NCBI RefSeq assembly: GCF_024502345.1
Contig: NZ_JALDNN010000001.1
Direction: 5' to 3' (one strand)
Length of the DNA stretch: 64,000 bases
Origin: Escherichia coli
GTDB taxonomy: Bacteria > Pseudomonadota > Gammaproteobacteria > Enterobacterales > Enterobacteriaceae
The notes beneath the pieces were generated by a model. The model had not been told where the DNA came from. It ran no database searches and was given only the letters and a program-made list of their open reading frames with translations. Below are positions 1 through 64,000 of this stretch, one piece after another (within the stretch, counting starts at the first letter, position 1; each line of letters begins with the position of its first letter). The position numbers and the translations under genes were made by a program.

Positions 1-381
1 GTTAATGACGAAGGCTGGTACGCTACGCGCGATCGCGGTGAGATGCATAATGGCAAGCTGACCATTGTCGGACGTTTAGACAATCTATTCTTCAGTGGCG
101 GAGAGGGTATTCAGCCGGAAGAAGTCGAGCGCGTAATTGCTGCACATCCTGCGGTTTTGCAGGTGTTTATCGTCCCCGTTGCCGACAAGGAGTTTGGTCA
201 TCGACCGGTGGCGGTGATGGAGTATGACCACGAGAGCGTTGATCTTAGTGAATGGGTGAAAGATAAGCTGGCCCGTTTTCAGCAACCGGTACGTTGGCTG
301 ACTTTGCCGCCGGAGCTGAAAAACGGCGGTATTAAAATTTCACGTCAGGCGCTAAAAGAGTGGGTGCAACGTCAGCAATAA
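1..381 (+). CDS. menE: o-succinylbenzoate-CoA ligase, C-terminal part (5' end lies outside the window)
   Basis: Frame 1 is open from base 1 to the stop at 379-381; translation VNDEGWYATRDRGEMHNGKLTIVGRLDNLFFSGGEGIQPEEVERVI... is a typical AMP-binding ligase C-terminus; position next to pmrD/arn. Confidence 0.85.
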   Translation, partial: VNDEGWYATRDRGEMHNGKLTIVGRLDNLFFSGGEGIQPEEVERVIAAHPAVLQVFIVPVADKEFGHRPVAVMEYDHESVDLSEWVKDKLARFQQPVRWLTLPPELKNGGIKISRQALKEWVQRQQ

Positions 382-490
382 TTAACCCTCCGTTTCACTT
401 CTCAGTTCTGCCATTCCATTGCCGTTGATAAAGAGTTTATCTGTTAATCTGTAAATTGAGATGAAAACTCTTAGCAAACAGGATAATACA

Positions 491-757
491 ATGGAATGGC
501 TGGTCAAAAAATCGTGCTGCAATAAACAAGATAACAGACATGTACTTATGCTCTGCGATGCTGGCGGCGCGATAAAAATGATCGCCGAAGTGAAGAGTGA
601 CTTCGCCGTGAAAGTGGGGGATTTACTCTCACCTTTGCAGAATGCGCTTTACTGTATTAATCGTGAAAAGCTGCATACGGTGAAAGTCCTCTCCGCAAGC
701 TGTTATAGCCCCGATGAGTGGGAACGGCAGTGTAAAGTGGCAGGGAAAACTCAGTAA
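491..757 (+). CDS. pmrD: PmrD, connector protein linking PhoPQ to PmrAB signalling (88 aa)
   Basis: ATG at 491; translation [35 protein letters not shown]... recognised as PmrD; the six-frame ORF 461..757 is a 10-codon upstream extension. Confidence 0.9.
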
Positions 758-1137
758 CGTTGTTTTGTCGTGGGCAGGAAAATCAGCATCAACCCGCTCA
801 TAATACAGGCTACTCCCAGTAGTGCTTTCAGCGAAAAAGTCCCTTCCCAGCCGGGAAGTACCATTGAAGCAATCCATACCAGCACATAACTCATACTGAG
901 CAAGGCATAGGCTTTGCTTAGCGCAAGTTTATGTAGTGTTTTATACCAACAAAAAACGGAAAGCAGATAACCCAGCAGCCCGAGTAACAGTATCCGGGCA
1001 TCCAGCCCAAAAGCTAACAGAGCCGCGATAAAATCCCATAAGTGCGTCATCGGCGGCAGATGACTCGCCGCAAAACCCAGGCTTAATTGCGCAACTGAGG
1101 CAATAATGACGCTGAATAATCCCCACATCAGGCCCAT
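751..1137 (-). CDS. arnF: undecaprenyl-phosphate-Ara4N flippase subunit ArnF (128 aa)
   Basis: Internal start [22 protein letters not shown]... within ORF 751..1419; ATG overlaps the arnE stop (TAATG); small multi-TM protein; 3' end overlaps pmrD 3' end by 7 bp on the opposite strand. Confidence 0.85.
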
Positions 1138-1472
1138 TACACCGTACTCCCGAGGATCACAATGCCACCAATAATGAACGCCACCCCACACCAGTGACGC
1201 GGCGATACCGGTTCGTGCCACAGTTTTACTGCAGCCAGCGTCACCCAGACAAAATTCAGACTTAACATCGGGTAGGCAATGCCTACCGGTACGTTCTGCA
1301 AGACCAGCAGCCAGAGCACCATGGCAAGACCAAGACAAGCCAGCGCCAGTCCCAGCCACAGCACGATATGTTTGCGCCGTTTGTTTATCGCCACAAAGCA
1401 GGTTGCCTGCTTCTGACACAACTGCCCGGCAACGCTAAGCAAGCTGGCAAAGACTAATGTTAGCCAGATCAT
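1137..1472 (-). CDS. arnE: undecaprenyl-phosphate-Ara4N flippase subunit ArnE (111 aa)
   Basis: ORF 1137..1472; hydrophobic SMR-like protein [22 protein letters not shown]...; start overlaps the arnT stop. Confidence 0.9.
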
Positions 1473-3121
1473 TTGGGACGATACTGAATCAGCACCAGAC
1501 GCTCCTGACGATCGATGGCATCTGCGGGCGGAATGGCGAGACTGTTGATATCTTCATCGCGGTCAACCGAAAGCACGAGTGTAATAATCCCCTCCTGACG
1601 ATGTTGATTAAGCCAGTTTGCGAACTCATCATCGCTGACAAATCTCCCTTTCGCATCCGGATAATTAAGGCCGTATTTCAACTCACCTGTCTGGCGATAC
1701 ATGATGATGTCATCGCGTTGCAGGCTCCATGCCAGACCTGCGGCAACACCGACGCTATCAGTAAGAATATAGCGGCTTGGCTGAAGTGATTCTTGTGTCA
1801 TCTCGACAAAAAATTGCGGATGTTTTCCTTCCATGACTCTGTCAGGAATTGAAAATCCTACCAGCAACGCCAGCCCCAGCGGGCAAAGCGCGGCAAAAGA
1901 CCAGGTCTTTTCGACGTTTGTTAAGGTGTACCAGCCGAAAAATGCCCATAGCGAAAAAATCGACCAGGCACAAAAGACTTTATAGCTCTCGAAGGTTTGC
2001 CACACCGGCGTGTTCATTGGTCCCCAGGGGGAGACCACAAATGTGGCAATAATGCCAGTGACGCCAAAAGCGATGTTAATCCAGCCATTAATCCGCAGCG
2101 CCAGAGGATTATTTTTTGCTGCCAGCAAAGCGTAATGTGCCAACAGCATTGCCAGAGGTGCAAAGCAAGAAAGAATATAGGTGGGCAATTTGCCTTTAGC
2201 GACGGAGAAAAACAGCAGCGGCATTATCGTCCAGCTCAACAAATAGACGGTTGCGGAATGCTTGCGGTTTTTCCAGCCTGTGTACAGTGCACCGGGGAGT
2301 AATCCCAGCCACGGCAGGCTACCGGCAATGATGACCGGCACGTAGTACCAGAACGGGGCTCTGTGTTGGGCATCATCCAGTGCAAAGCGTTGAATATGCT
2401 CAACCCAGAAAAAATAGTGCCAGAAGTCAGGCTCCCGCTGCGCTATCGCCAGTCCCCAGGGGAGAACCGTCAGTACGCAACTGATAACCGCCAGCCAGCC
2501 GTAAATAAAGAGATCTTTCCAGCGTTTTTGCGTCGCTACCCATGGCAGCACGCTTAATACCGGCACGGCAAGGGCGAGAAAACCTTTGGTCATCACCCCC
2601 ATGCCGCAGGTGATTCCCAGCAGTAAAAATCCTGCGCTTTTGCCTTTCCACGTCTGTGCCTGCATTGCCAGCCAGAAGCTGCACATTCCCGCCACCAGCC
2701 AGAAGGCAATAAACGGATCGAGCACGGCATAAGTGCCGATGGCATAGACAATAAACAATGAGAGGTAAATCACTGTGGCGAGTAGAGCCAGACGTTTATC
2801 GCGCCATAAGCGCAGAGTAAACCAGGTCACCAGCGCGGCAGTTAACAGGGTCACAAAGATAACGCCTGCCCGCACACCAAAGTTATTCGCGCCAAATAGC
2901 CATTGCCCAATGCTGTTAATCCAGTATCCGGCAATGGGTTTTTCGAAATAACGTAGCCCTAACAGATGGGGCACAATCCAGTCGCCGGATGCCAGCATTT
3001 CTCGACTGATTTCCGCATAACGCGTTTCATCGGGTTGCCATAGCAGACGCGTGCTGATCGGTAACAGGTAATAGCAGGCAATAAACGCGAAGAGGCCGAT
3101 AAGGTAACGTACCGATTTCAT
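1469..3121 (-). CDS. arnT: undecaprenyl-phosphate 4-amino-4-deoxy-L-arabinose:lipid A arabinosyltransferase ArnT (550 aa)
   Basis: ORF 550 aa, polytopic membrane glycosyltransferase ([42 protein letters not shown]...); operon context. Confidence 0.95.
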
Positions 3122-4011
3122 CAGCGACTACCCGCAATTTGTTGGCAACCCAGCCAGCCTTCACGTCCGGCAATATTTCCGCGAACAACTTGTCCGAGCG
3201 GCAACGTCTCTGATAACAGTTCGCTTAAAGGGCAAAATGTCACGCCTTCCTGAGCTGCGCGTTTGAGGAGATCCACAAAATTATGCTGATAAGCGCAGCC
3301 TTCAACTTCTGCATGAATGGTATAAACCGGCGTGCCTTTATCTCGCAGGATGCGGTTGAGTAACCAACCATTAAAATCTTCTGCTTTCACATCCCGACCA
3401 ATCACTTCGTCCCAGGTGGGTAATGTCACCGGAATTTGCGCAGTGCCAGGGTTTCCTGATTCGAGCAGTGGACGGAACGGCATGGCCCCACGGCAATCGC
3501 TGTTGTAGCGCAAATGGAACGCTTCTTTTGCTTCGATCACCTGCTGGTCGGCACGCCAGCCCGCAGCGGCAGAACAGGTTACCGGTTGACCGATAATCTC
3601 TTCCAGGGTGCGAAGGCCGCGTGCAATATCGTCGATCATTGTTTGCCGATCCCAGTTACCGCTATGGGCTTGCCAGGCATGGTGATCCCAGGCGTGCAGG
3701 CCGACTTCGTGATGTTTAGCCGCTTCACGAATGATATCGGCATTGGCATGACCAATCTCTTTACCTGGCCAGGCCGTACCTGCCAGTAAAATATCCCAGC
3801 CATAAAGCGATGCCGCGTTTGAGCGCAGCATCTTCCACAAAAACTGTGGCTTCACCAGTCGCCAGAGATGGCGGCCCATATTGTCCGGGCCGACGCTGAA
3901 AAAAATGCTGGCCTGAATATTATGCTTACTCAAGATTTCCAGCAGACGCGGCACGCCTTCACGGGTGCCACGAAAGGTATCGACATCAATGCGTAAGCCT
4001 ACTTTGGTCAT
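3121..4011 (-). CDS. arnD: 4-deoxy-4-formamido-L-arabinose-phosphoundecaprenol deformylase ArnD (296 aa)
   Basis: ORF 296 aa, polysaccharide deacetylase-like sequence; start overlaps the arnA stop. Confidence 0.95.
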
Positions 4012-5989
4012 GATGGTTTATCCGTAAGATCAACGGTGCGCAGGAAGAAATCCAGCGTTTCGTCGATGGTTTCCTGCATATCAATTTTCGGTTCCCAGTC
4101 CAGGCAGCGGTGGGCATTGCGGATGCTCGGTTTACGATGCTCTACGTCCTGATATCCTTTGCCGTAGTAGCTGCTACTTTCGACAACGCGAAAGCCCGTA
4201 AACGGTGGGAAATGATGGCGCAGCGGATGTTTTTCGAAGCTCGCCAGCAGCATCTCGCCCAGTTCCTCAATGCTCGCTTCGTTCTCAGGATTGCCAATGT
4301 TGATAATTTCGCCGTCGCAGCGATTTCCCGCATTTTCGATAATGCGGTATAACGCCTCGATACCATCGCGAATATCAGTAAAGCAGCGTTTTTGTTTTCC
4401 GCCATCAATCAGCTTAATCGGTGAACCTTCTACCAGATTGAGAATGAGTTGCGTAATCGCGCGGGAGCTGCCGATTCGTGCCGCATTAAGGTTATCCAGT
4501 CGTGGTCCCATCCAGTTAAACGGGCGGAAGAGGGTGAACTGTAAACCCTCTTTTTCGCCATAGGCCCAGATAACCCGATCAAGTAATTGTTTTGACACCG
4601 AATAAATCCAGCGTGGTTTATTCACCGGGCCGACGATTAAATTAGAATGGTCCTCATCGAAGTATTTATCGCTACACATCCCATAAACTTCTGAAGTTGA
4701 CGGGAAGATGATTCGCTTACGGTACTTCACGCAGTAGCGGATAATGCGCAGATTCTCTTCAAAATCGAGTTCAAATACGCGCAGCGGGTTGCGGGTATAT
4801 TCAATCGGCGTGGCTATCGCCACCAGCGGCAAGACGACATCACATTTTTTGACGTGATACTCAATCCATTCGGAATGAATACTGATATCGCCTTCGACAA
4901 AGTGAAAATGCGGATGATTCAGAAAACGGCTTATCGCATCGCTGCCAATATCCAGACCGTAAACTTCATAATGATCTTCGCGCAGCAGGCGTTCTGTCAG
5001 ATGGTTGCCAATAAAGCCATTCACCCCGAGGATGAGTACCCGGGTACGGCGTCGGGCGGCACAGGCAGGCTGGCTATTCAAGCGTGAACCTTGCACCAGG
5101 CCCAGCGTCTGCGCTAATTGCGAGCCCTGCATAGTAATGCCGTCGCCCGCCTGTCCGGTGACGATTTCCAGCGCGCCATCGCCACAGGCAATCAGCAACG
5201 GCGCAACAGAAATCACGCTCCCCGGCTGTGCTTTGCTGGCATGAGGATGAACACGCGACGACCAGACGGTGAATTTCTGATTGCCAGCATAGCTGAAGGC
5301 ACCCGGCCACGGATCGGCAACGGCACGTACCATGTTGTGCAGTACGGATGCCGGCTTATGCCATTCGAGGAAACTGTCATCCGGCGTTCTGCGACCAAAA
5401 CAGGTGGCTTCGTTTTCGCGCTGGGCGATTTCCAGAATATTACCGTGTTTAATGGCGGGTAATGTCTGTTCCAGTAGCTGGCGCGCGGCATGGCACAATT
5501 TATGATGCAGCGTAATGGCGATATCATCTGGCGCAATGGCAACGCGCAGTTGCGCCACAATGGCCCCGGCATCGGCACGTTTTACCATTCGGTGCAATGT
5601 AACGCCAGTTTCTGTTTCACCGTTCACCAGCACCCAGTTCAGCGGCGCGCGACCACGATATTTTGGTAACAGCGAACCATGCAGATTAAATGCACCTGCG
5701 GGAGCGAGCTGCAAAATTTCGTCGCAAATAAGATGGCGATAATAAAAAGAGAAAATCACATCTGGCGACAGTTGGGCAATGCGTTCCACCCACAGCGGAT
5801 GATTAACGTCATCCGGCGCATAAACCGGAATGCCTCTTTCCGCCGCCAGACGAGCCACAGAACCATAAAAGGCTTTTTCACCGGGATTATCGGTATGGGT
5901 AAAAATGGCGCTAATTTCGTAACCGGTAGCCAGCAGGGCTTCAATACCGAGGCATCCCATATCGTGGTAGGCAAAAACGACGGTTTTCA

Positions 5990-5990
<1 letters not shown>
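4008..5990 (-). CDS. arnA: bifunctional UDP-glucuronic acid decarboxylase / UDP-Ara4N formyltransferase ArnA (660 aa)
   Basis: ORF 660 aa; N-terminal formyltransferase fold and C-terminal Rossmann motif [14 protein letters not shown]; operon context. Confidence 0.96.
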
Positions 5991-6961
<971 letters not shown>

Positions 6962-8119
6962 TTATTGTCCTGCGAGTTGCTGAAGGGCTGTGATGACATA
7001 GTCGGCATCGGCGGTAGTCATATCCGGGAACAGCGGCAAAGAACAGATGCGTTCGCTATTCCATTCGGTATTCGGTAACGACAGCGTGGGAAAACGCTCG
7101 CGATAATATTTTTGTGTGTGAGCGGCGCGGAAATGTAACCCGGTACCAATGCCTCTTTCTTTTAACGCTTCCATCAACGCATTTCGACTGATACCACAAC
7201 GTTGTTCATCGATACGAATAATAAACAGATGCCAGGCGTGAACGTGCGGCCAGGCGGGAAGGCTTAATGGCTGAAAGGGGAGAGCTGCCAGTGCTTGCTG
7301 ATATTGCAGGGCAATTTCGCGCCGACGGGTGTTGAGGTGCTCTAATTTAGCTAACTGTGTCAGGGCAATCGCGGCGTTAATATCGGTCAGATTGTACTTA
7401 TAGCCCGGAGTTAAGACTTCAGCCTGCGGTGCACGGCCCCAGGTTTGTCTGTCATAGGCATCGACACCCAGACCGTGAAATTTCAGCATCCGTAGCTGGC
7501 GGGCAAGGTTTTCATTATCAGTTACAATCAGGCCACCTTCAGCACAGGTAATATTTTTAATGGCATGAAATGAAAAAATAGCGGTACCTTTTGCGCCAAT
7601 ATGTCGCCCTTTGTAATACGTACCTACGGCATGGGCAGCATCTTCGATAACTGCGATGCCGTAACGTTCGCCAATGGCGCGAATGGCGTCAATATCTGCT
7701 GGCGCACCGGCATAATGCACCGGAATGATGGCTTTAGTGCGTGGCGTAATGGCTGATTCGATCGCTTCAGGCGTGACCATCAGCGTATCGCGATCGACAT
7801 CCACCATTACCGGTGTTGCACCCAGCAAGGAAATCATATTGAGGGTTGAAACCCAGGTCAGGGAAGGCGTAATCACTTCATCGCCCTTGCCAATTTCCAA
7901 CGCCATTAGCGTGATATGCATTCCGGCGGTGGCTGAACTGACCGCGATGGCATGCTGATTTCCCGTCAACTGGCAAAAGGCTTGTTCAAGCGCGTGATTC
8001 TTCGGACCGGTTGTGATCCAACCGGATTCGAGAACCTCTTTAACTGCAGCGAGTTCCTCCACGCCCATTGCTGGTCGCGAAAAAGGCAAAAATTCTGACA
8101 TTGCTTTTCCTTCCGCCAT
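6962..8119 (-). CDS. arnB: UDP-4-amino-4-deoxy-L-arabinose--oxoglutarate aminotransferase ArnB (385 aa from MAEGK; ORF extends to 8134)
   Basis: DegT/ArnB-type PLP aminotransferase ([11 protein letters not shown]..., [13 protein letters not shown]); first gene of the operon; start choice 8119 versus 8134 is uncertain. Confidence 0.93.
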
Positions 8120-8199
8120 TGAATACCTGTCCACTTATATTTGCTATAAAGAGTGTTGTGTATATTTTGCCATTTGGAGCGAAATTTTAAGGATAGAAT

Positions 8200-8216
8200 A
8201 TTAACTTAACCTTAAG
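8200..8216 (-). promoter_or_regulatory. PmrA (BasR) box upstream of arnB: CTTAAG-N5-GTTAAT when read on the minus strand
   Basis: Direct hexamer repeat with 5-bp spacer matching the PmrA consensus CTTAAT-N5-CTTAAT, about 80-95 bp upstream of the arnB start codon in the arnB-ais divergent intergenic region. Confidence 0.7.
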
Positions 8217-8408
8217 AAACTAATATTAGACGTAAATATTGAAATTTTTATATTTTTTCTTATTTAGGCTTTGCATTTGGCAAAATTTTGAGGCATTTTG
8301 CCGGCATCGCAGGATTTTTAATATTACACCAACTGCTAATTATCGCCAGAAATGTCGCTCAATTTCACGGTAATTGTCTGGTTGCGCTTGTCTATAGGTG
8401 GAGTTTAC

Positions 8409-9011
8409 GTGTTAGCTTTTTGCCGCTCTTCGTTGAAGTCAAAAAAATATTTCATCATTTTACTGGCGCTCGCTGCAATTGCCGGACTGGGTACTCATGC
8501 TGCCTGGAGTAGCAATGGTTTGCCACGTATCGACAATAAAACACTGGCCAGACTGGCACAGCAGCACCCGGTTGTCGTTTTGTTTCGCCATGCTGAACGT
8601 TGCGATCGTTCAACCAATCAATGCTTGTCAGATAAAACAGGTATTACGGTCAAAGGTACCCAGGATGCCCGTGAACTGGGCAACGCTTTTAGCGCTGACA
8701 TCCCTGATTTCGATCTTTATTCCAGTAATACCGTCCGGACCATTCAGTCCGCGACCTGGTTTTCAGCGGGTAAAAAGCTCACGGTAGATAAACGACTTCT
8801 TCAATGCGGTAATGAGATCTATAGTGCAATTAAAGACTTACAAAGCAAAGCACCTGATAAAAATATCGTTATTTTTACCCATAATCATTGCCTGACATAT
8901 ATTGCTAAAGATAAGCGTGATGCGACATTTAAACCTGATTATCTGGATGGTTTAGTCATGCATGTGGAAAAAGGCAAAGTTTATCTGGATGGGGAATTCG
9001 TTAACCACTAA
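8409..9011 (+). CDS. ais: Ais, lipopolysaccharide core heptose(II)-phosphate phosphatase, aluminium-inducible (200 aa, GTG start)
   Basis: Translation from GTG 8409 ([26 protein letters not shown]...) has a signal-like N-terminus and the histidine-phosphatase motif LFRHAER; the longer ATG-initiated ORF 8352..9011 is probably not the real start. Confidence 0.85.
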
Positions 9012-9022
9012 ATTTTCAATCT

Positions 9023-9042
9023 GACAGCCAGTGATGGCTGTC
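9023..9042. terminator. 7-bp perfect stem hairpin (GACAGCC-N6-GGCTGTC) between convergent ais and nudI; candidate bidirectional terminator
   Basis: Inverted repeat seen directly in the 38-bp gap between the two stop codons; no strong T-run. Confidence 0.4.
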
Positions 9043-9049
9043 ATCATTG

Positions 9050-9475
9050 TTAAAGAAGACCTTTCAAACGTAACGTTTTTCGGGTGGCAACATTCAAATC
9101 ATAATGCACCAGATCTTCAGGTTTTACCCACGCGTAGTCCTGAAACTCTTCGTTTATTTTCACTTCTCGGTTGGCAGAAACGCAGTCAAAAATCAGGTAA
9201 ATCATATAAATCTCTTCCTTGCGACCATCTGCATACGTCTTGGTGCGAATATCATCGCTGAAGGTCCACGGCGTGATTTCTGTCAAAAGCAGCTGTTCTC
9301 CCAATTCTTCGCGAATTTCGCGGCGTAGTGCCTCTTCAATTCGTTCGCCGGGCTCCACGCCGCCACCCGAAAGCGCCCATTGACCGGGGAAAACGCCGCG
9401 ATCGTCGGCCATTTTACACAGCAAATAAGCACCATCATTTTGAATCAAAGGGCATACAATAGTCCGTTGTCGCAC
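9050..9475 (-). CDS. nudI: Nudix hydrolase NudI (141 aa, GTG start)
   Basis: Nudix box [23 protein letters not shown]; start assigned to GTG at 9475 ([19 protein letters not shown]...). Confidence 0.88.
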
Positions 9476-9753
9476 AGGGGTATTCCTTATAAATAAAAAG
9501 AAACCATGAGAATACGGTAACTCAGAAATATGTGAAAGTGACAGTAATCTCTTTTGCGATGATAACTGCACTTATTATTATTTTTGTGTGTATCGGTAAG
9601 CTGTGTTTATTTTTTCGGCGTTTAATTATTTAAGAAGTATTTAGTTACAATAAGTGACTAGATCCCTTTTTTCGCTCATTGAATCCTCTGCGCCAGGCAG
9701 TACAATCCCGCAGCTTTGGGAATTTTGATTAATTGCTTGTGGGAAAGGGGATA

Positions 9754-10296
9754 ATGAAAAAAATTGCGCTAGCAGGTCTGGCCGGAATGCTGTTGGTTTC
9801 TGCATCGGTCAATGCAATGAGCATCAGCGGCCAGGCGGGTAAAGAATACACCAATATTGGTGTCGGTTTTGGGACTGAATCGACGGGCCTGGCGTTAAGC
9901 GGTAACTGGACACATAACGACGACGACGGTGACGTCGCTGGCGTGGGGCTGGGGTTGAATCTGCCTCTCGGGCCGTTAATGGCGACCGTTGGCGGAAAAG
10001 GCGTTTACACCAACCCGAATTACGGCGATGAAGGTTATGCCGCAGCGGTAGGAGGTGGTTTGCAGTGGAAAATTGGCAACAGCTTCCGTTTGTTTGGCGA
10101 GTATTACTACTCTCCGGATTCGCTCTCCAGCGGTATTCAAAGTTATGAGGAAGCGAATGCTGGCGCGCGTTACACCATTATGCGTCCAGTCAGTATTGAG
10201 GCGGGTTATCGCTACCTGAATCTGTCGGGTAAAGACGGCAACCGCGACAACGCCGTGGCTGACGGCCCGTATGTTGGGGTTAACGCCAGTTTCTGA
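9754..10296 (+). CDS. yfaZ: outer-membrane beta-barrel protein YfaZ (180 aa)
   Basis: ATG 9754 preceded by AAGGGG; signal peptide MKKIALAGLAGMLLVSASVNA; Gly/Tyr-rich beta-strand composition ending in F. Confidence 0.88.
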   Translation: MKKIALAGLAGMLLVSASVNAMSISGQAGKEYTNIGVGFGTESTGLALSGNWTHNDDDGDVAGVGLGLNLPLGPLMATVGGKGVYTNPNYGDEGYAAAVGGGLQWKIGNSFRLFGEYYYSPDSLSSGIQSYEEANAGARYTIMRPVSIEAGYRYLNLSGKDGNRDNAVADGPYVGVNASF

Positions 10297-10302
10297 TCCC
10301 TT

Positions 10303-10326
10303 CCGGCGCGGCATTCTGCCGCGCCA
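10303..10326 (+). terminator. GC-rich hairpin (GGCGCGGC...GCCGCGCC) downstream of yfaZ
   Basis: Inverted repeat immediately after the yfaZ stop, followed by a moderately T-rich tract. Confidence 0.45.
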
Positions 10327-10395
10327 TTCAGTTTCTTACTACGCCTTATCTCCCTTTGCGTTATAGTGATTCGATAACAAAAGCAGGAGATAACC

Positions 10396-11598
10396 ATGTT
10401 AAAAGTGGAAATGCTATCCACCGGGGATGAAGTGTTACACGGGCAAATCGTTGACACTAACGCTGCCTGGCTGGCCGATTTTTTCTTTCATCAGGGGTTG
10501 CCATTATCTCGCCGCAATACGGTGGGGGATAACCTTGATGACTTAGTCACCATTCTTCGCGAACGTAGTCAGCACGCCGATGTGCTGATCGTTAACGGCG
10601 GGCTGGGGCCGACCAGTGATGATTTAAGCGCACTCGCCGCTGCGACAGCAAAAGGTGAAGGCCTGGTGTTGCATGAAGCCTGGCTCAAAGAGATGGAACG
10701 CTATTTCCACGAACGTGGACGAGTAATAGCACCGAGCAACCGTAAACAAGCGGAGCTGCCTGCCAGTGCTGAATTTATCAATAACCCGGTAGGCACCGCC
10801 TGTGGTTTTGCCGTGCAGCTTAATCGTTGCCTGATGTTCTTTACCCCCGGCGTACCGTCAGAATTTAAGGTGATGGTCGAGCACGAAATCCTGCCGCGCC
10901 TGCGCGAGCGTTTTTCTTTACCACAGCCGCCGGTTTGCCTGCGTTTGACTACCTTTGGTCGTTCGGAAAGCGATCTGGCACAAAGCCTGGACACTCTACA
11001 ACTGCCGCCGGGGGTAACAATGGGCTATCGCTCCTCAATGCCGATCATCGAACTGAAACTCACCGGACCGGCAAGCGAGCAACAGGCGATGGAAAAACTG
11101 TGGCTGGACGTTAAACGTGTTGCCGGACAGAGCGTGATTTTCGAAGGCACCGAAGGACTGCCCGCGCAGATCAGTCGCGAATTGCAAAACCGCCAGTTCA
11201 GCCTGACGTTGAGCGAGCAATTCACCGGTGGTTTATTGGCTTTGCAACTTTCTCGCGCAGGTGCTCCACTGCTGGCGTGTGAAGTGGTTCCTTCACAGGA
11301 GGAAACCCTGGCGCAAACTGCGCACTGGATTACAGAACGGCGGGCCAACCATTTTGCCGGGCTGGCACTGGCTGTTTCGGGTTTCGAGAACGAGCATCTC
11401 AACTTTGCGCTAGCCACGCCAGACGGTACTTTCGCTCTGCGTGTGCGTTTCAGCACTACACGCTATAGCCTGGCTATCCGTCAGGAAGTGTGCGCAATGA
11501 TGGCACTGAATATGCTGCGCCGTTGGTTAAACGGCCAGGACATCGCCAGTGAGCATGGCTGGATTGAGGTTGTTGAGTCCATGACCTTATCCGTCTGA
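10396..11598 (+). CDS. yfaY: CinA-family protein YfaY (400 aa)
   Basis: N-terminal MoCF-biosynthesis/CinA-like domain (MLSTGDEVLHGQIVDTNAAWLA..., LIVNGGLGPTSDD); length and context. Confidence 0.88.
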   Translation: MLKVEMLSTGDEVLHGQIVDTNAAWLADFFFHQGLPLSRRNTVGDNLDDLVTILRERSQHADVLIVNGGLGPTSDDLSALAAATAKGEGLVLHEAWLKEMERYFHERGRVIAPSNRKQAELPASAEFINNPVGTACGFAVQLNRCLMFFTPGVPSEFKVMVEHEILPRLRERFSLPQPPVCLRLTTFGRSESDLAQSLDTLQLPPGVTMGYRSSMPIIELKLTGPASEQQAMEKLWLDVKRVAGQSVIFEGTEGLPAQISRELQNRQFSLTLSEQFTGGLLALQLSRAGAPLLACEVVPSQEETLAQTAHWITERRANHFAGLALAVSGFENEHLNFALATPDGTFALRVRFSTTRYSLAIRQEVCAMMALNMLRRWLNGQDIASEHGWIEVVESMTLSV

Positions 11599-11817
11599 TT
11601 CCGCCACTCTGTGCCGGTTTACTGCACCGGCACATTCCCCCTCCGGCAAAATTTGTCCAACCTGTTGTACTCAATAAGAAAAAATCCGTGCGCTGATTCA
11701 CAAATTTGTGCGTAATTTCTCCAGTCCGTTGGACGAGGAGCGGGATTTGATGCGCTTCACAATTTTACTCCCCCTGAGCAACGAGACTGATTCCAGTATC
11801 TAAGACTGGAGTCCAGT

Positions 11818-12600
11818 ATGTTGGAATCAAGCAAAGTTCCCGCCCTGACACGGGCTATTGATATTCTCAATTTGATTGCCCGCATTGGCCCCTGTAATGC
11901 TGCGACGATCATTGACACATTGGGGATCCCTAAAAGCACGGCCTATTTGCTGCTTAATGAACTCAGGCGTCAGCGTTTTCTTAGCCTTGATCACCAGGAA
12001 AATTTTTGTTTGTGGACCAAGCTGGTGGAGCTTTCCGGTCATGCGTTAAGCAAGATGGATCTCCGGGAACTGGCTCGACCGCGTTTGACGCAACTGATGG
12101 ATACCACCGGGCTGTTATGTCACCTGGGGATTATTGATAACGGCAGCGCTTATTACATTTTGAAAGTGGAGTCATCAGCCACTATCAGCGTGCGTTCACA
12201 TGAAGGAAAAAGCCTTTCGCTTTATCGCTCCGGAATAGGTAAATGCCTGCTTGCCTGGCAACCTGCAACTGTACAGCAAAGTATTATCGAAGGGCTGGTC
12301 TGGGAGCAGGCGACACCCACAACGATTACTCATCCACAGCAACTTCACGAAGAACTGGCGCGTATTCGCCGTCAGGGCTGGAGCTATGACAACGGCGAAG
12401 ATTACGCCGATGTCCGTTGTGTCGCTGCGCCGGTGTTTAACGCCAATAACGAGCTTACCGCTGCGATCTCGGTGGTCGGTACCCGCTTACAAATCAATGA
12501 AGAATACCGTGATTATCTGGCGGGCAAGGCCATTGCCTGCGCCAGGGATATTTCACGTCTGTTGGGATGGAAAAGTCCCTTTGACTTACAAGCCTCATAA
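11818..12600 (+). CDS. rhmR: IclR-family transcriptional regulator RhmR (260 aa)
   Basis: N-terminal HTH ([41 protein letters not shown]) and IclR effector domain; first gene of the rhamnonate cluster. Confidence 0.88.
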
Positions 12601-12614
12601 CAATGGAGAACATC

Positions 12615-13820
12615 ATGACCCTACCAAAAATTAAACAGGTTCGCGCCTGGTTTACTGGCGGTGCGACAGCAGAAAAAGGCGCTGGCGGCGGTGATTATCA
12701 CGACCAGGGGGCGAATCACTGGATAGACGATCATATTGCCACCCCGATGAGTAAATACCGCGATTACGAGCAGTCACGCCAGTCATTTGGCATTAACGTT
12801 CTTGGCACGTTGGTTGTTGAAGTCGAAGCAGAAAACGGCCAGACCGGATTCGCTGTTTCGACAGCCGGTGAAATGGGCTGTTTTATCGTCAAAAAACACC
12901 TTAACCGTTTCATTGAGGGTAAATGTGTCAGTGATATCAAACTGATCCACGATCAAATGCTCAATGCCACCCTGTATTACTCCGGCTCTGGTGGCCTGGT
13001 GATGAATACGATTTCCTGTGTCGATCTGGCTCTGTGGGATCTGTTCGGCAAAGTGGTCGGGCTTCCGGTTTATAAACTTTTAGGCGGCGCTGTTCGTGAT
13101 GAGATTCAGTTCTACGCCACAGGTGCGCGTCCGGATCTGGCAAAAGAGATGGGCTTTATCGGTGGCAAAATGCCGACGCACTGGGGGCCACATGATGGCG
13201 ATGCGGGGATCCGCAAAGATGCCGCTATGGTCGCGGATATGCGTGAAAAATGCGGTGAGGATTTCTGGTTAATGCTCGACTGCTGGATGAGTCAGGACGT
13301 GAACTATGCGACCAAACTGGCCCACGCTTGCGCGCCCTATAACCTGAAATGGATCGAAGAGTGCCTGCCGCCACAGCAGTATGAAGGTTATCGCGAACTG
13401 AAACGCAACGCGCCAGTCGGAATGATGGTCACCAGCGGTGAGCACCACGGCACACTGCAATCTTTTCGTACGCTTTCAGAAACCGGTATCGACATTATGC
13501 AGCCGGATGTTGGCTGGTGCGGTGGCTTAACCACGCTGGTGGAAATTGCCGCAATCGCCAAATCCAGGGGGCAACTGGTGGTGCCGCACGGTTCGTCTGT
13601 TTACTCCCACCATGCGGTGATCACCTTCACCAATACGCCATTCAGCGAATTCCTGATGACCAGTCCGGATTGTTCAACGATGCGTCCGCAGTTTGATCCG
13701 ATTCTGCTTAATGAGCCGGTTCCGGTGAATGGTCGTATTCATAAATCAGTGCTTGATAAACCCGGTTTCGGCGTCGAACTCAATCGTGACTGCAATTTGA
13801 AACGCCCCTACAGCCACTAA
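12615..13820 (+). CDS. rhmD: L-rhamnonate dehydratase RhmD, enolase superfamily (401 aa; ORF also open from ATG 12603)
   Basis: Enolase-superfamily protein; ATG 12615 has a GGAG Shine-Dalgarno 6 nt upstream. Confidence 0.9.
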
Positions 13821-13876
13821 TCACTCCGGGCGTTGCTGTGACAACGGTAACGCCCACATATTCTAAGGAGCTTTTT

Positions 13877-15166
13877 ATGAGCACCGCTTTGCTTGACGCC
13901 GTGGTGAAGAAAAACCGTGTGCGTTTAATTCCGTTTATGTTGGCGCTGTATGTGCTGGCGTTTCTCGACCGTTCGAATATCGGTTTTGCCAAACAGACCT
14001 ACCAGATTGATACCGGGTTGAGTAATGAAGCTTATGCGCTGGGAGCAGGCATTTTCTTTGTGGTATATGCGTTTCTGGGTGTTCCGGCGAATCTTTTGAT
14101 GCGCAAACTGGGGGCCAGAACCTGGATTGGTACGACAACACTGCTGTGGGGATTTCTTTCGGCAGCCATGGCATGGGCCGATACTGAAGCGAAATTTCTG
14201 ATAGTTCGCACTCTGCTTGGTGCTGCGGAGGCCGGATTTTTCCCTGGTATGATTTATCTCACCTCGCAATGGTTTCCGCAGCGTAATCGCGCCAGCATTA
14301 TGGGGCTGTTCTATATGGGCGCACCGCTGGCGTTAACACTGGGATCACCGCTTTCCGGCGCGCTGCTGGAGATGCATGGATTTATGGGGCATCCCGGCTG
14401 GTTCTGGATGTTTGTGATTGAAGGATTGTTGGCAGTCGGCGCTGGGGTATTCACATTCTTTTGGCTTGATGACACACCGGAGCAGGCACGTTTTCTGAGT
14501 AAACAAGAAAAAACGTTGCTTATCAATCAACTGGCAAGTGAAGAACAACAGAAAGTGACTTCTCGGCTGAGCGATGCGCTGCGTAATGGCCGAGTCTGGC
14601 AACTAGCGATTATCTACCTGACCATTCAGGTGGCTGTTTACGGATTAATTTTCTTCCTGCCGACCCAGGTTGCGGCATTGCTGGGGACAAAAGTGGGCTT
14701 TACGGCGTCGGTGGTCACCGCCATTCCGTGGGTTGCGGCCTTGTTTGGGACCTGGCTTATTCCGCGCTATTCCGATAAAACCGGCGAACGGCGTAATGTC
14801 GCAGCGCTGACATTACTGGCGGCGGGCATTGGTATTGGTCTGTCCGGGCTGCTTTCTCCAGTAATGGCGATCGTAGCGCTGTGTGTTGCAGCCATCGGGT
14901 TTATTGCCGTGCAGCCGGTGTTCTGGACGATGCCGACACAACTGCTTTCCGGTACGGCGCTGGCTGCGGGGATTGGTTTTGTAAACCTGTTTGGTGCAGT
15001 GGGCGGGTTTATTGCCCCGATCCTGCGCGTGAAAGCAGAAACGTTATTTGCCAGCGATGCGGCGGGATTACTGACGCTGGCAGCGGTGGCGGTCATCGGT
15101 TCGCTGATTATTTTCACTCTGCGTGTAAATCGCACCGTTGCGCAGACCGACGTGGCACATCATTAA
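13877..15166 (+). CDS. rhmT: MFS transporter RhmT, putative L-rhamnonate transporter (429 aa)
   Basis: ATG 13877 preceded by AAGGAG; 12-TM MFS-like hydrophobic profile. Confidence 0.88.
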
Positions 15167-15183
15167 ATAGGTTAAGGAACACG

Positions 15184-15987
15184 ATGAACACATTATTAAG
15201 CAATCCCTTTAAAGAACGTTTACGCAAGGGCGAAGTGCAAATTGGTCTGTGGTTAAGCTCAACAACTGCCTATATGGCAGAAATTGCCGCCACTTCCGGT
15301 TATGACTGGTTGCTGATTGATGGGGAGCACGCGCCAAACACCATTCAGGATCTTTATCACCAGCTACAGGCGGTAGCCCCCTATGCCAGCCAACCCGTGA
15401 TCCGTCCGGTGGAAGGCAGTAAACCGCTGATTAAACAAGTCCTGGATATTGGCGCGCAAACTCTACTGATCCCGATGGTCGATACTGCCGATCAGGCACG
15501 TCAGGTGGTGTCTGCCACGCGCTATCCTCCCTACGGTGAGCGTGGAGTCGGGGCCAGTGTGGCACGGGCTGCGCGCTGGGGACGCATTGAGAATTACATG
15601 GCGCAAGTTAACGATTCACTTTGTCTGTTGGTGCAGGTGGAAAGTAAAACGGCACTGGATAACCTGGACGAAATCCTCGACGTCGAAGGGATTGATGGCG
15701 TGTTTATTGGACCTGCGGATCTTTCTGCGTCGTTGGGCTACCCGGATAACGCCGGGCACCCGGAAGTGCAGCGAATTATTGAAACCAGCATTCGGCGGAT
15801 CCGTGCTGCGGGTAAAGCGGCTGGTTTTCTGGCTGTGGCTCCTGATATGGCGCAGCAATGCCTGGCGTGGGGAGCGAACTTTGTCGCTGTTGGCGTTGAC
15901 ACGATGCTCTACAGCGATGCCCTGGATCAACGACTGGCGATGTTTAAATCAGGCAAAAATGGGCCACGCATCAAAGGTAGTTATTGA
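15184..15987 (+). CDS. rhmA: 2-keto-3-deoxy-L-rhamnonate aldolase RhmA, HpcH/HpaI family (267 aa)
   Basis: Starts [26 protein letters not shown]...; the six-frame ORF 14881..15987 is an in-frame upstream extension overlapping rhmT and is not taken as the real start. Confidence 0.9.
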
Positions 15988-16027
15988 TATCAAAGGCCCA
16001 TGGGGATCGGCTGTGGGCCTGTGTTAA

Positions 16028-16228
16028 TTAGTGGTTATTCGCTGCCAGATCGGCTTCGCTTAGCTGGGTGGCCGCGAGCACCAGGTCACGATCAAAGCCC
16101 TGTTCCAGCATGCGCAAAGCAATTTTAATGGCTTGTTCATGCATGCCTTCCTGCAAACCTTCTAATTTACCTTCTTGCCAGCCAATTTGATGTCCTTCCT
16201 GCCGTAGCCGTTCAGCATTAGTCATCAA
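16028..16228 (-). CDS. ypaA: YpaA, 66-aa standalone copy of the Rpn C-terminal domain (partial duplicate of the rpnE 3' end)
   Basis: [45 protein letters not shown]... is near-identical to the last ~70 residues of the adjacent 323-aa ORF. Confidence 0.7.
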   Translation of the reverse strand: MMTNAERLRQEGHQIGWQEGKLEGLQEGMHEQAIKIALRMLEQGFDRDLVLAATQLSEADLAANNH

Positions 16229-16237
16229 TCTCTCCTT

Positions 16238-17209
16238 TTAATGACAGTTCGGAATATCAGCATCAGTGAGTTGGGTTGCCGCCAGCACAATCTCACGTTC
16301 AAAGCCCTGCTCCAGCATGCGCAAGGCAATTTTAATGGCTTGCTCATGCATGCCTTCCTGCAAACCTTCTAATTTACCTTTCTGCAGACCCTCCAATTTA
16401 CCTTGCTGCAAACCTTCTAATTTACCTTCCTGCCAACCAATTTGATGTCCTTCCTGCCGTAGCCGTTCAGCAATAGTCATTAATCTCTCCTTTTGTAGTG
16501 GTGAACGTTCGGCAATCTCCTGAATAAAACGGGTGAAACGGGAGGTATCGCCGCATTGCAGCAGATAATTAAACAGTGTTTGTAGCTGGCTGTCATTAGT
16601 GAAGCCTCTAACCAAAAGCGTGGTGATCCTGTCGACCATACCGATTAAATCGCGGTCGCGAATATGCTTTTGAATCAGTTCCAGCAGAGCTATACGCCGA
16701 TGTTGCATGATCTCATCGTCAGGTACGATGGTGATATCCACCAACGGAAAAGCTTCGGTGTACAACTGCCGGGCAAGTTGCGGATCGTCAAACTCATCCA
16801 GCCAGTTGAGTGAGTACGGGTAGGGCGAGGTTTCGCCATGATAAAACAGCAACGGCACCACCAGCTGGACTCTGTCATAGCCTTTGTCCAGGTGACGCTG
16901 CATGGCGGCAGTGGCATAGCGCATTAGCCGAAAAGCCATATTCTTTTCTGCAGAGCTTTGATGTTCAATCACGCAGTAGATATAGCCGTCACCGTCGCTG
17001 GTTTCCACGGACCACAAAACATCCGAGTAGTAAGCGCGTAAACTTTTTTCAATAAAACTAGTGGGTTCCAGGCGTAAGGTTTGCAGGTTGCAAAGCTTGC
17101 GCAGTGGTTCTGGTAAATGTATTTCGAGAAAATCCCGTGCGGTTTCGGGTGTGAACATAAAGGTTTTAAACACCGCATCATGCGGGGAGGAGGTTGTTGA
17201 TTCGGTCAT
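16238..17209 (-). CDS. rpnE: Rpn-family recombination-promoting nuclease / transposase_31-like protein RpnE (YfaD), 323 aa
   Basis: ORF 323 aa ([19 protein letters not shown]...), recognised as YhgA/Rpn family; C-terminus contains the GKLEGLQ repeat. Confidence 0.85.
16361..16432 (-). repeat. three in-frame tandem copies of a 24-bp unit (CAAACCTTCTAATTTACCTTCCTG and variants) in the rpnE 3' region, encoding (Q/K/E)GKLEGLQ x3
   Basis: Seen directly: units at 16361-16384, 16385-16408 and 16409-16432; ypaA carries a single copy (16154-16177). Confidence 0.9.
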
Positions 17210-17402
17210 GGTTGTCCGTCACCTGATATTTATGATGACGCGACATTACGGTTATCCCAGGCCTTTGACATCTGCCAGTTTCAGCCTTTGCGAGACGTTT
17301 TCAGAGGAATTTTCACTGCGTTGCAACGCATACATGGTGCGTGGAATCGCGCTCGCAAAAATGCCCGATAAGCAATGTGCTTACCGGGCATCAAAAGGTC
17401 GG

Positions 17403-21467
<4,065 letters not shown>

Positions 21468-21611
21468 TGTTATCCCTCTGAAGTTCGTTTTTTACCATTT
21501 AGCCATAGTAAAAACATGAATTGTTTGATTTCGCGCATATTCGCTCATAATTCGAAAGTGAAACGTGATTTCATGCGTCATTTTGAACATTTTGTAAATC
21601 TTATTTAATAA

Positions 21612-21631
21612 TGTGTGCGGCAATTCACATT
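21612..21631. promoter_or_regulatory. CRP-binding site TGTGC-GGCAAT-TCACA in the glpA/glpT divergent control region
   Basis: Near-perfect match to the CRP consensus TGTGA-N6-TCACA, about 120 bp upstream of the glpT ATG; the glp regulon is known to be cAMP-CRP dependent. Confidence 0.65.
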
Positions 21632-21739
21632 TAATTTATGAATGTTTTCTTAACATCGCGGCAACTCAAGAAACGGCAGGTTCTCTCACTGAATCAGGCT
21701 GTTAATCATAAATAAGACCACGGGCCACGGAGGCTATCA

Positions 21740-23098
21740 ATGTTGAGTATTTTTAAACCAGCGCCACACAAAGCGCGCTTACCTGCCGCGGAGATCGATC
21801 CGACTTATCGTCGATTGCGCTGGCAAATTTTCCTGGGGATATTCTTTGGCTATGCTGCTTACTATTTGGTTCGTAAGAACTTTGCGCTCGCTATGCCTTA
21901 CCTGGTGGAGCAGGGATTCTCACGCGGTGATTTAGGTTTTGCGCTTTCTGGGATCTCGATCGCCTATGGATTTTCGAAATTCATCATGGGTTCGGTATCG
22001 GATCGCTCGAATCCGCGCGTTTTCCTGCCCGCAGGTTTGATTCTGGCGGCGGCAGTGATGTTGTTTATGGGCTTTGTGCCATGGGCGACGTCGAGCATTG
22101 CGGTAATGTTTGTACTGTTGTTCCTCTGCGGTTGGTTCCAGGGGATGGGGTGGCCGCCGTGTGGTCGTACTATGGTGCACTGGTGGTCGCAGAAAGAACG
22201 TGGCGGCATTGTGTCAGTGTGGAACTGTGCGCACAACGTCGGTGGTGGTATTCCGCCGCTGCTGTTCCTGCTGGGGATGGCCTGGTTCAATGACTGGCAC
22301 GCGGCGCTCTATATGCCCGCTTTCTGCGCCATTCTGGTGGCATTATTCGCCTTTGCGATGATGCGCGATACCCCGCAATCCTGTGGCCTGCCGCCGATCG
22401 AAGAGTACAAAAATGATTATCCGGACGACTATAACGAAAAAGCGGAACAGGAGCTGACTGCGAAGCAAATCTTCATGCAGTACGTGCTGCCGAACAAACT
22501 GCTGTGGTACATCGCCATCGCCAACGTGTTCGTTTATCTGCTGCGTTACGGCATCCTCGACTGGTCACCGACTTATCTGAAAGAGGTTAAGCATTTCGCG
22601 CTGGATAAATCCTCCTGGGCCTACTTCTTCTATGAGTATGCGGGTATTCCGGGCACCCTGCTGTGCGGCTGGATGTCGGATAAAGTCTTCCGTGGCAACC
22701 GTGGGGCAACCGGCGTCTTCTTTATGACACTGGTGACCATCGCGACTATCGTTTACTGGATGAACCCGGCAGGTAACCCAACCGTCGATATGATTTGTAT
22801 GATTGTTATCGGCTTCCTGATCTACGGCCCTGTGATGCTGATCGGTCTGCATGCGCTGGAACTGGCACCGAAAAAAGCGGCAGGAACGGCAGCGGGCTTT
22901 ACCGGTCTGTTTGGTTACCTGGGCGGTTCGGTGGCGGCGAGCGCGATTGTTGGCTACACCGTGGACTTCTTCGGCTGGGATGGCGGCTTTATGGTAATGA
23001 TTGGCGGCAGCATTCTGGCGGTTATCTTGTTGATTGTTGTGATGATTGGCGAAAAACGTCGCCATCAGGAATTACTGCAAAAACGCAACGGAGGCTAA
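21740..23098 (+). CDS. glpT: glycerol-3-phosphate:phosphate antiporter GlpT, MFS (452 aa)
   Basis: ORF 452 aa; MFS organophosphate antiporter sequence ([31 protein letters not shown]...). Confidence 0.96.
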
Positions 23099-23102
23099 TG
23101 GC

Positions 23103-24182
23103 ATGAAATTGACGCTGAAAAACCTTAGCATGGCGATCATGATGAGCACTATAGTCATGGGAAGCAGTGCACTGGCGGCGGACAGCAACGAAAAAATAGT
23201 CATCGCCCATCGCGGTGCCAGTGGATATTTGCCGGAGCATACGCTGCCAGCAAAAGCGATGGCGTATGCGCAGGGAGCGGATTATCTGGAACAGGATTTG
23301 GTGATGACCAAAGACGACCATCTGGTTGTTCTGCATGACCATTACCTCGATCGTGTTACTGATGTTGCCGATCGTTTCCCGGATCGGGCGCGCAAAGACG
23401 GTCGTTACTACGCGATAGATTTCACGCTGGATGAAATTAAGTCGTTGAAATTTACCGAAGGTTTCGATATTGAAAACGGTAAAAAAGTGCAGACTTATCC
23501 GGGGCGTTTCCCAATGGGTAAGTCCGACTTCCGGGTGCACACCTTTGAAGAAGAGATTGAATTTGTTCAGGGGTTAAATCACTCTACCGGGAAAAATATC
23601 GGTATCTATCCAGAAATCAAAGCGCCGTGGTTCCATCATCAGGAAGGGAAGGATATTGCGGCAAAAACGCTGGAAGTGCTGAAGAAATATGGTTACACCG
23701 GTAAAGACGATAAAGTTTATTTGCAATGTTTTGATGCTGATGAGCTGAAGCGTATTAAGAATGAGCTGGAACCCAAAATGGGCATGGATCTCAATCTGGT
23801 ACAGCTGATTGCCTATACCGACTGGAATGAAACGCAGCAGAAACAGCCGGACGGAAGCTGGGTTAATTACAACTACGACTGGATGTTTAAGCCGGGTGCC
23901 ATGAAACAGGTGGCGGAATATGCAGATGGTATTGGTCCGGATTACCATATGTTGATTGAGGAGACATCGCAGCCGGGTAATATCAAACTCACTGGCATGG
24001 TGCAAGATGCTCAGCAGAACAAGCTGGTAGTGCATCCTTATACCGTGCGGTCAGATAAACTGCCTGAATACACAACTGATGTGAATCAGTTATATGATGC
24101 TCTGTATAACAAAGCGGGTGTAAATGGGTTGTTTACTGATTTCCCTGATAAAGCGGTTAAATTCCTGCATAAAGATAATTAA
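23103..24182 (+). CDS. glpQ: periplasmic glycerophosphodiester phosphodiesterase GlpQ (about 358 aa)
   Basis: ATG 23103 with GGAGG upstream; signal peptide MKLTLKNLSMAIMMSTIVMGSSALA; catalytic motif HRGASGYLPEHT. Confidence 0.95.
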   Translation: MKLTLKNLSMAIMMSTIVMGSSALAADSNEKIVIAHRGASGYLPEHTLPAKAMAYAQGADYLEQDLVMTKDDHLVVLHDHYLDRVTDVADRFPDRARKDGRYYAIDFTLDEIKSLKFTEGFDIENGKKVQTYPGRFPMGKSDFRVHTFEEEIEFVQGLNHSTGKNIGIYPEIKAPWFHHQEGKDIAAKTLEVLKKYGYTGKDDKVYLQCFDADELKRIKNELEPKMGMDLNLVQLIAYTDWNETQQKQPDGSWVNYNYDWMFKPGAMKQVAEYADGIGPDYHMLIEETSQPGNIKLTGMVQDAQQNKLVVHPYTVRSDKLPEYTTDVNQLYDALYNKAGVNGLFTDFPDKAVKFLHKDN

Positions 24183-24189
24183 TGACACA

Positions 24190-24228
24190 GGCATCCGGGA
24201 AGGCAAAACCTGACCGGATGCCCTTTTC
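24190..24228. terminator. hairpin GGCATCCGG-N15-CCGGATGCC followed by CTTTT, between convergent glpQ and the LysR gene
   Basis: 9-bp perfect inverted repeat directly after the glpQ stop; T-run on the + strand. Confidence 0.5.
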
Positions 24229-25105
24229 ACAATATGCCTTTGACCACCAGGGTTTCCATACACATTTGCAATAAAAACAATGGGCTGCCTTCTACCGGCG
24301 CCTCTTTGACCAGCAATGAAATTTGCCGATAAAACGTCGGCTCCAGCGGGACAGAGCATAACTCACCGGCGACGGCTTTCAGCGTCAGCTCCGGTAACAG
24401 AGCAATTCCTAATCCCTGGCGAATAAAACTTATTGCCGTATCTGGATGGTTAAATTCATATTTAATGACCGGCGTAATATTCTTTTCCTTAAATAACGCC
24501 ATAATGCTTAATTCATAACGCCCCTTACTGATAATGAGCGGTTCTCCCACCAGTTCTTCCACCGATATAGCGTTATTTTTTGCCAGGGGATGAGCATCTG
24601 GCAGCACCACGGTAAATTTATCCTGATATACCGGGACGGAATACATTCCGGTTACCGGAAAATGGACAAAACCGGCATCGATAGTTTCGTTTTGCACCGA
24701 ATCAATAATTTCACTGCTGTTCTCTTCGTAAGGAATGATTTTTATCTGCGGATGATAAGTTTCAAAATAGCGAATAATACCCGGTAAAATACACGCGCAG
24801 GCGCTGGGAAAGCAGCCGATGCGCAGCGTTCTGGTCGGGTTATGTTTTTCCTGCTCGGCAATTTCTTTCACAGCGTTCACTTCACGGGTAATCGCCCGCA
24901 GATGGCTTGCGATGCGTGAGCCGGCGTCAGTCAGCTGCAGTGCTTTTCGCCGCTCGCGGATCAGGATCTCTACGCCAAGCTCTTGCTCCAGGGTGGCAAT
25001 GGCCTGGCTTACGGCGGATTGCGTCATAAACAGGCGCTTACTGGCTTCGGTAAAGCCGCCATAATCCAGTACGGCGAGCAGGGTGTGGATTTGGGTTAGT
25101 GTCAT
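24227..25105 (-). CDS. LysR-family transcriptional regulator (292 aa)
   Basis: N-terminal LysR HTH (MTLTQIHTLLAVLDYGGFTEASKRLFMTQSAVSQAIATLEQELG) plus substrate-binding domain; divergent from an MFS gene. Probably the intact counterpart of the K-12 yfaH remnant (inference). Confidence 0.85.
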   Translation of the reverse strand: MTLTQIHTLLAVLDYGGFTEASKRLFMTQSAVSQAIATLEQELGVEILIRERRKALQLTDAGSRIASHLRAITREVNAVKEIAEQEKHNPTRTLRIGCFPSACACILPGIIRYFETYHPQIKIIPYEENSSEIIDSVQNETIDAGFVHFPVTGMYSVPVYQDKFTVVLPDAHPLAKNNAISVEELVGEPLIISKGRYELSIMALFKEKNITPVIKYEFNHPDTAISFIRQGLGIALLPELTLKAVAGELCSVPLEPTFYRQISLLVKEAPVEGSPLFLLQMCMETLVVKGIL

Positions 25106-25148
25106 TAGTAATATCTAATTAATATGATTAAAACGATTAATTTCTCTT

Positions 25149-25174
25149 ATAGAGTGCATCCATTTATACTCTAT
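25149..25174. promoter_or_regulatory. LysR-type T-N11-A operator candidate: inverted repeat ATAGAGT-N12-ACTCTAT
   Basis: Perfect 7-bp inverted repeat in the 164-bp divergent intergenic region between the LysR gene and the MFS gene. Confidence 0.55.
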
Positions 25175-25269
25175 TTCTATCGAGTAAATCACATTTTGAC
25201 GCACCTGTAGTGGTTCAGCCTGTGATGCTGAGCGGTGTCCTTGTGCGCCATTTGAACGGGTCGTTTAGT

Positions 25270-26460
25270 ATGAAAGAAAAATTATGGACGAAAGATTTTT
25301 GGGCAATCACCATTATTAGCTTTATTATCTTTTTCGTCTTTTATGTGTTGCTGACCTTATTACCTATTTATATCTCCGATCGTCTCCATGCATCCCCTGA
25401 TAAAGCTGGTCTGCTGGTGACATTATTTTTAATTGCGGCGATTGTTATTCGACCCTTTGCCGGGCAATGGGTGGGTAAATATTCGAATAAAACTATTCTG
25501 GTGCTCTCTTCTCTGGCCTTTTTGGTGGTCACTGCGCTGTATCCTTTTTGCCACTCAATAGAATCACTGCTTTTTATTAGGGTGCTTCATGGTATTACCT
25601 TCGGGGTTATCACAACGGTAAAGGGAACGATTTCCGCGCGGCTGATCCCGGCTTCCCGACGTGGGGAGGGCATCAGTTTTTTCTCTTTGGCAATGGGGCT
25701 GGCAATGGTGGTCGGGCCGTGGATTGGCCTGAATATGGCGCGCTGGGAGGCCTTTAATATGGCTTTCTGGTTATGTACTGGCGTTGCGGCGGTGGGGATT
25801 ATCCTGTCGCTGATTATGACCGTGCCGCCGGTTATCAGCCATGCCGATGGTTCAAAGCCAAAGATGGGCTTCGCCGCCATGTTCGATCGCGCGGCATTGC
25901 CGTTTGCCATGGTTACATTCTTTATGACCTTTTCGTATGCCGGGGTTTCTGCCTTTCTGGCGCTTTACGCCCGCGAACTTAATCTGATGTCGGCGGCCAG
26001 TAATTTCCTGCTCTGCTACGCCATCTTCCTGATGATCTGCCGTACCTTCACCGGCAATGTTTGCGACAAAAAAGGCCCGAAATATGTGGTTTACCCCTGC
26101 CTGCTGTTCTTTACGGTTGGGCTGGTGGTTCTCGGCTACACCCAGGGCAGCGTAATGATGGTCGTTTCTGGCGCGTTGATTGGTATCGGGTATGGTTCCG
26201 TGACGCCAGTTTTTCAGACGCAGATTATCAGTTCAGTGGAACCGCATAAAATCGGTGTCGCAAACTCCCTCTTCTTCAATGCGATGGATGCAGGCCTGGC
26301 GCTGGGAGCCTGTGTGATGGGGATGATGGTTGCACATACTGGCTACCGAATGATTTATCTGCTGGGCGCACTATTAGTGGTAGTGGCTGGTGGAGTCTAT
26401 GCGCTGCAAATGAAGGGTAAAAGCGGTGTCGCGCTAGTAGTGGCAAAAGAAATTCATTAA
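25270..26460 (+). CDS. MFS transporter (396 aa), divergently paired with the LysR regulator
   Basis: ATG 25270 (MKEKLWTKDFWAITIISFIIFFVFYVLLTLLPIYI...); multi-TM hydrophobic profile of a major-facilitator transporter; six-frame ORF begins 20 codons upstream. Confidence 0.8.
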   Translation: MKEKLWTKDFWAITIISFIIFFVFYVLLTLLPIYISDRLHASPDKAGLLVTLFLIAAIVIRPFAGQWVGKYSNKTILVLSSLAFLVVTALYPFCHSIESLLFIRVLHGITFGVITTVKGTISARLIPASRRGEGISFFSLAMGLAMVVGPWIGLNMARWEAFNMAFWLCTGVAAVGIILSLIMTVPPVISHADGSKPKMGFAAMFDRAALPFAMVTFFMTFSYAGVSAFLALYARELNLMSAASNFLLCYAIFLMICRTFTGNVCDKKGPKYVVYPCLLFFTVGLVVLGYTQGSVMMVVSGALIGIGYGSVTPVFQTQIISSVEPHKIGVANSLFFNAMDAGLALGACVMGMMVAHTGYRMIYLLGALLVVVAGGVYALQMKGKSGVALVVAKEIH

Positions 26461-26540
26461 TACGACACGTTTCATTAAGATTTTTCGCAGGTAACCACCT
26501 ATAGTCATTGTCGTTAATAAAAAATGACAGGCGATAGGGT

Positions 26541-27191
26541 ATGGCAGTTTCAGCAAAGCACGACGAATTTAATCACTGGTGGGCAACAGAGGGCGACTGG
26601 GTTGAAGAGCCTAACTATCGCCGTAATGGTATGAGCGGGGTGCAATGCGTCGAGCGCAACGGCAAAAAGCTATATGTAAAGCGCATGACGCATCATCTGT
26701 TTCATTCCGTACGTTATCCTTTCGGCCGACCAACGATTGTCCGTGAGGTTGCGGTAATTAAAGAACTGGAACGGGCCGGTGTCATCGTGCCGAAGATCGT
26801 TTTTGGTGAAGCGATGAAAATTGAGGGGGAATGGCGCGCGTTGCTGGTGACTGAAGATATGGCGGGGTTCATCAGCATTGCTGACTGGTATGCCCAGCAT
26901 GCAGTAACGCCCTATTCTGACGAAGTACGGCAAGCCATGTTGAAAGCAGTGGCGCTGGCGTTTAAGAAAATGCATAGCGTTAATCGTCAGCATGGCTGTT
27001 GTTATGTTCGCCATATCTATGTGAAAACAGAAGGTAAGGCAGAAGCTGGTTTTCTTGATCTGGAGAAAAGTCGTCGCCGCTTGCGTCGCGATAAAGCGAT
27101 TAATCATGACTTCCGCCAGCTGGAAAAATATCTGGAGCCGATCCCCAAAGCGGACTGGGAGCAGGTAAAAGCGTATTACTACGCCATGTAA
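26541..27191 (+). CDS. inaA: InaA, acid-inducible Kdo/WaaP-family kinase-like protein (216 aa)
   Basis: ORF 216 aa with lipopolysaccharide-kinase-like sequence; position between glpQ and yfaE. Confidence 0.88.
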   Translation: MAVSAKHDEFNHWWATEGDWVEEPNYRRNGMSGVQCVERNGKKLYVKRMTHHLFHSVRYPFGRPTIVREVAVIKELERAGVIVPKIVFGEAMKIEGEWRALLVTEDMAGFISIADWYAQHAVTPYSDEVRQAMLKAVALAFKKMHSVNRQHGCCYVRHIYVKTEGKAEAGFLDLEKSRRRLRRDKAINHDFRQLEKYLEPIPKADWEQVKAYYYAM

Positions 27192-27244
27192 TCGTTGTAG
27201 GCCAGATAATACGCGTAAGCGTCGTATCTGGCGCTAGTACCCGA

Positions 27245-27499
27245 TCACAACTCAATTTCAATATCGCCTTTTGCCCGGCAACAACAGGGCAAAATTTCCC
27301 CCGGCTGAATAAAGGCTAACGGTTCGGCAATCCAGTCCACCTGGCCTGCAACAAGGCGCGTGCGACAGGAGCCGCAGTAACCTTCGCGGCACTGGTACTC
27401 AACCGCCACATTGTGGGATTCCAGCGCCGCCAGAAGGGAAGGGTGTTCATCCTGGCACAGCAGTTGTGTGCCAGTGATGCGCAGGGTAACGCAGGCCAT
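27245..27499 (-). CDS. yfaE: 2Fe-2S ferredoxin YfaE, diferric-tyrosyl radical maintenance for NrdB (84 aa)
   Basis: Cys motif CREGYCGSC...C; immediately downstream of nrdB, overlapping its stop. Confidence 0.92.
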   Translation of the reverse strand: MACVTLRITGTQLLCQDEHPSLLAALESHNVAVEYQCREGYCGSCRTRLVAGQVDWIAEPLAFIQPGEILPCCCRAKGDIEIEL

Positions 27500-28629
27500 C
27501 AGAGCTGGAAGTTACTCAAATCGTCGGTGTCCACTTCGGAGTCAATCTGCCCGACCAGATAAGAACTCACCTCCACTTCCTGTGGAGCAACCTGCACGTT
27601 ATCAGACACCAGCCAGGTGTTGATCCACGGGATCGGGTTGGAGCGCGTCTGGAACGGCAGATCCAAACCAACCGCCTGCATACGGATATTGGTGATGTAC
27701 TCCACGTACTGGCAGAGAATGTCTTTGTTCAGACCAATCATCGAACCGTCACGGAACAGATAATCCGCCCAGTCTTTCTCCTGTTGTGCCGCCTGGACAA
27801 ACAGGTCATAGCACTCCTGCTTACATTCTTCGGCAATTTCCGCCATCTCCGGATCATCCGCGCCGCTGCGCAGCAGATTCAGCATATGCTGGGTGCCGGT
27901 CAGGTGCAGGGCTTCGTCGCGGGCAATCAGGCGAATAATTTTGGCGTTACCTTCCATCAGCTCACGTTCAGCGAATGCGAAAGAGCAAGCAAAGCTGACG
28001 TAGAAACGAATCGCTTCCAGCGCGTTAACGCTCATCAGGCAGAGATACAGTTTTTTCTTCAACTCGCGCAGGCTAACGGTTACGGTTTTACCGTTAACGG
28101 TGTGGGTGCCTTCGCCCAGCAGGTGCCAGTAGCTGGTCATTTCGATCAGCTCATCGTAATAGCTGGAGATCCCTTCCGCACGTTTCTGGATCTGCTCGTT
28201 GGTGACGATATCGTCAAACACAACAGACGGATCGTTAACGATATTACGAATGATATGAGTATAGGAACGGGAATGAATCGTTTCTGAGAACGCCCAGGTT
28301 TCGACCCAAGTTTCCAGTTCCGGGATCGAGATCAGCGGCAGCAGTGCCACGTTCGGGCTACGACCCTGAATGGAGTCCAGCAGCGTCTGATATTTCAGGT
28401 TGCTGATAAAGATGTGTTTTTCGTGTTCAGGCAGCGCCTGGTAATCGATACGGTCACGAGAAACGTCAACTTCTTCCGGACGCCAGAAGAAAGAGAGCTG
28501 CTTTTCGATCAGCTTTTCGAAGATGTCATATTTTTGCTGATCGTAGCGAGCCACGTTGACCGGCTGACCAAAGAACATCGGTTCTTTGAGCTGATCATTT
28601 TTCGTCTGTGAAAAGGTGGTATATGCCAT
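27499..28629 (-). CDS. nrdB: class Ia ribonucleotide reductase beta subunit NrdB (376 aa)
   Basis: Start [34 protein letters not shown] at 28629; di-iron/tyrosyl-radical protein; the six-frame ORF extends 17 codons upstream into the REP region. Confidence 0.95.
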
Positions 28630-28639
28630 GAGTGTGTCC

Positions 28640-28775
28640 TGTTGGGAGTTTAATGCCGGATAAGGCATTTTACGCCGCATCCTGTGCCTGATGCGACGCT
28701 GGCGCGTCTTATCAGGCCTACAAACCGAGCCGTAGGCCTGATAAGGCGTTTACGCCGCATCCGGCATCTCAATAT
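28640..28775. repeat. REP/BIME element in the nrdA-nrdB intergenic region
   Basis: Imperfect palindromes of the GCCTGATGCGACGCT / GCCGGATGCGGCGTAAACGCCTTATC(A/C)GGCCTAC type, characteristic of E. coli REP sequences. Confidence 0.8.
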
Positions 28776-31060
28776 CAGATCTTACATGCGCCGCTTTCGC
28801 AGCCATCGTCCTGGATTGACGGCACCAGATCGTCCTGCGCGTCTTCAGCGCCGTCACGGGTGTTCTGATAATACAGCGTTTTGACCCCGAATTTGTAGGC
28901 GGTGAGCAGGTCTTTCAGCAATTGCTGCATCGGCACTTTTCCTGACGGGAAGCGTGACGGATCGTAGTTGGTGTTAGCAGAGATCGACTGATCGATAAAT
29001 TTCTGCATGATACCCACCAGTTGCAGGTAGCCATCGTTACCCGGCATTTCCCACAGCAGCTCATAGGCGTCGTGCAGATGCTCGTAGTCCGGCACTACCT
29101 GGCGCAGAATACCGTCTTTCGACGCTTTGATGCTGACGTAACCGCGCGGCGGTTCAATACCGTTAGTGGCGTTAGAGATCTGTGAAGAAGTCTCGGACGG
29201 CATCAGGGCAGAAAGCGTGGAGTTACGCAGACCGTGCGTTTTGATCGATTCACGCAGTGCTTCCCAGTCGTAATGCAGTGGTTCATTAGCGATGGCATCC
29301 AGATCTTTCTTATAGGTATCGATCGGCAGGATCCCTTTCGCGTAAGTGGTTTCGTTAAACCACGGGCACGCGCCTTGCTCTTTCGCCAGCTCATTAGACG
29401 CTTTCAGCAGGTAATACTGAATCGCTTCGAAGGTTTTATGCGTCAGGTTGTTGGCGCTGCCGTCGGAGTAACGTTTACCGTGCTTCGCCAGGTAGTAAGC
29501 GAAGTTGATCACACCAATACCCAGCGTACGACGACCCATCGCCCCGCGTTTGGCGGCCGGGATCGGGTAATCCTGATAATCCAGCAGCGCGTCAAGTGCA
29601 CGAACCGCCAGAATCGCCAGCTCTTCCAGTTCATCCAGGCTGTTAATTGCGCCCAGATTGAATGCAGACAGCGTACACAGCGCGATTTCACCGTTTTCGT
29701 CGTTGACGTCGTTCAGCGGTTTGGTCGGCAGGGCGATTTCCAGGCACAGGTTAGACTGGCGCACTGGCGCGATGGCCGGATCAAACGGGCTATGGGTATT
29801 GCAGTGGTCAACGTTCTGAATATAGATACGACCGGTAGACGCACGTTCCTGCATCATCAGCGAGAACAGCTCAACGGCTTTCACACGCTGCTTGCGGATG
29901 CTGTCGTCTTTCTCATATTTGGTATACAGGCGTTCAAACTCTTCCTGATCGGCGAAGAATGCGTCGTACAGCCCCGGTACGTCGGACGGGCTGAACAGGG
30001 TGATATCTTCACCTTTCAGCAGGCGGGTATACATCAGTTTGTTGATCTGTACCCCGTAGTCCATATGACGCACGCGGTTGCCTTCCACCCCACGGTTGTT
30101 TTTCAACACCAGCAGGCTTTCAACTTCCAGATGCCACATCGGGTAGAACAGCGTTGCCGCACCGCCGCGCACGCCGCCCTGAGAGCAGGATTTCACCGCC
30201 GTCTGGAAATGTTTGTAGAACGGAATACAACCGGTATGGAACGCTTCGCCACCGCGAATCGGGCTACCCAGCGCACGAATACGCCCGGCGTTGATGCCGA
30301 TCCCGGCACGCTGGGAAACATATTTCACAATCGCGCTGGAGGTGGCGTTGATGGAATCCAGGCTGTCGCCGCACTCGATCAGTACGCAGGAGCTGAACTG
30401 ACGAGTCGGGGTACGCACGCCGGACATGATTGGCGTCGGCAGCGAAATTTTAAATGTGGAAACCGCGTCGTAAAAACGCTTCACATATTGCAGGCGCGTT
30501 TCACGCGGGTAGTTCGAGAACAGGCACGCGGCAACCAGAATATAAAGGAACTGGGCGCTTTCGTAGATTTCGCCGGTCACGCGGTTCTGTACCAGATATT
30601 TGCCTTCCAGTTGCTTAACGGCAGCATAAGAGAAGGTCATATCACGGTCGTGATCGATAAACGTGTCCATCTGCTTGAACTCTTCTTCCGTGTAGTCTTC
30701 CAGCAGATGATTATCGTATTTGCCCATCTCGACCATTTTCACCACGTGGTCGTACAGCGCAGGCGGCTCAAACTGGCCGTAGGCTTTTTTACGCAGGTGG
30801 AAGATCGCCAGGCGCGCGGCGAGATACTGATAATCCGGCGCATCACGGGAGATCAGGTCTGCGGCAGCCTTGATAATGGTTTCGTGGATGTCAGAGGTCT
30901 TGATACCGTCATAAAACTGAATGTGGGAGCGCAGCTCGACTTGGGAAATCGAAACGTTATGCAGTCCTTCTGCCGCCCAATCCAGAACGCGATGGATTTT
31001 GTCGAGATTGATGCGCTCTGTGCTACCGTCGCGCTTTGTCACCAGCAGATTCTGATTCAT
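28775..31060 (-). CDS. nrdA: class Ia ribonucleotide reductase alpha subunit NrdA (761 aa)
   Basis: ORF 761 aa with ATP-cone N-terminus (MNQNLLVTKRDGSTERINLDKIHRVL) and the conserved C-terminal Cys pair. Confidence 0.97.
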   Translation of the reverse strand: MNQNLLVTKRDGSTERINLDKIHRVLDWAAEGLHNVSISQVELRSHIQFYDGIKTSDIHETIIKAAADLISRDAPDYQYLAARLAIFHLRKKAYGQFEPPALYDHVVKMVEMGKYDNHLLEDYTEEEFKQMDTFIDHDRDMTFSYAAVKQLEGKYLVQNRVTGEIYESAQFLYILVAACLFSNYPRETRLQYVKRFYDAVSTFKISLPTPIMSGVRTPTRQFSSCVLIECGDSLDSINATSSAIVKYVSQRAGIGINAGRIRALGSPIRGGEAFHTGCIPFYKHFQTAVKSCSQGGVRGGAATLFYPMWHLEVESLLVLKNNRGVEGNRVRHMDYGVQINKLMYTRLLKGEDITLFSPSDVPGLYDAFFADQEEFERLYTKYEKDDSIRKQRVKAVELFSLMMQERASTGRIYIQNVDHCNTHSPFDPAIAPVRQSNLCLEIALPTKPLNDVNDENGEIALCTLSAFNLGAINSLDELEELAILAVRALDALLDYQDYPIPAAKRGAMGRRTLGIGVINFAYYLAKHGKRYSDGSANNLTHKTFEAIQYYLLKASNELAKEQGACPWFNETTYAKGILPIDTYKKDLDAIANEPLHYDWEALRESIKTHGLRNSTLSALMPSETSSQISNATNGIEPPRGYVSIKASKDGILRQVVPDYEHLHDAYELLWEMPGNDGYLQLVGIMQKFIDQSISANTNYDPSRFPSGKVPMQQLLKDLLTAYKFGVKTLYYQNTRDGAEDAQDDLVPSIQDDGCESGACKI

Positions 31061-31137
31061 GTATGTCGTACCTGTTTTTGGAATTCTTTCCGCAATAGTT
31101 TCATGCAGACTACCTGTAGTACGGGAAGCTGCTTAGA

Positions 31138-31186
31138 ACACTATATATAGGGGGTATGTTTGGGATTCACTGCAAGATAGTGTGAA
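31138..31186 (-). promoter_or_regulatory. two NrdR-box-like palindromes (ACACTATATATAGGGG and CACTGCAAGATAGTGTG) upstream of nrdA
   Basis: Paired 16-bp palindromic elements about 85-125 bp upstream of the nrdA ATG, resembling the NrdR operator consensus. Confidence 0.55.
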
Positions 31187-31213
31187 AATGGCCCTCTTGC
31201 AAGTGCATAACTT

Positions 31214-31222
31214 TGTGGATAA
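31214..31222 (-). promoter_or_regulatory. DnaA box (TTATCCACA on the minus strand) in the nrdA promoter region
   Basis: Exact match to the DnaA box consensus TTATNCACA. Confidence 0.6.
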
Positions 31223-31755
31223 CTCAGGAAGGAAAAAGTGGCTTTCGCGCACCTTAGGTCAGACAAGGTGTCCGGGAAAGTCAATGGGAAGAGAAAAATT
31301 TGTTAAAAATAACTGTTCGGCGATTTCTTGAACGGCAGAATAGGTTGGATAAATTGATATAGATGGTTTATTAATCTTTTTGCTAATGATTGCAAAAATT
31401 GATCTAAGCACGAGTCATCACATAATCTGATGTATCAGTTGTGGTCAATATATAAGCGAATGTAAGCGATTGTTGATGTCGAAATGGTTGTTTTCTATTC
31501 GGTTATTGTTAAATGCGAAGCCATTTTGTTAATTTAGCTTATATTATAAGAAAATTATTCATTACTTTAATTTAGTTTAAATATAACTGGTATCCCTTAA
31601 GGTTATTAACTTGAATTATGACGCACTGATACTATTCATCAAATAATAATAAAATAGCTATTGCATCTGGTTGGACAATTTACAAAAGAAAGATAACCCA
31701 TATTGTATAATGCGTTTAAATATGCCGTCTTATATAAAATGATGGTCAGATTAAT

Positions 31756-34700
31756 ATGCGGATTATCTTTCTACGCAAGGAGTATTTATCTCTACTCCCG
31801 TCAATGATTGCATCTCTTTTCTCTGCTAACGGTGTCGCGGCGGCCATTGATTTATGCCAGGGATATGATATCAAAGCGAGTTGTCACGCCAGCAGGCAAA
31901 GCCTTTCAGGCATTACGCAGGTCTGGAGTATCGCCGATGGGCAATGGCTGGTTTTTTCGGATATGACCAATAATGCCAGCGGTGGGGCCGTATTTTTGCA
32001 ACAAGGAGCGGAATTTACATTATCACCAGAAAATGAAACTGGAATGACTCTGTTTGCCAATAACACCGTTTCAGGAGAATATAATAACGGCGGGGCAATA
32101 TTTGCTAAAGAAAACTCAACGCTGAATCTTACGGATGTTATTTTTTCTGGTAACGTCGCAGGCGGCTATGGTGGCGCAATCTATTCTTCTGGTACTAACG
32201 ATACCGGTGCCATCGATTTACGTGTCACTAACGCCGTGTTTCGCAATAACATCGCTAATGACGGCAAAGGTGGTGCAATTTATACCATCAATAATGATAT
32301 CTATTTAAGTGATGATGTTTTTAACAATAACCAGGCATATACATCAACAAGTTACAGTGATGGCGATGGCGGCGCAATCGATGTCACAGATAATAATAGC
32401 GACAGCAAGCATCCTTCAGGTTATACGATAATAAATAACACTGCCTTTACAAATAACACTGCCGAAGGTTATGGCGGGGCGATATATACCAATAGCGCGA
32501 CGGCTCCCTATCTTATTGATATTTCTGTTGATGACAGCTACAGCCAGAACGGAGGCGTGTTAGTCGATGAGAACAATAGCGCAGCAGGCTATGGAGATGG
32601 TCCTTCCTCTGCGGCGGGTGGCTTTATGTATCTCGGCTTAAGTGAAGTTACCTTTGATATTGCCGACGGAAAAACGCTGGTTATCGGCAATACAGAGAAT
32701 GACGGAGCTGTTGACTCTATTGCTGGTACCGGGTTGATCACCAAAACAGGTTCCGGCGATCTGGTACTTAATGCAGATAACAATGACTTTACTGGTGAGA
32801 TGCAGATTGAAAACGGTGAAGTTATTCTGGGCCGCAGCAACTCCCTGATGAATGTCGGAGATACTCATTGCCAGGACGATCCGCAAGACTGCTACGGTCT
32901 GACGATAGGGAGTATTGATAAGTACCAGAATCAGGCAGAGCTAAACGTTGGCTCGACCCAACAAACTTTTGTGCACGCATTGACGGGCTTTCAGAATGGC
33001 ACTTTAAATATCGATGCTGGTGGCAACGTTACTGTTAATCAGGGCAGTTTTGCTGGCATCATCGAAGGTGCTGGTCAGCTCACCATTGCGCAAAACGGCA
33101 GCTACGTGCTGGCAGGGGCGCAGTCGATGGCGCTAACCGGCGATATAGTCGTTGATGATGGTGCGGTGCTTTTGCTGGAAGCCGACGCGGCAGATCTTAC
33201 CGCTCTCCAGGACGATCCGCAGTCGATCGTGTTAAACGGCGGTGTGCTCGATCTCTCTGATTTCTCCACCTGGCAGAGCGGCACATCATACAATGATGGC
33301 CTTGAAGTCAGTGGCAGCAGCGGAACGGTTATCGGCAGTCAGGATGTGGTAGATCTTGCAGGCGGAAACGATATGCATATCGGCGGCGACGGGAAAGATG
33401 GCGTCTACGTGGTGATCGATGCGGGTGACGGGCAGGTCAGCCTGGCAAATGACAATCAATACCTCGGCACAACGCAAATCGCTTCCGGTACGCTGATGGT
33501 GAGCGACAACTCGCAGCTTGGAGATACCCATTATAACCGCCAGGTTATCTTTACCGATAAGCCACAAGAAAGCGTGATGGAGATTACTGCCAATGTCGAT
33601 ACTCGCTCTACAACGACTGAGCATGGGCGTGATATTGAAATGCGCGCCGACGGTGAAGTGGCAGTTGATGCGGGGGTAGACACGCAGTGGGGCGCACTGA
33701 TGGCTGACAGCAGCGGGCAGCATCATGATGAGGGTAGCACATTGACGAAAACGGGGGCGGGTACGCTGGAGCTGACCGCCAGCGGTACAACGCAGTCGGC
33801 GGTACGTGTCGAAGAAGGCACCCTGAAAGGTGATGTTGCTGATATCCTTCCTTATGCTTCATCACTGTGGGTTGGTGACGGGGCAACGTTCGAGACTGGC
33901 GCGGATCAGGATATTCAGTCTATCGATGCTACTTCCAGCGGCACTATCGACATCAGCGATGGTACGGTTTTGCGCCTGACCGGGCAGGATACTTCCGTCG
34001 CCCTTGATGCCTCACTGTTTAACGGCGATGGGACGCTGGTAAATGCTACCGATGGCGTGACGTTGACAGGCGAGCTTAATACCAACCTTGAAACTGACAG
34101 CCTGACCTATCTTGCTGACGTGACGGTTAATGGTGATCTGACCAATACGTCCGGTGCGGTTAGCCTGCAAAATGGCGTCGCTGGCGATACGCTGACGGTA
34201 AACGGTGATTATACCGGCGGCGGTACGCTACTGTTCGACAGCGAATTAAACGGCGATGACTCGGTAAGCGATCAATTGGTGATGAACGGTAATACTGCTG
34301 GCAACACAACTGTGGTGGTTAACTCCATTACAGGGATTGGTGAGCCGACATCGACAGGCATTAAAGTGGTTGATTTCGCAGCTGATCCCACGCAGTTTCA
34401 AAACAATGCACAGTTCAGTCTGGCTGGCAGTGGCTACGTCAACATGGGAGCGTATGACTACACGCTAGTGGAAGATAACAACGACTGGTATCTGCGATCG
34501 CAAGAAGTAACGCCGCCATCGCCACCTGAGCCAGACCCGACTCCCGATCCTGATCCCACGCCGGATCCTGACCCAACCCCCGACCCGGCCCCTACGCCTG
34601 CTTACCAGCCGGTGCTGAATGCCAAAGTTGGCGGTTATCTCAATAACCTGCGGGCGGCAAATCAGGCGTTTATGATGGAGCGACGCGATCACGCTGGTAG

Positions 34701-35508
34701 CGATGGTCAGACGCTGAATTTACGTGTTATCGGCGGACGTTATCATTACACGGCGGCAGGGCAACTGGCTCAGCAGGAAGACACTTCTACGGTGCAGCTT
34801 AGCGGTGACCTGTTTAGCGGGCGCTGGGGCGATGATGGCGAGTGGATGCTTGGGATTGTAGGTGGCTACAGCGATAACCAGGGCGACAGCCGCTCGAGTA
34901 TGACCGGAACTCGCGCCGATAACCAGAACCACGGTTATGCCGTTGGGCTGACCTCAAGCTGGTATCAGCACGGTAATCAGAAGCAGGGGGCCTGGCTGGA
35001 TAGCTGGCTGCAATACGCGTGGTTTAACAATGATGTTTCCGAACAAGACGATGGCGTGGATCATTACCATTCGTCGGGGATTATCGCCTCGCTGGAAGCG
35101 GGGTATCAGTGGTTACCGGGGCGTGGTGTGGTGATTGAACCGCAGGCGCAGGTGATTTATCAGGGCGTGCAGCAGGATGATTTTACCGCCGCTAACCGTG
35201 CGCGCGTGTCACAATCGCAGGGTGATGATATTCAGACGCGGCTGGGTTTACACAGCGAATGGCGTACCGCTGTTCATGTCATACCAACATTAGATCTGAA
35301 TTATTATCACGATCCCCATTCGACGGAAATTGAAGAGGATGGCAGCACTATCAGTGACGATGCGGTGAAGCAATGGGGTGAAATAAAAGTGGGAGTCACG
35401 GGCAATATCAGTCAGCGAGTGTCCCTGCGCGGCAGCGTGGCGTGGCAGAAAGGGAGTGATGATTTTGCCCAGACGGCAGGGTTTTTGTCGATGACGGCGA
35501 AATGGTAA
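31756..35508 (+). CDS. yfaL: AIDA-I-type autotransporter adhesin YfaL/EhaC (1250 aa)
   Basis: Large ORF with repeated GGA(I/V)Y beta-helix passenger motifs, a proline-rich PEPDPTPDPDPTPDPDPTPDPAPTP linker and a C-terminal beta-barrel translocator ending in ...AKW; preceded by about 690 bp of AT-rich DNA. Confidence 0.93.
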   Translation: MRIIFLRKEYLSLLPSMIASLFSANGVAAAIDLCQGYDIKASCHASRQSLSGITQVWSIADGQWLVFSDMTNNASGGAVFLQQGAEFTLSPENETGMTLFANNTVSGEYNNGGAIFAKENSTLNLTDVIFSGNVAGGYGGAIYSSGTNDTGAIDLRVTNAVFRNNIANDGKGGAIYTINNDIYLSDDVFNNNQAYTSTSYSDGDGGAIDVTDNNSDSKHPSGYTIINNTAFTNNTAEGYGGAIYTNSATAPYLIDISVDDSYSQNGGVLVDENNSAAGYGDGPSSAAGGFMYLGLSEVTFDIADGKTLVIGNTENDGAVDSIAGTGLITKTGSGDLVLNADNNDFTGEMQIENGEVILGRSNSLMNVGDTHCQDDPQDCYGLTIGSIDKYQNQAELNVGSTQQTFVHALTGFQNGTLNIDAGGNVTVNQGSFAGIIEGAGQLTIAQNGSYVLAGAQSMALTGDIVVDDGAVLLLEADAADLTALQDDPQSIVLNGGVLDLSDFSTWQSGTSYNDGLEVSGSSGTVIGSQDVVDLAGGNDMHIGGDGKDGVYVVIDAGDGQVSLANDNQYLGTTQIASGTLMVSDNSQLGDTHYNRQVIFTDKPQESVMEITANVDTRSTTTEHGRDIEMRADGEVAVDAGVDTQWGALMADSSGQHHDEGSTLTKTGAGTLELTASGTTQSAVRVEEGTLKGDVADILPYASSLWVGDGATFETGADQDIQSIDATSSGTIDISDGTVLRLTGQDTSVALDASLFNGDGTLVNATDGVTLTGELNTNLETDSLTYLADVTVNGDLTNTSGAVSLQNGVAGDTLTVNGDYTGGGTLLFDSELNGDDSVSDQLVMNGNTAGNTTVVVNSITGIGEPTSTGIKVVDFAADPTQFQNNAQFSLAGSGYVNMGAYDYTLVEDNNDWYLRSQEVTPPSPPEPDPTPDPDPTPDPDPTPDPAPTPAYQPVLNAKVGGYLNNLRAANQAFMMERRDHAGSDGQTLNLRVIGGRYHYTAAGQLAQQEDTSTVQLSGDLFSGRWGDDGEWMLGIVGGYSDNQGDSRSSMTGTRADNQNHGYAVGLTSSWYQHGNQKQGAWLDSWLQYAWFNNDVSEQDDGVDHYHSSGIIASLEAGYQWLPGRGVVIEPQAQVIYQGVQQDDFTAANRARVSQSQGDDIQTRLGLHSEWRTAVHVIPTLDLNYYHDPHSTEIEEDGSTISDDAVKQWGEIKVGVTGNISQRVSLRGSVAWQKGSDDFAQTAGFLSMTAKW

Positions 35509-35509
35509 T

Positions 35510-35640
35510 CGCTGTCTGACCATCACTATTGCCGGATGCGGCGTAAACGCCTTATCTGGCCTACGGAGAGCATTTGTAGGCCTGATAAGACGCGGCAAGC
35601 GTCGCATCAGGCATTGGCGCGGTTGCCGGATGAATCCAAA
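35510..35640. repeat. REP/BIME element between convergent yfaL and ubiG
   Basis: GCCGGATGCGGCGTAAACGCCTTATCTGGCCTAC and GTAGGCCTGATAAGACGCGGCAAGCGTCGCATCAGGC palindromes. Confidence 0.8.
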
Positions 35641-35648
35641 CAACAACC

Positions 35649-36371
35649 TCACTTATTCTGCGTGTGCAGCATATAGTTCACATCCACGCCGGGGCCGAGT
35701 TTAAAAGTATTAGTGATCGGGTTGTAATGTAGCCCGGTTATATGTCGCTCTTTAAGGCTTGTCTGATCTACCCAGCCAAGCAGCTCTGCCGGTTTAATAA
35801 ACTTCTTCACATCATGCGTGCCTTTGGGCACCATGCGCAAAATATATTCCGCGCCAACCACCGCCATCAGCCATGACTTGCCGTTGCGGTTAAGCGTCGA
35901 GAAAAAGACATCGCCGCCCGGTTTCACCAGTTGCGCACAGGCTCTGACCACTGACTGCGGATCGGGGACGTGCTCCAGCATCTCCATGCAGGTCACCACA
36001 TCATACTGCCCGGCATGTTTTGCCGCGTGCTCTTCCACGGTTTCCTGCACGTAATCCACCTGAATGCCGCTTTCCAGCGCGTGCAGCTTTGCCACCTGCA
36101 ATGGCTCAAAGCCCATATCCAGACCGGTCACCGTCGCGCCTTCGCGCGCCATACTCTCGGCCAGAATGCCGCCGCCACAACCGACATCGAGCACCTTTTT
36201 GCCAAATAAGCCGCCAGCACGCTCGGCAATATAGCCCAGACGCAGCGGGTTAATGCGGTGCAGCGGTTTGAACTCACCTTCCAGATCCCACCAGCGGGAG
36301 GCGACGGCTTCAAATTTAGCGATCTCTTCGTGGTCTACGTTATGGTTTACCGGCGATTTTTCGGCATTCAT
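35649..36371 (-). CDS. ubiG: bifunctional ubiquinone biosynthesis O-methyltransferase UbiG (240 aa)
   Basis: Start [21 protein letters not shown] at 36371; SAM-binding motif [13 protein letters not shown]. Confidence 0.95.
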
Positions 36372-36517
36372 TGGCACTTCTACTCCGTAATTGGCAAGAC
36401 AAACGAGTATATCAGGCATTGGATGTGAATAAAGCGTATAGGTTTACCTCAAACTGCGCGGCTGTGTTATAATTTGCGACCTTTGAATCCGGGATACAGT
36501 AGAGGGATAGCGGTTAG

Positions 36518-39145
36518 ATGAGCGACCTTGCGAGAGAAATTACACCGGTCAACATTGAGGAAGAGCTGAAGAGCTCCTATCTGGATTATGCGATGTCGGT
36601 CATTGTTGGCCGTGCGCTGCCAGATGTCCGAGATGGCCTGAAGCCGGTACACCGTCGCGTACTTTACGCCATGAACGTACTAGGCAATGACTGGAACAAA
36701 GCCTATAAAAAATCTGCCCGTGTCGTTGGTGACGTAATCGGTAAATACCATCCCCATGGTGACTCGGCGGTTTATGACACGATCGTCCGTATGGCGCAGC
36801 CATTCTCGCTGCGTTACATGCTGGTAGACGGTCAGGGTAACTTCGGTTCCATCGACGGCGACTCTGCGGCGGCAATGCGTTATACGGAAATCCGTCTGGC
36901 GAAAATTGCCCATGAACTGATGGCCGATCTCGAAAAAGAGACGGTCGATTTTGTTGATAACTATGACGGCACGGAAAAAATTCCCGACGTCATGCCAACC
37001 AAAATTCCTAACCTGCTGGTGAACGGTTCTTCCGGTATCGCCGTAGGTATGGCAACCAACATCCCGCCGCACAACCTGACGGAAGTCATCAACGGTTGTC
37101 TGGCGTATATCGATGATGAAGACATCAGCATTGAAGGGCTGATGGAACACATCCCGGGGCCGGACTTCCCGACGGCGGCAATCATTAACGGTCGTCGCGG
37201 TATTGAAGAAGCTTACCGTACCGGTCGCGGCAAGGTGTATATCCGCGCTCGCGCAGAAGTGGAAGTTGACGCCAAAACCGGTCGTGAAACCATTATCGTC
37301 CACGAAATTCCGTATCAGGTAAACAAAGCGCGCCTGATCGAGAAGATTGCGGAACTGGTAAAAGAAAAACGCGTGGAAGGCATCAGCGCGCTGCGTGACG
37401 AGTCTGACAAAGACGGTATGCGCATCGTGATTGAAGTGAAACGCGATGCGGTCGGTGAAGTTGTGCTCAACAACCTCTACTCCCAGACCCAGTTGCAGGT
37501 TTCTTTCGGTATCAACATGGTGGCATTGCACCATGGTCAGCCGAAGATCATGAACCTGAAAGACATCATCGCGGCGTTTGTTCGTCACCGCCGTGAAGTG
37601 GTGACCCGTCGTACTATTTTCGAACTGCGTAAAGCTCGCGATCGTGCTCATATCCTTGAAGCATTAGCCGTGGCGCTGGCGAACATCGACCCGATCATCG
37701 AACTGATCCGTCATGCGCCGACGCCTGCAGAAGCGAAAACTGCGCTGGTTGCTAATCCGTGGCAGCTGGGCAACGTTGCCGCGATGCTCGAACGTGCTGG
37801 CGACGATGCTGCGCGTCCGGAATGGCTGGAGCCAGAGTTCGGCGTGCGTGATGGTCTGTACTACCTGACCGAACAGCAAGCTCAGGCGATTCTGGATCTG
37901 CGTTTGCAGAAACTGACCGGCCTTGAGCACGAAAAACTGCTCGACGAATACAAAGAGCTGCTGGATCAGATCGCGGAACTGTTGCGTATTCTTGGTAGCG
38001 CCGATCGTCTGATGGAAGTGATCCGCGAAGAGCTGGAGCTGGTTCGTGAACAGTTCGGTGACAAACGTCGTACTGAAATCACCGCCAACAGCGCAGACAT
38101 CAACCTGGAAGATCTGATCACCCAGGAAGATGTGGTCGTGACGCTCTCTCACCAGGGCTATGTTAAATATCAGCCGCTTTCTGAATACGAAGCGCAGCGT
38201 CGTGGCGGGAAAGGTAAATCTGCCGCACGTATTAAAGAAGAAGACTTTATCGACCGACTGCTGGTGGCAAACACGCACGACCATATTCTGTGCTTCTCCA
38301 GCCGTGGTCGCGTCTATTCGATGAAAGTTTACCAGTTGCCGGAGGCCACTCGTGGCGCGCGCGGTCGTCCGATCGTCAACCTGCTGCCGCTGGAGCAGGA
38401 CGAACGTATCACCGCGATCCTGCCGGTGACCGAGTTTGAAGAAGGCGTGAAAGTCTTCATGGCGACCGCTAACGGTACTGTGAAGAAAACCGTCCTCACC
38501 GAATTCAACCGTCTGCGTACCGCCGGTAAAGTGGCGATCAAACTGGTTGAAGGCGATGAGCTGATCGGCGTTGATCTGACCAGTGGCGAAGATGAAGTAA
38601 TGCTGTTCTCCGCCGAAGGTAAAGTGGTGCGCTTTAAAGAGTCTTCTGTCCGTGCGATGGGCTGCAACACCACCGGTGTTCGCGGTATTCGTTTAGGCGA
38701 AGGCGATAAAGTCGTCTCTCTGATCGTGCCTCGTGGCGATGGCGCAATCCTCACCGCAACGCAGAACGGTTATGGTAAACGTACTGCAGTGGCGGAATAC
38801 CCGACTAAGTCGCGTGCGACGAAAGGGGTTATCTCCATCAAGGTTACCGAACGTAACGGTTTAGTGGTTGGCGCGGTGCAGGTAGATGACTGCGACCAGA
38901 TCATGATGATCACCGATGCCGGTACGCTGGTACGTACGCGCGTTTCAGAAATCAGCATCGTGGGCCGTAACACCCAGGGCGTGATCCTCATCCGTACTGC
39001 GGAAGATGAAAACGTAGTGGGTCTGCAACGTGTTGCTGAACCGGTTGACGAGGAAGATCTGGATACCATCGACGGCAGTGCCGCGGAAGGGGACGATGAA
39101 ATCGCTCCGGAAGTGGACGTTGACGACGAGCCAGAAGAAGAATAA
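36518..39145 (+). CDS. gyrA: DNA gyrase subunit A GyrA (875 aa)
   Basis: ORF 875 aa; catalytic Tyr region AAMRYTEIR; QRDR reads GDSAVYD (Ser83/Asp87, wild type); acidic C-terminal tail. Confidence 0.98.
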
Positions 39146-39293
39146 TTTTACTTCTTCATGCCAAAAGGGAGCTATCTCCCTTGTTTGAATTGAAAAGTCC
39201 AGGCTGCAAAGTCTGGGCTTTTGTCGTATTAGGGCGCGGTAAAGTTTGGCTGTGTCCGTAAAAAATGGCTGGCTATACACAAGGAATGTGGCA

Positions 39294-46140
<6,847 letters not shown>

Positions 46141-47790
46141 GTGAACTGGCGCAGAATCGTCTGGCTATTGGCGTTGGTTACTCTGCCAACGCTTGCGGAG
46201 GAGACGCCGTTACAACTGGCACTGCGCGGTGCGCAGCACGATCAACTGTATCAGCTGTCGTCATCAGGCGTGACCAAAGCCTCGACATTACCTGACTCGC
46301 TCACCACGCCGTTAGGGAGTTTGTGGAAACTGTATGTTTACGCCTGGCTGGAGGATACCCATCAACCGGAGCAGCCCTACCAGTGTCGCGGAAACTCCCC
46401 GGAAGAGGTTTATTGTTGTCAGGCTGGGGAGAGCATAACGAGCGATACCGCGCTGGTACGTTCCTGTGGGCTCTATTTTGCGCCGCAGCGGTTGCATATT
46501 GGCGCAGATGTGTGGGGGCAATACTGGCAACAGCGTCAGGCACCTGCGTGGTTAGCGTCTCTTACTACGCTGAAGCCAGAAACCTCGGTAACGGTTAAAT
46601 CGCTGCTTGATTCATTAGCGACGTTACCTGCGCAAAACAAAGCTCAGGAAGTCTTACTGGATGTGGTGCTGGACGAGGCGAAAATCGGTGTCGCATCCAT
46701 GCTCGGTAGTCGGGTACGGGTGAAAACCTGGAGCTGGTTTGCCGATGATAAACAGGAAATCCGTCAGGGTGGTTTTGCTGGCTGGTTAACCGATGGTACA
46801 CCGCTGTGGGTTACTGGCAGTGGCACCAGCAAAACGGTACTGACCCGTTATGCGACGGTGCTTAATCGGGTTTTGCCAGTGTCGACGCAAGTTGCCAGTG
46901 GGCAATGTGTAGAGGTGGAGCTGTTTGCCCGCTATCCGCTGAAGAAAATCACAGCGGAAAAGAGTACGACGGCAGTAAAACCCGGCGTACTTAATGGGCG
47001 CTATCATGTGACGTTTACTAATGGTAACCACATTACGTTTGTCAGCCACGGTGAGACGACCTTACTGAGCGAAAAGGGCAAACTGAAATTGCAGTCGCAT
47101 CTCGATCGTGAAGAGTACGTTGCCAGAGTTCTGGATCGCGAGGCGAAAAGTACGCCCCCTGAGGCAGCGAAAGCCATGACCGTGGCGATTCGCACTTTTT
47201 TACAGCAAAACGCCAATCGGGAAGGCGATTGCCTGACCATCCCCGACAGCAGCGCCACGCAGCGTGTTTCTGCTTCGCCAGCGACCACGGGGGCGCGAAC
47301 GATGACCGCCTGGACGCAGGATCTCATCTATGCAGGCGATCCGGTTCATTATCATGGCAGTCGCGCTACCGAAGGGACACTTTCCTGGCGGCATGCCATG
47401 GCCCAGGCGGGGCAGGGAGAGCGTTACGACCAGATACTCGTGTTTGCTTATCCCGACAACAGCCTTAGCCGCTGGGGAGCGCCACGCTCAACCTGTCAGT
47501 TATTACCCAAAGCGAAAGCCTGGCTGGCGAAAAAAATGCCGCAGTGGCGGCGTATATTACAAGGCGAGACGGGGTACAACGAACCAGACGTGTTTGCGGT
47601 CTGTCGTTTAGTCTCAGGTTTCCCCTATACCGATCGGCAGCAGAAACGGCTGTTTATTCGTAACTTCTTTACGCTTCAGGATCGGCTGGATTTAACCCAT
47701 GAGTATCTGCACCTGGCCTTTGATGGTTATCCCACCGGGCTTGATGAGAACTATATCGAAACGCTGACCCGACAATTATTAATGGACTAA
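46141..47790 (+). CDS. yfaQ: YfaQ, DUF2300-like secreted protein (549 aa, GTG start)
   Basis: Starts immediately after the yfaS stop; signal peptide MNWRRIVWLLALVTLPTLAEE. Confidence 0.85.
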   Translation: MNWRRIVWLLALVTLPTLAEETPLQLALRGAQHDQLYQLSSSGVTKASTLPDSLTTPLGSLWKLYVYAWLEDTHQPEQPYQCRGNSPEEVYCCQAGESITSDTALVRSCGLYFAPQRLHIGADVWGQYWQQRQAPAWLASLTTLKPETSVTVKSLLDSLATLPAQNKAQEVLLDVVLDEAKIGVASMLGSRVRVKTWSWFADDKQEIRQGGFAGWLTDGTPLWVTGSGTSKTVLTRYATVLNRVLPVSTQVASGQCVEVELFARYPLKKITAEKSTTAVKPGVLNGRYHVTFTNGNHITFVSHGETTLLSEKGKLKLQSHLDREEYVARVLDREAKSTPPEAAKAMTVAIRTFLQQNANREGDCLTIPDSSATQRVSASPATTGARTMTAWTQDLIYAGDPVHYHGSRATEGTLSWRHAMAQAGQGERYDQILVFAYPDNSLSRWGAPRSTCQLLPKAKAWLAKKMPQWRRILQGETGYNEPDVFAVCRLVSGFPYTDRQQKRLFIRNFFTLQDRLDLTHEYLHLAFDGYPTGLDENYIETLTRQLLMD

Positions 47791-47794
47791 TGCT

Positions 47795-48571
47795 ATGCGA
47801 AAGATTTTTCTTCCGTTGTTACTGGTGGCGCTTTCGCCTGTCGCTCACAGTGAAGGTGTGCAGGAAGTCGAGATTGACGCACCGCTCTCAGGCTGGCATC
47901 CGGCAGAGGGCGAAGATGCCAGTTTTTCACAATCGATCAATTACCCGGCGTCGTCCGTCAATATGGCAGATGATCAAAATATCTCAGCGCAGATCCACGG
48001 CAAAATAAAGAATTATGCTGCGGCGGGTAAAGTTCAGCAGGGCCGGCTGGTGGTCAACGGTGCCAGTATGCCGCAGAGAATTGAATCCGATGGTTCATTT
48101 GCACGCCCTTATATTTTCACTGAAGGCAGCAACAGCGTGCAGGTCATCAGCCCAGATGGGCAAAGCCGACAAAAAATGCAGTTTTACTCAACGCTGGGCG
48201 CTGGAGTGATTCGCGCACGTTTACGGCTGGTTCTCTCGTGGGATACGGACAATACCGACCTCGATCTTCACGTTGTCACGCCCGATGGCGAACACGCCTG
48301 GTACGGTAACACCGTGCTGAAAAACAGTGGTGCACTGGATATGGATGTCACGACGGGGTATGGACCCGAGATTTTCGCCATGCCAGCGCCAGTTCACGGG
48401 CGCTATCAGGTGTATATCAACTACTACGGCGGGCGCAGCGAAACGGAATTAACCACCGCCCAACTGACGCTGATCACCGATGAAGGATCGGTCAATGAGA
48501 AACAGGAAACATTTATTGTACCGATGCGTAATGCTGGCGAGCTGACGCTGGTGAAAAGTTTTGACTGGTGA
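47795..48571 (+). CDS. yfaP: YfaP, DUF2135-like secreted protein (258 aa)
   Basis: ATG 47795, 4 nt after the yfaQ stop; signal peptide MRKIFLPLLLVALSPVAHSEG. Confidence 0.85.
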   Translation: MRKIFLPLLLVALSPVAHSEGVQEVEIDAPLSGWHPAEGEDASFSQSINYPASSVNMADDQNISAQIHGKIKNYAAAGKVQQGRLVVNGASMPQRIESDGSFARPYIFTEGSNSVQVISPDGQSRQKMQFYSTLGAGVIRARLRLVLSWDTDNTDLDLHVVTPDGEHAWYGNTVLKNSGALDMDVTTGYGPEIFAMPAPVHGRYQVYINYYGGRSETELTTAQLTLITDEGSVNEKQETFIVPMRNAGELTLVKSFDW

Positions 48572-48845
48572 TCCATCCCTTCACACAACCTGGCTCTTTC
48601 TTTTTTCAGATAAGACTGCTGGGCGATCTGCCGACGCCAGGATATAACCATTAACAAGCGTCGGCAGATTGGTCATTTCTTATTTTTCGTACTGAGAACT
48701 GTCCATTTACTCCGGCTTTCCTGGTTAAGGCAATGGTTTCTAAGCGATACGCATTATTGCAATGGTGACAGAACATTGCGGTAACACGCTTTTACCGCTA
48801 CCTTAACCACACTCCATCGGTCACCTGAGGCGGAGCTTCGCCCCT

Positions 48846-51695
48846 TTGAAATACCTTGCTTCTTTTCGTACAACCCTGAAAGCCTCGCGCTACATGTTCA
48901 GAGCATTGGCGTTAGTGCTCTGGCTGTTGATTGCTTTTTCATCCGTTTTTTACATCGTTAATGCGTTACATCAGCGAGAATCGGAAATTCGTCAGGAATT
49001 TAATCTGAGTTCCGATCAGGCTCAGCGCTTTATTCAACGCACCTCTGATGTGATGAAAGAGCTGAAGTACATCGCCGAAAATCGCTTATCGGCAGAAAAC
49101 GGTGTGCTTTCCCCGCGTGGACGAGAAACGCAGGCGGATGTGCCTGCGTTTGAACCGCTGTTTGCCGACTCCGATTGTTCAGCAATGAGTAACACCTGGC
49201 GAGGTTCTCTGGAGTCATTGGCGTGGTTTATGCGCTACTGGCGCGATAATTTTTCTGCGGCTTACGATCTCAATCGGGTATTTTTAATCGGCAGCGATAA
49301 CCTCTGCATGGCCAATTTCGGTCTGCGTGATATGCCAGTGGAACGCGATACCGCGTTGAAAGCGTTGCATGAACGCATCAATAAATATCGAAATGCACCA
49401 CAAGATGATAGCGGCAGTAACCTCTACTGGATCAGCGAAGGTCCGCGCCCTGGCGTCGGGTATTTTTACGCGTTGACGCCAGTTTATCTGGCGAACCGGT
49501 TGCAGGCGCTTTTGGGTGTCGAGCAGACCATCCGGATGGAGAATTTTTTCTTACCTGGTACGTTGCCGATGGGGGTTACCATTCTTGATGAAAATGGTCA
49601 TACCCTGATTTCGCTTACCGGACCAGAAAGCAAAATTAAGGGCGATCCTCGCTGGATGCAGGAACGCTCCTGGTTTGGCTATACGGAAGGGTTCCGGGAG
49701 CTGGTGCTGAAGAAAAATCTGCCACCCTCATCGCTAAGCATCGTTTATTCGGTGCCGGTTGATAAGGTGCTGGAACGCATTCGCATGTTGATCCTTAACG
49801 CAATTTTGCTGAATGTGCTTGCCGGAGCTGCATTGTTTACTCTCGCGCGGATGTACGAGCGGCGTATTTTCATTCCGGCGGAAAGCGACGCCCTGCGACT
49901 GGAAGAACATGAGCAGTTCAATCGCAAGATTGTCGCCTCCGCGCCAGTGGGTATCTGCATTTTGCGTACCGCTGATGGCGTCAATATTTTAAGTAACGAA
50001 CTGGCGCATACCTATCTCAATATGCTTACGCATGAGGACCGCCAACGACTGACGCAAATTATCTGTGGGCAGCAGGTCAATTTTGTTGATGTCCTGACCA
50101 GCAACAATACCAATCTGCAAATCAGCTTCGTCCATTCGCGCTATCGTAATGAAAACGTGGCCATTTGTGTGCTGGTGGATGTTTCTTCGCGCGTGAAGAT
50201 GGAAGAGTCGTTGCAGGAGATGGCACAAGCAGCGGAACAGGCGAGCCAGTCAAAATCGATGTTCCTTGCCACCGTCAGTCATGAGCTGCGAACGCCGCTG
50301 TATGGCATTATCGGTAACCTGGATCTGTTGCAAACCAAAGAGTTACCGAAAGGCGTCGATCGTCTGGTGACGGCAATGAACAACTCTTCCAGCCTGTTGT
50401 TGAAAATTATCAGCGATATTCTCGATTTCTCGAAGATTGAATCAGAACAGTTGAAGATCGAACCGCGTGAGTTTTCACCGCGTGAAGTGATGAACCACAT
50501 CACCGCCAACTATTTACCGCTGGTGGTACGCAAGCAGTTAGGCTTGTACTGCTTTATTGAACCGGATGTGCCAGTGGCTTTAAATGGCGACCCGATGCGT
50601 TTACAGCAGGTCATCTCCAACCTGTTGAGTAACGCCATAAAATTCACCGATACCGGCTGTATAGTTTTGCATGTTCGCGCTGATGGCGATTATCTCTCTA
50701 TCCGTGTTCGCGATACCGGCGTGGGGATACCGGCGAAAGAAGTGGTGCGCTTGTTTGATCCCTTCTTCCAGGTCGGAACGGGCGTACAGCGAAACTTCCA
50801 GGGGACCGGTCTGGGTCTGGCGATTTGTGAAAAACTGATCAGCATGATGGACGGCGACATCTCGGTAGATTCAGAACCGGGAATGGGCAGCCAGTTTACC
50901 GTGCGTATTCCGTTGTACGGCGCTCAGTACCCGCAGAAAAAAGGCGTGGAAGGGTTGAGTGGTAAACGCTGCTGGCTGGCGGTCCGCAATGCGTCGCTCT
51001 GTCAGTTCCTGGAAACCAGTTTGCAGCGCAGCGGCATCGTCGTAACAACATACGAAGGGCAGGAACCGACTCCCGAAGATGTGTTAATTACTGACGAGGT
51101 AGTGAGTAAAAAATGGCAGGGTAGAGCGGTAGTGACCTTCTGTCGTCGCCATATTGGTATTCCGCTGGAGAAAGCGCCAGGGGAGTGGGTACACAGTGTG
51201 GCTGCTCCGCATGAGCTACCGGCATTGTTGGCGCGTATTTATTTGATCGAGATGGAGAGCGACGATCCTGCTAACGCTCTGCCGTCGACGGACAAAGCGG
51301 TCAGCGATAATGACGATATGATGATTCTGGTCGTGGATGATCATCCGATTAACCGACGTCTGCTGGCAGATCAGTTGGGATCGTTGGGCTATCAATGTAA
51401 AACCGCGAATGATGGCGTCGATGCGCTTAATGTACTTAGCAAGAATCATATTGATATCGTGCTTAGCGACGTCAACATGCCAAATATGGATGGTTACCGC
51501 TTGACGCAACGCATTCGTCAGTTGGGACTGACGTTGCCGGTAATCGGAGTAACTGCTAATGCGTTGGCTGAAGAGAAGCAGCGGTGTCTGGAGTCCGGTA
51601 TGGACAGCTGCCTGTCGAAGCCGGTAACGCTGGATGTGATAAAACAGACGCTGACGGTATATGCCGAGAGGGTCAGGAAATCGCGGGAATCGTAG
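48846..51695 (+). CDS. rcsC: hybrid sensor histidine kinase RcsC (949 aa, TTG start)
   Basis: HisKA H-box SHELRTPLYGI, HATPase domain and C-terminal receiver (LVVDDHPINRRL...DVNMPNMDG). Confidence 0.96.
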   Translation: MKYLASFRTTLKASRYMFRALALVLWLLIAFSSVFYIVNALHQRESEIRQEFNLSSDQAQRFIQRTSDVMKELKYIAENRLSAENGVLSPRGRETQADVPAFEPLFADSDCSAMSNTWRGSLESLAWFMRYWRDNFSAAYDLNRVFLIGSDNLCMANFGLRDMPVERDTALKALHERINKYRNAPQDDSGSNLYWISEGPRPGVGYFYALTPVYLANRLQALLGVEQTIRMENFFLPGTLPMGVTILDENGHTLISLTGPESKIKGDPRWMQERSWFGYTEGFRELVLKKNLPPSSLSIVYSVPVDKVLERIRMLILNAILLNVLAGAALFTLARMYERRIFIPAESDALRLEEHEQFNRKIVASAPVGICILRTADGVNILSNELAHTYLNMLTHEDRQRLTQIICGQQVNFVDVLTSNNTNLQISFVHSRYRNENVAICVLVDVSSRVKMEESLQEMAQAAEQASQSKSMFLATVSHELRTPLYGIIGNLDLLQTKELPKGVDRLVTAMNNSSSLLLKIISDILDFSKIESEQLKIEPREFSPREVMNHITANYLPLVVRKQLGLYCFIEPDVPVALNGDPMRLQQVISNLLSNAIKFTDTGCIVLHVRADGDYLSIRVRDTGVGIPAKEVVRLFDPFFQVGTGVQRNFQGTGLGLAICEKLISMMDGDISVDSEPGMGSQFTVRIPLYGAQYPQKKGVEGLSGKRCWLAVRNASLCQFLETSLQRSGIVVTTYEGQEPTPEDVLITDEVVSKKWQGRAVVTFCRRHIGIPLEKAPGEWVHSVAAPHELPALLARIYLIEMESDDPANALPSTDKAVSDNDDMMILVVDDHPINRRLLADQLGSLGYQCKTANDGVDALNVLSKNHIDIVLSDVNMPNMDGYRLTQRIRQLGLTLPVIGVTANALAEEKQRCLESGMDSCLSKPVTLDVIKQTLTVYAERVRKSRES

Positions 51696-51893
51696 GACGG
51701 ATAAGGTGTTTATGCCGCATCCGGCATTCAGTGCAAATGCCAGATGCGACGCTGACGCGTCTTATCTGGCCTACTTTAATGTAATCTGTTGAAATAATGG
51801 GAATCGTAGGACGGATAAGGCGTTTACGCCGCATCCGGCAATCGGTGCAAATGCCAGATAAGACACTAACGCGTCTTATCTGGCCTACAGATG
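51685..51893. repeat. REP/BIME array between convergent rcsC and rcsB, organised as a 114-bp tandem duplication that includes the last 11 bp of rcsC
   Basis: GGGAATCGTAGGACGGATAAGG...GCCGCATCCGGCA...GCGTCTTATCTGGCCTAC occurs twice, starting at 51685 and 51799. Confidence 0.8.
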
Positions 51894-51894
51894 A

Positions 51895-52545
51895 TTAGTC
51901 TTTATCTGCCGGACTTAAGGTCACAGAAGAGAGATAATTCAGCAGGGCGATATCGTTCTCGACACCCAGCTTCATCATCGCAGATTTCTTCTGGCTACTG
52001 ATGGTTTTAATACTGCGGTTCAGCTTTTTAGCGATCTCGGTCACCAGGAAGCCTTCCGCAAACAGGCGCAGAACTTCACTCTCTTTTGGCGAGAGACGCT
52101 TGTCACCGTAACCACCAGCACTGATTTTTTCCAACAGGCGAGAAACGCTTTCCGGGGTAAATTTCTTCCCTTTCTGCAGCGCGGCGAGAGCTTTCGGCAG
52201 ATCGGTCGGTGCACCTTGTTTCAGCACGATCCCTTCGATATCCAGATCCAATACCGCACTAAGAATCGCCGGGTTGTTGTTCATGGTCAGAACAATAATC
52301 GACAGGCTTGGGAAATGGCGCTTGATGTACTTAATTAAGGTAATGCCATCGCCGTACTTATCGCCAGGCATGGAGAGATCGGTAATCAACACATGCGCAT
52401 CCAGTTTCGGCAGGTTGTTGATCAGTGCTGTAGAGTCTTCAAATTCGCCGACAACATTCACCCACTCAATTTGCTCAAGTGATTTGCGAATACCGAACAA
52501 GACTATCGGATGGTCATCGGCAATAATTACGTTCATATTGTTCAT
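51895..52545 (-). CDS. rcsB: response regulator RcsB, LuxR/FixJ family (216 aa)
   Basis: Start MNNMNVIIADDHPIVLFG at 52545; receiver domain plus C-terminal LuxR HTH; the six-frame ORF extends 15 codons upstream. Confidence 0.96.
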   Translation of the reverse strand: MNNMNVIIADDHPIVLFGIRKSLEQIEWVNVVGEFEDSTALINNLPKLDAHVLITDLSMPGDKYGDGITLIKYIKRHFPSLSIIVLTMNNNPAILSAVLDLDIEGIVLKQGAPTDLPKALAALQKGKKFTPESVSRLLEKISAGGYGDKRLSPKESEVLRLFAEGFLVTEIAKKLNRSIKTISSQKKSAMMKLGVENDIALLNYLSSVTLSPADKD

Positions 52546-52561
52546 GTAATAGGCTACCTTG

Positions 52562-55234
52562 CTACAGCAAGCTCTTGACATAACTGTCAATGTCGCTGAT
52601 GTATTTTTCTATTCCTGGAACATCCTTCTCACGAATCAGATGTTCCAGCGTTTCACATAACTGCTTGCCGGGTACCAGATTTAGCATGGCAAATACGCCT
52701 TTAAGACGATGAGCCGTTTGGGCTAACGCAGCAAAGTCACTGGTTGCTGCTTCAGTATACAGCCTCTTAACATCATCCGGTACTGTGTCTACAAAGAGCG
52801 CATAATAGCCGCTGGCATGGAGTTGCGCATTTTCATCTCCGCCCAGAGGCGATTCTGTCACCTCTTCCTGCGCCAGTTGCACTTCAATTAATTGTAAGAC
52901 CGCTTCCTGCATAGCGTTGCTCATATTGAAGTTGACGCACAATTGACCAGGCCCAATTTCCCGTACGCCAGACTCATCATCGCTTAAAAGCAAGCCAGAG
53001 GCAGTAAGATTAGACGGATTATCCGTTAAAAAGATATCATAATCTTGACTAATTAATCTTTCATCGGGTGTGATACAGGTTGCACCCCAATTTTCTAACT
53101 GGCGAGTGACAATATTCCGAATTTCTGCCGAAGTAACATCCACCATTACGCAGACATCATCCAGTAAACGCTCTTCTTCCTCTTCAACTTCCGGGTCAGC
53201 TGCGAGCATTTTGATATGCACAGAGTAGCGTGTACCAAGCCCATCCCGCGTTTTGATGTTTAAATGACCGCCCAGTTTACGTGCCAGTTGATCGCTCAGC
53301 CAGAATGCCAGCGGGTCCGCCTTGCCATAGCGATCGTTTTGGGTCTGGTTGATAAACGGGAAGTGCAAATTATCCATTTCATGAATGCTTACGCCTTCTC
53401 CGGTGTCCAGAATGCGGAACGTCAGGCGGTCTTCGGAGGACTCATCCTGATCAACCTCAAGGGTGATTTTTCCCAATTGCGTTGAGGTCACGGCATATTG
53501 CATCAGTAGCAGCAAAATACGTCGTAAGGCATCGCGATCGCCACGGCGCATATCGTGTGCTTTCAGATGATTGTTAATCAGCAGTTGCAGACCTTTACGC
53601 TTGATGGCAGGCAACACTGAAGGCACAACTTCATCAATTAAATCCTGCACGGAGAACAGCACCGTCTCACTTTTCCAGCTATCGTCCGCAAGCATGTTCG
53701 CTAACTGTATTTCATCGACCAGCCGCACCAGCACATCTGCCTGATTCGCCAGTTGTTTGCTTTCCGGGGCGTTGAGTTTAGCCGCGCTCTCCGCCAGGGA
53801 CTGTGCAGGTTCTTTCAGCGCATCGCCAATGTTTTTCATAAAGGTCATCCGCCCCTGCTGGTTTTTCTCATACAGACGCTGCGCCTGCTTGAGTTTCTTG
53901 TTTACCAGCACTTCGCGATCCTGATCGCGAATAATGAAAATTTGTGTGCGCGGCGCGACCTGGCTGCGGAACATGCGGATCTCATACAGCTCGTTATTGA
54001 TCGTCGCCTGAATAATCCCCTGATGCTGTTCCGCCATGGTGGTGATGTTTTGCAGATTCAAATGCGGCAGCAAATGATCGGCAATTTTGTTACTTATGAC
54101 AGTGCGGTTCGATTCCTGATCGTGAACCAGCAGGCCGAGCGGCAGCAGTGAGACTATCTCTTCATTGATTGCCCGTAAAATGCGCAATTCGTTATTGACC
54201 GCCGTGTTGGGTAGACTTTCTGTACTGCGACTGGAGAAATGGCGGAATGTGGTATAGCCAAATAACGCCAGCGCCAGCAAACCGATGTTCAGCAGCAGTG
54301 GCAGCAGAATGTTTTGCAACGTATCCAGCAATAAGGTGCCATAAGGAACCTGCCAGACCAGTCGCATATCGGTAGAGTTGAGTGCCGAGGAGATTTCAAT
54401 CTTCGTACTGTTAAAGTGGATACTGACGCTATCCGTCCCTTCTTTCTCATTATCATTGTCTCCCGTTGCCGTCGCGTCTGGCTCAAGGCGGAAACTGTCC
54501 AGCGGCATACCCGGTGGGATCAAATCATTAATCGGCAGATCAAAAGCCACGACCGTTGCCAGATGTCCCGGCTGGTTGAACGTGGTACGTAAGGTAAAGT
54601 AATGACCGTTCTGCCAGGCCAGGCGGCGCATGTTAGAAAAACTTTCGCGTTCATCGAGGGCGTTGGCCTGTTGCAACATCTCTGCACGACGTGAATCAAC
54701 AATGTCACTGACGGTCGATTCTTTAAATCCGGAGGTGAGATCTTTGAGGGGCAGGGTTGAGATCAGTACCAGACTGTTATCCTGACCATTCAGGTAATAC
54801 ATTGACCACGGTACATTTTCTGCGCCCCACAATGTGTCCAGATAGGTGGACATCCGTTGAGTCATCTCAAGCGTTGAGTTGTCGTGAGAGCCAAAGATTA
54901 ACGCTTCCGTTTTGCGGCGCGGTTTTTCCAGATAGTAGACATCCTGTTTCAGGCGCGTCTCTTGTAAACCTTCGCCGGAGGAGGGGGAGGTCGTCGCGGC
55001 AATGTTGTCGTAGATCTGCCAGGTCACGTAACGCCAGTTATCGACGCGCTTTTGGATAGCATGGGTAATGTCGACAATCTGGTAACTTTTATCTTTCAGC
55101 CAGGCGTTAACGGCGCTTTGTACCATTACACCCATCGTCACCAGTAACACAATGATCAACAGTAAAAAGAAGCGGGTAATGCTCCCCGGTAGGAGTGAAA
55201 AGCGGGTCGTGGCCGTTGTCTCTTTCTGACGCAT
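52562..55234 (-). CDS. rcsD: phosphotransfer (HPt) protein RcsD (890 aa)
   Basis: ORF 890 aa with N-terminal TM/periplasmic domain, degenerate kinase-like core and C-terminal HPt domain; immediately upstream of rcsB. Confidence 0.95.
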   Translation of the reverse strand: MRQKETTATTRFSLLPGSITRFFLLLIIVLLVTMGVMVQSAVNAWLKDKSYQIVDITHAIQKRVDNWRYVTWQIYDNIAATTSPSSGEGLQETRLKQDVYYLEKPRRKTEALIFGSHDNSTLEMTQRMSTYLDTLWGAENVPWSMYYLNGQDNSLVLISTLPLKDLTSGFKESTVSDIVDSRRAEMLQQANALDERESFSNMRRLAWQNGHYFTLRTTFNQPGHLATVVAFDLPINDLIPPGMPLDSFRLEPDATATGDNDNEKEGTDSVSIHFNSTKIEISSALNSTDMRLVWQVPYGTLLLDTLQNILLPLLLNIGLLALALFGYTTFRHFSSRSTESLPNTAVNNELRILRAINEEIVSLLPLGLLVHDQESNRTVISNKIADHLLPHLNLQNITTMAEQHQGIIQATINNELYEIRMFRSQVAPRTQIFIIRDQDREVLVNKKLKQAQRLYEKNQQGRMTFMKNIGDALKEPAQSLAESAAKLNAPESKQLANQADVLVRLVDEIQLANMLADDSWKSETVLFSVQDLIDEVVPSVLPAIKRKGLQLLINNHLKAHDMRRGDRDALRRILLLLMQYAVTSTQLGKITLEVDQDESSEDRLTFRILDTGEGVSIHEMDNLHFPFINQTQNDRYGKADPLAFWLSDQLARKLGGHLNIKTRDGLGTRYSVHIKMLAADPEVEEEEERLLDDVCVMVDVTSAEIRNIVTRQLENWGATCITPDERLISQDYDIFLTDNPSNLTASGLLLSDDESGVREIGPGQLCVNFNMSNAMQEAVLQLIEVQLAQEEVTESPLGGDENAQLHASGYYALFVDTVPDDVKRLYTEAATSDFAALAQTAHRLKGVFAMLNLVPGKQLCETLEHLIREKDVPGIEKYISDIDSYVKSLL

Positions 55235-55545
55235 TCGTGTTTATGACCTGTTAAAACTTCGCGAAGTGATAGGGCAGTATAAAGGGTACAGTGTGAAATT
55301 CCAGACTCTTACCTGATTGATGATTCTCTATTCTCCCGTGATATTTATCATCCTGCATTGGGGGAAATAGATGTACAAGCGCCATTTTGCTGTACAAATA
55401 ACCTACGAAAAGCCCAACGAAATTAATTGCAAATAAACGAAGATTGCTGGAAATTATGCTGATGTTAATTATTTGTGAAATAGTTAACAAGCGTTATAGT
55501 TTTTCTGTGGTAGCACAGAATAATGAAAAGTGTGTAAAGAAGGGT

Positions 55546-55638
55546 AAAAAAAACCGGATGCGAGGCATCCGGTTGAAATAGGGGTAAACAGACATTCAGA
55601 AATGAATGACGGTAATAAATAAAGTTAATGATGATAGC
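55546..55638 (-). ncRNA. micF: MicF small regulatory RNA (antisense regulator of ompF mRNA), including its intrinsic terminator
   Basis: Minus-strand sequence GCTATCATCATTAACTTTATTTATTACCGTCATTCATTTCTGAATGTCTGTTTACCCCTATTTCAACCGGATGCCTCGCATCCGGTTTTTTTT matches MicF as I recall it; divergent from ompC. Confidence 0.9.
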
Positions 55639-55793
55639 GGGAGATATTCTAGTTGCGAGTGAAGGTTTTGTTTTGACATTCAGTGCTGTCAAATACTTAA
55701 GAATAAGTTATTGATTTTAACCTTGAATTATTATTGCTTGATGTTAGGTGCTTATTTCGCCATTCCGTAATAATCTTAAAAAGTTCCCTTGCA

Positions 55794-55855
55794 TTTACAT
55801 TTTGAAACATCTATAGCGATAAATGAAACATCTTAAAAGTTTTAGTATCATATTC
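55794..55855 (+). promoter_or_regulatory. OmpR-binding sites C1-C3 of the ompC promoter (TTTACATTTTGAAACATCTA / TAGCGATAAATGAAACATCT / TAAAAGTTTTAGTATCATAT)
   Basis: Three tandem 20-bp OmpR-box-like elements about 120-180 bp upstream of the ompC ATG. Confidence 0.75.
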
Positions 55856-55972
55856 GTGTTGGATTATTCTGCATTTTTGGGGAGAATGGACCTGCCGACT
55901 GATTAATGAGGGTTAATCAGTATGCAGTGGCATAAAAAAGCAAATAAAGGCATATAACAGAGGGTTAATAAC

Positions 55973-57085
55973 ATGAAAGTTAAAGTACTGTCCCTCCTGG
56001 TCCCAGCTCTGCTGGTAGCAGGCGCAGCAAATGCTGCTGAAGTTTACAACAAAGACGGCAACAAATTAGATCTGTACGGTAAAGTAGACGGCCTGCACTA
56101 TTTCTCCGACAACGATAAGGTTGATGGCGACAAGACCTACATGCGTCTTGGCTTCAAAGGTGAAACTCAGGTTACTGACCAGCTGACCGGTTACGGCCAG
56201 TGGGAATATCAGATCCAGGGTAACGCTCCGGAAAGCGAAAACAACTCCTGGACCCGTGTGGCATTTGCTGGTCTGAAATTCCAGGACGTTGGTTCTTTCG
56301 ACTACGGTCGTAACTACGGCGTTGTTTACGACGTAACCTCCTGGACCGACGTGCTGCCAGAATTCGGTGGCGACACCTACGGTTCTGACAACTTCATGCA
56401 GCAGCGTGGTAACGGCTTCGCGACCTACCGTAACACCGACTTCTTCGGTCTGGTTGACGGCCTGAACTTTGCTGTTCAGTATCAGGGCAAAAACGGTAGC
56501 GTAAGCGGCGAAGGCATGACCAACAACGGTCGTGATGCTCTTGAGCAGAACGGTGACGGTGTTGGTGGTTCTATCACTTATGACATCGGTGAAGGCTTCA
56601 GCTTCGGTGGTGCGATCTCCAGCTCCAAACGCACCGCAGAGCAGAACAACAGTGCTCGTTTCATCGGTAATGGTGATCGTGCAGAAACCTACACTGGTGG
56701 TCTGAAATACGACGCTAACAACATCTACCTGGCTGCTCAGTACACCCAGACTTATAACGCAACTCTGGCTGGTGATTTAGGCTGGGCGAACAAAGCCCAG
56801 AACTTTGAAGTGGTTGCCCAGTATCAGTTCGACTTCGGTCTGCGTCCTTCTGTTGCTTACCTGCAGTCCAAAGGTAAAAATCTGAATGCCAACATCGCTG
56901 GTCGTACTTACGACGACGAAGATCTGGTGAAATATGTTGATGTTGGTGCTACCTACTACTTCAACAAAAACATGTCCACCTATGTTGATTACAAAATCAA
57001 CCTGCTGGACGACAATAACTTCACCCGCGCTGCTGGCATCAACACTGATGACATCGTAGCTCTGGGTCTGGTTTACCAGTTCTAA
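55973..57085 (+). CDS. ompC: outer membrane porin OmpC (370 aa)
   Basis: Signal peptide [21 protein letters not shown], porin beta-barrel sequence ending ...GLVYQF. Confidence 0.97.
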
Positions 57086-57103
57086 TCTCGATTTCTATCG
57101 AAC

Positions 57104-57127
57104 AAAGGGCCTGCGGGCCCTTTTTTC
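57104..57127 (+). terminator. rho-independent terminator of ompC (GGGCC-TGCG-GGCCC followed by TTTTTT)
   Basis: GC-rich hairpin followed by a T6 run directly downstream of the ompC stop. Confidence 0.8.
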
Positions 57128-57196
57128 ATTGTTTTCAGCGTACAAACACAGTTTTTTGGTGTACTCTTGCGACCGTTCGCATGAGGATAATCACGT

Positions 57197-58252
57197 ATGG
57201 AAATAAGCTTTACCCGCGTGGCACTGCTGGCTGCCGCGCTCTTCTTTGTTGGTTGCGATCAAAAACCACAACCCGCCAAAACCCACGCTACTGAAGTTAC
57301 CGTTCTTGAAGGCAAAACCATGGGTACCTTCTGGCGTGCCAGCATCCCGGGCATTGATGCCAAACGCAGTGCCGAACTTAAAGAAAAGATTCAGACCCAG
57401 CTGGACGCCGACGATCAGCTGCTTTCGACCTATAAAAAAGATTCCGCGCTGATGCGCTTTAACGACTCGCAAAGTTTGTCGCCGTGGCCGGTAAGTGAAG
57501 CGATGGCCGATATCGTCACCACCTCGCTGCGCATTGGCGCAAGGACCGATGGTGCGATGGATATAACCGTCGGGCCGCTGGTGAATCTGTGGGGCTTTGG
57601 CCCGGAACAACAGCCGGTTCAAATTCCGAGCCAGGAACAGATCGATGCGATGAAAGCCAAAACTGGTTTACAGCACCTTACGGTCATTAATCAGTCGCAT
57701 CAGCAATATCTGCAAAAAGACCTGCCGGATTTATATGTCGATCTCTCTACCGTCGGCGAAGGTTATGCGGCGGATCACCTGGCACGCTTGATGGAGCAGG
57801 AAGGGATTTCCCGCTATCTGGTGTCGGTGGGGGGCGCGCTGAACAGCCGTGGTATGAACGGTGAAGGCCAGCCGTGGCGGGTAGCGATTCAAAAGCCAAC
57901 CGATAAAGAAAATGCGGTTCAGGCCGTGGTGGATATCAACGGTCATGGTATTAGCACCTCTGGCAGCTACCGTAACTATTACGAACTGGACGGCAAACGT
58001 CTTTCCCATGTTATCGATCCGCAAACCGGGCGTCCCATCGAACACAATCTGGTATCCGTGACGGTGATTGCTCCGACGGCGCTGGAAGCCGATGCCTGGG
58101 ATACTGGCTTGATGGTACTCGGGCCGGAGAAAGCCAAAGAGGTTGTTCGCCGGGAAGGGCTGGCGGTTTATATGATCACCAAAGAAGGCGATAGCTTTAA
58201 AACCTGGATGTCACCACAGTTTAAAAGCTTCCTTGTCAGCGAAAAAAATTAA
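57197..58252 (+). CDS. apbE: FAD:protein FMN transferase ApbE, lipoprotein (351 aa)
   Basis: Lipoprotein signal with lipobox (LLAAALFFVGC); ApbE-family sequence; length 351 aa. Confidence 0.93.
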   Translation: MEISFTRVALLAAALFFVGCDQKPQPAKTHATEVTVLEGKTMGTFWRASIPGIDAKRSAELKEKIQTQLDADDQLLSTYKKDSALMRFNDSQSLSPWPVSEAMADIVTTSLRIGARTDGAMDITVGPLVNLWGFGPEQQPVQIPSQEQIDAMKAKTGLQHLTVINQSHQQYLQKDLPDLYVDLSTVGEGYAADHLARLMEQEGISRYLVSVGGALNSRGMNGEGQPWRVAIQKPTDKENAVQAVVDINGHGISTSGSYRNYYELDGKRLSHVIDPQTGRPIEHNLVSVTVIAPTALEADAWDTGLMVLGPEKAKEVVRREGLAVYMITKEGDSFKTWMSPQFKSFLVSEKN

Positions 58253-58258
58253 AGCGCA
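58246..58258 (+). promoter_or_regulatory. Ada box (AAATTAAAGCGCA) in the ada promoter, overlapping the apbE stop codon
   Basis: Matches the Ada-responsive element AAANNAAAGCGCA, 68-80 bp upstream of the ada ATG. Confidence 0.65.
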
Positions 58259-58325
58259 AGATTGTTGGTTTTTGCGTGATGGTGACCGGGCAGACTAAAG
58301 GCTATCCTTAACCAGGGAGCTGATT

Positions 58326-59390
58326 ATGAAAAAAGCCACATGCTTAACTGACGATCAACGCTGGCAATCTGTCTTAGCCCGCGACCCGAATGCCGACGGC
58401 GAATTCGTTTTCGCCGTGCGTACCACAGGCATCTTTTGCCGTCCGTCTTGCCGCGCCAGACATGCTTTGCGGGAAAACGTCTCCTTCTACGCAAATGCCA
58501 GCGAGGCACTCGCCGCTGGCTTTCGCCCCTGCAAACGTTGTCAGCCAGAAAAAGCCAATGCCCAGCAACATCGGTTGGATAAAATCACCCACGCGTGTCG
58601 ACTGCTGGAACAGGAAACGCCTGTAACGCTGGAAGCCTTAGCCGACCAGGTGGCGATGAGTCCATTTCATCTACATCGGTTGTTTAAAGCGACTACCGGA
58701 ATGACGCCTAAAGCCTGGCAACAGGCCTGGCGCGCTCGCCGTTTGCGCGAATCGCTGGCGAAAGGGGAGAGCGTGACGACGTCTATTCTTAACGCCGGAT
58801 TCCCCGACAGCAGCAGTTACTATCGCAAAGCTGACGAAACGCTGGGCATGACGGCTAAACAATTCCGTCACGGTGGCGAAAATCTGGCGGTGCGTTACGC
58901 GCTGGCTGATTGTGAGCTGGGTCGTTGCCTGGTGGCAGAAAGCGAGCGGGGGATTTGCGCGATATTGCTGGGCGATGATGACGCGACACTAATCAGCGAG
59001 TTGCAGCAGATGTTTCCCGCTGCCGACAACGCGCCTGCCGATCTGATGTTTCAGCAACATGTGCGTGAAGTGATCGCCAGCCTCAATCAACGCGATACGC
59101 CGCTGACGTTACCGCTGGACATTCGCGGCACTGCTTTTCAGCAACAAGTCTGGCAGGCACTGCGCACGATACCTTGCGGTGAAACCGTCAGTTATCAGCA
59201 ACTGGCTAACGCCATCGGCAAACCGAAAGCGGTACGGGCCGTTGCCAGCGCCTGTGCCGCCAACAAGCTGGCTATCATAATACCCTGTCATCGGGTGGTC
59301 CGTGGTGATGGCACACTTTCCGGTTACCGCTGGGGCGTGTCGCGTAAAGCGCAACTGCTGCGCCGCGAAGCTGAAAATGAGGAGAGGTAA
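58326..59390 (+). CDS. ada: bifunctional transcriptional activator / methylphosphotriester and O6-methylguanine-DNA methyltransferase Ada (354 aa)
   Basis: N-terminal Zn/Cys region (FCRPSCRAR), AraC-type HTH, and C-terminal methyl-acceptor motif PCHRV. Confidence 0.96.
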   Translation: MKKATCLTDDQRWQSVLARDPNADGEFVFAVRTTGIFCRPSCRARHALRENVSFYANASEALAAGFRPCKRCQPEKANAQQHRLDKITHACRLLEQETPVTLEALADQVAMSPFHLHRLFKATTGMTPKAWQQAWRARRLRESLAKGESVTTSILNAGFPDSSSYYRKADETLGMTAKQFRHGGENLAVRYALADCELGRCLVAESERGICAILLGDDDATLISELQQMFPAADNAPADLMFQQHVREVIASLNQRDTPLTLPLDIRGTAFQQQVWQALRTIPCGETVSYQQLANAIGKPKAVRAVASACAANKLAIIIPCHRVVRGDGTLSGYRWGVSRKAQLLRREAENEER

Positions 59391-60040
59391 TGTTGGATCT
59401 GTTTGCCGATGCTGAACCGTGGCAAGAGCCACTGGCGGCTGGAGCGGTAATTTTGCACCGTTTTGCTTTTAACGCTGCGGAGCAACTGATCCGCGATATT
59501 AATGACGTTGCCAGCCAGTCGCCGTTTCGCCAGATGGTCACCCCCGGGGGATATACCATGTCGGTGGCGATGACCAACTGTGGGCATCTGGGCTGGACGA
59601 GCCATCGGCAAGGTTATCTCTATTCGCCCATTGATCCGCAAACAAATAAACCGTGGCCCGCCATGCCACAGAGTTTTCATAATTTATGTCAACGTGCGGC
59701 TACGGCGGCGGGCTATCCAGATTTCCAGCCAGATGCTTGTCTTATCAACCGCTACGCTCCTGGCGCGAAACTGTCGCTGCATCAGGATAAAGACGAACCG
59801 GATCTGCGCGCGCCAATTGTTTCTGTTTCTCTGGGCTTACCCGCGATTTTTCAGTTTGGTGGCCTGAAACGTAATGATCCGCTCAAACGTTTGTTGTTGG
59901 AACATGGCGATGTGGTGATATGGGGCGGTGAATCGCGGCTGTTTTATCACGGTATTCAACCGTTGAAAGCGGGGTTTCATCCACTCACCACCGACTGCCG
60001 CTACAACCTGACATTCCGTCAGGCAGGTAAAAAAGAATAA
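59390..60040 (+). CDS. alkB: Fe(II)/2-oxoglutarate-dependent DNA/RNA alkylation repair dioxygenase AlkB (216 aa)
   Basis: Start overlaps the ada stop (TAATG); HxD iron-binding motif in LHQDKDE. Confidence 0.96.
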   Translation: MLDLFADAEPWQEPLAAGAVILHRFAFNAAEQLIRDINDVASQSPFRQMVTPGGYTMSVAMTNCGHLGWTSHRQGYLYSPIDPQTNKPWPAMPQSFHNLCQRAATAAGYPDFQPDACLINRYAPGAKLSLHQDKDEPDLRAPIVSVSLGLPAIFQFGGLKRNDPLKRLLLEHGDVVIWGGESRLFYHGIQPLKAGFHPLTTDCRYNLTFRQAGKKE

Positions 60041-60115
60041 AAATAAGAATTATTATTGCTGTGCGCGCGAAGATGTTTAAACTGCGGGCTGTAATTCATT
60101 GTCCGGGTTTTCTGC

Positions 60116-61759
60116 ATGGAACTTCTTGTACTTGTCTGGCGGCAGTATCGCTGGCCATTTATCAGTGTGATGGCGCTAAGCCTCGCCAGTGCGGCATTAG
60201 GCATTGGCTTAATTGCTTTTATCAATCAGCGCCTTATCGAAACGGCGGATACCAGTCTGCTGGTATTGCCGGAGTTTCTGGGATTATTGCTGCTGTTGAT
60301 GGCAGTCACTCTCGGATCGCAACTGGCGCTCACCACTTTGGGGCATCACTTCGTTTACCGACTGCGTAGTGAATTTTTCAAGCGGATTCTGGATACCAAC
60401 GTCGAGCGCATTGAACAACTCGGTAGCGCCTCGTTGCTGGCGGGATTAACCAGCGATGTGCGCAATATCACCATTGCTTTTGTGCGTCTGCCGGAACTGG
60501 TGCAGGGGATCATTCTCACTATCGGTTCAGCGGCGTATCTGTGGATGCTGTCGGGCAAAATGTTGCTGGTAACGGCTATCTGGATGGCGATCACCATCTG
60601 GGGTGGTTTTGTACTGGTGGCGCGGGTGTACAAACATATGGCGACCCTGCGTGAAACCGAAGACAAGCTGTACACGGATTTTCAAACCGTACTCGAAGGG
60701 CGCAAAGAGCTGACTCTGAATCGGGAACGCGCCGAGTATGTGTTTAACAACCTCTACATTCCTGATGCGCAAGAGTATCGCCATCATATTATCCGCGCAG
60801 ACACCTTCCATCTTAGTGCCGTGAACTGGTCAAACATCATGATGCTGGGCGCTATCGGCCTGGTGTTCTGGATGGCGAACAGTCTCGGTTGGGCTGATAC
60901 CAACGTTGCTGCGACCTATTCGTTGACACTGTTATTCCTGCGTACGCCGCTGCTTTCGGCGGTTGGCGCATTGCCGACGCTGCTGACGGCGCAGGTGGCG
61001 TTTAACAAGCTGAACAAATTCGCACTCGCGCCTTTCAAAGCAGAGTTTCCGCGCCCGCAGGCGTTTCCCAACTGGCAAACGCTGGAGCTGCGTAACGTGA
61101 CGTTTGCTTATCAGGATAACGCGTTTTCCGTTGGTCCGATTAACCTCACCATCAAACGTGGTGAACTGCTGTTTCTGATTGGCGGCAACGGTAGCGGAAA
61201 ATCGACGCTGGCGATGTTGCTGACGGGCTTGTATCAGCCACAAAGCGGCGAAATCTTGCTGGATGGCAAACCTGTCAGCGGCGAACAACCGGAAGATTAT
61301 CGCAAACTGTTTTCGGCAGTGTTTACCGATGTCTGGCTGTTTGATCAACTGCTGGGGCCGGAGGGTAAACCCGCTAACCCGCAACTGGTTGAGAAGTGGC
61401 TGGCGCAGCTGAAAATGGCTCATAAGCTTGAGTTAAGCAACGGGCGTATTGTTAACCTGAAGTTATCAAAAGGGCAGAAAAAACGCGTGGCGCTGTTGCT
61501 GGCGCTGGCAGAAGAACGCGATATTATCCTGCTGGATGAATGGGCGGCGGATCAGGATCCACACTTCCGTCGTGAGTTTTATCAGGTGTTGCTGCCGCTG
61601 ATGCAGGAGATGGGTAAAACTATTTTCGCTATCAGTCATGATGATCATTACTTTATCCACGCCGACCGCCTGCTGGAAATGCGCAATGGGCAACTTAGCG
61701 AGCTGACGGGCGAAGAGCGCGATGCCGCTTCGCGTGATGCCGTTGCCCGGACGGCATAA
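60116..61759 (+). CDS. yojI: ABC transporter permease/ATPase YojI, microcin J25 efflux (547 aa)
   Basis: N-terminal TM domain plus C-terminal ABC ATPase with Walker [10 protein letters not shown], signature LSKGQKKR and Walker B ILLDE. Confidence 0.94.
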
Positions 61760-61964
61760 TATTACGACGCTGACCTGGCGGACTGCTGCCGTCAGGTCAA
61801 TATGCTAAAAATCCCTTCATTTCTAATAACCCTATAATTAATCAACGAAATTATAATGTTTCTAAAATTAGAATATAATTTATAAACATTATTTAAATGT
61901 TGTTACTTAAGTGTTACCGTTGATGCCGCGCAAATCTCACCTGCAATAAAGCGACTAAAAGTAA

Positions 61965-63623
<1,659 letters not shown>

Positions 63624-63629
63624 TGATGT

Positions 63630-63660
63630 GCCACATCCGGCATGGTATGCCGGATGTGGC
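63630..63660 (+). terminator. perfect 14-bp inverted repeat (GCCACATCCGGCAT-GGT-ATGCCGGATGTGGC) immediately downstream of mqo; candidate terminator hairpin
   Basis: Seen directly; not followed by a strong T-run. Confidence 0.45.
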
Positions 63661-63665
63661 GTATG

Positions 63666-64000
63666 CTGATAAGACGCGCCAGCGTCGCATCAGGCAACCG
63701 GCTCGGGCGTTAGATGTCGGATGCGGCGTGACCGCCTTATCCGACCTACGGGGTGGAGCACTTCACAGCGGTGTAGGCCTGATAAGACGCGTCAGCGTCG
63801 CATCAGGCAACCGGCTCGGACGTTGGATGTCGGATGCGGCGTAACCGCCTTATCCGACCTACGGGGTGGAGCACTTCACAGCGGTGTAGGCCTGATAAGA
63901 CGCGTCAGCGTCGCATCAGGCAACCGGCTCGGACGTTGGATGTCGGATGCGGCGTAACCGACTTATTCGACCTACGGGGTGGAGCACTTCACAGCGGCGT
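63666..64000. repeat. BIME-type REP array: at least three tandem copies of a 113-bp unit, continuing beyond the window end
   Basis: Unit starts at 63666, 63779 and 63892; each contains REP palindromes (CTGATAAGACGCG(C/T)CAGCGTCGCATCAGGC, GGATGCGGCGT(A/G)ACCGCCTTATCCGACCTAC); explains the duplicated small ORFs in the six-frame track. Confidence 0.85.

Follow-up and report, generated by a model that had tools for sequence, protein, structure and literature searches.

Register of the PhoP box upstream of pmrD and the convergent 3' ends of pmrD and arnF in Escherichia coli

The window analyzed herein, a stretch of 64,000 nucleotides from an Escherichia coli contig (NZ_JALDNN010000001.1), opens inside menE and continues with pmrD and, on the opposite strand, the last genes of the arn operon, which is the ordinary arrangement of the menE–pmrD–arnF junction in E. 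coli. The features discussed are the following, in window coordinates:

1-381, plus strand: 3' end of menE (o-succinylbenzoate-CoA ligase), stop codon TAA at 379-381; from the list of open reading frames and the RefSeq annotation of a 99.8%-identical strain
381-397, plus strand: PmrA-box-like remnant ATTAAC-cctcc-GTTTCA, with TTAA in the first hexamer only; putative assignment from its aligned position
422-440, plus strand: PhoP box CCGTTGAT-AAA-GAGTTTAT, core CGTTGA-N5-AGTTTA at 423-439 in direct orientation; from the published site, matrix score and homology
452-457, plus strand: predicted -10 hexamer TAAATT, 12 nt after the core of the PhoP box; from the Salmonella geometry and the occurrence of TAnnnT in 15 loci
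463-464, plus strand: predicted pmrD transcription start, for a leader of some 27-28 nt, from homology to the start that S1 mapping gave in Salmonella; counted from the annotated ATG, the equivalent K-12 positions are 2373566-2373565
481-484, plus strand: Shine-Dalgarno-like AGGA, 6 nt before the pmrD ATG; read from the sequence
491-757, plus strand: pmrD coding sequence, 88 aa, Pfam PF11183, stop codon TAA at 755-757
751-757: overlap of the coding 3' ends, TCAGTAA, 7 bp, holding the pmrD stop TAA (plus strand) and the arnF stop TGA (minus strand)
751-1137, minus strand: arnF coding sequence, 128 aa, last gene of the arnBCADTEF operon, stop codon TGA being the complement of TCA at 751-753
1137-1472, minus strand: arnE, from the list of open reading frames
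1469-3121, minus strand: arnT, from the list of open reading frames

The identification of pmrD and arnF as convergent neighbors, made in an earlier note on this DNA, is borne out by the open reading frames, the RefSeq annotation and the PF11183 assignment, and the gene ends in RefSeq (both in the 99.8%-identical strain and in K-12 MG1655) are the same as in the window. A query of 601 bases over the region had matches in 5,419 of 5,426 complete E. coli genomes, all of them chromosomal and annotated as menE, pmrD and arnF, the best at 99.8% identity. Lesions in arn genes beside an intact pmrD were observed in some lineages (L003 2764-3093; L004 2754-2819; L010 2875-3351). In Escherichia sp. MOD1-EC7003, arnF is cut to aa 39-128, and what matches next is a fragment weakly similar to arnT (40% identity over aa 205-270). 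Only the last 22 arnF codons are left in E. coli SCPM-O-B-8794, with a pmrD extended to 90 aa, and arnF and arnE are matched only in part in S. enterica subsp. arizonae.

The coding sequence of pmrD ends in ACT CAG TAA and that of arnF, on the opposite strand, in CGT TAC TGA, and the 7-bp overlap described in the earlier note was recovered exactly from the sequence and the open reading frames, as well as in RefSeq. The overlap also measures 7 bp in K-12 MG1655 (arnF at 2372892-2373278, pmrD at 2373272-2373538) and is annotated in two divergent E. coli haplotypes. Across the orthologous loci, retrieved through alignment of PmrD, both its length and its sequence vary between lineages: 7 bp are shared in E. 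coli and E. albertii, 6 bp (TCATGA) in S. enterica and its subspecies diarizonae and arizonae (the latter read by eye), a gap of 3-9 nt separates the stop codons in Citrobacter amalonaticus and relatives, and pmrD does not adjoin arnF in Intestinirhabdus. The C-terminal tails differ as well: that of PmrD is KVAGKTQ in E. coli and RKPS in Salmonella, and that of ArnF is TTKQRY and PARS, respectively. Since the two genes abut without space for a terminator in Escherichia, Salmonella and Citrobacter, this abutment must be old in the lineage; its exact length is not conserved. On these comparisons, compaction by drift looks like a better fit to the variable overlap and tails than a selected overlap, and the overlap would then result from the drift of two poorly conserved C-terminal tails instead of being a dedicated regulatory device. 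It is possible that selection and not drift caused the near-constant tail-to-tail abutment in three genera.

A consensus scan found no terminator-like site after either stop codon (plus strand to 1600, minus strand to base 1). The folds of 700-900 on the plus strand and 800-560 on the minus strand were no better than those of shuffled sequences (z of 0.68 and -0.31, respectively), and folding found no conserved structure at the 3' ends of pmrD and arnF. Likewise, neither the scan nor the folds revealed a bidirectional intrinsic terminator, i.e., a G+C-rich hairpin with an A tract and a U tract between the stops. Two candidates were rejected: a hairpin followed by a T run at 858-843 (minus strand), the only one nearby that could serve as an arn terminator, lies inside arnF about 90 nt before the stop and was treated as a coding coincidence, no clean hairpin being seen by eye at the equivalent place in Salmonella; and a weak hairpin followed by UUUUU at about 611-575 (minus strand), antisense to pmrD, has its U run 6 nt off the stem and went unflagged by the scan. 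Stretches of 78 nt with a C/G ratio of 1.5-1.8 occur downstream of both stops and, judged by base composition alone, are compatible with Rho loading on untranslated RNA, of which they are no proof.

Because each mRNA has to include its own stop codon, the pmrD and arnF transcripts overlap by geometry, and the proposal that each must enter the other gene agrees with RNA-seq: arnF–pmrD is among 165 convergent excludons of MG1655, with transcript overlap in at least 50% of 58 transcriptomes (ExcludonFinder, Nucleic Acids Res. 2025, PMC12288877). The same work remarks that arnF and pmrD act in one pathway. By the 7-bp coding overlap and this RNA-seq listing, the pair consists of convergent neighbors with overlapping transcripts, one trait of a convergent excludon. 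As the stop codons leave no space between the genes and no intrinsic terminator follows them, each mRNA would run antisense into the opposite gene: the mRNA of pmrD, driven by PhoP, into arnF, and that of the arn operon, driven by PmrA, into pmrD. The most likely ends of the two are diffuse, either Rho-dependent or by run-off. Both pmrD and arnF are poorly expressed in standard media. The supplements of two transcript-end surveys (Yan et al. 2018; Adams et al. 2021) hold no entries of mapped ends for pmrD, arnF or menE.

The PmrA box is described as XTTAAY-N5-XTTAAY (PMC10570014), and pmrD is repressed by PmrA in Salmonella (literature including PMC3335776). Upstream of the PhoP box, the window carries at 381-397 a repeat whose second hexamer is without TAA; its aligned counterparts are ATTAAT-N5-GTTAAT in Salmonella and ATTAAG-N5-ATTAAT in Citrobacter, and K-12 keeps one TTAA like the window. 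We infer the assignment of the Salmonella PmrA box from its reported distance of about 38 bp. As a single TTAA hexamer is left at 381-397, repression of pmrD by PmrA may be weak or absent in the window/K-12 haplotype.

The pmrD control region of E. coli occurs in two haplotypes at a ratio of about 4:1, the window/K-12 type having matches in 4,289 complete genomes and a second type, which resembles E. albertii, in 1,122 (regions 360-490 of the window, 1658-1788 of L002 and 901-1031 of L018). The minority haplotype has a consensus proximal PhoP half-site, GGTTTA, which raises the score of the PhoP site to 16.0 bits versus 13.1 in the window type, and a better PmrA-box-like repeat, ATTAAG-aaatc-ATTAGT; the 7-bp overlap is kept in both. 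These haplotypes may merit attention, since published accounts are at odds over a link between the PhoP and PmrA systems through PmrD in E. coli.

With these elements in hand, the overlap could be envisaged as a working excludon, in which the 7.5-kb arn operon, when turned on by PmrA, is read through pmrD antisense and lowers pmrD by polymerase collision or RNase III cleavage of the duplex, a second negative feedback beside or instead of repression through the PmrA box. We consider this unlikely, although several observations are in its favor: the overlap is forced by geometry and seen in RNA-seq, neither gene is shielded by a terminator, the genes still abut or overlap in Escherichia, Salmonella and Citrobacter, both genes belong to one circuit, and Salmonella PmrA represses pmrD whereas the homologue of its box in the window keeps one TTAA half-site. 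However, 165 pairs in MG1655 are listed on the same RNA-seq grounds, so that the listing is no evidence of regulation; neither the length nor the sequence of the overlap is conserved and no conserved structure was found; the same overlap occurs in haplotypes with a better or a worse PmrA-box remnant, hence with no sign of compensation; and we found no published functional test of the arnF–pmrD pair. It is likewise doubtful that arn read-through into antisense pmrD exerts, at the level of transcription, a negative feedback on the connector between PhoP and PmrA, one that would matter most in the majority haplotype, in which the second half of the PmrA box is lost. If true, it could contribute to the strain- or condition-dependent PmrD activity reported for E. 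coli and would be one more loop in the textbook PhoP–PmrD–PmrA–arn circuit, which governs resistance to polymyxin and colistin in enteric bacteria; its present support is the geometry of the locus. The coupled termination and antisense effects raised in the earlier note are speculative.

Upstream of pmrD, the site CCGTTGATAAAGAGTTTAT at 422-440 reached 13.1 bits with a position weight matrix that drew on 48 PhoP sites from Fig. S2 of Harari et al. (2010) and excluded both pmrD entries. It ranks sixth among the 127,964 positions of the window, both strands counted, and is the best match within 382-490 by 10 bits. Its core, CGTTGATAAAGAGTTTA at 423-439 (CGTTGA-TAAAG-AGTTTA), was returned by a scan for KGTTTA-N5-KGTTTA with 3 of 12 positions mismatched. 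Because matches with three or fewer mismatches are frequent (198 in the window versus 125 expected), the support for 422-440 comes from the matrix score, the position and homology, and not from the weak consensus match. The PhoP site of E. coli pmrD was listed as CCGTTGAT---GAGTTTAT (Harari et al. 2010, Fig. S2), which corresponds to 422-429 plus 433-440 of the window, and the box has the same letters in K-12.

Homology points to the same place. When the 130 nt upstream of pmrD were searched with the matrix in each of 15 loci (five genera, with Escherichia, Citrobacter, Salmonella and Intestinirhabdus among them), the best match was always the homologous site, which scored 6.5-16.2 bits, with TAnnnT invariably 12 nt and the ATG 30-33 nt downstream; the pentamer GTTTA at 435-439 is invariant in 12 of 12 aligned sequences. 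The Salmonella pmrD box, CTATTGCCGTTTTGTTTAT, is single, in direct orientation and 12 nt from the -10 hexamer TAACGT (Zwir et al. 2012, PMC3335776), with the +1 position five nt after that hexamer and a leader of 27 nt (tables 1-2 of PMC3335776), the footprint and S1 mapping being credited to Kato et al. (2003) by the same authors. This 19-mer is present in S. enterica (L014 2433-2451), and the stretch between the Salmonella box and the ATG aligns without gaps to Citrobacter and, by way of it, to E. coli, which makes the site at 422-440 the positional homologue of a footprinted PhoP site. A 6-bp insertion in E. coli relative to Salmonella, considered on account of the resemblance of CATTGCCGTT to TATTGCCGTTT, is ruled out by the ungapped alignment through Citrobacter.

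Several traits of architecture I promoters (Zwir et al. 2012) are found here: the direct repeat (T/G)GTTTA-N5-(T/G)GTTTA is recognizable at 423-439 and not at 435-451, and the box ends 12 nt before the -10 hexamer, over the -35 position, given that the core ends at 439 and TAAATT starts at 452. Phospho-PhoP bound to CGTTGA-N5-AGTTTA would thus take the place of the -35 element, and sigma-70 RNA polymerase would be recruited to TAAATT by class II activation, as expected from the promoter family. Transcription would start near 463-464, giving a pmrD mRNA with a short leader of about 27 nt. An in-frame ATG at 461-463 (GTG in K-12) stands 30 nt before the annotated start of pmrD and would extend the protein to 98 aa; it is placed at the predicted start of transcription (about 463-464) or upstream of it, which would exclude it, in agreement with the annotated PmrD of 88 aa. 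A preprint (10.1101/2021.07.26.453917) describes a 'start-site array' at the 5' end of pmrD, as well as the silencing of the gene by an insertion of 1 bp in Shigella flexneri. On the minus strand, a sigma-70-like match at 507-480 (9/12) was attributed to chance, one being seen versus 1.4 expected, and an Rfam scan of 1-3200 returned one sub-threshold chance match only.

That this promoter depends on PhoP, as the earlier note supposed, is correct and has long been known: expression of E. coli pmrD was stated to require PhoP and low Mg2+ by Mitrophanov et al. (2008, PMC2565834), citing Winfield and Groisman (2004). It is quite improbable that read-through from the men operon, and not the PhoP promoter, provides a substantial part of pmrD transcription. 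The idea draws on the co-directional placement of menE and pmrD, 109 nt apart, and on the consensus scan, which found no terminator-like site between them (382-490). Against it stand this dependence on PhoP and low Mg2+ in the literature (PMC2565834) and the strong conservation of the PhoP box/-10 module, and read-through would add a basal level rather than replace the promoter.

Where the box lies within the PhoP-dependent promoter is the point at which our reading departs from the previous one, which had proposed GTTTAT-CTGTT-AATCTG. The string GTTTATCTGTTAATCTG is indeed present at 435-451, but as a PhoP match in that register it scores at background: it and its neighbors range from -3.3 to -13.9 bits, as high as which 2-18% of the window positions score, and the motif scan suggested as a check returned 423-439, with 435-451 absent among the matches of three or fewer mismatches. 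The suggested comparison with the Salmonella pmrD promoter did reveal a homologous box, but in the upstream register of 422-440. The earlier register is shifted downstream by 12 bases, one half-site plus one base. Read from the alignment and matrix, GTTTA at 435-439 is the promoter-proximal half-site, the distal half-site is CGTTGA at 423-428, and AATCTG at 446-451 falls within the 12 nt that separate the box from the -10 hexamer. That AATCTG could instead be a second half-site contacted by PhoP, in a box at 435-451, is scarcely credible, since, despite GTTTA being a genuine half-site, AATCTG matches TGTTTA poorly, the whole has more than three consensus mismatches and the low scores given above, such a box would end 0-1 nt from the -10 hexamer versus the 12 nt typical of architecture I, and both the published E. 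coli site and its Salmonella homologue are in the upstream register. Everything that the earlier note had pointed at is already described (the gene overlap in every annotation, the overlap of transcripts in the excludon catalogue of 2025, and the PhoP dependence and box since 2004-2010), and the contribution of the present analysis is the corrected register of the PhoP box at pmrD. The coordinates 422-440, not 435-451, are the ones needed by those who design promoter mutants or reporters.

Other PhoP-like sites were observed in the window. The box-like CGGTTTTGCAGGTGTTTAT at 152-170 (plus strand), inside menE, has one consensus mismatch and 13.4 bits, and coincides with a terminator-like hairpin and T run at 148-163. 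Two adjacent matrix matches of 13.3 and 15.6 bits lie at 9607-9644 (plus strand) in the nudI–yfaZ intergenic region, about 110-150 nt upstream of yfaZ, and the top match of the window, GTGTTTATGACCTGTTAAA at 55237-55255 (plus strand, 17.2 bits), adjoins the start codon of rcsD in the rcsD–ompC intergenic region.

Taken together, we hold it very probable that pmrD is served by a PhoP class II promoter with its box at 423-439, that the pmrD and arnF transcripts overlap without intrinsic terminators, and that the overlap arose by drift.

Bidirectional intrinsic terminators between convergent genes are known in E. coli from full-length RNA profiling. The pmrD–arnF junction is similar to those in being a pair of convergent gene ends where both transcripts need to stop, but it differs in that the genes leave no space between them and that a hairpin bordered by A and U tracts is absent. 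Among the convergent excludons of MG1655, the pair is itself listed by its overlapping transcripts (PMC12288877); an excludon in the full sense would also have its two genes expressed to the exclusion of each other, by interference or by cleavage with RNase III. In Klebsiella pneumoniae, pmrD is activated by PhoP through a semi-conserved PhoP box and has no functional PmrA box (Mitrophanov et al. 2008, PMC2565834), a lack that, by its description, resembles the degenerate remnant of the window. Another close counterpart is the pmrD locus of Salmonella enterica, which has the same synteny of menE, pmrD and convergent arnF, and the same promoter plan of one direct PhoP box, 12 nt to a weak TAnnnT and a leader of about 27 nt. 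The two differ in the half-sites (CGTTGA/AGTTTA in E. coli versus TATTGC/TGTTTA in Salmonella), in the -10 hexamer (TAAATT versus TAACGT), in the PmrA-box-like repeat (ATTAAC-N5-GTTTCA in the window versus ATTAAT-N5-GTTAAT) and in the coding overlap, which is of 7 bp in E. coli and 6 bp in Salmonella.

Follow-up and report, generated by a model that had tools for sequence, protein, structure and literature searches.

The arn operon, whose products add aminoarabinose to lipid A, provides the main chromosomal route to polymyxin and colistin resistance in the Enterobacterales; its PmrA-dependent promoter is clinically relevant and has been well characterized. Another E. coli copy of that promoter is contained in the stretch of DNA analyzed here (64 kb in length, hereafter the window), within the intergenic region separating arnB, on the minus strand, from the divergent gene ais, on the plus strand. 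Of 5426 complete E. coli genomes, 5418 contain a match to the 801 bp extending from 7900 to 8700; the annotation of these matches as arnB (-) and ais (+) confirms the gene identities assigned by an earlier sequence-only reading of this DNA. Its description of the arnB-ais region as AT-rich also holds: the G+C content of the intergenic region (8102-8408) is 33.6%, vs. 51.4% for the window. Two in-frame start codons have been annotated for arnB, and ais begins, as had been proposed, with a GTG codon at 8409 (+). A search of 7900-8700 with the Rfam covariance models returned no match at E <= 1.

8119..8117 (-): ATG, arnB start codon in the K-12 annotation (385 aa)
8101..8099 (-): ATG, alternative arnB start codon assigned by PGAP (379 aa), in frame with the former
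within 8099..8119 (-): arnB Shine-Dalgarno sequence AAGGA, between the two alternative ATGs
8216..8200 (-): PmrA/BasR box CTTAAG-GTTAA-GTTAAT (CTTAAGGTTAAGTTAAT), unique in the window, the rank-1 match to the position weight matrix (PWM), with conserved orthologues
8395..8411 (+): ais Shine-Dalgarno sequence GGTGGAG and GTG start codon (8409)

The box comprises two half-sites, the first of which (8216..8211) is the palindromic CTTAAG and the second of which spans 8205..8200, and it lies exactly where it had been placed, on the minus strand at 8200-8216 in the arnB-ais interval. Its reported distance of 80-95 bp upstream of arnB is appropriate for the K-12 start, relative to which the box extends from -81 to -97, but not for the PGAP start, which puts it at -99 to -115. 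To call it a consensus box is accurate with respect to the Salmonella-derived definition CTTAAG-N5-XTTAAT, in which half-site 1 (CTTAAG) and half-site 2 (XTTAAT) are 5 bp apart (PMC3973317) and which the box fits exactly, but slightly generous with respect to the strict YTTAAK-N5-YTTAAK, from which it departs by one mismatch (the second half-site begins with G).

Within the 64-kb window, CTTAAGGTTAAGTTAAT has a single exact match, and none of 100 dinucleotide-preserving shuffles contained one. To guard against circularity, the PWM was assembled from 38 distinct arnB-upstream boxes belonging to non-Escherichia genera only. When both strands were scanned with this matrix, a check that the sequence-only reading had recommended, the box ranked first among all positions with a score of 21.4 bits, as compared with 15.0 for the runner-up. 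From its direct-repeat half-sites, its position in the promoter and the conservation of its orthologues, the feature is recognizable as a PmrA/BasR box.

The relation of the box to arnB is maintained across the Enterobacterales. We fetched 80 arnB loci from this order and scanned 81 upstream regions, 77 of which contain a forward-oriented box whose position and orientation upstream of arnB are conserved. In 71 of these 77 box-bearing promoters the motif TAnnnT occurs exactly 10 bp downstream of the box, and the sequence of the 10-bp spacer varies freely. The corresponding elements in the window would be the following.

8184..8189 (-): predicted arnB -10 hexamer TAAAAT, 10 bp beyond the box on the arnB side, with TAnnnT kept
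8171..8180 (-): predicted arnB transcription start region (start near 8177), placed from the position of the -10 hexamer and containing CCAAATGG

Three bases of this hexamer (T8189, A8188 and T8184) are invariant in the alignments of close relatives (A1, A2). The predicted start region is likewise shared among relatives: CCAAATGG is kept in four Escherichia lineages, and the related sequences CCAAATGA, CTAAATGA and CTAAATGC are found in Citrobacter and Salmonella. The position at which a -35 element of arnB would be sought is occupied by AGGTTA. Because TAnnnT follows the box at exactly 10 bp in 71 of the 77 promoters, the box itself is best read as taking the place of the arnB -35 element, in the manner of the pho box that is recognized by PhoB. 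The pho box is likewise a tandem direct repeat, with 10 bp between its end and the -10 hexamer, and it stands in for a recognizable -35, an analogy that has been drawn explicitly (PMC4660055); the two systems differ in recognition sequence and in regulator, and contact of PmrA with region 4 of sigma is hypothetical (PMC4660055).

Much of what can be expected of this site comes from its counterparts in other genera, and the E. coli motif is an orthologue of PmrA boxes that have been footprinted or structurally characterized, i.e., Klebsiella pneumoniae pbgP box1 and the Salmonella box. Klebsiella box1 (CTTAATATTATCCTAAG) has the same two hexamers in direct repeat 5 bp apart, the same TAnnnT at +10 and a -35 element that is located at half-site 1 of the box (PMC4660055). 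A PmrA dimer binds it head-to-tail, and crystal and NMR structures of the PmrA-DNA complex have been described (PMC3973317, PMC4660055, PMC2565834). The proximal edge of the Klebsiella PmrA footprint is at -22 from the PmrA-dependent start site (PMC2565834, Fig. S3 legend), which fits the position of -23 predicted for the 3' end of the E. coli box; a comparison with known PmrA footprints had been suggested as a check on the motif. The Klebsiella promoter differs in that its box is positioned at approximately -170 relative to the start codon, alongside a PhoP box and a further promoter that depends on PhoP, and no divergent ais was present in the 2 kb upstream of arnB at the Klebsiella-group loci that we fetched. 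We did not find a PhoP box, (T/G)GTTTA-N5-(T/G)GTTTA, upstream of arnB in the window, where the best candidate had 3 mismatches in 12; this result agrees with the report that E. coli is without a PhoP box at arnB (PMC2565834).

The Salmonella enterica pbgP(pmrH)-pmrG region is closer still: the same two genes diverge, a single box faces the same way (CTTAATGTTAATTTAAT in loci L083 and L090), TAnnnT lies at +10, and a TTGCTT-17-CATTTT block is found on the pmrG side. It differs from that of E. coli in half-site 1 (CTTAAT vs. CTTAAG) and in the length of the DNA between the box and this block (44 bp vs. 54 bp). The Salmonella region was reportedly footprinted, and its transcripts mapped with S1 nuclease, by Wosten and Groisman in 1999.

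We regard it as very probable that the PmrA box drives arnB. In the mechanism we propose for arnBCADTEF, the box would act as a class II, PhoB-like site that replaces the -35 element, with the direct repeat ending 10 bp before TAAAAT; phosphorylated PmrA bound there would recruit sigma-70 RNA polymerase, and transcription would begin near 8177 to produce a leader of 58-76 nt, depending on the start codon. An arnB promoter reporter has been used to follow PmrA activity, and pmrA was needed for the low-pH induction of this reporter (bioRxiv 10.1101/2020.05.05.080051). Under the non-inducing conditions of Kim 2012 (Table S1), no transcription start site was listed in the arnB-ais intergenic region.

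If the box were no more than a chance TTAA-rich match in AT-rich intergenic DNA, similar sequences should arise readily in DNA of this composition, and to some extent they do. The region has a G+C content of 23-34%; matches to the loose pattern YTTAAK-N5-YTTAAK are present in the window at chance level (4 observed vs. 2.95 expected); and among 500 mononucleotide shuffles of the AT-rich intergenic region, the best score had a 95th percentile of 12.5 bits but a maximum of 21.56. Against this stand the lack of the exact motif in all 100 dinucleotide-preserving shuffles, the first rank of the box in the PWM scan and, above all, the conservation of position, orientation and +10 geometry in about 77 genomes, by which a chance origin is effectively refuted. 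A different question is whether PmrA is the regulator that works at this site. QseB, a PmrA paralogue, is likely to be a co-occupant of the arn promoter: in its phosphorylated form it shifts a 60-bp arn probe in EMSA (PMC10729948), the equivalent of which in the window includes the box, and ChIP-on-chip of QseB recovers the arn promoter, with arnB expression 2.16-fold lower in a qseB mutant (PMC10597456).

8178..8237 (-): equivalent of the 60-bp QseB EMSA probe, including the box; one base of the probe sequence given in PMC10729948 differs from the window

That QseB, either in place of PmrA or together with it, is the functional occupant of the site seems to us rather unlikely, however. The box matches the PmrA consensus and not the consensus quoted for QseB, the induction of the arnB reporter at low pH required pmrA, and the effect of QseB was modest; in any case, occupancy by QseB and by PmrA is not mutually exclusive. 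The authors of the EMSA study, who recognized in the regulatory region of E. coli arn a PmrA consensus "with a slight modification", proposed in 2023 a model in which PmrA obstructs RNA polymerase at the arn promoter and the activator is QseB (PMC10729948). This blocking model conflicts with the class II geometry described above and with the pmrA-dependent induction of the arnB reporter at low pH.

The regulation of ais is less readily assigned. The sequence-only reading had noted no second clean PmrA box on the ais side and had left open whether ais shares the arnB site or uses a degenerate one. Neither PWM nor pattern scans of both strands of the intergenic region detected a second box above background: the best other scores, at 8.85 bits, came from the opposite-strand reading of the box itself and from a lone half-site at 8317-8333, and both fall below the 95th percentile of the shuffled sequences (12.5 bits). 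To decide between a shared and a degenerate site, we compared 13 lineages, representing every reachable lineage that possesses ais. The divergent arnB-ais layout is present in four Escherichia, two Salmonella and three Citrobacter lineages, and the remaining four have ais without an adjacent arnB. In one of these, C. tructae, ais is divergent from a PMT/ArnT-family gene; in Intestinirhabdus alba the gene order is menE-pmrD-ais, and in C. rodentium and a genome labelled C. freundii it is menE-ais. At loci L084, L085 and L089, arn genes are absent from the neighborhood of ais. On the ais side of the box, this comparison singles out two conserved hexamers.

8217..8270 (no strand): AT-rich linker that separates the box from the candidate ais -35 hexamer, 54 bp in the window
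8271..8276 (+): candidate ais -35 hexamer TTGCAT; TTGCnT occurs in 12 of 13 ais lineages, 17 bp before CATTTT
8294..8299 (+): candidate ais -10 hexamer CATTTT; GCATTTT shows no variation across the 13 lineages

The exception is E. marmotae, which has TTTTAA in place of TTGCnT. In the other 12 lineages, the spacing between the hexamers is fixed at 17 bp and the sequence of the spacer is variable. Taken together, the two hexamers retain 10-12 of 12 positions identical to E. coli, vs. 30-73% identity in the remaining ais-side intergenic DNA. Because conserved hexamers at a fixed distance, separated by a variable spacer, are the usual signature of a sigma-70 promoter, we propose TTGCAT-17-CATTTT (8271-8299) as the ais core promoter, an assignment that we consider about as apt to be right as wrong. 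From the position of the candidate -10, the ais transcript would start near A8306 and have a leader of about 103 nt. A promoter scan did not call this candidate, which agrees with the sigma-70 consensus at only 6 of 12 positions; such a weak match would be expected of a promoter that depends on an activator.

Several other readings of the same DNA were discarded. The plus-strand promoter that the scan did call, TAGACG-16-TATATT (8227-8254), occupies a non-conserved stretch that is deleted in Escherichia sp. E1V33. A sigma-54 reading of GGCA...GC fits neither in spacing nor in conservation. The inverted repeat GGCAAAAT/ATTTTGCC (8279-8286 / 8295-8302), considered as a hairpin or attenuator, is conserved only in Escherichia and C. 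amalonaticus and displays no covariation. No terminator was called in the ais-side conserved block of E. coli; one was called in that of C. rodentium, which we take to be coincidental.

The same 13 lineages provide the evidence that bears on how ais is controlled. Upstream of ais there is exactly one full box in every lineage, and in all 13 it faces arnB, i.e., it points away from ais. In the three lineages that have no arn-type gene beside ais, the box is still identical to that of E. coli at 14-15 of 17 positions and the ais hexamers at 11 of 12, as compared with 39-46% identity elsewhere on the ais side. Because the box is so well preserved relative to the surrounding DNA without an arn-type neighbor, it is, as judged by this comparison, under purifying selection where ais is the only neighboring gene of the regulon. 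(Conversely, at most arnB loci the box is present and ais is absent.) Further evidence comes from the BasR literature, in which BasR binds the ais promoter in EMSA and a basSR mutant contains 2.64-fold less ais mRNA (PMC12419081).

Retention of the box without adjacent arnB, the EMSA with the ais promoter and the dependence of ais mRNA on basSR lead us to favor a shared site, and, given also the lack of a second PWM match, the sharing option raised by the sequence-only reading is better supported than its degenerate alternative. One PmrA/BasR dimer site (8216..8200, directed towards arnB) is probably the activator site for both divergent genes, and so it is likely that the box which serves arnB also serves ais. 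Most likely, the same bound PmrA would activate the weak sigma-70 promoter TTGCAT-17-CATTTT (start about 8306) from upstream. The center of the bound PmrA would then be near -98 relative to the ais start in E. coli, and at -88 or -77 in lineages with other linker lengths. A site centered near -98 is far upstream for an activator of the OmpR family, and this counts against the model for ais. From the arrangement of these elements we infer both start sites, which sequence forms the ais core promoter, and the long-range mode of activation.

As measured from the box to the candidate ais -35, the linker has a length of 54 bp in six lineages and of 44 bp in five; one further lineage has 33 bp, and C. 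tructae has 41 bp. That the classes of 54, 44 and 33 bp differ by 10-11 bp, or approximately one helical turn, is suggestive, but only suggestive, of a constraint on the face of the helix: the pattern rests on about three indel events and is broken by C. tructae. Single CRP sites can act as class II sites for one promoter and as class I sites for the divergent other. The arrangement proposed here resembles such shared sites in that one site would serve two outward promoters and in that distances to the far promoter (linkers of 54, 44 and 33 bp) differ by whole helical turns; it differs in that about -98 is longer than is typical of class I and in that the site is a direct repeat, not a palindrome.

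If ais instead had a degenerate PmrA site of its own near its promoter, whether TTTGAG (8287-8292) or TTTAAT (8317-8322), the strong box would serve arnB only. Half-sites resembling TTTAAG do occur in the promoter spacer, just before CATTTT, in most lineages, 8317-8333 attains 8.85 bits, and half-boxes in Klebsiella give PmrA footprints, albeit weaker ones (PMC2565834). These scores are nevertheless within the shuffle background; E. coli has the weaker TTTGAG where most relatives have TTTAAG, with no second half-site; and the motif at 8317 is conserved within Escherichia only. Moreover, a degenerate site would leave unexplained why a full, arnB-facing box is found upstream of ais in genomes without arnB, and we consider this possibility quite unlikely. 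It is also possible that the ais promoter is adjacent to the box, with a -35 of TTAAGA (8212-8217, overlapping half-site 1), a 17-bp spacer, a -10 of AATATT (8235-8240) and a start near 8247, in which case TTGCnT-17-CATTTT would be an operator or leader element with some other role. With 8 matches in 12, such a promoter would fit the consensus more closely than the distal one does; A8234, A8236 and A8238 are invariant in the 13 lineages, and most have a hexamer with A at position 2 located 17 bp after TTAAG[A/G/C] (TTAAGA in nine). However, the T at position 6 of this hexamer is not conserved, Salmonella having AAGATA and C. tructae nothing at that place, and the orientation of the box is wrong for class II activation. 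In addition, the TTGCnT/CATTTT pair, with its fixed 17-bp spacing and variable spacer, itself resembles a promoter, and a hairpin as the alternative role for this block is not conserved, shows no covariation and has no Rfam match. A box-proximal ais promoter is thus unlikely.

A further complication for the shared-site model arises from the arnB side of the box. In all 13 ais lineages, including those without arnB, TAnnnT is situated exactly 10 bp from the box. The frequency of this motif per position in the former arnB-side regions is 0.037. The +10 hexamers of the four lineages without adjacent arnB are TAGAAT, TAATAT, TATATT and TACTCT, whereas the 10 bp between hexamer and box are divergent. 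The C. rodentium hexamer apparently arose anew when an internal deletion joined what was left of the arnB start (ATGGCTGAAGG) to the box. Because the arnB-side TAnnnT has also been kept, it is not certain that these genomes retain the box on account of ais; they could have done so for some leftward function instead. The leftward transcripts predicted in the lineages without arnB run into hairpins that follow the upstream menE or pmrD.

One way to reconcile these observations is to suppose that activation of ais requires the whole arnB-facing module (i.e., the box plus its -10), such that polymerase recruited leftward by PmrA would activate ais about 100 bp away, with coupling through the negative supercoiling generated by transcription or through a phase-dependent protein bridge. 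This would explain both the maintenance of TAnnnT at 10 bp without arnB and the fact that most linker steps are 10-11 bp, but we give it only a small chance of being correct. As a variant, the leftward promoter in the genomes without arnB could produce a short PmrA-dependent RNA with a function of its own.

The PmrA box of the E. coli arn promoter has already been published, and binding of BasR to the ais promoter has already been reported. To these, the present analysis makes modest additions: the order-wide geometry of the box and its +10 hexamer, the evidence for sharing, a candidate ais promoter with quantized spacing and the leftward -10 kept without arnB. With a single box and a defined candidate for the ais promoter, there are concrete and inexpensive mutations by which to test how one response-regulator site drives two divergent promoters, and the genomes without arn genes beside ais are natural, ready-made controls.

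Within E. coli, the two halves of the region differ in their degree of conservation. The 41-bp segment that contains the arnB -10, the spacer and the box is identical over its aligned part in 5227 of 5414 genomes, whereas for the 45 bp spanning the ais promoter the allele of the window is identical in only 996 of 5412. In the latter stretch, K-12 differs from the window at 8304 and 8310, both of which are outside the hexamers; over the full intergenic region, its only other differences are at 8337 and 8356. Because these four positions are outside all of the elements discussed, the results published for K-12 should transfer directly to the present sequence.

At four loci where arnB does not adjoin ais, both elements of the arnB-facing promoter were kept: the PmrA box, and the TAnnnT hexamer (the inferred arnB -10), which still lies exactly 10 bp away on the side where arnB used to be, with the spacer between them diverged. 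The modules lie at the following positions in the comparison loci:

Box plus TAnnnT module at ais loci without adjacent arnB
L084:1818-1850, I. alba
L085:1865-1897, C. rodentium
L089:1316-1348, C. freundii-labelled genome
L088:1318-1350, C. tructae

In C. rodentium, the hexamer directly adjoins what is left of the arnB start (ATGGCTGAAGG). Three of the four lineages have no arn-type gene next to ais; in these, the predicted leftward transcripts reach hairpins 3' of the upstream menE or pmrD.

The gene divergent from ais in C. tructae (L088:1-1280) is not arnB but a member of the PMT/ArnT family. Its presence in arnB's place suggests that arnBCAD was lost and that the promoter now drives an arnT-like gene. 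The linker from the box to the candidate ais promoter is 41 bp in this species, the sole value that departs from the pattern of 10–11 bp steps.

Natural variants also affect the DNA between the box and ais. Escherichia sp. E1V33 (L002) carries a 21-bp deletion, or two helical turns, equivalent to window positions ~8241-8261; it falls within the linker and removes the only plus-strand promoter-like site that a consensus scan called in E. coli. A larger loss occurs in E. coli strain 2017-19-1CC (L092, NZ_AP027854.1), where the gene order is menE, an IS1 element and ais. Deletion has removed pmrD, the entire arn operon, the box and the -35 of the candidate ais promoter, and the sequence resumes at window position 8283, just 5' of the candidate -10, CATTTT.

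As we read the 13-way alignment, a TTT...AAA dyad often occurs between the two hexamers of the candidate ais promoter (window 8277-8293 and its equivalents). It is present in about 8 of the 13 lineages and might serve as an operator for a different regulator. Examples are:

Spacer dyads of the candidate ais promoter
ATTTGGCAAAAT, E. coli
CTTTCGCCGAAAG, Salmonella
CTTTCAGGACAAAG, C. freundii-labelled genome (L089)
TTTTGCAAAA, C. amalonaticus

The arnB-ais intergenic region of the window also contains three short direct repeats:

Direct repeats in the window
8179-8192 and 8280-8293
8221-8231 and 8319-8329
8187-8203 and 8212-8228

Two of the three pairs (GCGAAATTTTAAGG/GCAAAATTTTGAGG and TAATATTAGAC/TAATATTACAC) have a spacing of 98–101 bp, and a further pair, TTTGCCATTTGG (8166-8177) and TTTGCATTTGG (8270-8280), was compared. 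Together, these pairs suggest that the region stems from an old tandem duplication of ~100 bp, with the arnB promoter in one half and the ais promoter in the other, though such repeats could also arise by chance in AT-rich DNA.

Elsewhere in the window, at 9629-9653 (plus strand) upstream of yfaZ, TTTAAGAAGTATTTAGT is a one-mismatch YTTAAK repeat, a type that occurs at chance frequency in the window. Directly 3' of it is TACAAT, the apparent -10 for the yfaZ TSS in the Kim 2012 list; with 0–1 bp between repeat and hexamer instead of 10, the arrangement does not fit PmrA class II geometry. The runner-up to the box in the PmrA-matrix scan of the window is CATAAGCTTGAGTTAAG (61421-61437, plus strand), at 15.0 bits.

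On the arnB side, C. amalonaticus (L005:1720-1960) has a G+C-rich insertion of ~200 bp in the arnB leader, with hairpin potential and perhaps REP/MITE-like. The box is thereby displaced to -327 from the start codon. It is itself intact, as are the +10 hexamer and the conserved block on the ais side. The arnB start itself is ambiguous (window 8099-8119, minus strand): PGAP places it at ATG 8101 (MSEF...), which has an AAGGA Shine-Dalgarno sequence upstream, versus ATG 8119 in K-12. Salmonella and Citrobacter also have the more upstream ATG in frame (MAEGKMMS, MAKGNMMS).

Two signals lie inside ais. One is a weak TSS (count 6) that Kim 2012 (Table S1) assigns to arnB at a distance of 691 nt upstream; at window ~8810 on the minus strand, it lies antisense to the ais coding sequence and follows TTGCAC...TATAGA. 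The other, listed at U00096.2 coordinate 2363146, or window ~8905, is a peak from genomic SELEX with a minor sigma holoenzyme (PMC5493296).

Follow-up and report, generated by a model that had tools for sequence, protein, structure and literature searches.

GTG and TTG start codons of ais, nudI, yfaQ and rcsC in a chromosomal window of Escherichia coli

Start codons in E. coli are distributed as 83% ATG, 14% GTG and 3% TTG, and GUG and UUG initiate somewhat less efficiently than AUG, at 10-100% when measured with reporters (10.1101/063800). In canonical cases, such as rpsT (TTG) and cra (GTG) in the N-terminomics table cited below, a near-cognate codon is read by fMet-tRNA with a Shine-Dalgarno (SD) element 5-10 nt upstream. 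The rcsC gene is itself a described example. In TetRP data its initiation signal lies on a TTG 48 nt upstream (-48) of the start annotated in 2006, in agreement with the TetRP-validated 2014 re-annotation of K-12 MG1655 (U00096.2 to U00096.3), which shifted the start by 48 nt from the ATG to the upstream TTG (PMC4909307). Translational coupling is known at junctions where stop and start codons abut or overlap.

We analyzed a window of 64,000 nucleotides of the E. coli chromosome (menE/arn … rcsC … mqo; 99.95% identity to strain C 236-04A), in which a sequence-only reading had proposed non-ATG starts for four genes. The positions that it named (ais 8409, nudI 9475, yfaQ 46141 and rcsC 48846) are exact. 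The window and the closest RefSeq record differ by 3 indel bases, and once coordinates were corrected for these, all four codons coincided with annotated CDS starts (RefSeq/PGAP), and gene lengths in curated K-12 MG1655 agreed with all of them (Table 1). Read from the sequence, the ais GTG is followed by TTA GCT TTT TGC, or (M)LAFC…, the nudI GTG (minus strand) by CGA CAA CGG ACT, or (M)RQRT…, and the rcsC TTG by AAA TAC CTT GCT, or (M)KYLA…. In each gene the GTG or TTG opens the conserved coding region in frame, and orthologs have a start codon at the homologous position, which either interchanges with ATG or is kept with near upstream stops. The view that non-ATG initiation fits the N-termini and gene spacing thus agrees with curated annotation, orthologs, domain boundaries and anti-SD pairing, and we are highly confident that ais, nudI, yfaQ and rcsC represent ordinary bacterial initiation at near-cognate start codons. 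All four starts are already known, being annotated as such in K-12 and RefSeq.

Table 1. Coding sequences, ribosome-binding elements and rejected alternative starts in the window.
Feature	Position	Strand	Details
Rejected ais alternative, in-frame ATG	8352..8354	+	Would give 219-aa Ais
ais Shine-Dalgarno AGGTGGAG	8396..8403	+	GGAG 5 nt before GTG
ais CDS	8409..9011	+	200 aa; GTG 8409-8411; start agrees with PGAP and curated K-12
nudI CDS	9050..9475	-	141 aa; GTG at plus-strand 9475-9473; PGAP and K-12 concur
nudI Shine-Dalgarno TAAGGA	9484..9489	-	8 nt before GTG
yfaS-like alpha-2-macroglobulin gene	41536..46140	+	Probable true ATG 41536; overlaps yfaT by 67 nt
yfaQ Shine-Dalgarno AGGTGA (46130-46135) and yfaS stop TAA (46138-46140)	46130..46140	+	SD inside yfaS 3' end
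yfaQ CDS	46141..47790	+	549 aa; GTG 46141-46143; PGAP and K-12 concur; N-terminus MNWRRIVWLLALVTLPTLA then EE
rcsC SD-like element GAGGCGGAG	48827..48835	+	GGAG 10 nt before TTG; -7.7 kcal/mol
rcsC CDS	48846..51695	+	949 aa; TTG 48846-48848; N-terminus MKYLASFRTTLKASRY…; PGAP and curated K-12 concur
Rejected rcsC alternative, ATG codon 17	48894..48896	+	Start in 2006 K-12 annotation (933 aa)

Anti-SD duplex energies were -7.1 (ais), -6.2 (nudI), -10.0 (yfaQ) and -7.7 kcal/mol (rcsC) with SD-to-start spacing of 5-10 nt, versus -1.7 to +1.3 kcal/mol for rival upstream or first-ATG candidates. Analysis of ribosome-binding sites, which the sequence-only reading had suggested as a check, therefore favored each proposed start among nearby candidates. 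In the proposed mechanism, the SD element 5-10 nt upstream of GUG or UUG would place the 30S subunit, and initiator fMet-tRNA would pair with the codon via a first-position mismatch, so that the first residue would be Met and not Val or Leu. For rcsC, a peptide beginning with Met (MKYLASFR) demonstrates this property of canonical initiation directly. We found no substantive difference between the four genes and canonical GUG/UUG initiation in E. coli, and these starts may have a role in tuning expression.

Initiation at the ais GTG would yield a 200-aa exported phosphatase precursor, whose first 31 residues, judged by eye (as were the YfaQ and YfaS signal peptides), look like a signal peptide with cleavage before AW. 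The homologous codon is GTG in 14/14 orthologs, and in eight the frame is closed by a stop at -1 to -6 codons; a GGTGGAG-type motif precedes the gene in most orthologs (with variants, e.g., TGAGAGG in Salmonella). It has to be considered whether this strain instead starts ais at the upstream ATG 8352, which would give a 219-aa protein with GTG as an internal Val codon. The frame is open in the window, where minor initiation at this ATG is possible, and exact 60-mer matching found the window-type allele (ATG-TCG) in 1629 complete E. coli genomes. However, the upstream ATG lacks an SD (-1.1 versus -7.1 kcal/mol), and in K-12 it is directly followed by TAG because of a SNP at 8356. The K-12-type 60-mer (ATG-TAG) occurred in 1271 complete genomes, K-12 included; both counts are lower bounds from exact matches, and approximately 2500 further genomes, which differ by other SNPs nearby, fall outside both. 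In addition, stops interrupt the frame 1-6 codons ahead of the conserved GTG in Salmonella, Citrobacter and one Escherichia lineage, and the extension would add a second hydrophobic stretch before the normal signal peptide. A start at ATG 8352 is thus very unlikely. Scanning the arnB-ais intergenic region for promoters returned 2 sites versus 1.1 expected by chance, which does not place the ais transcription start.

For rcsC, direct initiation evidence, i.e., an arrested ribosome or an N-terminal Met peptide, is available from published K-12 data (PMC4909307, PMC13245402), and ribosome profiling and N-terminal peptides, the other checks suggested earlier, back the TTG. Besides the TetRP signal mentioned above, TRAINSPOTTER Table S1 (row 477) lists MKYLASFR as residues 1-8 of the 949, beginning at the TTG given as start in the database, and Ribo-RET in BL21 also supports this codon (PMC13245402). 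Although the window belongs to another strain, the 100 nt around the rcsC start are identical to K-12, and the 60-nt context printed in PMC13245402 equals the window sequence. Initiation at TTG 48846 would yield the 949-aa sensor kinase. The alternative that rcsC starts at ATG 48894 (933 aa), or uses both codons, draws on this ATG being the earliest in frame and on its place in pre-2014 K-12 annotation (PMC4909307), and we consider it extremely unlikely: TetRP, Ribo-RET and the peptide all put initiation at the TTG, which already largely refutes the downstream start. The ATG also lacks an SD (-0.9 kcal/mol) and is replaced by a Leu codon (TTA/CTG/CTT/CTA) in Salmonella, Klebsiella-like organisms, Erwinia and most metagenomic lineages. 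Moreover, conservation within the N-terminal region is highest in the 16 residues upstream of it, and third-position variation starts exactly at the TTG.

Occurrence of the rcsC TTG in other organisms was consistent with this assignment. It was present in 6/6 orthologs fetched, three of which have in-frame stops at -7. Metagenome contigs carrying a degenerate N-terminal pattern gave 0 ATG or GTG versus at least 120 TTG (22 clusters at 85% ungapped identity), a count subject to ascertainment bias as loci were found by the N-terminal motif itself. A protein search with the RcsC N-terminus returned mostly fragments, which served only as handles for fetching DNA. The SD-like element is kept in Salmonella but not in more distant orthologs. 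A literature search on rcsC and TTG returned only mention of a putative CsrA site that precedes the rcsC start in Salmonella.

Among the four genes, rcsC was the only one present in the searched TetRP and TRAINSPOTTER tables, and the supplements of the ribosome-signature paper contained none of them. Absence of ais, nudI and yfaQ from these tables is probably due to poor expression in laboratory media, and we infer that their starts are used in vivo.

In the case of nudI, GTG 9475 would yield a 141-aa Nudix enzyme. The homologous codon in 80 species is ATG in 69, GTG in 10 and TTG in 1, with in-frame stops as near as -2 to -4, and an AAGGA/GGAG-type SD-like motif is found upstream across orthologs. 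In the 173-aa long ORF, the GTG is residue 33 and the Pfam NUDIX domain extends over residues 34-168, so that the domain begins at NudI residue 2; the PDB constructs 3OGA, 3N77 and 6DT3 begin MRQRTIV. Two other codons could be proposed, GTG 9571 (173 aa) as the earliest start codon of the open frame and ATG 9412 (120 aa) as the earliest ATG. Both have next to no probability, as the 69 orthologs have ATG exactly at the codon homologous to 9475, many with stops 2-10 codons upstream. Anti-SD pairing is -6.2 kcal/mol at GTG 9475 versus +1.3 at GTG 9571, which has no SD, and -1.7 at ATG 9412, which would cut approximately 20 residues off the NUDIX domain. A gene-specific literature search on the nudI/yfaO start returned nothing relevant.

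In yfaQ an in-frame stop immediately precedes the GTG, and no in-frame ATG occurs until codon 187; the first DUF2300 domain of YfaQ occupies residues 84-200. Homologs 539-552 aa in length align with 97-100% of the query, and five ortholog start codons were ATG (three), TTG (one) and GTG (one). In all five orthologs fetched, the yfaQ start lies 0-3 nt past the stop of the alpha-2-macroglobulin gene. Since the GTG abuts the yfaS stop and its SD lies inside yfaS, yfaQ is, on the basis of this geometry, probably translationally coupled to yfaS; the junction resembles those of known coupled genes.

That the four starts form a meaningful regional cluster, i.e., a local enrichment under shared regulation, is practically impossible and is refuted by a base-rate test: 43 kb does hold all four, but only 4-5 of 46 CDSs (9-11%) in the window are non-ATG, below the genome-wide 17%, with binomial P(X>=4)=0.97, and the genes belong to unrelated operons on both strands. 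The 46 annotated CDSs comprise 41 ATG, 4 GTG and 1 TTG starts, versus 7.8 non-ATG starts expected at 83/14/3% (P(X<=4)=0.09). Non-ATG starts are therefore at or below the base rate in this window.

The sequence-only reading had also held that an ATG-only caller would mis-size or miss these genes. Mis-sizing was confirmed for all four: ais would gain 19 aa (ATG 8352), and nudI, yfaQ and rcsC would lose 21 (ATG 9412), 186 and 16 aa (ATG 48894), respectively; none would be lost outright. A longest-ORF listing with GTG and TTG allowed over-extends only ais, to 219 aa, and nudI, to 173 aa, and is correct for yfaQ and rcsC. Because correct starts decide the export signals of Ais, YfaQ and YfaS and the complete domains of NudI and YfaQ, these genes would come out at the wrong length in pipelines that use only ATG or always the longest ORF. 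Relevance of the four starts otherwise extends little beyond annotation hygiene.

The only biologically suggestive by-product of this analysis is the invariance of the rcsC TTG across Enterobacterales, which hints at selection on RcsC dosage. Across the RcsC orthologs sampled, which range from E. coli to Erwinia-like lineages in which the N-terminal domain is approximately 50% identical, the TTG is kept without exception, and the upstream leader, SD included, diverges freely. Given that selection generally favors AUG genome-wide (PMC5622118), an invariant TTG suggests a functional need for weak initiation. It is possible, though on balance doubtful, that the TTG is held by selection and not by inertia, and that weak or factor-sensitive initiation would be required to keep RcsC scarce relative to RcsD and RcsB. 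A smaller version of this pattern was observed for ais, whose GTG is constant in the 14 orthologs; the adjacent nudI has ATG in some of these genomes and GTG in others.

An additional annotated GTG, at 41626 in the yfaS-like gene, is the fifth non-ATG start in the window and was absent from the earlier list. We rejected it as a real start: it cuts through the signal peptide, for which cleavage is expected between …GLANA and DDSLPSS…, and ATG 41536 fits better, with anti-SD energies of -5.5 versus -2.2 kcal/mol. The curated K-12 length of yfaS is 4605 nt, and of the five orthologs fetched, four keep the ATG pair; in Superficieibacter other start codons are absent upstream of codon 80. The PGAP call at 41626 is therefore probably an annotation error. 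The current RefSeq record would thus contain the opposite error, in which a spurious GTG start removes most of the YfaS signal peptide.

Four genes in the window (ais, nudI, yfaQ and rcsC) begin at GTG or TTG codons. The codon positions proposed for them in the sequence-only reading were all correct when checked on the window sequence. After correction for indels relative to NZ_CP109924.1, the CDS starts in the RefSeq annotation (PGAP) of this closest record fell on all four codons, and the gene lengths in the curated K-12 MG1655 annotation equal those of the window (ais, 603 nt; nudI, 426; yfaQ, 1650; rcsC, 2850). The four start codons are also the same in K-12 MG1655, in nearly identical contexts. 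Thus, the observation was confirmed, and the proposal that these genes initiate at non-ATG codons was supported by annotation, orthologs and anti-Shine-Dalgarno (anti-SD) pairing, and for rcsC by published experiments. The biology is already known: all four starts are present in RefSeq and curated K-12, and that of rcsC has been experimentally confirmed in print.

Start codons and RNA features in the window
Feature	Position	Strand	Context	Source
ais start, GTG	8409-8411	+	Ais reading frame follows
nudI start, GTG	9475-9473	minus	followed by RQRTIV… of NudI
yfaQ start, GTG	46141-46143	+	directly after TAA ending yfaS
rcsC start, TTG	48846-48848	+	followed by KYLASFR… of RcsC; ORF end 51695
naRNA4 (REP-derived) repeats, two copies	51695-51885		directly after rcsC stop	Rfam
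MicF antisense RNA	55546-55639	minus	upstream of ompC	Rfam
naRNA4 (REP-derived) repeats, three copies	63664-63972		after mqo	Rfam

Among the 46 annotated CDSs in the window, 41 start with ATG, 4 with GTG and 1 with TTG. Across E. coli genes, AUG, GUG and UUG account for ~83%, ~14% and ~3% of starts (10.1101/063800), a rate at which 7.8 non-ATG starts would be expected. The observed four or five (P(X>=4)=0.97, P(X<=4)=0.09) represent no excess over chance and are at or slightly below expectation. The transcription units of the four genes are unrelated and occur on both strands, and the starts show no departure from canonical GUG/UUG initiation. In this standard near-cognate process, SD-guided placement of the 30S subunit would position the start codon, fMet-tRNA would read GUG or UUG, and the protein would begin with Met, as the RcsC peptide shows directly. 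In reporter assays, output from GUG and UUG is 10-100% of that from AUG (10.1101/063800), and a role of non-ATG starts in expression tuning may be inferred.

The rcsC start at TTG is settled experimentally in K-12, to which the window is identical over 100 nt around this codon. Tetracycline-inhibited ribosome profiling placed the start at a TTG that lies 48 nt before the 2006 start, in agreement with the 2014 re-annotation (PMC4909307, supplementary tables). In the TRAINSPOTTER N-terminomics table of initiation-indicative N-termini, MKYLASFR corresponds to positions 1-8 of the 949-residue RcsC (PMC13245402, Table S1 row 477); the entry is a database TIS with TTG, backed by Ribo-RET (BL21) and the elongation profile (PMC13245402). 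Ribosome profiling and N-terminal peptides, the checks suggested with the sequence-only reading, therefore both put initiation at TTG in published K-12 data (PMC4909307, PMC13245402). TTG AAA TAY was present at the homologous position in 6/6 orthologs fetched as DNA, from Salmonella (86% identity) to Erwinia-like sequences (about 49%), in one of which the gene caller had picked a downstream ATG instead. At the old start, ATG 48894 (codon 17), Salmonella, Klebsiella-like and Erwinia-like sequences encode Leu instead.

A degenerate DNA pattern for the conserved RcsC N-terminus, which reaches only orthologs retaining this motif (ascertainment bias), detected the TTG form in at least 120 contigs of a metagenome collection and no ATG or GTG form there. 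Among the matches listed, 73 usable loci yielded 42 distinct 48-mers in 22 clusters (85% ungapped identity over 200 residues); third-position variation started at TTG, and the region upstream was not conserved. The 16 N-terminal residues left out of pre-2014 annotation (window 48846-48893), MKYL[AV]SF[RH]TTL[KR][VI]SRY, show the strongest conservation within the N-terminal region across Enterobacterales (our ortholog loci L089-L174). The E. coli/Salmonella leader GAGGCGGAG (window 48820-48845) has GGA motifs doubling as SD.

Only ais has a competing in-frame ATG upstream (8352, 19 codons before GTG). We analyzed 14 orthologs syntenic with nudI, from Escherichia species, Citrobacter and Salmonella arizonae/diarizonae. 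GTG occupied the homologous codon in all 14, most with a GGTGGAG-type SD ahead, and in-frame stops occurred 1-6 codons upstream in 8/14. In K-12 the upstream ATG is immediately followed by TAG, replaced in the window by TCG (SNP at 8356). Exact 60-mers of K-12 type and window type were found in 1271 and 1629 complete E. coli genomes, respectively; the 19-codon extension is therefore a polymorphic accident rather than conserved coding sequence. Anti-SD pairing was -7.1 kcal/mol at GTG versus -1.1 at ATG 8352. Read by eye, the N-terminus of GTG-initiated Ais looks like a signal peptide (basic residues, a hydrophobic core, then THA|A).

For nudI, one genome per species gave 80 orthologous loci, in which the codon homologous to 9475 was ATG in 69, GTG in 10 and TTG in 1. 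The N-terminus MRQR(T/I)IVCP was conserved, an SD-like AAGGA/GGAG-type motif recurred upstream, and several genera had in-frame stops as near as 2-4 codons upstream. In the 173-aa maximal ORF, the Pfam NUDIX match spans residues 34-168 and GTG corresponds to residue 33, which puts the domain start at NudI residue 2. Crystal constructs of NudI orthologs (3OGA, 3N77, 6DT3) also start at MRQRTIV once tags are passed. Initiation at the first ATG (9412) would remove ~20 NUDIX residues, and the upstream GTG 9571 lacks an SD (anti-SD, +1.3 kcal/mol).

The yfaQ GTG is the first codon past the in-frame stop that also ends yfaS, so extension is impossible; an in-frame ATG does not occur until codon 187, within the first DUF2300 domain (residues 84-200). 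In Pseudomonas and other genera, homologs have lengths of 539-552 aa and align over 97-100% of the query. Across five orthologous operons, the start at this position was ATG (3), TTG (1) or GTG (1), always 0-3 nt past the stop of the alpha-2-macroglobulin (A2M) gene and followed by signal-peptide-like sequence ending …A(T/A)AEE. The SD (AGGTGA, 5 nt upstream; -10.0 kcal/mol, the strongest of the four) lies within yfaS. This stop-start geometry, with the SD inside yfaS, suggests translational coupling of the two genes.

The fifth annotated non-ATG start, the PGAP GTG 41626 of the yfaS-like A2M gene, is probably wrong. This codon lacks an SD (-2.2 kcal/mol) and falls midway in an evident signal peptide (…|DD). 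ATG 41536 is a better start because an SD is present (AAGGA, 6 nt ahead; -5.5 kcal/mol), the curated K-12 feature (4605 nt, overlapping yfaT by 67 nt) uses it, and the ATG pair 41521/41536 is conserved in 4/5 fetched orthologs, including a Metapseudomonas. The Superficieibacter ortholog had no ATG, GTG or TTG between the ATG-pair position and codon 80. A yfaT/yfaS overlap of this type (window 41521-41630) was also called in 3/5 fetched orthologous operons, including Metapseudomonas. Given this probable mis-call, true non-ATG starts in the window most likely number four, all found from the sequence alone.

It had also been proposed that ATG-only callers would mis-size or miss these genes. Such a caller would mis-size them (ais, +19 aa; nudI, -21; yfaQ, -186; rcsC, -16) and miss none. 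Longer or shifted ORFs had tentatively been attributed to the same cause; a longest-ORF lister allowing GTG/TTG over-extends only ais (219 aa) and nudI (173 aa).

The sole mildly new observation is comparative. The rcsC TTG was invariant in everything sampled across diverged Enterobacterales, and ais kept GTG while nudI switched, which suggests different constraints on the latter two. In the same 14 genomes (ortholog loci L004-L053), ais starts with GTG in 14/14 and the adjacent nudI with ATG in 6 and GTG in 8. Because selection in general favours AUG (PMC5622118), the rcsC and ais constancy, seen by simple codon counts in modest samples with an ascertainment-biased rcsC scan, is consistent with selection for weak initiation.

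A 4-kb stretch around ais matched 5421/5426 complete E. coli genomes. The RefSeq record closest to the whole window was E. coli O125ac:H10 strain C 236-04A (NZ_CP109924.1, 1645766-1709765; 99.95% identity), with 28 substitutions and 3 indel bases, the indels at window 24937 and 39814. Gene order is menE, pmrD, arnFETDACB, ais, nudI, yfaZYX, rhmD … glp … nrdAB … and, later, yfaL, ubiG, gyrA, yfaA-T-S-Q-P, rcsC, rcsBD, ompC … mqo. K-12 carries the atoSC-atoDAEB operon (about 7.4 kb) between rcsC and yfaP; the window lacks it, and the end of yfaP is followed by just ~150 nt without K-12 match (48573-48722) before the rcsC leader. A gene for a LysR-family regulator and, divergent from it, one for an MFS transporter lie at window 24227-26460, where K-12 has only a yfaH pseudogene remnant (24466-26354 lacks a K-12 match). 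In the window the LysR gene is intact; in NZ_CP109924.1 the 2-bp difference at 24937 frameshifts it. Similarly, yfaA has one more A at 39814 than NZ_CP109924.1 and reads through intact, and is annotated as frameshifted in that record; a homopolymer sequencing error in either sequence, or a real polymorphism, could explain the difference. The arnB start (minus strand, window 8101-8119) is ATG 8101 in PGAP, for a protein of 379 aa; curated K-12 places it at an ATG six codons further upstream (385 aa). As both candidates are ATG, this has no bearing on non-ATG starts. The naRNA4 repeats and MicF are expected E. coli features.

Follow-up and report, generated by a model that had tools for sequence, protein, structure and literature searches.

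Escherichia coli rpnE-ypaA as a probable Rpn gene-within-a-gene locus with a second, free-standing small gene and uncoupled repeat numbers

Rpn genes form a recently described toxin-antitoxin and phage-defence class whose toxin genes contain the coding sequence of their own antitoxin. The small proteins, RpnS, are translated from internal starts and block the toxic nuclease RpnL (Zhong et al. 2023, PMC10400941). Only for RpnA/B and RpnC is the small protein known to inhibit, and only for the plasmid-borne RpnP2 is phage protection known (Zhong et al. 2023, PMC10400941). The 4-aa repeats of RpnS, including those of RpnSs, lie in the dimerisation helix, beginning 8-20 residues after the internal Met, and vary between E. 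coli strains; in RpnC, inhibition is lost when the two forms differ by a single 4-aa unit, and repeat number is proposed to govern the pairing of long with short forms (Zhong et al. 2023, PMC10400941). The same authors compare this with the TAEL repeats of the EcoR124I/EcoR124II HsdS proteins, in which the number of 4-aa repeats in a helix alters specificity, as proposed for Rpn; in HsdS, however, the distance between DNA half-sites depends on how long the helix is, whereas in Rpn its length is proposed to determine which proteins pair. For rpnE, the internal start was mapped in K-12 by Ribo-RET, where similarity to YpaA was also noted (Meydan et al. 2019, bioRxiv 520783), and by SPA tagging (Zhong et al. 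2023, PMC10400941). In the same study ypaA was described as a second copy of RpnE_S and named rpnE_Ss, and its protein was detected in K-12 after SPA tagging (Zhong et al. 2023, PMC10400941). Unlike RpnA-D, which are toxic and SOS-inducing, overexpressed K-12 RpnE caused no toxicity, no stimulation of recombination and no SOS induction (Kingston 2017, PMC5350276), and RefSeq calls K-12 RpnE "inactive". It is possible that RpnE_S within that construct, together with ypaA presumably present on the host chromosome, masked any toxicity of RpnE.

Here we compare with these systems a locus within a 64,000-nucleotide stretch of E. coli DNA (the window). An earlier note on the window had referred to work on Rpn C-terminal domains made as separate proteins that restrain the toxin, and this work exists and says so (Zhong et al. 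2023, PMC10400941). The rpnE-ypaA arrangement and its variable 4-aa repeats were likewise published in 2023, and the observation is thus real, not new. The present analysis sees for itself the anatomy, family membership, variation, purifying selection and repeat uncoupling of the locus, and adds to the published work the 12-bp unit, the uncoupled counts, the selection on ypaA, the ~40% of genomes with a single gene and the divergence of the tails. It is the rpnE-ypaA locus on the E. coli chromosome, and its allele is that of an O125ac:H10-like strain: the window is not K-12 sequence and is 100% identical to E. coli O125ac:K+:H10 strain C 236-04A. K-12 has in common with it the yfaU-ypaA-rpnE-glpC order, the internal Shine-Dalgarno site and ATG, the junction and the domains, with 722/729 nt identical in the rpnE N-terminal domain. 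K-12, however, lacks extra units in rpnE (299 aa) and carries one in ypaA (61 aa), against 6 and 2 here, and relative to K-12 the YpaA of this locus carries I3N (MTNAERL) and an additional in-frame TTG one codon 5' of the ATG. We put at roughly 85% the probability that the locus exemplifies the Rpn gene-within-a-gene toxin-antitoxin system as published, with a second, free-standing small gene in addition (Table 1).

Table 1. Positions of rpnE, ypaA and their elements in the window.
Feature	Position	Strand	Basis
rpnE full-length ORF (RpnE_L), 323 aa	16238..17209	(-)	ORF list; NCBIfam NF007418, TIGR01784; K-12 synteny
N-terminal Transposase_31 / PD-(D/E)XK domain, residues 8-209	16583..17188	(-)	Pfam PF04754, E=1.4e-86
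Internal Shine-Dalgarno site GGAGAG for rpnE_S start	16485..16490	(-)	read within AAAAGGAGAGATTAATG
rpnE_S, in-frame internal ORF, 80 aa, putative intragenic small protein (antitoxin in published model)	16238..16480	(-)	sequence
rpnE repeats, six 4-aa units beyond the minimal K-12 allele (= three 24-bp units)	16352..16423	(-)	Tandem Repeats Finder; strain comparison
rpnE-specific tail, 20 aa	16241..16300	(-)	comparison of two tails
ypaA Shine-Dalgarno site GGAGAG, 2 nt past rpnE stop codon	16230..16235	(-)	sequence
ypaA (= rpnE_Ss), free-standing 65-aa RpnS paralogue, likely ATG start	16028..16225	(-)	ORF list; NF007418 match
ypaA repeats, extra 4-aa units KLEG LQEG, two in number (= one 24-bp unit)	16145..16168	(-)	alignment, strain comparison
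ypaA-specific tail DRDLVLAATQLSEADLAANNH	16031..16093	(-)	comparison of tails, single-gene strains, outgroups
GC-rich hairpin between convergent yfaU and ypaA	15994..16020	.	terminator search

On its profile matches, the rpnE product is assigned to the Rpn/YhgA-like PD-(D/E)XK nuclease family, scoring 717.7 bits against NF007418 (cut-off 583) and 176.7 bits against TIGR01784 (cut-off 52.1). Residues 1-256 of the RpnA profile NF007361 align to RpnE 1-256, and D11, D63, E82, Q84, R94 and D165, numbered as in RpnA, are all present in the 323-aa translation, D165 within a PDDE motif. D11, D63, E82 and Q84 are residues whose mutation inactivates RpnA (Kingston 2017, PMC5350276). RpnE_L carries an N-terminal PD-(D/E)XK nuclease domain with all the RpnA-essential residues; it is a candidate toxin that RpnE_S or YpaA may inhibit, with a putative role in phage defence. 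The long and short forms of RpnA and RpnC resemble those of RpnE in the PD-(D/E)XK domain with its essential residues, in a similar start of the small protein and in the 4-aa tract, but RpnA, unlike rpnE, has no downstream free-standing copy. In another rpn gene the small-protein unit is tandemly duplicated directly downstream of its parent, as ypaA is (Zhong et al. 2023, PMC10400941), and this duplicate is of independent origin from ypaA (Zhong et al. 2023, Fig. S3C).

The RefSeq product name of rpnE ("ISNCY family transposase") and the Pfam name Transposase_31 would instead make rpnE an ISNCY-type insertion sequence transposase and the duplication a by-product of transposition. We consider this extremely improbable. 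The locus occurs in 5420 of 5426 complete E. coli genomes, in the same position next to glpC, chromosomal in all and on a plasmid in none. A search for flanking inverted repeats gave none, and the sole pair it returned, 28 nt long with a 75% match, lies within the gene; the duplication copies in tandem precisely the stretch from Shine-Dalgarno site to stop inside the gene, and Zhong et al. 2023 argue against transposon status.

In the gene-within-a-gene arrangement that we favour, the C-terminal helical domain of RpnE would also be made alone as RpnE_S, from the ATG at 16480. Specifically, AAAAGGAGAGATTAATG spans 16494-16478 and includes the Shine-Dalgarno site and the ATG at 16478-16480, in frame with rpnE; this internal site is kept in nearly all loci examined, one locus having a single change directly 3' of GGAGAG. 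Downstream, ypaA is a tandem copy of exactly the RpnE_S unit: it repeats the 3' end of rpnE head to tail, beginning at the internal Shine-Dalgarno site and ending with the stop codon. The context of its ATG, AAAAGGAGAGATTNATG, is identical to that of the rpnE internal start, and YpaA matches positions 244-308 of the NF007418 profile. The 66-aa ORF that the earlier note had taken as nearly repeating the RpnE C-terminal domain is indeed a duplicate, but reaches 16228 (66 aa) only if counted from a TTG, and the ATG at 16225 is its likely start, giving 65 aa. Similarly, a head-to-tail duplication of about 200 bp, given there as 16028-16237 versus 16238-16470, is real, except that the upstream copy runs to ~16494. 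In the MAFFT alignment, 16028-16245 aligns to 16238-16500 with a mean column identity of 84%, and repeat finding within the window returns matches between the copies of 94 nt (95%) and 130 nt (87%). Counted on the same alignment, identity is ~94-96% from the Shine-Dalgarno site to mid-domain and only ~65% over the last 63 nt.

The junction of the duplication is exact, the rpnE stop TAA (16238-16240) overlapping the A-run that precedes the ypaA Shine-Dalgarno site. This junction, CCGAACNGTYATTAAAAGGAGAGATTRATG, is unchanged in every E. coli two-gene locus examined as well as in E. fergusonii; of the two cryptic-clade Escherichia loci, one differs by one base in the Shine-Dalgarno site. Because the junction is common to all two-gene loci, barring one base in one cryptic-clade locus, the duplication appears to have a single origin. 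A metagenome scan with the junction pattern returned only three loci, of which one was a chimera at the end of a contig, and did not enlarge the sample. ypaA begins 12 nt past the rpnE stop, and a terminator between the two genes was not found, the hairpin downstream of ypaA being the sole terminator-like element in the locus; because of this 12-nt gap without a terminator, ypaA most likely shares transcripts with rpnE_S. A sigma-70 consensus scan of the locus found no promoter, the internal promoter from literature dRNA-seq was not locatable by sequence, and an Rfam search gave no match in the locus.

The small protein may share the RpnS fold (three-helix bundle, HTH_Rpn_C). Its first 13 residues match the RpnA_S crystal chain 7TH0 at 12/13 positions in a PDB sequence search that is weak overall (E=0.19), and the repeats of rpnE_S fall after these 13 residues. 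Pfam PF27070 HTH_Rpn_C is precomputed on all close homologues of rpnE_S, and a single-sequence AlphaFold model (pLDDT 80) gives helices 3-57 and 61-73 with no resolved three-helix bundle. By analogy with RpnA_S, the GKL/EGLQ tract would sit where helix 1 of the crystal structure has its dimer interface.

The repeat tract starts at residue 20 of the small protein, and Tandem Repeats Finder reports the rpnE array (16353-16438) with period 24, 3.6 copies and 83% matches. Each 24-bp unit consists of two 12-bp (4-aa) halves, xGKL and EGLQ; tract length differs across strains by 12-bp steps, which makes 12 bp rather than 24 bp the step of variation. The earlier note had described an in-frame 24-bp unit present three times in rpnE (16361-16432) and once in ypaA, where it lies at 16146-16169; its counts and frame hold, while its span is shifted by one codon and the true unit is half as long. 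Its suggestion that the repeat is hypervariable is borne out. Copy number is not invariant: complete genomes carry 0-8 extra units in rpnE and 0-6 in ypaA, with up to 8 among database proteins, and nearly all repeat changes keep the reading frame. The tract expands and contracts in frame by 12 bp, most likely through slippage or unequal recombination, and in the published model the number of units would decide the pairing of long and short forms. Matches of the tract to FliH and Yae1_N are low-complexity matches to the EG-rich repeat and reflect no homology.

RefSeq marks ypaA as a pseudogene or as "incomplete, missing N-terminus"; this label and the transposase name of rpnE both conflict with published work. 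If the label were right, ypaA would be a dead remnant of the tandem duplication, and the repeat variation neutral slippage in a gene of no further consequence. In line with such a reading, ~40% of genomes are without a separate ypaA and K-12 RpnE is inactive in published assays. However, the ORF, Shine-Dalgarno site and ATG of ypaA are intact in 40 of the 40 two-gene loci scored. For ypaA, over 57 non-repeat codons in 21 alleles, pN/pS is ~0.10, compared with 0.12 for rpnE_S and 0.07 for the N-terminal domain, which points to purifying selection on ypaA despite the pseudogene annotation. Differences in the ypaA-private tail are mostly synonymous, and gene conversion from rpnE is unable to maintain that tail. 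Additionally, the repeat changes are nearly all in frame and the protein has been detected. A dead remnant is, on these grounds, very unlikely.

A maintained ypaA could be redundant as a cognate antitoxin, supplying more of the same inhibitor against the resident RpnE_L, a reading close to that of the earlier note. Identity to rpnE_S is 94-96% in the head (Shine-Dalgarno site to W16) and in the core helix, the start context is common to both, the protein is made in K-12, and a haplotype with 4 extra units in each copy (4,4) occurs in the EPEC E2348/69 lineage. Across 14 complete-genome haplotypes, which are a sample rather than an exhaustive count and are phylogenetically non-independent, the rpnE and ypaA counts are nonetheless equal in one only (1.43 expected by chance) and correlate with a Spearman rho of 0.23; if half of the haplotypes were expected to match, one match in 14 would have P=0.0009. 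The haplotype of this locus is 6 in rpnE and 2 in ypaA. The repeat counts of the two copies are uncoupled; we do not claim that matching is avoided. That the numbers never match was true of the first 17 strains, which proved a sampling effect once the E2348/69 lineage was found to be (4,4), one in 14 being close to chance. The combinations (0,5), (2,5) and (6,5) were left out of the statistics, since they occur only in short-read or metagenome assemblies, where the near-identical flanks of the two copies make mis-phasing possible; (2,5) exactly mirrors (5,2), a haplotype seen in complete genomes, and (0,5) is carried by no complete genome.

Taken together, the counts of 6 versus 2 here, the single match among 14 and the loss of inhibition by a one-unit mismatch in RpnC argue against YpaA as a simple backup antitoxin for the resident RpnE, bearing in mind that the same-number rule is known for RpnC only, with a one-unit change, and may not transfer to RpnE. 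The last 20 residues of the two proteins also differ strongly, and we regard the redundant-antitoxin reading as unlikely. A free-standing copy of the small protein does stand as published, under the name rpnE_Ss and made in K-12; the role of backup for the resident toxin is what the unit counts disfavour. Because repeat numbers are uncoupled and tails differ, we infer that YpaA may be an RpnS paralogue that is kept by selection and pairs with a specificity of its own. ypaA may also act as a homologous partner in recombination that yields single fused genes.

The tails of rpnE and ypaA are deeply diverged and have different evolutionary histories. Between the two tails pS is 0.68 and pN 0.22, versus 0.23 and 0.01 in the rest of the copies. 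The rpnE-type tail shows zero synonymous polymorphism in 39 loci, and is identical at 58-59 of 60 nt in E. fergusonii and in a second, cryptic-clade non-coli Escherichia. A tblastn search against plasmids for a donor of this tail returned only distant Rpn tails (<=53% identity) and mislabelled E. coli chromosomes. The ~40% of genomes without a separate ypaA (24 among 60 genome matches taken at even intervals) carry a single gene with a ypaA-type tail, and three outgroup Escherichia are also single-gene with a ypaA-type tail.

These patterns raise the possibility, which we hold only tentatively, that ypaA is a recombination cassette storing an alternative tract and tail, so that fusion or tract exchange gives rpnE a new specificity. 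Single-gene alleles (L008, L017-L019) join the rpnE N-terminal domain, sometimes with an rpnE-type repeat block, to the ypaA tail, and such fusions were noted too by Zhong et al. 2023 (PMC10400941). An identical 60-nt block lies in rpnE of some assemblies and in ypaA of others, and head and core are far less diverged between the copies than the tails, as gene conversion predicts. On the other hand, (0,5), (2,5) and (6,5) come only from the assemblies that could be mis-phased, the 4-unit block common to both copies is explicable by descent from a (4,4) ancestor, and the single-gene forms may be ancestral rather than fusions, the three outgroup species being single-gene. A variant that we hold to be somewhat more doubtful is that ypaA is the displaced original 3' end of rpnE, kept as a cassette, and that a segment running from Shine-Dalgarno site to stop and bearing the diverged tail was placed before it and spread among Escherichia by recombination. 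Were it true, recombination between the copies would switch the tract and tail of the nuclease, and hence the specificity of toxin-antitoxin pairing, and the locus would be a small specificity-switching system, like shufflons or silent cassettes.

Within the Rpn arrangement with its free-standing small gene, the uncoupled counts, the selection on ypaA and the histories of the tails sharpen, rather than answer, the questions of whether RpnE_L is toxic, which partner YpaA has and what drives repeat change. PADLOC did not recognise the proteins as defence proteins, returning only a spurious "putative invertase" match (E=0.002). In its distribution, the rpnE locus is core-like, whereas most defence genes have a patchy spread.

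The rpnE–ypaA pair is flanked by yfaU (rhmA) and glpC on a stretch of E. coli chromosome that is otherwise unremarkable, and synteny and homology confirm both gene names proposed in the earlier note. The allele in the window is not that of K-12, which aligns in two pieces and whose locus is 84 bp shorter. Specifically, when 15990-17260 was searched by megablast against 5,426 complete E. coli genomes, a 100% match was limited to the lineage of O125ac:K+:H10 strain C 236-04A, and only 25 records were at least 99% identical. MAFFT alignment, a repeat search (94 nt at 95% and 130 nt at 87% identity) and Tandem Repeats Finder bear out the head-to-tail duplication and the difference in repeat number between rpnE and ypaA that had been noticed from the sequence, with the upstream copy ending at about 16494 rather than at 16470. 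The homology starts at an A-run and Shine-Dalgarno site (AAAAGGAGAGATT[A/G]ATG), ends at the stop codon, and is broken by a 48-nt gap that corresponds to two extra 24-bp units in rpnE. Counted on the MAFFT alignment, the two copies are approximately 94-96% identical as far as the "EQGF" codons and approximately 65% identical in the last 63 nt. Because the rpnE stop codon overlaps the A-run of the ypaA Shine-Dalgarno site, the duplication is an exact head-to-tail one, with a unit running from Shine-Dalgarno site to stop codon. The feature is thus real and was correctly recognised. In the window's lineage, the spacer reads ATTG instead of ATTA, which creates an in-frame TTG ahead of the ypaA ATG, and YpaA carries an I3N change (MTNAERL) seen in none of the other loci examined.

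Features of the window and their coordinates
Feature	Coordinates	Strand	Remarks
rpnE ORF	16238..17209	minus	323 aa
ypaA ORF	16028..16228	minus	66 aa from TTG, 65 aa from ATG at 16225
Aligned copies (MAFFT)	16028-16245 with 16238-16500
24-bp array in rpnE	16353-16438		3.6 copies (Tandem Repeats Finder); one unit in ypaA
rpnE stop codon	16238-16240		TAA; overlaps A-run preceding ypaA Shine-Dalgarno site
rpnE-type tail	16241-16300
In-frame TTG of ypaA	16223-16228		one codon 5' of ATG
naRNA4 (REP-derived) elements, two clusters	51695-51885; 63664-63972		ordinary E. coli, unrelated
MicF	55546-55639		upstream of ompC; ordinary E. coli, unrelated to rpnE-ypaA

RpnE belongs to the Rpn family, matching Pfam Transposase_31 (PF04754) over residues 8-209 (E=1.4e-86), NCBIfam NF007418 (717.7 bits; cut-off 583) and TIGR01784. 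YpaA corresponds to positions 244-308 of the 308-position NF007418 profile, and PF27070 (HTH_Rpn_C) is precomputed by Pfam on close homologues. The sole PDB sequence match for the small protein, to RpnA_S (7TH0), is weak overall, but the two agree at 12 of the first 13 residues, and the repeats follow directly. Matches of RpnE residues 236-294 to FliH (NCBIfam) and Yae1_N (Pfam) were rejected as low-complexity artefacts of the EG-rich repeat tract, and could mislead automated annotation. The residues whose mutation inactivates RpnA (D11, D63, E82 and Q84), as well as R94 and D165, are all kept in the window's RpnE, so nothing obvious in the sequence accounts for the annotation "inactive". K-12 RpnE was found inactive for recombination, toxicity and SOS induction (Kingston et al. 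2017), and the construct used there also encodes RpnE_S, the small product of the internal start.

Meydan et al. (bioRxiv 520783) located in-frame internal starts in each of the five K-12 rpn genes and pointed out the near-identity of the internal rpnE product to YpaA. Zhong et al. 2023 (PMC10400941) demonstrated that RpnS small proteins are produced, bind the long RpnL and block its toxicity and nuclease activity; that RpnA_S is a dimer with its long first helix as the interface; that RpnC_S inhibits RpnC_L only at equal repeat numbers, a rule also summarised in the accompanying commentary; and that plasmid-borne RpnP2 protects against phage. They explicitly describe ypaA as a second RpnE_S copy (rpnE_Ss) derived from rpnE, detected it by SPA tagging, and note that it can be lost via deletion or fusion. 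The literature thus already contains both the observation and its reading, in support of the proposal that separately made Rpn C-terminal domains restrain the nuclease; the exceptions are the putative antitoxin role of YpaA and the putative toxicity of RpnE.

RefSeq (PGAP) labels rpnE an "ISNCY family transposase" and ypaA a pseudogene, a fragment or "incomplete; missing N-terminus", with a few records naming ypaA a "Rpn/YhgA-type helix-turn-helix domain-containing protein". The transposase label and the pseudogene or fragment labels are at odds both with what has been published on RpnL/RpnS and with the purifying selection found in this analysis. In each of the 40 two-gene loci that were scored, ypaA has an intact ORF with its Shine-Dalgarno site and ATG preserved. 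Its non-repeat codons give a pN/pS of 0.10, as against 0.12 in rpnE_S and 0.07 in the nuclease domain. The private tail of ypaA, which gene conversion from rpnE cannot maintain, shows 22 synonymous versus 9 non-synonymous differences summed over allele pairs. Judged by its sequence, ypaA behaves as a maintained coding gene despite its pseudogene annotation.

Repeat numbers were compared between the loci of 25 complete E. coli genomes, chosen mostly at regular intervals along a ranking of 5,420 matches, and further assemblies and Escherichia outgroups were added to these. Both tracts vary in 4-aa (12-bp) steps and odd unit numbers occur, so the in-frame 24-bp repeat, although present, consists of two true units. 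Complete genomes have 0-8 units beyond the minimal tract in rpnE and 0-6 in ypaA, and free-standing database proteins have up to 8. Written as (rpnE, ypaA) extra units, the haplotypes are (0,1) in K-12, (0,4), (1,4), (3,1), (4,0), (4,4) in the EPEC E2348/69 lineage, (5,0), (5,1), (5,2), (6,2) in the window, (6,4), (7,1), (8,4) and (8,6). Only one of these 14 distinct complete-genome haplotypes is matched, against 1.43 expected under random pairing (P=0.0009 for at most one match in 14 if half of the haplotypes were constrained to match), and the two numbers do not correlate significantly (Spearman rho 0.23). The repeat numbers of rpnE and ypaA are therefore uncoupled, which, if the RpnC rule applies, would argue against a role for YpaA as just a second dose of cognate antitoxin. 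One 60-nt block of five units occurs without a difference in rpnE of complete genomes and in ypaA of several draft or metagenome assemblies, which would point to exchange between the two genes. Its appearance in ypaA may well reflect wrong phasing during assembly instead: the assemblies concerned were built from short reads, rpnE and ypaA are nearly identical on either side of the block, haplotype (2,5) is simply (5,2) with its values exchanged, and (0,5) is found in no complete genome.

All E. coli two-gene loci and E. fergusonii have an identical junction, ...CCGAACNGTYATTAAAAGGAGAGATTRATG, and it recurs in a cryptic-clade Escherichia, with one base altered in the Shine-Dalgarno site of one of the two loci; this shared junction indicates that the duplication arose once. 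In an evenly spaced sample of 60 genomes, scored by matching places per record, a proxy verified on fetched loci, 24 were single-gene, 35 two-gene and one disrupted by IS2. The ypaA-type tail ends all single genes in the E. coli loci examined and those of E. albertii, E. whittamii and Escherichia sp. MOD1-EC7003. Certain single genes, such as that of locus L017 (rpnE-type repeat block with ypaA tail), look like fusions, and others may be ancestral. Between the two tails pS is 0.68 and pN 0.22, versus 0.23 and 0.01 in the remainder of the duplicated unit. This mosaic suggests either that the 5' two-thirds of an old duplication were homogenised by gene conversion or that the upstream tail was imported and recently spread; a search of plasmids for a donor of this tail found none. 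Across 39 loci the rpnE-type tail is free of synonymous polymorphism, and it is identical at 58-59 of 60 nt in E. fergusonii and the cryptic-clade Escherichia, two lineages in which the nuclease domain has only 96% and 92% identity, respectively, to that of the window. It is thus near-identical across species although flanking DNA is 4-8% diverged, unlike the ypaA tail, whose divergence follows species; a sweep, horizontal spread or nucleotide-level constraint could account for its uniformity. What remains of interest is that the repeat numbers are uncoupled, that a "pseudogene" is under purifying selection and that the tails differ in history; these points lead to clear experiments rather than to a new kind of system.

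Several other loci vary in structure. In three E. albertii-type assemblies (L072-L074; locus coordinates 773-1686), a 242-aa nuclease-domain ORF ends exactly where a 61-aa small ORF starts, so the toxin domain and the small protein appear to be two overlapping genes, not one gene with an internal start. In E. coli UTME-10 (locus coordinates 261-2133), an IS2 element replaces the rpnE 3' end, truncating rpnE and separating ypaA from it, and rpnE is frameshifted or split in three further loci (L030, L063 and L064). In E. fergusonii (two loci, L068-L069), the pair adjoins glpC as in E. coli, and its far side carries an IclR-like fragment and a MoCF-biosynthesis gene instead of the rhamnonate genes (yfaU, yfaV).

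Follow-up and report, generated by a model that had tools for sequence, protein, structure and literature searches.

The 272-bp intergenic region between glpA and glpT is, with high probability, the classical control region shared by two divergent operons of Escherichia coli, glpTQ for the uptake of glycerol-3-phosphate and glpACB for its anaerobic oxidation. A preliminary description made from the sequence had named CRP, FNR and GlpR as its regulators, and this assignment is correct for the spacer according to published footprints, published repression by GlpR and the GlpR matrix matches presented below. The region is a textbook example of combinatorial control, in which catabolite, oxygen and inducer signals are brought to bear on two divergent operons, and it confirms for this spacer that real regulatory sites can be recognized by eye. 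Since fosfomycin is imported by GlpT, the region is also of clinical relevance.

In RegulonDB the promoter belongs to the most heavily annotated ones; the control region of E. coli is thus already known, and nothing new was learnt on E. coli itself. On glpTQ, RegulonDB 8.5 records 21 sites, which belong to 5 transcription factors (PMC4280137). Control of glpT by GlpR, CRP, FNR, CpxR, TorR, and Fis has been published (PMC10269713; PMC4790336), and CpxR, TorR, Fis, IHF, and PlaR are given as further inputs (PMC10269713).

The analyzed window comprises 64,000 nucleotides, and the features of the glpA-glpT region are listed in Table 1. The glpB and glpC genes follow beyond glpA and glpQ follows beyond glpT, all of them identified by NCBIfam equivalogs far above the cut-off. 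A base-by-base comparison showed that the spacer is 100% identical to positions 2352375-2352646 of E. coli K-12 MG1655. It is the same locus as the K-12 glpTQ-glpACB control region without any difference in the spacer, and the published CRP and FNR footprint sequences are contained verbatim, falling exactly on the sites described here (PMC5352689). Gene identity, K-12 identity and the low G+C content bear out the earlier designation as an AT-rich divergent regulatory region of glpACB and glpTQ. The 601-bp query 21300-21900, annotated as glpA and glpT where it was matched, was present in 5419 of the 5426 complete E. coli genomes, several times with 100% identity. In the same interval, no credible match to an RNA family of Rfam was found.

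Outside the spacer the strain differs from K-12. Between glpQ and inaA it carries an intact LysR-family regulator (24227-25105, minus strand) and a divergent MFS transporter (25210-26460, plus strand), whereas K-12 keeps only the yfaH pseudogene remnant at this place. The strain is thus not K-12, despite its identical glp spacer.

Table 1. Features assigned in and around the glpA-glpT control region (positions refer to the 64,000-nt window).
Feature	Position	Strand	Score or measure	Remarks
glpA-glpT divergent intergenic control region	21468-21739		272 bp	36.4% G+C, vs 51.4% in the whole window
glpA	19839-21467	-	1109 bits	NCBIfam equivalog NF008313
glpT (glycerol-3-phosphate transporter)	21740-23098	+	976 bits	NCBIfam equivalog NF008433; first gene of glpTQ
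glpT ribosome-binding site GGAGG	21729-21733	+		Read directly; block 21723-21735 conserved
CRP site 1, class II for glpT	21610-21631			Core TGTGC-N6-TCACA at 21614-21629, centre 21621.5; published footprint and consensus scan
glpT -10 hexamer TAACAT	21651-21656	+		TAnnAT 29.5 bp from the CRP centre in 24 species
Weak second CRP-like site CGTGATTTCATGCGTC	21564-21579		5/10	Centre 21571.5; in conserved block 21559-21577
FNR site TTGAT-TTCG-CGCAT	21525-21538		7/10	Centre 21531.5; inside the published 70-bp FNR-D154A footprint
Best GlpR operator (predicted) ATTGTTTGATTTCGCGCATA	21520-21539		15/20, score 12.3	Third best 20-mer in 64 kb; overlaps the FNR site
GlpR-like operator TTCGCGCATATTCGCTCATA	21530-21549		score 8.1, empirical p 0.0005	Two 10-bp TTCGC(G/T)CATA repeats
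GlpR-like operator GAAGTTCGTTTTTTACCATT	21480-21499		14/20, score 6.6	Conserved; in 20-bp register with 21520-21539
GlpR-like 20-mer on CRP site 1	21612-21631		score 6.9	9.4-14.4 in other species; candidate glpT-proximal operator
GlpR-like site CAGGTTCGATAATGCGCGCT inside glpA	21074-21093		score 11.4	Sixth best in window; candidate distal looping operator
Candidate extended -10 of glpA, TGGCTAAAT	21497-21505	-	90-100% conserved	Reads ATTTAGCCA on the plus strand
Degenerate direct repeat TGTAA-N6-TTTAA	21593-21608	+	ArcA-type 7/10	Overlapping 21594-21608 CpxR-type 8/10; background level

The clearest element of the spacer is the CRP site in front of glpT. The string TGTGCGGCAATTCACA was found exactly at the position which had been given for it, and its core matches the CRP consensus at 9 of 10 positions, a quality reached by three sites in 64 kb and expected 0.013 times per 272 bp. 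Including the flanks, the 22-mer scores 13/16 and is the single best CRP-like 22-mer of the 64-kb window (P = 0.012 against composition-matched shuffles of the spacer). These statistics agree with the earlier judgement that it is the only clean consensus match in the spacer. A DNase I footprint of cAMP-CRP covers AATGTGTGCGGCAATTCACATT (identical to 21610-21631), corresponding to positions -30 to -52 of glpT (Kurabayashi et al., 2017; PMC5352689), and the expression of glpT is lost in crp and cyaA mutants (PMC5352689).

The promoter of glpT is a class II CRP promoter, for which the dyad core was established by the scan, and binding as well as the position near -41.5 by the literature (PMC5352689). 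The numbering in the same study implies a transcription start at about 21661-21663. In 24 of 30 species, TGTG and TTCACA are retained as half-sites around a 6-bp spacer of variable sequence. In a phylogenetic footprint of 31 Enterobacteriaceae spacers, which are 48-92% identical to that of E. coli, conserved blocks coincide with each of the proposed elements, and the glpT leader is poorly conserved. A generic promoter scan of the spacer yielded only an unconvincing TTGAAC-N18-AATAAT on the plus strand and recovered neither of the two proposed promoters, as is expected for activator-dependent promoters.

Several CRP sites have been reported for glpTQ-glpABC (PMC3105977; PMC4790336). The weak second CRP-like position reads TGTGATTTCATGCTCA or TGTGACTTTGTGCGCA in Raoultella and Klebsiella, where it reaches 8/10; against a second site stands the single CRP-protected region in the footprint of Kurabayashi et al. 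(PMC5352689). Additionally, a perfect palindrome TGAAA-CGTGA-TTTCA (21559-21573) was observed in the same conserved block, where it overlaps the weak CRP-like position just described. NsrR ChIP has been published with a peak in this control region, and the study predicts a half-site ACGTTTCACTT at 21559-21573.

Repression by GlpR through operators in the glpA-glpT region is established according to two later papers (PMC4790336; PMC7567609), which refer to Larson et al. (1992, J Biol Chem 267:6114) and Yang et al. (1997, Mol Microbiol 24:511); the binding of GlpR to this region is reported there to be relieved by glycerol-3-phosphate. For the search of operators a small, symmetrized matrix was built from five operators of glpD and glpFK only. 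The 20-bp palindrome consensus of GlpR, which we take to be WATGTTCGWTAWCGAACATW, was found in perfect form (20/20) at the glpD operator of K-12. Six matches with scores of at least 5.2 were obtained in the spacer, compared to 1.34 expected in shuffles (P = 0.003). The two best operators of the spacer (21520-21539 and 21480-21499) match the palindrome at 15/20 and 14/20 positions and lie exactly 40 bp apart, which fits the tandem 10/20-bp register of the operators at glpD and glpFK.

Most of the 26 species scanned have a GlpR match at the position of 21520-21539, with scores of 9.4-17.3. Counted from the glpA start codon, matches lie at -61/-62 in most of these species (up to 17.3) and at -21/-22 in about half of them, and further ones recur at -71 and -152 in several species. 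The position 21530-21549 scores 9-14 in several Citrobacter and other species, and the left half of the operator 21480-21499 is a perfect TATGTTCGTT in Raoultella and Enterobacter. The predicted operator boundaries are based on the five-site matrix and on conservation. The highest GlpR scores of the window, 28017-28036 (13.6) and 28227-28246 (16.8), lie apparently inside nrdB as judged by K-12 gene order and are probably due to chance.

It had been proposed that TTCG/CGAA elements of the spacer serve as GlpR half-sites, with ATTCGCTCATAATTCGAA "around 21530-21550" as an example. Such elements are indeed enriched, as five occur (at 21484, 21530, 21540, 21551, and 21553) where 1.85 are expected (P = 0.04), and three of them are phased 10-11 bp apart. 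The example, however, is located at 21539-21556, 8-9 bp to the right of the position given, scores 10-11/20, and represents the weak right-hand flank of the array instead of its best operator. The matrix scan thus places operators in the spacer and not elsewhere, and the principal one is shifted to the TTGAT element at 21520-21539. That ATTCGCTCATAATTCGAA itself should be the principal operator, formed by an inverted pair of TTCG and CGAA, is unlikely. Its block is well conserved, holds a TTCG at 21540 and a TTCGAA at 21551, and stands in tandem register with 21520-21539, like the weak operators which accompany strong ones at glpD and glpFK. Nevertheless, the 20-mers centred on it reach 9-11/20 and stay below the matrix threshold, only the left-overlapping 21530-21549 being significant. 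Furthermore, the distance from TTCG to CGAA does not suit a 20-bp palindrome, and the strongest and most widely conserved GlpR match is 21520-21539.

Compared to the control regions of glpD and glpFK, which consist of tandem GlpR operators and CRP sites, phased 10/20-bp half-sites lying over promoter and activator sites are common to both. In contrast to them, the operators between glpA and glpT are weaker, none exceeding 15/20; the strongest of them is joined to an FNR half-site, and two divergent promoters share a single array.

This FNR half-site had been described as a TTGAT-containing element consistent with FNR control of glpA. It is present as TTGATTTCGCGCAT at 21525-21538, with one good half-site in comparison to the dyad TTGAT-N4-ATCAA. 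The consensus scan returned a site at the TTGAT as claimed, but its score is at background level, being reached by 97% of the spacer shuffles, so that the motif by sequence alone proves nothing. Experimental evidence comes from the FNR-D154A variant: its protected region of 70 bp starts 32 bp upstream of the CRP footprint and includes TTGAT-TTCG-CGCAT at -123 to -136 of glpT (PMC5352689). A deletion of fnr lowers the expression of glpT, and the footprint was interpreted for glpT activation (PMC5352689); a role at glpA rests on spacing and the older literature. In ChIP experiments the wild type showed no FNR peak at glpT or glpA; one was seen in an hns stpA mutant only, in which glpABC became strongly oxygen-regulated, with strong induction under anaerobic conditions (PMC3688515, Table S11). 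The site is thus a real one, although in some conditions it is masked.

Across the 31 Enterobacteriaceae spacers, TTGTTTGAT is nearly invariant. Of 16 more distant Enterobacterales, 14 carry TTGAT-N4-A(A/G)CAA at the equivalent position, among them Yersinia, Serratia, Dickeya, Pectobacterium, Providencia, and Edwardsiella; this sequence matches the FNR consensus at 9 of 10 positions. The footprint, the invariance in the Enterobacteriaceae and the 9/10 matches in distant genera make the FNR site credible. In these 14 genomes the FNR matches are also the top GlpR matches. One invariant T departs from the GlpR consensus, which has C there, and it is this base which creates the TTGAT. The best GlpR operator and the FNR site form one composite element that is conserved across the Enterobacterales.

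For the glpA promoter, ATTTAGCCA (21497-21505) is the block of the spacer which varies least among 30 species; on the minus strand it gives the candidate extended -10 TGGCTAAAT. In 28 of the 30 species it stands exactly 27 bp from the TTGAT, although the bases in between vary. This fixed spacing places the centre of the FNR site 29.5 bp from the hexamer CTAAAT, just as far as CRP is from the -10 hexamer of glpT. Based on this arrangement, we infer that glpA transcription may start near 21490 from an extended -10 promoter with FNR at -41.5. The distance of 29.5 bp between activator centre and -10 region, shared by both promoters and conserved across genera, is that of class II CRP and FNR promoters with the activator at -41.5. 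Unlike typical promoters of this class, the candidate glpA hexamer is atypical, as CTAAAT is preceded by TG and lacks the usual A at -11, and the class II geometry of glpA is derived from the spacing only.

Two other candidates were discarded: a -10 element TACTAT at 21510-21505 is unconserved and has the wrong distance from the FNR site, and a start near 21530 would put the FNR site over the start. No start-site data for glpA were found in the supplement of Kim 2012, in the Cappable-seq supplement or by a text search on glpA, FNR and 41.5. The near-total invariance of TGGCTAAAT could instead reflect another bound factor or an element of the leader RNA.

The composite nature of the element raises the question whether the conserved TTGTTTGATTTCGCGCATA is essentially a GlpR operator only, with an incidental TTGAT and a weak or indirect control of glpA and glpT by FNR in E. 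coli. In favour of this reading, the element fits GlpR (15/20, third in 64 kb) much more closely than FNR (7/10, background), its right half drifts toward the GlpR consensus elsewhere in the Enterobacteriaceae, e.g., to TTCGAACATA, and FNR ChIP gave no peak in the wild type (PMC3688515). These observations are outweighed by the in vitro footprint of FNR-D154A and the decreased glpT expression upon fnr deletion (PMC5352689), by the strong anaerobic induction of glpABC once the site is unmasked (PMC3688515, Table S11), and by three comparative features: the T which creates TTGAT in place of the consensus C of GlpR does not vary between species, the FNR match at this position is 9/10 in more distant genera, and the spacing from the invariant -10-like block stays constant at the class II value. 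An operator serving GlpR alone is thus very unlikely, and a composite FNR and GlpR element is preferred.

The following model of the region is proposed. CRP acts at glpT as an essential class II activator. FNR binds the degenerate TTGAT-N4-CGCAT (21525-21538), 41.5 bp upstream of the inferred glpA start, which would make the glpA promoter one of class II for FNR; from this site, about 130 bp upstream of glpT, FNR also boosts glpT expression anaerobically. In the absence of glycerol-3-phosphate, the DeoR-family repressor GlpR would occupy an array of phased 10-bp half-sites from about 21480 to 21559, with the strongest operator at 21520-21539 and others at 21530-21549 and 21480-21499. Of this array, 21480-21499 would overlie the inferred glpA start and its -10 region, and 21520-21559 the FNR site. 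Between both promoters lies the weak second CRP-like site with its centre at 21571.5.

According to published work, GlpR also represses glpT at a distance via further operators. Candidates for these are the 20-mer 21612-21631 over the CRP site and the site 21074-21093 inside glpA; as looping partners of GlpR, they are deduced from matrix matches. The match at 21074-21093 occurs only in the three Escherichia species, and no excess conservation of third codon positions was detected there. A mild signal of such conservation was obtained at 19890-19961, and at 19890-19971 near the 3′ end of glpA third codon positions are unusually conserved. This stretch overlaps the GlpR-like 20-mers 19898-19917 (6.4) and 19952-19971 (8.5) and lies 40-120 nt upstream of the glpB start; its conservation may reflect translational coupling or distal operators.

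Consensus scans of the spacer for ArcA, IHF, and CpxR gave background-level matches only. For ArcA, a scan of which had been suggested in the preliminary description, nothing rose above background: the matches to TGTTA direct repeats with 11-bp spacing are mostly 7/10, of which 1.7 are expected per 272 bp, and the one match of 8/10, on the minus strand at 21651-21666 (0.22 expected), does not convince either. A direct binding of ArcA, adding to respiratory control, is hardly probable: it can draw on the weak repeats TGTAA-N6-TTTAA at 21593-21608 (7/10), on TGTTAATCAT at 21700-21709 (9/10 to WGTTAATTAW, 0.09 expected) and on older genetics naming arcA among the glpA regulators (Iuchi, 1990, as far as reported in citing work), but the former are at background level and suit a Pho box (14-16/18) better than ArcA (9-11/16) in other genera, 21700-21709 sits in the poorly conserved glpT leader, and glpA and glpT are absent from the tables of the ArcA ChIP supplement, the reference list apart.

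The repeat of the other genera, aligned to 21592-21610, has the form (C/T)TGTCAT-AWWW-NTGTAAC and directly precedes the CRP site of glpT in 25 of the 27 Enterobacteriaceae outside Escherichia which were examined. It matches the Pho-box consensus at 14-16 of 18 positions, about equal to the phoA box; the consensus was validated on pstS (18/18) and phoA (16/18), and in the E. coli window 14/18 is attained by a single site. The three Escherichia species (E. coli, E. whittamii, and E. albertii) show TTGTAAATCTTATTTAAT at the position of the repeat, with a score of 10/18. The presence of the Pho-box-like repeat elsewhere in the Enterobacteriaceae but not in Escherichia may be a new observation. In addition, the FNR site of E. 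coli is degraded, with 7/10 compared to 9/10 in the more distant genera. Tentatively, and with more doubt than confidence, the control region of Escherichia could be seen as a derived, rewired form of an ancestral one. If this is true, glpT would be under the control of PhoB, or of another member of the OmpR/PhoB family, in Citrobacter, Klebsiella, and Enterobacter, and this input would have been lost in Escherichia. In Klebsiella, Enterobacter, and Citrobacter, the repeat could be relevant to predictions of fosfomycin uptake when phosphate is limiting.

Finally, seven loci of distant Enterobacterales (Yersinia, Serratia, Dickeya, Pectobacterium, and others) were found to have a longer spacer of about 300-600 bp. 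They show a CRP site of 9-10/10 located 60 bp from the composite of FNR and GlpR sites, and a strong GlpR-like site close to glpT. The same parts are kept in these genomes, in an arrangement unlike that of the Enterobacteriaceae.

Follow-up and report, generated by a model that had tools for sequence, protein, structure and literature searches.

The window analysed here is a stretch of 64,000 nucleotides of Escherichia coli DNA. Between glpQ and inaA it carries two divergently transcribed genes, one for a LysR-type regulator and one for an MFS transporter, separated by a short spacer. An earlier note on this DNA had named the two neighbours, the two reading frames and the spacer length, and the ORFs and the RefSeq annotation bear out all of them. 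The features at gene level are as follows.

24165-25422: divergent, possibly recombinant segment (last glpQ codons and terminator, LysR gene, control region, first ~51 MFS codons)
24190-24222, plus strand: terminator hairpin of glpQ, followed by CTTTTC and abutting the LysR stop codon (dG -24.5 kcal/mol, z -5.95)
24227-25105, minus strand: LysR-type transcriptional regulator, 292 aa, ATG start, intact, a rare divergent allele (ORF and Pfam)
24467-26353: stretch absent from K-12 (LysR codons 1 to ~213, control region, MFS codons 1 to ~361)
25106-25269: divergent control region, 164 bp, 37% GC
25270-26460, plus strand: MFS transporter, 396 aa, ATG start, intact, DHA1-like (ORF and Pfam MFS_1)

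Both reading frames are intact, although inactivating mutations in that of the transporter had been raised as a possible objection, and both lengths equal those of the orthologues at 24 other loci. A longer GTG-initiated frame from 25210 exists for the transporter; all orthologues start with MKEKLWTK at the ATG at 25270, RefSeq likewise gives 396 aa, and the protein is 100% identical to WP_000660231.1. K-12 has a terminator hairpin of different sequence at the corresponding position behind glpQ. A scan of 24100-26600 against Rfam at permissive threshold gave no match, so that this region holds no known leader or riboswitch. As the earlier note had supposed, no function is assigned to the pair: the RefSeq names are just "LysR family transcriptional regulator" and "MFS transporter", and no NCBIfam equivalog cut-off is passed. 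Searching the literature with yfaH, with presumed locus tags (possibly wrong) and with the WP accessions, we found no paper or experiment on the LysR/MFS pair.

E. coli K-12 had been said to possess only a fragment here, and this is the case. Between inaA and glpQ strain MG1655 holds only the pseudogene yfaH (207 nt), and no pair annotated with a function. The observation at gene level is confirmed. The K-12 junction lies in the 8-bp direct repeat TTTATCTG, which is found at both ends in the common allele. The pseudogene yfaH arose by a deletion of ~1.9 kb between these repeats, which took away the control region together with 90% of the MFS gene and most of the LysR gene. In the literature found, yfaH serves as a neutral marker site or is listed among other genes as "putative uncharacterized protein" (PMC2714960, PMC9600279).

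The presence/absence comparison suggested earlier could be carried out on 5426 complete E. coli genomes. The full pair is present in 1211 of them (22%), ~3160 contain only a 187-bp remnant and 1057 show no trace, i.e. the full pair was lost in 78%. Furthermore, the LysR gene is frameshifted in the genome closest to the window. This frequent loss together with the frameshift indicates that the pair is dispensable in many niches. Both observations, and the simple origin of the K-12 deletion between 8-bp repeats, would also suit a decaying relic that is functionless in E. coli now and heading to the K-12 state. The conservation of the pair speaks against such a relic. Gene lengths are constant across ~10 genera, omega is ~0.05 for both genes, even between two E. 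coli alleles, and the MFS protein is identical across alleles despite 26 differing sites in the first 51 codons. We consider decay quite improbable for these reasons.

The divergent pair (292 and 396 aa) was found at 24 orthologous loci outside the window allele, usually in the same glp-nrd neighbourhood. These loci include those of cryptic Escherichia, Salmonella arizonae and diarizonae, Citrobacter, Kluyvera, Klebsiella, Superficieibacter, Phytobacter, Pluralibacter and Leminorella, and several of the pairs still adjoin glpQ, glpA, nrdB or inaA. Judged by this distribution, the pair is ancestral in Enterobacteriaceae and not a strain peculiarity. Distant homologues are again divergently adjacent in Desulfosporosinus and Neobacillus. 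Comparing the LysR gene of the window with the common E. coli allele yielded a dN of 0.105, a dS of 2.1 and an omega of 0.05, and for the MFS gene omega was 0.05-0.07 against Salmonella or Citrobacter. The pair is under strong purifying selection (omega ~0.05). In K-12 we see the derived condition of a module that selection conserves and maintains across Enterobacteriaceae, including O157:H7 and Salmonella.

The regulator shows the characteristics of the LTTR family. An N-terminal winged helix-turn-helix (Pfam HTH_1, PF00126, residues 3-62, E 6.2e-19) is followed by a C-terminal effector domain of periplasmic-binding-protein type (LysR_substrate, PF03466, residues 89-268, E 1.1e-35), the length is near the ~300 aa usual for the family, and T-N11-A dyads (ATTAA-N5-TTAAT and ATTA-N7-TAAT) are conserved upstream in 25 loci. 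None of the 25 listed NCBIfam matches reaches the cut-off of a characterised LTTR equivalog; the best ones are GltC (126.6 bits, cut-off 350), AlsR (123, cut-off 430), CidR (122, cut-off 415) and CynR (111, cut-off 277). Residues 226-290 align with positions 2-66 of NF007272, the 68-aa YfaH model, with 134.9 bits. This is just under the cut-off of 139, because the window carries the divergent LysR allele. The positional orthology of yfaH and the LysR gene of the window follows from synteny.

The rare divergent allele is the sole unusual feature of a pair that is otherwise ordinary in kind and gives no sign of a new system. In a 100-nt identity profile the common E. coli allele matches the segment 24165-25422 at 77-78% and its flanks at 99-100%. 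The two LysR proteins share 84% of their amino acids and the 3' end of glpQ diverges, too. As many as 26 of the 30 mismatches in the MFS gene fall between 25278 and 25422, and the MFS proteins are identical. The window allele was detected at an identity of at least 99% in 108 of the 5426 genomes; for the glpA-glpQ flank the identity amounts to 96.5-100% in 5409 genomes. With ~2, dS of the segment against the common E. coli allele is as large as against Salmonella or Citrobacter. No donor was found among 39 genome loci or in a search of 5.8 billion proteins. The nearest LysR protein outside its own 90%-identity cluster showed 84% identity in that search and 87% in the species-representative genomes scanned. 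The regulator, the control region and the 5' end of the MFS gene may have been replaced by, or may have been retained as, a very old allele of an unsampled lineage. We tentatively suggest that this 1.26-kb segment was imported from another lineage, or else is a balanced polymorphism of great age, and that it swapped regulator and control region and left the transporter protein unchanged, an explanation that is possible but rather doubtful. If the alleles differ in inducer or expression level, we would be looking at a regulatory allele that was naturally replaced within one species while serving a single efflux or transport function. If this is true, the conserved 18 nt at 25187-25204 could act as a further, so far undescribed site of control. 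The divergent regulator allele next to an identical transporter is a natural experiment on the inducer specificity of regulator alleles.

Within and around the control region the following elements were distinguished.

25116-25150: conserved ATTA-rich block, probable LysR operator (column conservation of at least 90% in 25 loci of ~10 genera)
25149-25174: inverted repeat ATAGAGT-N12-ACTCTAT, present, overlapping the predicted -10 hexamer, probably fortuitous
25165-25170, plus strand: predicted -10 hexamer TATACT of the MFS promoter (conserved offset across spacers)
25187-25204: second conserved element AATCACA-N3-T-N-ACGCAC (kept across genera amid unalignable sequence)

In the earlier note the repeat at 25149-25174 was described as perfect and of T-N11-A type. 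It is indeed perfect; its inner T and A are 12 nt apart, not 11, and that it is a meaningful feature could not be confirmed. At least one perfect repeat with 7-nt arms and a spacer of 3-20 nt occurred in 14.5% of 5000 dinucleotide-preserving shuffles of the spacer. The right arm is conserved in 0 of the 24 orthologous spacers, common E. coli allele included, and the half-sites lie 19 bp apart compared to 13-15 bp in canonical LysR dyads. Since it is unconserved, compatible with chance and too widely spaced, this repeat probably does not serve as the operator of LysR.

Alternatively it might be that the repeat is the LysR recognition site nevertheless, or at least the activation site of the window allele. 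It has perfect 7-nt arms in the right region and shares its 7-N12-7 geometry with the conserved inverted repeat AATTAAT-N12-ATTAATT at 25117-25142. The centres of the two lie 32 bp from each other, a distance similar to that between the recognition and activation sites of LTTRs, and two such repeats appeared in only 4% of the shuffles. However, none of the 24 orthologous spacers has the right arm in this form, even though the regulators have most of their helix-turn-helix in common, and a single repeat of this kind arises by chance at the rate given above. The DNA-binding dimer of LTTRs spans about one helical turn, compared to the 19 bp between the half-site centres. Moreover, the overlap with the predicted -10 hexamer fits repression, not activation. 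We therefore give such a role of the repeat little chance.

Phylogenetic footprinting points to another element, 10-35 bp to the left of this repeat, and corrects the earlier operator guess. The consensus of the ATTA-rich block in 25 loci is CTAATTAA-N4-ATTAAAACGATTAATTT-N2-CTAAT. Canonical LTTR boxes are T-N11-A dyads of 13-15 bp, and three overlapping dyads of this type occur in the block, namely TTAAT-N3-ATTAA (25119-25131), ATTAA-N5-TTAAT (25127-25141) and ATTA-N7-TAAT (25136-25150), the last one having the right arm TTAT in the window allele. The edge of the block is 11 nt from the LysR start codon, and the distance of its anchor to the LysR ATG is 21 nt, invariant in all 25 loci. The 17-mer ATTAAAACGATTAATTT was found exactly and in one copy in each of 16 of 16 fetched loci. 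Within the 64-kb window it is unique, with 0 copies expected by chance. From this conservation we conclude that the ATTA-rich block at 25116-25150 is probably the LysR operator. The spacers of the distant homologues in Neobacillus and Desulfosporosinus, inspected for a shared operator, carry other AT-rich repeats and are uninformative in this respect.

The right end of the block overlaps a predicted weak -35 sequence of the MFS promoter (TTCTCT, 25142-25147), and transcription of the MFS gene would start near 25177. A TAnnnT hexamer (TATACT, TATAAT, TATCAT, TATGAT, TAGAAT or TAAAAT) follows the conserved TAAT after 14 nt, at the same offset, in 21 of the 25 spacers. The exceptions are TACACT in two Citrobacter loci and GATACT, shifted by 2 nt, in Pluralibacter. 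A consensus promoter scan of the spacer called neither of the divergent promoters and identified no LysR promoter. The only call adjacent to the spacer in the promoter/terminator scan (25099-25128, plus strand) is not conserved, and the total number of calls was not above the shuffle expectation. Relative to a start at 25177, the candidate operator would have its centres at about -58, -43 and -34, nearer than the textbook recognition site at -65.

The second conserved element would correspond to +11 to +28 of the MFS transcript. It might be that this element is the true site of control, or that a second regulator binds there. By-eye comparison of AATCACA...TGACGCAC with the consensus sequences of CRP, FNR, PurR and MarA/SoxS/Rob gave no fit. 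The element also pairs imperfectly with sequence to its right, giving a hairpin at 25188-25226 of which it is the left arm. We rejected this hairpin as a conserved leader structure because a deletion has removed its right arm from the common E. coli allele.

Some LTTRs act globally or on remote genes, and the element at 25187-25204 could belong to another regulator. On these grounds the LysR protein might mainly control genes elsewhere, with the neighbouring MFS gene being expressed independently. Yet the divergent adjacency of both genes is kept in every genus, also with other flanking genes, and recurs in the distant homologues of Desulfosporosinus and Neobacillus. The box is found at fixed spacing to a -10-like hexamer facing the MFS gene, and the window contains no second copy of it. 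We regard independent expression of the MFS gene as very improbable. Instead, the LysR protein would bind the ATTA-rich block, overlap the -35 of the promoter with the -10 hexamer TATACT, and in this way be expected to repress its own transcription; together with a small-molecule co-inducer it would be expected to activate the divergent MFS gene. The position of the box, with its anchor 21 nt from the LysR ATG and its overlap with the presumptive -35, would be consistent with co-inducer activation and negative autoregulation.

The transporter matches Pfam MFS_1 (PF07690) over residues 14-346 (model positions 2-346 of 347, E 2.4e-46), which corresponds to a full-length MFS protein of two six-helix halves, and its second-half repeat matches the same model again at residues 213-375. 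A Kyte-Doolittle count of 12 helices was dropped since this crude count is too noisy. A homology search for the subfamily, as proposed earlier, was successful in part: the nearest named relatives are exporters, but no NCBIfam equivalog or subfamily cut-off was reached and a substrate class can thus not be transferred. The best NCBIfam matches, all below cut-off, are PRK05122 (111.9 bits, cut-off 374), PRK12382 ("arabinose transporter", 85.4, cut-off 364) and the staphylopine exporter CntE (75.3, cut-off 235), and TIGR00880 ("multidrug resistance protein") is among the best matches, too. In the PDB the best matches are NorA (E 6e-14) and a chain that was deposited under the name "Sugar efflux transporter". 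DHA1 antiporters are characterised by motif C (G-x3-G-P-x2-G-G) in TM5 and by a motif A situated in a cytoplasmic loop. In the MFS protein the core of motif C, VVGPWIG, aligns with ILGPGIG of NorA in TM5. A motif A-like sequence, G-N-V-C-D-K-K-G-P-K, is present in the second-half loop only, and the first-half loop GQWVGKYSNK has no D-R.

Homology to the MFS by itself leaves the direction of transport unfixed. Many MFS_1 proteins are symporters, and weak matches to aromatic acid/H+ symporters and sugar-acid transporters in NCBIfam and to an L-lactate transporter in the PDB would suit a nutrient importer that is induced by LysR in response to that nutrient. The top-scoring relatives, however, are all exporters and TM5 contains the core of antiporter motif C. 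Nor did any genus examined show a catabolic enzyme gene in linkage with the pair. Import is in our opinion unlikely. Gene neighbours were also considered as a guide to the substrate and revealed no consistent partner: glp and nrd genes surround the pair in Enterobacteriaceae, and in Desulfosporosinus and Bacillus sp. EB600 the neighbours are unrelated, coding for an anaerobic sulfatase maturase, for a YghX-like hydrolase and for a two-component system. Most probably the MFS protein exports a small metabolite or a toxic compound by proton coupling; it is DHA1-like and related to NorA, YhhS, YfcJ and CntE.

On balance, we lean towards the view that the pair is an LTTR with its target, vertically inherited at the glp-nrd locus of Enterobacteriaceae and deleted in most E. 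coli, and that the target is a LysR-activated exporter of a small molecule. The present analysis provides a concrete and testable candidate operator and promoter for this orphan regulator/transporter pair. Its practical value lies in annotation and in the choice of strains for studying the pair.

Among known systems, yfaH (b2238) of K-12 occupies the same locus and corresponds to the C-terminal ~68-80 codons of the LysR gene. As a deletion remnant of the common allele it shows 92.7% nucleotide identity to the O157-type gene but 76.5% to the gene of the window. YhhS/YfcJ (PRK05122, PRK12382) and CntE are of the same size class as the MFS protein and align with its residues 10-380, i.e. with the whole length; with scores far under the cut-offs it is nevertheless not a member of any of these families. 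Their reported substrates, arabinose or glyphosate efflux and metallophore export, are not transferable to the window protein. The closest solved structure by sequence is NorA, the DHA1 multidrug efflux pump of Staphylococcus aureus (PDB 7LO7, 8TTF). The N-terminal six-helix half aligns with it, and so does, within this half, the motif C core G-P-x-I-G of TM5, whereas the C-terminal half reaches only E ~5, and there is no sign of drug efflux for the MFS protein.

The regulator resembles LTTRs with a divergent target (BenM/benA, CynR/cynTSX, AlsR/alsSD, CidR/cidABC) in its domains HTH_1 and LysR_substrate, its size of ~292 aa, the short spacer and T-N11-A dyads upstream of and overlapping the target -35. 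The putative operator beside the regulator's own start is likewise shared, as would be expected for autorepression. It differs from them in that no model of a characterised LTTR is matched at cut-off, the best-scoring GltC being of Gram-positive type, and in that ATTAA repeats arrayed with a period of 9 bp make up its putative operator, instead of a single dyad at -65.

The earlier note had described an intact LysR-type regulator gene with a divergent MFS transporter gene between glpQ and inaA, and this was borne out: the window contains two intact opposite-strand ORFs separated by a 164-bp spacer.

24182: end of glpQ
24190-24222: strong glpQ terminator hairpin (dG -24.5 kcal/mol, z -5.95)
24227-25105, minus strand: LysR-type regulator ORF, 292 aa, ATG start, intact
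25106-25269: intergenic spacer, 164 bp, 37% GC
25270-26460, plus strand: MFS transporter ORF, 396 aa, intact
26541: start of inaA

The regulator contains the Pfam domains HTH_1 and LysR_substrate, and the transporter matches MFS_1 over its full length. A longer form of the MFS ORF with a GTG start at 25210 was also listed. RefSeq gives 396 aa with the start at 25270, MKEKLWTK is the start in every orthologue, and the common E. coli allele has a deletion of the extra 5' stretch of the GTG-initiated form. The bases directly 5' of the LysR ATG (CTAATG context) are conserved among orthologues. Neither a purine-rich Shine-Dalgarno sequence before this ATG (25106-25120) nor a sigma-70-like promoter for the LysR gene was identified in the window spacer, so that its mRNA possibly has a very short leader or none.

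K-12 MG1655 carries the 207-nt pseudogene yfaH alone between inaA and glpQ and lacks an equivalent of window positions 24467-26353, as the earlier note had stated. The K-12 junction (L001:3474-3935, the K-12 locus) lies inside the 8-bp direct repeat TTTATCTG, which full-length common-allele loci carry at either end of the deleted stretch (at about 4220 and 6088 in L003, the O157-type locus of NZ_CP035545.1), indicating that yfaH arose by simple deletion between short repeats. The left copy of TTTATCTG is missing from the window allele, which therefore could not undergo the same deletion. The K-12 pseudogene derives from the common allele, to which it shows 92.7% identity, and not from the window allele (76.5%). 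Elsewhere in the window, at 48573-48769, this strain lacks the atoSCDAEB operon, which in K-12 is 7.4 kb long and separates yfaP from rcsC; the regions homologous to yfaP and rcsC are about 200 nt apart (megablast against K-12).

The comparative survey suggested in the earlier note found the whole pair in 1211 of 5426 complete E. coli genomes, as well as in further genera of the Enterobacteriaceae. About 3160 of these E. coli genomes retain, like K-12, the last 187 bp only (MFS 3' end and spacer to inaA), and 1057 have no match to the locus. The adjoining glpA-glpQ segment is present in 5409 of the genomes at 96.5-100% identity, showing that the window is ordinary E. coli core chromosome.

The window carries a rare allele of the locus, found at 99% identity or more in only 108 of the 5426 genomes. 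Other full-length E. coli loci (O157:H7, O55:H7, SMS-3-5) are 77-78% identical to the window across 24183-25480 and 99-100% identical from 25483 on. The LysR proteins of the window and the common allele agree at 246 of 292 positions; their MFS proteins are the same, and 26 of the 30 mismatches between the MFS genes fall within 25278-25422. On the left, the divergent segment begins in the last codons of glpQ (24165-24226 region; the product has 359 aa in the window and 358 aa in K-12) and exchanges the glpQ terminator hairpin for one that differs in sequence and is built along similar lines. Between the two LysR alleles dN is 0.105 and dS about 2.1 (saturated; omega 0.05), a dS as large as that to Salmonella (1.3) or Citrobacter (1.7). 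Searched against 5.8 billion proteins, the window-allele LysR fell into one 90%-identity cluster with 266 member sequences; the next best matches were the E. coli common allele (84%) and E. albertii (83%), and the best match in species-representative genomes was Escherichia sp. E1V33 (87%). Neither search revealed a donor, which points to an unsampled donor lineage or a very old polymorphism. In the genome closest to the window (L002, NZ_CP080085.1; 99.9% over the locus) the same rare LysR gene (L002:4045-4922) is annotated by RefSeq as frameshifted. The L003 locus contains an extra 356-aa ORF (2440-3510; WP_001301786.1, 'hypothetical protein', no NCBIfam match) between glpQ and the LysR gene, on an insertion of about 1.7 kb missing from the window and K-12.

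Outside E. coli, the divergent pair with both protein lengths unchanged was found in three cryptic or newly named Escherichia species, Salmonella arizonae and diarizonae, several Citrobacter, Kluyvera, Klebsiella spallanzanii, Pseudocitrobacter, Superficieibacter, Phytobacter, Pluralibacter and Leminorella, and a protein search added members of the Klebsiella oxytoca group and S. enterica. In many of these genera the pair still adjoins glpQ; the Kluyvera pair is flanked by glpA and nrdB. The constant lengths and the glp neighbourhood indicate that the pair is an ancestral feature of the locus rather than an island. Omega of the MFS gene against Salmonella or Citrobacter is 0.05-0.07; such low values are, at the level of sequence comparison, a demonstration that the pair has been kept by selection, and argue against its being a decaying relic. 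Firmicutes have more distant homologues: the MFS proteins of Desulfosporosinus and Bacillus sp. EB600 show 55% identity, and in Neobacillus the LysR shows 38% and the MFS 34%. Where the LysR gene is present, the arrangement is again divergent. Operator comparison with these homologues was uninformative.

An alignment of 25 orthologous spacers revealed three conserved elements in an otherwise poorly conserved region.

25116-25150: ATTA-rich block, candidate LysR operator, CTAATTAA-N4-ATTAAAACGATTAATTT-N2-CTAAT
25165-25170, plus strand: predicted -10 of the MFS promoter, TATACT
25187-25204: 18-nt element conserved across genera, AATCACA-N3-T-N-ACGCAC, downstream of the predicted -10

The ATTA block shows at least 90% column identity, and throughout the alignment its anchor keeps a distance of exactly 21 nt from the LysR ATG. 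It has one copy in the 64 kb of the window, where chance predicts none; its 17-mer ATTAAAACGATTAATTT is found exactly, and once, in 16 of 16 fetched loci. ATTAA occurs three times in the block at 9-bp intervals, and the block also comprises overlapping dyads of 13-15 bp of the T-N11-A type (TTAAT-N3-ATTAA, ATTAA-N5-TTAAT, ATTA-N7-TAAT) and a 7-N12-7 repeat, AATTAAT/ATTAATT. The last TAAT is changed to TTAT in two sequences only, one being the window allele. A TAnnnT hexamer 14 nt past this TAAT is present in 21 of the 25 spacers (elsewhere TATAAT, TATCAT, TATGAT, TAGAAT or TAAAAT; exceptions include TACACT in two Citrobacter loci and GATACT, shifted by 2 nt, in Pluralibacter), as would be expected of a -10 element facing the MFS gene. 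The matching -35 reads TTCTCT in the window and TTTTAC or TTTACT in Kluyvera and Klebsiella; it is weak and shares bases with the block, which would suit an activator-dependent promoter. A consensus promoter scan called neither of the two divergent promoters in the spacer. The 18-nt element had no Rfam match and agreed with none of the consensus sequences of CRP, FNR, PurR and Mar/Sox/Rob. Elsewhere in the window Rfam detected MicF (55546-55639, minus strand, 116.8 bits) and two clusters of naRNA4/REP-derived elements (51695-51885, plus; 63664-63972, minus), all above gathering thresholds; the 64 kb contain no tRNA genes.

The earlier note had proposed a different operator, the repeat ATAGAGT-N12-ACTCTAT. 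It exists exactly at 25149-25174, between the ATTA block and the 18-nt element and overlapping the predicted -10, but we regard it as probably fortuitous. Its left arm is partly retained in other loci, while the right arm differs in every one of them, the common E. coli allele included, and 14.5% of 5000 dinucleotide shuffles of the spacer contained at least one such perfect repeat (4.3% at least two). Furthermore, the centres of its half-sites are at a distance of 19 bp; LTTR DNA-binding dimers bind in two neighbouring major grooves, for instance at T-N11-A dyads or at the ATAC-N7-GTAT of BenM. Because its centre lies 32 bp from that of the conserved 7-N12-7 repeat, a slim chance is left that it serves as a second regulator site in the window allele.

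With a modest lean in its favour, we propose a joint model in which the LysR protein would bind the ATTA block and repress its own gene, whose start codon lies 11 nt from the block edge. Together with a co-inducer it would activate the weak MFS promoter (predicted transcription start near 25177), and the MFS protein would export the co-inducer or a relative of it by proton antiport. A much less likely alternative is that the regulator acts mainly on genes elsewhere; against this, the window has no second copy of the block.

Already known are the generic RefSeq annotation and the presence of the pair in familiar strains, e.g. O157:H7. The analysis adds an account of how yfaH originated, a predicted operator and promoter that correct the earlier proposal and can be tested, the maintenance of the module by selection, and a rare regulator allele with synonymous divergence of inter-genus level fused to an unchanged transporter.

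Both proteins bear generic names in all sources, literature searches gave nothing on the function of the pair, and neither protein reached an NCBIfam equivalog or subfamily cut-off. The homology check suggested for the transporter hence gave no subfamily, but its nearest families are exporter-like: PRK05122, PRK12382 ('arabinose transporter'), TIGR00880 ('multidrug resistance protein') and the staphylopine exporter CntE. Among solved structures, those nearest in sequence are the NorA efflux pump (E 6e-14, N-terminal half) and a chain with the deposited name 'Sugar efflux transporter'; VVGPWIG of the transporter aligns with ILGPGIG of NorA, the core of antiporter motif C. A hydropathy helix count was too crude to be usable. 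No catabolic genes accompany the pair in the genera whose neighbourhoods were examined, and these neighbourhoods yielded no substrate. Exporter-like relatives, the motif C core and the lack of catabolic neighbours favour, without proving, an exporter over an importer. The regulator best matches Gram-positive-type GltC, AlsR and CidR, followed by CynR, each with a score near one third of its cut-off, and its residues 226-290 score 134.9 bits against the 68-aa YfaH model (cut-off 139). The pair belongs to the commonest type of regulator/transporter module in bacteria, of which it is an unstudied example.

Follow-up and report, generated by a model that had tools for sequence, protein, structure and literature searches.

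The 695-bp gap between the divergent genes nrdA and yfaL in the analysed window, a 64,000-nucleotide stretch of Escherichia coli DNA, is probably composite (we put the probability at about 80%), with ~ 280 bp of ancestral nrdA control DNA followed by ~ 415 bp that belong with yfaL. By the ORF list, the gap extends from 31061 to 31755, in agreement with the ~ 690 bp estimated earlier from the sequence alone (hereafter, the sequence-only reading). It is flanked by the nrdA coding sequence (28775–31060, minus strand), encoding the 761-residue alpha subunit of class Ia ribonucleotide reductase, and by yfaL, also named ehaC (31756–35508, plus strand), an AIDA-I-type autotransporter adhesin gene of 1250 codons; both genes are in the ORF list and in RefSeq. 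Gene names follow RefSeq, as annotated on the E. coli chromosome NZ_CP109924.1, to which a 1001-bp query across the gap was 100% identical. The same query was at least 80% covered in 5423 of the 5426 complete E. coli genomes. The binding of NrdR, DnaA, HusR, ArgP and H-NS and the transcription start site are taken from the literature, H-NS occupancy and the silence of yfaL from published summaries; our own analysis yielded the anatomy and composition of the gap and showed that yfaL is missing from other genera, that divergence goes with the allele, and that coding and RNA-structure signals are lacking.

The composite origin is indicated by the corresponding loci of other genera. Outgroup loci were found via members of the NrdA 90%-identity protein cluster and exact-protein look-ups, giving four loci from three genera, with Salmonella, E. 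fergusonii and E. albertii left out of the set. In all four, yfaL was absent, and ubiG was the next gene upstream of nrdA and had the same orientation. The ubiG–nrdA spacer measured 416 bp in Citrobacter sp., 487 bp in Citrobacter youngae, 493 bp in Yersinia pseudotuberculosis, and 349 bp in Pectobacterium sp. The Citrobacter spacers consisted of REP elements downstream of ubiG, ~ 40–60 nt, and then sequence aligning with the region upstream of E. coli nrdA. In E. coli, the homologous REP elements downstream of ubiG (35531–35613) adjoin the stop codon of yfaL. The absence of yfaL between ubiG and nrdA in the outgroups is the arrangement that horizontal acquisition would leave. From these loci we infer that a yfaL cassette, spanning roughly 31340–35530, was inserted in the Escherichia lineage rather than lost elsewhere. 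The GC content of yfaL (0.517) is ordinary compared to that of the window (0.514), which suggests that the acquisition was not recent.

The ancestral part of the gap, 31061–31340, has counterparts in the genera lacking yfaL, and we place its outer edge between 31318 and 31345. In a collinear test anchored at the position of the DnaA box, segments 31223–31282 and 31283–31342 scored z = 2.0–3.4 for both Citrobacter and Pectobacterium, and only 5–38 of 1000 shuffles did as well. The segment 31343–31462 gave z from − 0.5 to 0.9 in the same test, and Yersinia showed no signal. By strict segment-wise local alignment, significant cross-genus similarity was limited to 31167–31225 and parts of the nrdA 5′ UTR. 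Since homology beyond 31225 emerged from the anchored test alone, the boundary is stated as approximate. We place the junction near 31340 by taking these tests together with the GC minimum that begins at 31339 and with the end of the control block in its phage copies at ~ 31317, which is independent of yfaL.

These phage copies are carried by P1-family phage-plasmids and correspond to 31174–31317 of the window, with 95% identity in P7-type and 78–84% in P1-type copies; seven of them, 78–95% identical to the window, served as outgroups, making ten copies together with three E. coli lineages. The phage copy is already annotated in the P1 records (M95666; NC_005856) as an “nrdA-like promoter” and a “dnaA box” upstream of hot, and this region is homologous to 31184–31298 with 83% identity. 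The P7-type copies match 31177–31317 at ~ 94–95%. Unlike its E. coli counterpart, the phage block does not lie beside a ribonucleotide reductase gene, and it differs in the − 10 region and beyond ~ 31317.

On the yfaL side of the junction, the composition of the DNA changes markedly. The GC content is 0.286 over 31290–31750, against 0.514 for the window, which bears out the extreme AT-richness that the sequence-only reading had ascribed to this interval. Over 31340–31755 it falls to 0.276, and the lowest-GC stretch of 416 bp in the whole 64-kb window begins at 31339. Composition, the promoter scan described below and the comparison with other genera together mark 31340–31755 as AT-rich upstream DNA of yfaL, specific to the yfaL-bearing lineage.

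The same division is visible within E. coli. Conservation across strains, a check that the sequence-only reading had proposed, separated the two parts when the B2 strain S88 was compared along the region. Identity was 97–100% in the nrdA coding sequence and 96–99% in the nrdA promoter and the block upstream of it, decreased to 89–95% over 31250–31450, and reached 76–86%, the lowest of the gap, over the yfaL-proximal 31450–31750. In the passenger region of yfaL it was 64–80%, so the yfaL-proximal part of the tract has diverged along with the allele of yfaL. The whole tract, a single-copy sequence, was found in 5425 of the 5426 complete E. coli genomes and is unusually polymorphic, with 1004 records only 80–90% identical. 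A search of a phage database returned no copy of the tract. Six matches in PLSDB were considered as plasmid-borne copies and rejected; some of these records are 1.4–4.9 Mb long and two annotate yfaL under the match, and we read them as misfiled chromosomal DNA.

The motifs in the nrdA part of the gap are control elements already known for NrdR and DnaA (PMC12176259; PMC2760140 site list), in line with the cell-cycle and dNTP control proposed by the sequence-only reading. The transcription start maps to 31167 (U00096.2 2342780) and defines a 107-nt 5′ UTR at 31061–31167 on the minus strand, according to the PMC3415461 supplement; an “nrdA -107” entry in the PMC2760140 supplement agrees with this length. 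Relative to that start, we read a sigma-70 promoter at 31174–31202 (minus strand) with the − 10 hexamer TATCTT at 31174–31179, a 17-bp spacer, and the − 35 hexamer TTGCAA at 31197–31202. The same − 35 hexamer is given in the PMC2760140 supplement.

The sequence-only reading had noted two NrdR-like palindromes near nrdA, and one of them is strong. NrdR box 1 (31138–31153; ACACTATATATAGGGG, or CCCCTATATATAGTGT in the nrdA sense, minus strand) is the sole match in 64 kb within three mismatches of the partially palindromic 16-bp consensus acaCwAtATaTwGtgt that was used in the pattern search, and it agrees with the consensus at 14 of 16 positions. At this threshold 0.64 matches per window are expected by chance, so the context of the box matters. 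Box 2 (GTACTACAGGTAGTCT in the nrdA sense; 31107–31122, minus strand), 15 bp from box 1, qualifies as a palindrome only in the looser sense of the literature. Both box 2 and the formerly proposed “box 0” (31170–31185, minus strand), which overlaps the − 10 hexamer and is separated from box 1 by a 16-bp linker, have the right spacing but six mismatches each, and neither is callable from sequence alone. In a 2025 study (PMC12176259), which gave exact oligonucleotides and newly recognised box 2 as an NrdR site, NrdR bound boxes 1 and 2 with a KD of ~ 100 nM, whereas boxes 0 and 1 were bound poorly (KD > 6000 nM). These affinities place the functional operator in the transcribed leader and not over the promoter. 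Consequently, the promoter-overlapping pair, most likely the one meant in the sequence-only reading, is not the high-affinity pair.

Upstream of the promoter, two DnaA boxes occupy 31202–31222 on the minus strand, an imperfect one at 31202–31210 (TTATGCACT) and a perfect one at 31214–31222 (TTATCCACA); they were located by pattern search and are reported in PMC2760140. The perfect box, correctly noted in the sequence-only reading, occurs once in 64 kb. At least one copy of this 9-mer appeared in 30 of 100 shuffles, and its occurrence is not significant alone; it is meaningful because of its position and its invariance across ten chromosomal and phage copies. Both boxes are unchanged in the three E. 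coli lineages and the seven phage copies. DnaA sites for nrdA are given in a RegulonDB-type site list in the PMC2760140 supplement, and DnaA is named as an nrdA regulator in PMC12176259. A contig scan with the paired-box pattern TTATCCACANNNTTATNCAC returned no enterobacterial nrdA locus among the matches listed, which included origin-like DnaA-box clusters of unrelated phyla; the pattern is too generic.

Two HusR (YnfL) boxes, placed in the window from the sequences in Table 1 of PMC12844172, lie at 31225–31240 and 31260–31275. An ArgP (IciA) site for nrdA, GCATTTAACAATAACCGA, is given in PMC2760140 supplementary file 6 and maps to 31499–31516 on the minus strand. This site falls inside the supposedly yfaL-specific DNA, and the functional division of the gap is not clean.

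The published E. coli nrdAB region is reproduced here in full. Boxes 1, 2 and “0” are identical to the PMC12176259 oligonucleotides, and the transcription start, the 107-nt leader and the DnaA sites all match, this strain having no differences. B2 strains differ from it in the nrdA leader, which lacks 13 bp (31081–31093). In Citrobacter and Pectobacterium, the perfect DnaA box is located downstream of NrdR box 1, whereas here it is upstream of the − 35 hexamer.

A sigma-70 scan of the tract found nine promoter-like sites, compared to 3.6 ± 1.7 in shuffled sequences, all inside 31399–31706. One of them, TTGATC-16-CATAAT at 31399–31426 (plus strand), is a predicted promoter facing yfaL; it was also predicted independently from RpoD genomic SELEX (PMC3946193), and its hexamers are kept in K-12 and B2. 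Another predicted site, TTTACA-16-TATTGT (31679–31711, plus strand; from the scan and our reading of the sequence), overlaps a perfect TATAAT at 31706–31711, ~ 45 nt before the yfaL ATG; the TATAAT is kept in K-12 and reads CATAAT in B2.

Such DNA resembles the promoter islands described by Panyukov and Ozoline in 2013 (PMC3661553), which are AT-rich, H-NS-bound, transcriptionally poor and located beside horizontally acquired genes. The tract shares with them the lowest GC content of the window, the excess of promoter-like hexamers, and a gene that is absent from related genera. Indeed, an island named “yfaL(-)/ypaB(-)” (U00096.2 2342143–2342676, 534 bp) is among the 78 listed for E. coli K-12, and yfaL was called foreign by three of five predictors in Table 1 of that paper. 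With an offset of + 1978 set by the published nrdA coordinates, the island maps to ~ 31271–31804 of the window. It is therefore not equivalent to the 31340–31755 segment: it contains the whole of it but also extends ~ 70 bp into the ancestral nrdA upstream region (31271–31339) and over the first ~ 50 bp of yfaL. We must also note that our scanner is simpler than PlatProm, the program that defines the island class (at least 300 bp with dense promoter-like sites).

The sequence-only reading had described yfaL as an H-NS-silenced adhesin gene. The occupancy part of this claim agrees with published summaries: the yfaL/ypaB island belongs to H-NS category “A”, for which every ChIP-chip study found binding (PMC3661553 summary), and the yfaL–nrdA spacer is marked “HNS” in the RpoD holoenzyme genomic SELEX table (PMC3946193). 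The 10-bp high-affinity H-NS motif TCGATAAATT was not enriched, with two weak matches in the tract and 75 in the window against 60 expected, which makes it uninformative here. That the bound H-NS causes the silence of yfaL is, in turn, our inference from its occupancy. The yfaL phenotypes in K-12 were obtained with a constitutive promoter inserted immediately upstream of the ATG (PMC3764049). The AT-rich upstream DNA, the published H-NS occupancy and the phenotype from an inserted promoter are features that yfaL shares with the H-NS-silenced cryptic adhesin loci of K-12. For yfaL itself, silencing by H-NS is presumed, and the tract differs from those loci in bordering an essential housekeeping promoter, on which it may act.

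The sequence-only reading had regarded the tract as an unusually long leader of yfaL. The corresponding alternative to our reading is that the tract is a genuine 5′ leader of ~ 320 nt, transcribed from the 31399–31426 promoter and subject to control after initiation, e.g., by premature termination or by occlusion of the start codon. The agreement between our scan and the SELEX-based prediction and the conservation of the hexamers in K-12 and B2 speak for it, as does a 13-nt inverted repeat that pairs 31687–31699 with 31760–31772 across the yfaL start codon. As a structure, however, this repeat was rejected, because it carries several changes in B2 that are not compensated. RNA of the yfaL sense, taken from the 31399–31426 promoter up to the start codon, folded no better than its shuffles (z = − 0.28), conservation within the gap is lowest in the would-be leader, and the nearer site with the perfect TATAAT would give an ordinary leader of ~ 40 nt. 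Moreover, the available part of the PMC3415461 table of transcription start sites has rows for ubiG, ypaB and nrdA but none for yfaL, and the available parts of two PMC2760140 supplementary files of mapped starts and predicted sites contain no yfaL start either. With no start site on record in these sources, the long leader is unsupported and we consider it unlikely; as far as the evidence goes, the tract is upstream silencing or regulatory DNA rather than a demonstrated 5′ UTR.

A broader version of this idea is that the 31399–31426 promoter, which lies within the well-conserved 31340–31450, drives a transcript normally suppressed by H-NS, and that this transcript either forms the ~ 320-nt yfaL leader or couples the H-NS patch to nrdAB. 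We regard it as a long shot. In the case of coupling, the transcript would run away from nrdA and act by way of the ArgP and H-NS sites in the tract.

The other candidate gene in the gap is ypaB (31188–31331, plus strand), annotated in RefSeq and in K-12 (b4605) as a 47-codon ORF over the nrdA promoter and the control region upstream of it. The sequence-only reading had overlooked this ORF, and its description of the gap as non-coding holds with the caveat that ypaB is annotated; the coding test on ypaB was negative. The ATG of ypaB falls within the promoter spacer, flanked by the − 10 and − 35 hexamers of nrdA, and the body of the ORF covers the DnaA and HusR sites. Across the ten copies, the variable columns were spread evenly over codon positions 1, 2 and 3 (24, 22 and 23 of 42). 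B2 has CTG in place of the ATG, three phage copies lack this start codon, four phage copies carry in-frame stops, and one and the same 1-nt deletion, common to all seven phage copies, alters the C-terminal third of the ORF. The sole fully invariant stretch is TGCAAGTGCATAACTTTGTGGATAAC, i.e., the − 35 hexamer with both DnaA boxes. Invariance confined to this stretch is the signature of protein-binding DNA, not of coding sequence. Judged from these sequence comparisons, ypaB is probably not a protein-coding gene but a chance frame over protein-binding sites.

That ypaB is instead a real, HusR-activated gene for a 47-residue protein, with UpfO and Upf91.6 of P1-family phages as homologues, seems very improbable to us. 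Besides its annotation, this view can draw on the P1 and P7 records, which annotate ORFs from the same aligned ATG, on the high conservation of the ORF among E. coli, and on an RT-qPCR “ypaB” signal whose stationary-phase increase depends on HusR (PMC12844172). The overlapping binding sites, however, account for the conservation, the HusR boxes are inside the ORF and not upstream of it, and a CRISPRi study traces the phenotype of ypaB to the promoter of nrdA. We saw no statement that the RT-qPCR in PMC12844172 was strand-specific, and the HusR-dependent “ypaB” RNA indicates no more than some transcription across the nrdA upstream region. Conceivably, it is divergent and non-coding and modulates the nrdA promoter by interference.

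Least credible is the suggestion of the sequence-only reading that the tract could conceal an unannotated small RNA or small-protein gene: 416 bp with many promoter-like sites offer room for one and promoter islands reportedly yield very short RNA products (PMC3661553), but the Rfam search of the tract region yielded nothing credible up to E = 10, the scan found no intrinsic terminator to accompany the excess of promoter-like sites, neither strand folded better than shuffles (z = − 0.31 for the strand opposite to yfaL), no ORF of at least 25 codons is present within 31411–31703, and the tract, 76–86% identical to B2, has no relatives elsewhere. TTG is the start codon of most ORFs of 20–23 codons in the tract, and B2 has lost the ATG of the ORF at 31513. 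A hit to Rfam IS605-orfB-I at 31241–31448 was dismissed as chance (E = 1.4, 16 bits versus a gathering score of 94), and a repeat search of the tract found only short AT-rich repeats.

We thus favour the composite reading, in which the two parts of the gap would work as follows. The DNA from 31061 to ~ 31340 would be the ancestral nrdAB control region, with its sigma-70 promoter, the start at 31167, and the 107-nt leader. The NrdR operator formed by boxes 1 and 2 in the leader would repress transcription when dATP and ATP/ADP load NrdR. The two DnaA boxes sit immediately upstream of the − 35 hexamer; the HusR sites, together with an upstream element rich in AT, reach to ~ − 150 of nrdA. The remaining DNA, ~ 31340–31755, would be AT-rich cassette DNA of yfaL, brought in between the REP elements of ubiG and the nrdA control region. 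Its high AT content would account both for the many promoter-like hexamers and for the coating by H-NS, and in laboratory cultures this coating would silence yfaL almost completely, along with spurious initiation. Part of the H-NS effect reported for nrdAB is probably due to the same coating.

Most of the components described here are already published, including the nrdA start, the NrdR and DnaA boxes, the HusR and ArgP sites, ypaB, and the AT-rich tract itself. The composite origin, the approximate junction, the allele-linked divergence and the non-coding character of ypaB are new but minor additions. The nrdA control region is among the best-studied E. coli promoters and the tract has already been catalogued, so the analysis offers little beyond a tidy annotation. 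Nevertheless, the division of the gap into two parts indicates to experimenters which deletions are likely to hit an essential gene. It also matters that ypaB (b4605) is probably non-coding, yet recent work still treats it as a regulatory target. Finally, the regulatory DNA proximal to yfaL co-varies with the deeply divergent alleles of this adhesin gene.

The nrdA upstream control block (31174-31317) also occurs in P1-family phage-plasmids, with copies in 15 phage and 318 PLSDB records. The phage-carried block retains the -35 hexamer, both DnaA boxes, the HusR boxes and the AT-rich element, and it usually lies upstream of hot, which encodes a homologue of the DNA polymerase III theta subunit, or of humD. 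Copies were located at 1501-1615 of the phage P1 locus (L004) and 1494-1632 of the P7 locus (L006), as well as in the phage loci L128, L129, L130, L131 and L002. In the P1 records, the block is already annotated under the names 'nrdA-like promoter' and 'dnaA box'. Identity to the block in the window was ~94-95% for the P7-type copies, compared to 78-84% for the P1-type copies. The near-identity of the P7-type sequences suggests a fairly recent exchange between phage and chromosome.

We also observed a recurrent motif, ATTGACTTTCCC, at 31275-31286 on the minus strand, some 108-119 bp upstream of the nrdA transcription start. In the collinear position, Citrobacter carries ATTGACATCCCC and Pectobacterium carries ATTGACATCCTC. 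The core of the motif, AAAGTCAAT, is nearly invariant among the phage copies of the block.

Within E. coli, strains of the B2 phylogroup (e.g. S88) lack 13 bp of the nrdA 5′ UTR (31081-31093), between NrdR box 2 (31107-31122) and the ribosome-binding region. In the same phylogroup, the ATG start of ypaB (31188) is replaced by CTG, and the RefSeq annotation of S88 is without ypaB. The published TSS table of PMC3415461 includes a weak antisense start inside the nrdA coding sequence (4 reads, at U00096.2 2343399 on the minus strand) and credits it to ypaB with a 640-nt 'UTR'. This start corresponds to ~30548 on the plus strand of the window.

At the other end of the yfaL cassette, repetitive extragenic palindrome (REP) elements at 35531-35613, between the yfaL and ubiG stops, are homologous to the Citrobacter REPs downstream of ubiG and mark the far junction. 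In NZ_CP133811.1 (strain EC2001; H88), the match to the AT-rich tract (31340-31755) starts only at query position 189 and is split over two places, and the annotation under the match reads 'hypothetical protein'; this strain may carry an insertion or rearrangement within the tract. Comparably low GC (<0.33 over 416 bp) was found elsewhere in the window only at ~55234-55971, the rcsD-ompC intergenic region, which in E. coli contains micF. That region is also tagged 'HNS' in the RpoD SELEX table (PMC3946193).

We compared 31100-31225 with the corresponding segments from Citrobacter sp. (L132, 5585-6000), Citrobacter youngae (L136, 3514-4000) and Pectobacterium sp. (L135, 5652-6000). In both genera, a perfect TTATCCACA lies directly downstream of NrdR box 1 (31138-31153 in E. 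coli), an inverted TGTGGATAA occupies the site of E. coli NrdR box 2, and only degenerate versions remain at the E. coli DnaA-box positions (31202-31222). The Yersinia arrangement is E. coli-like. Judged from these alignments, where the DnaA boxes sit relative to the nrdA promoter differs between genera.
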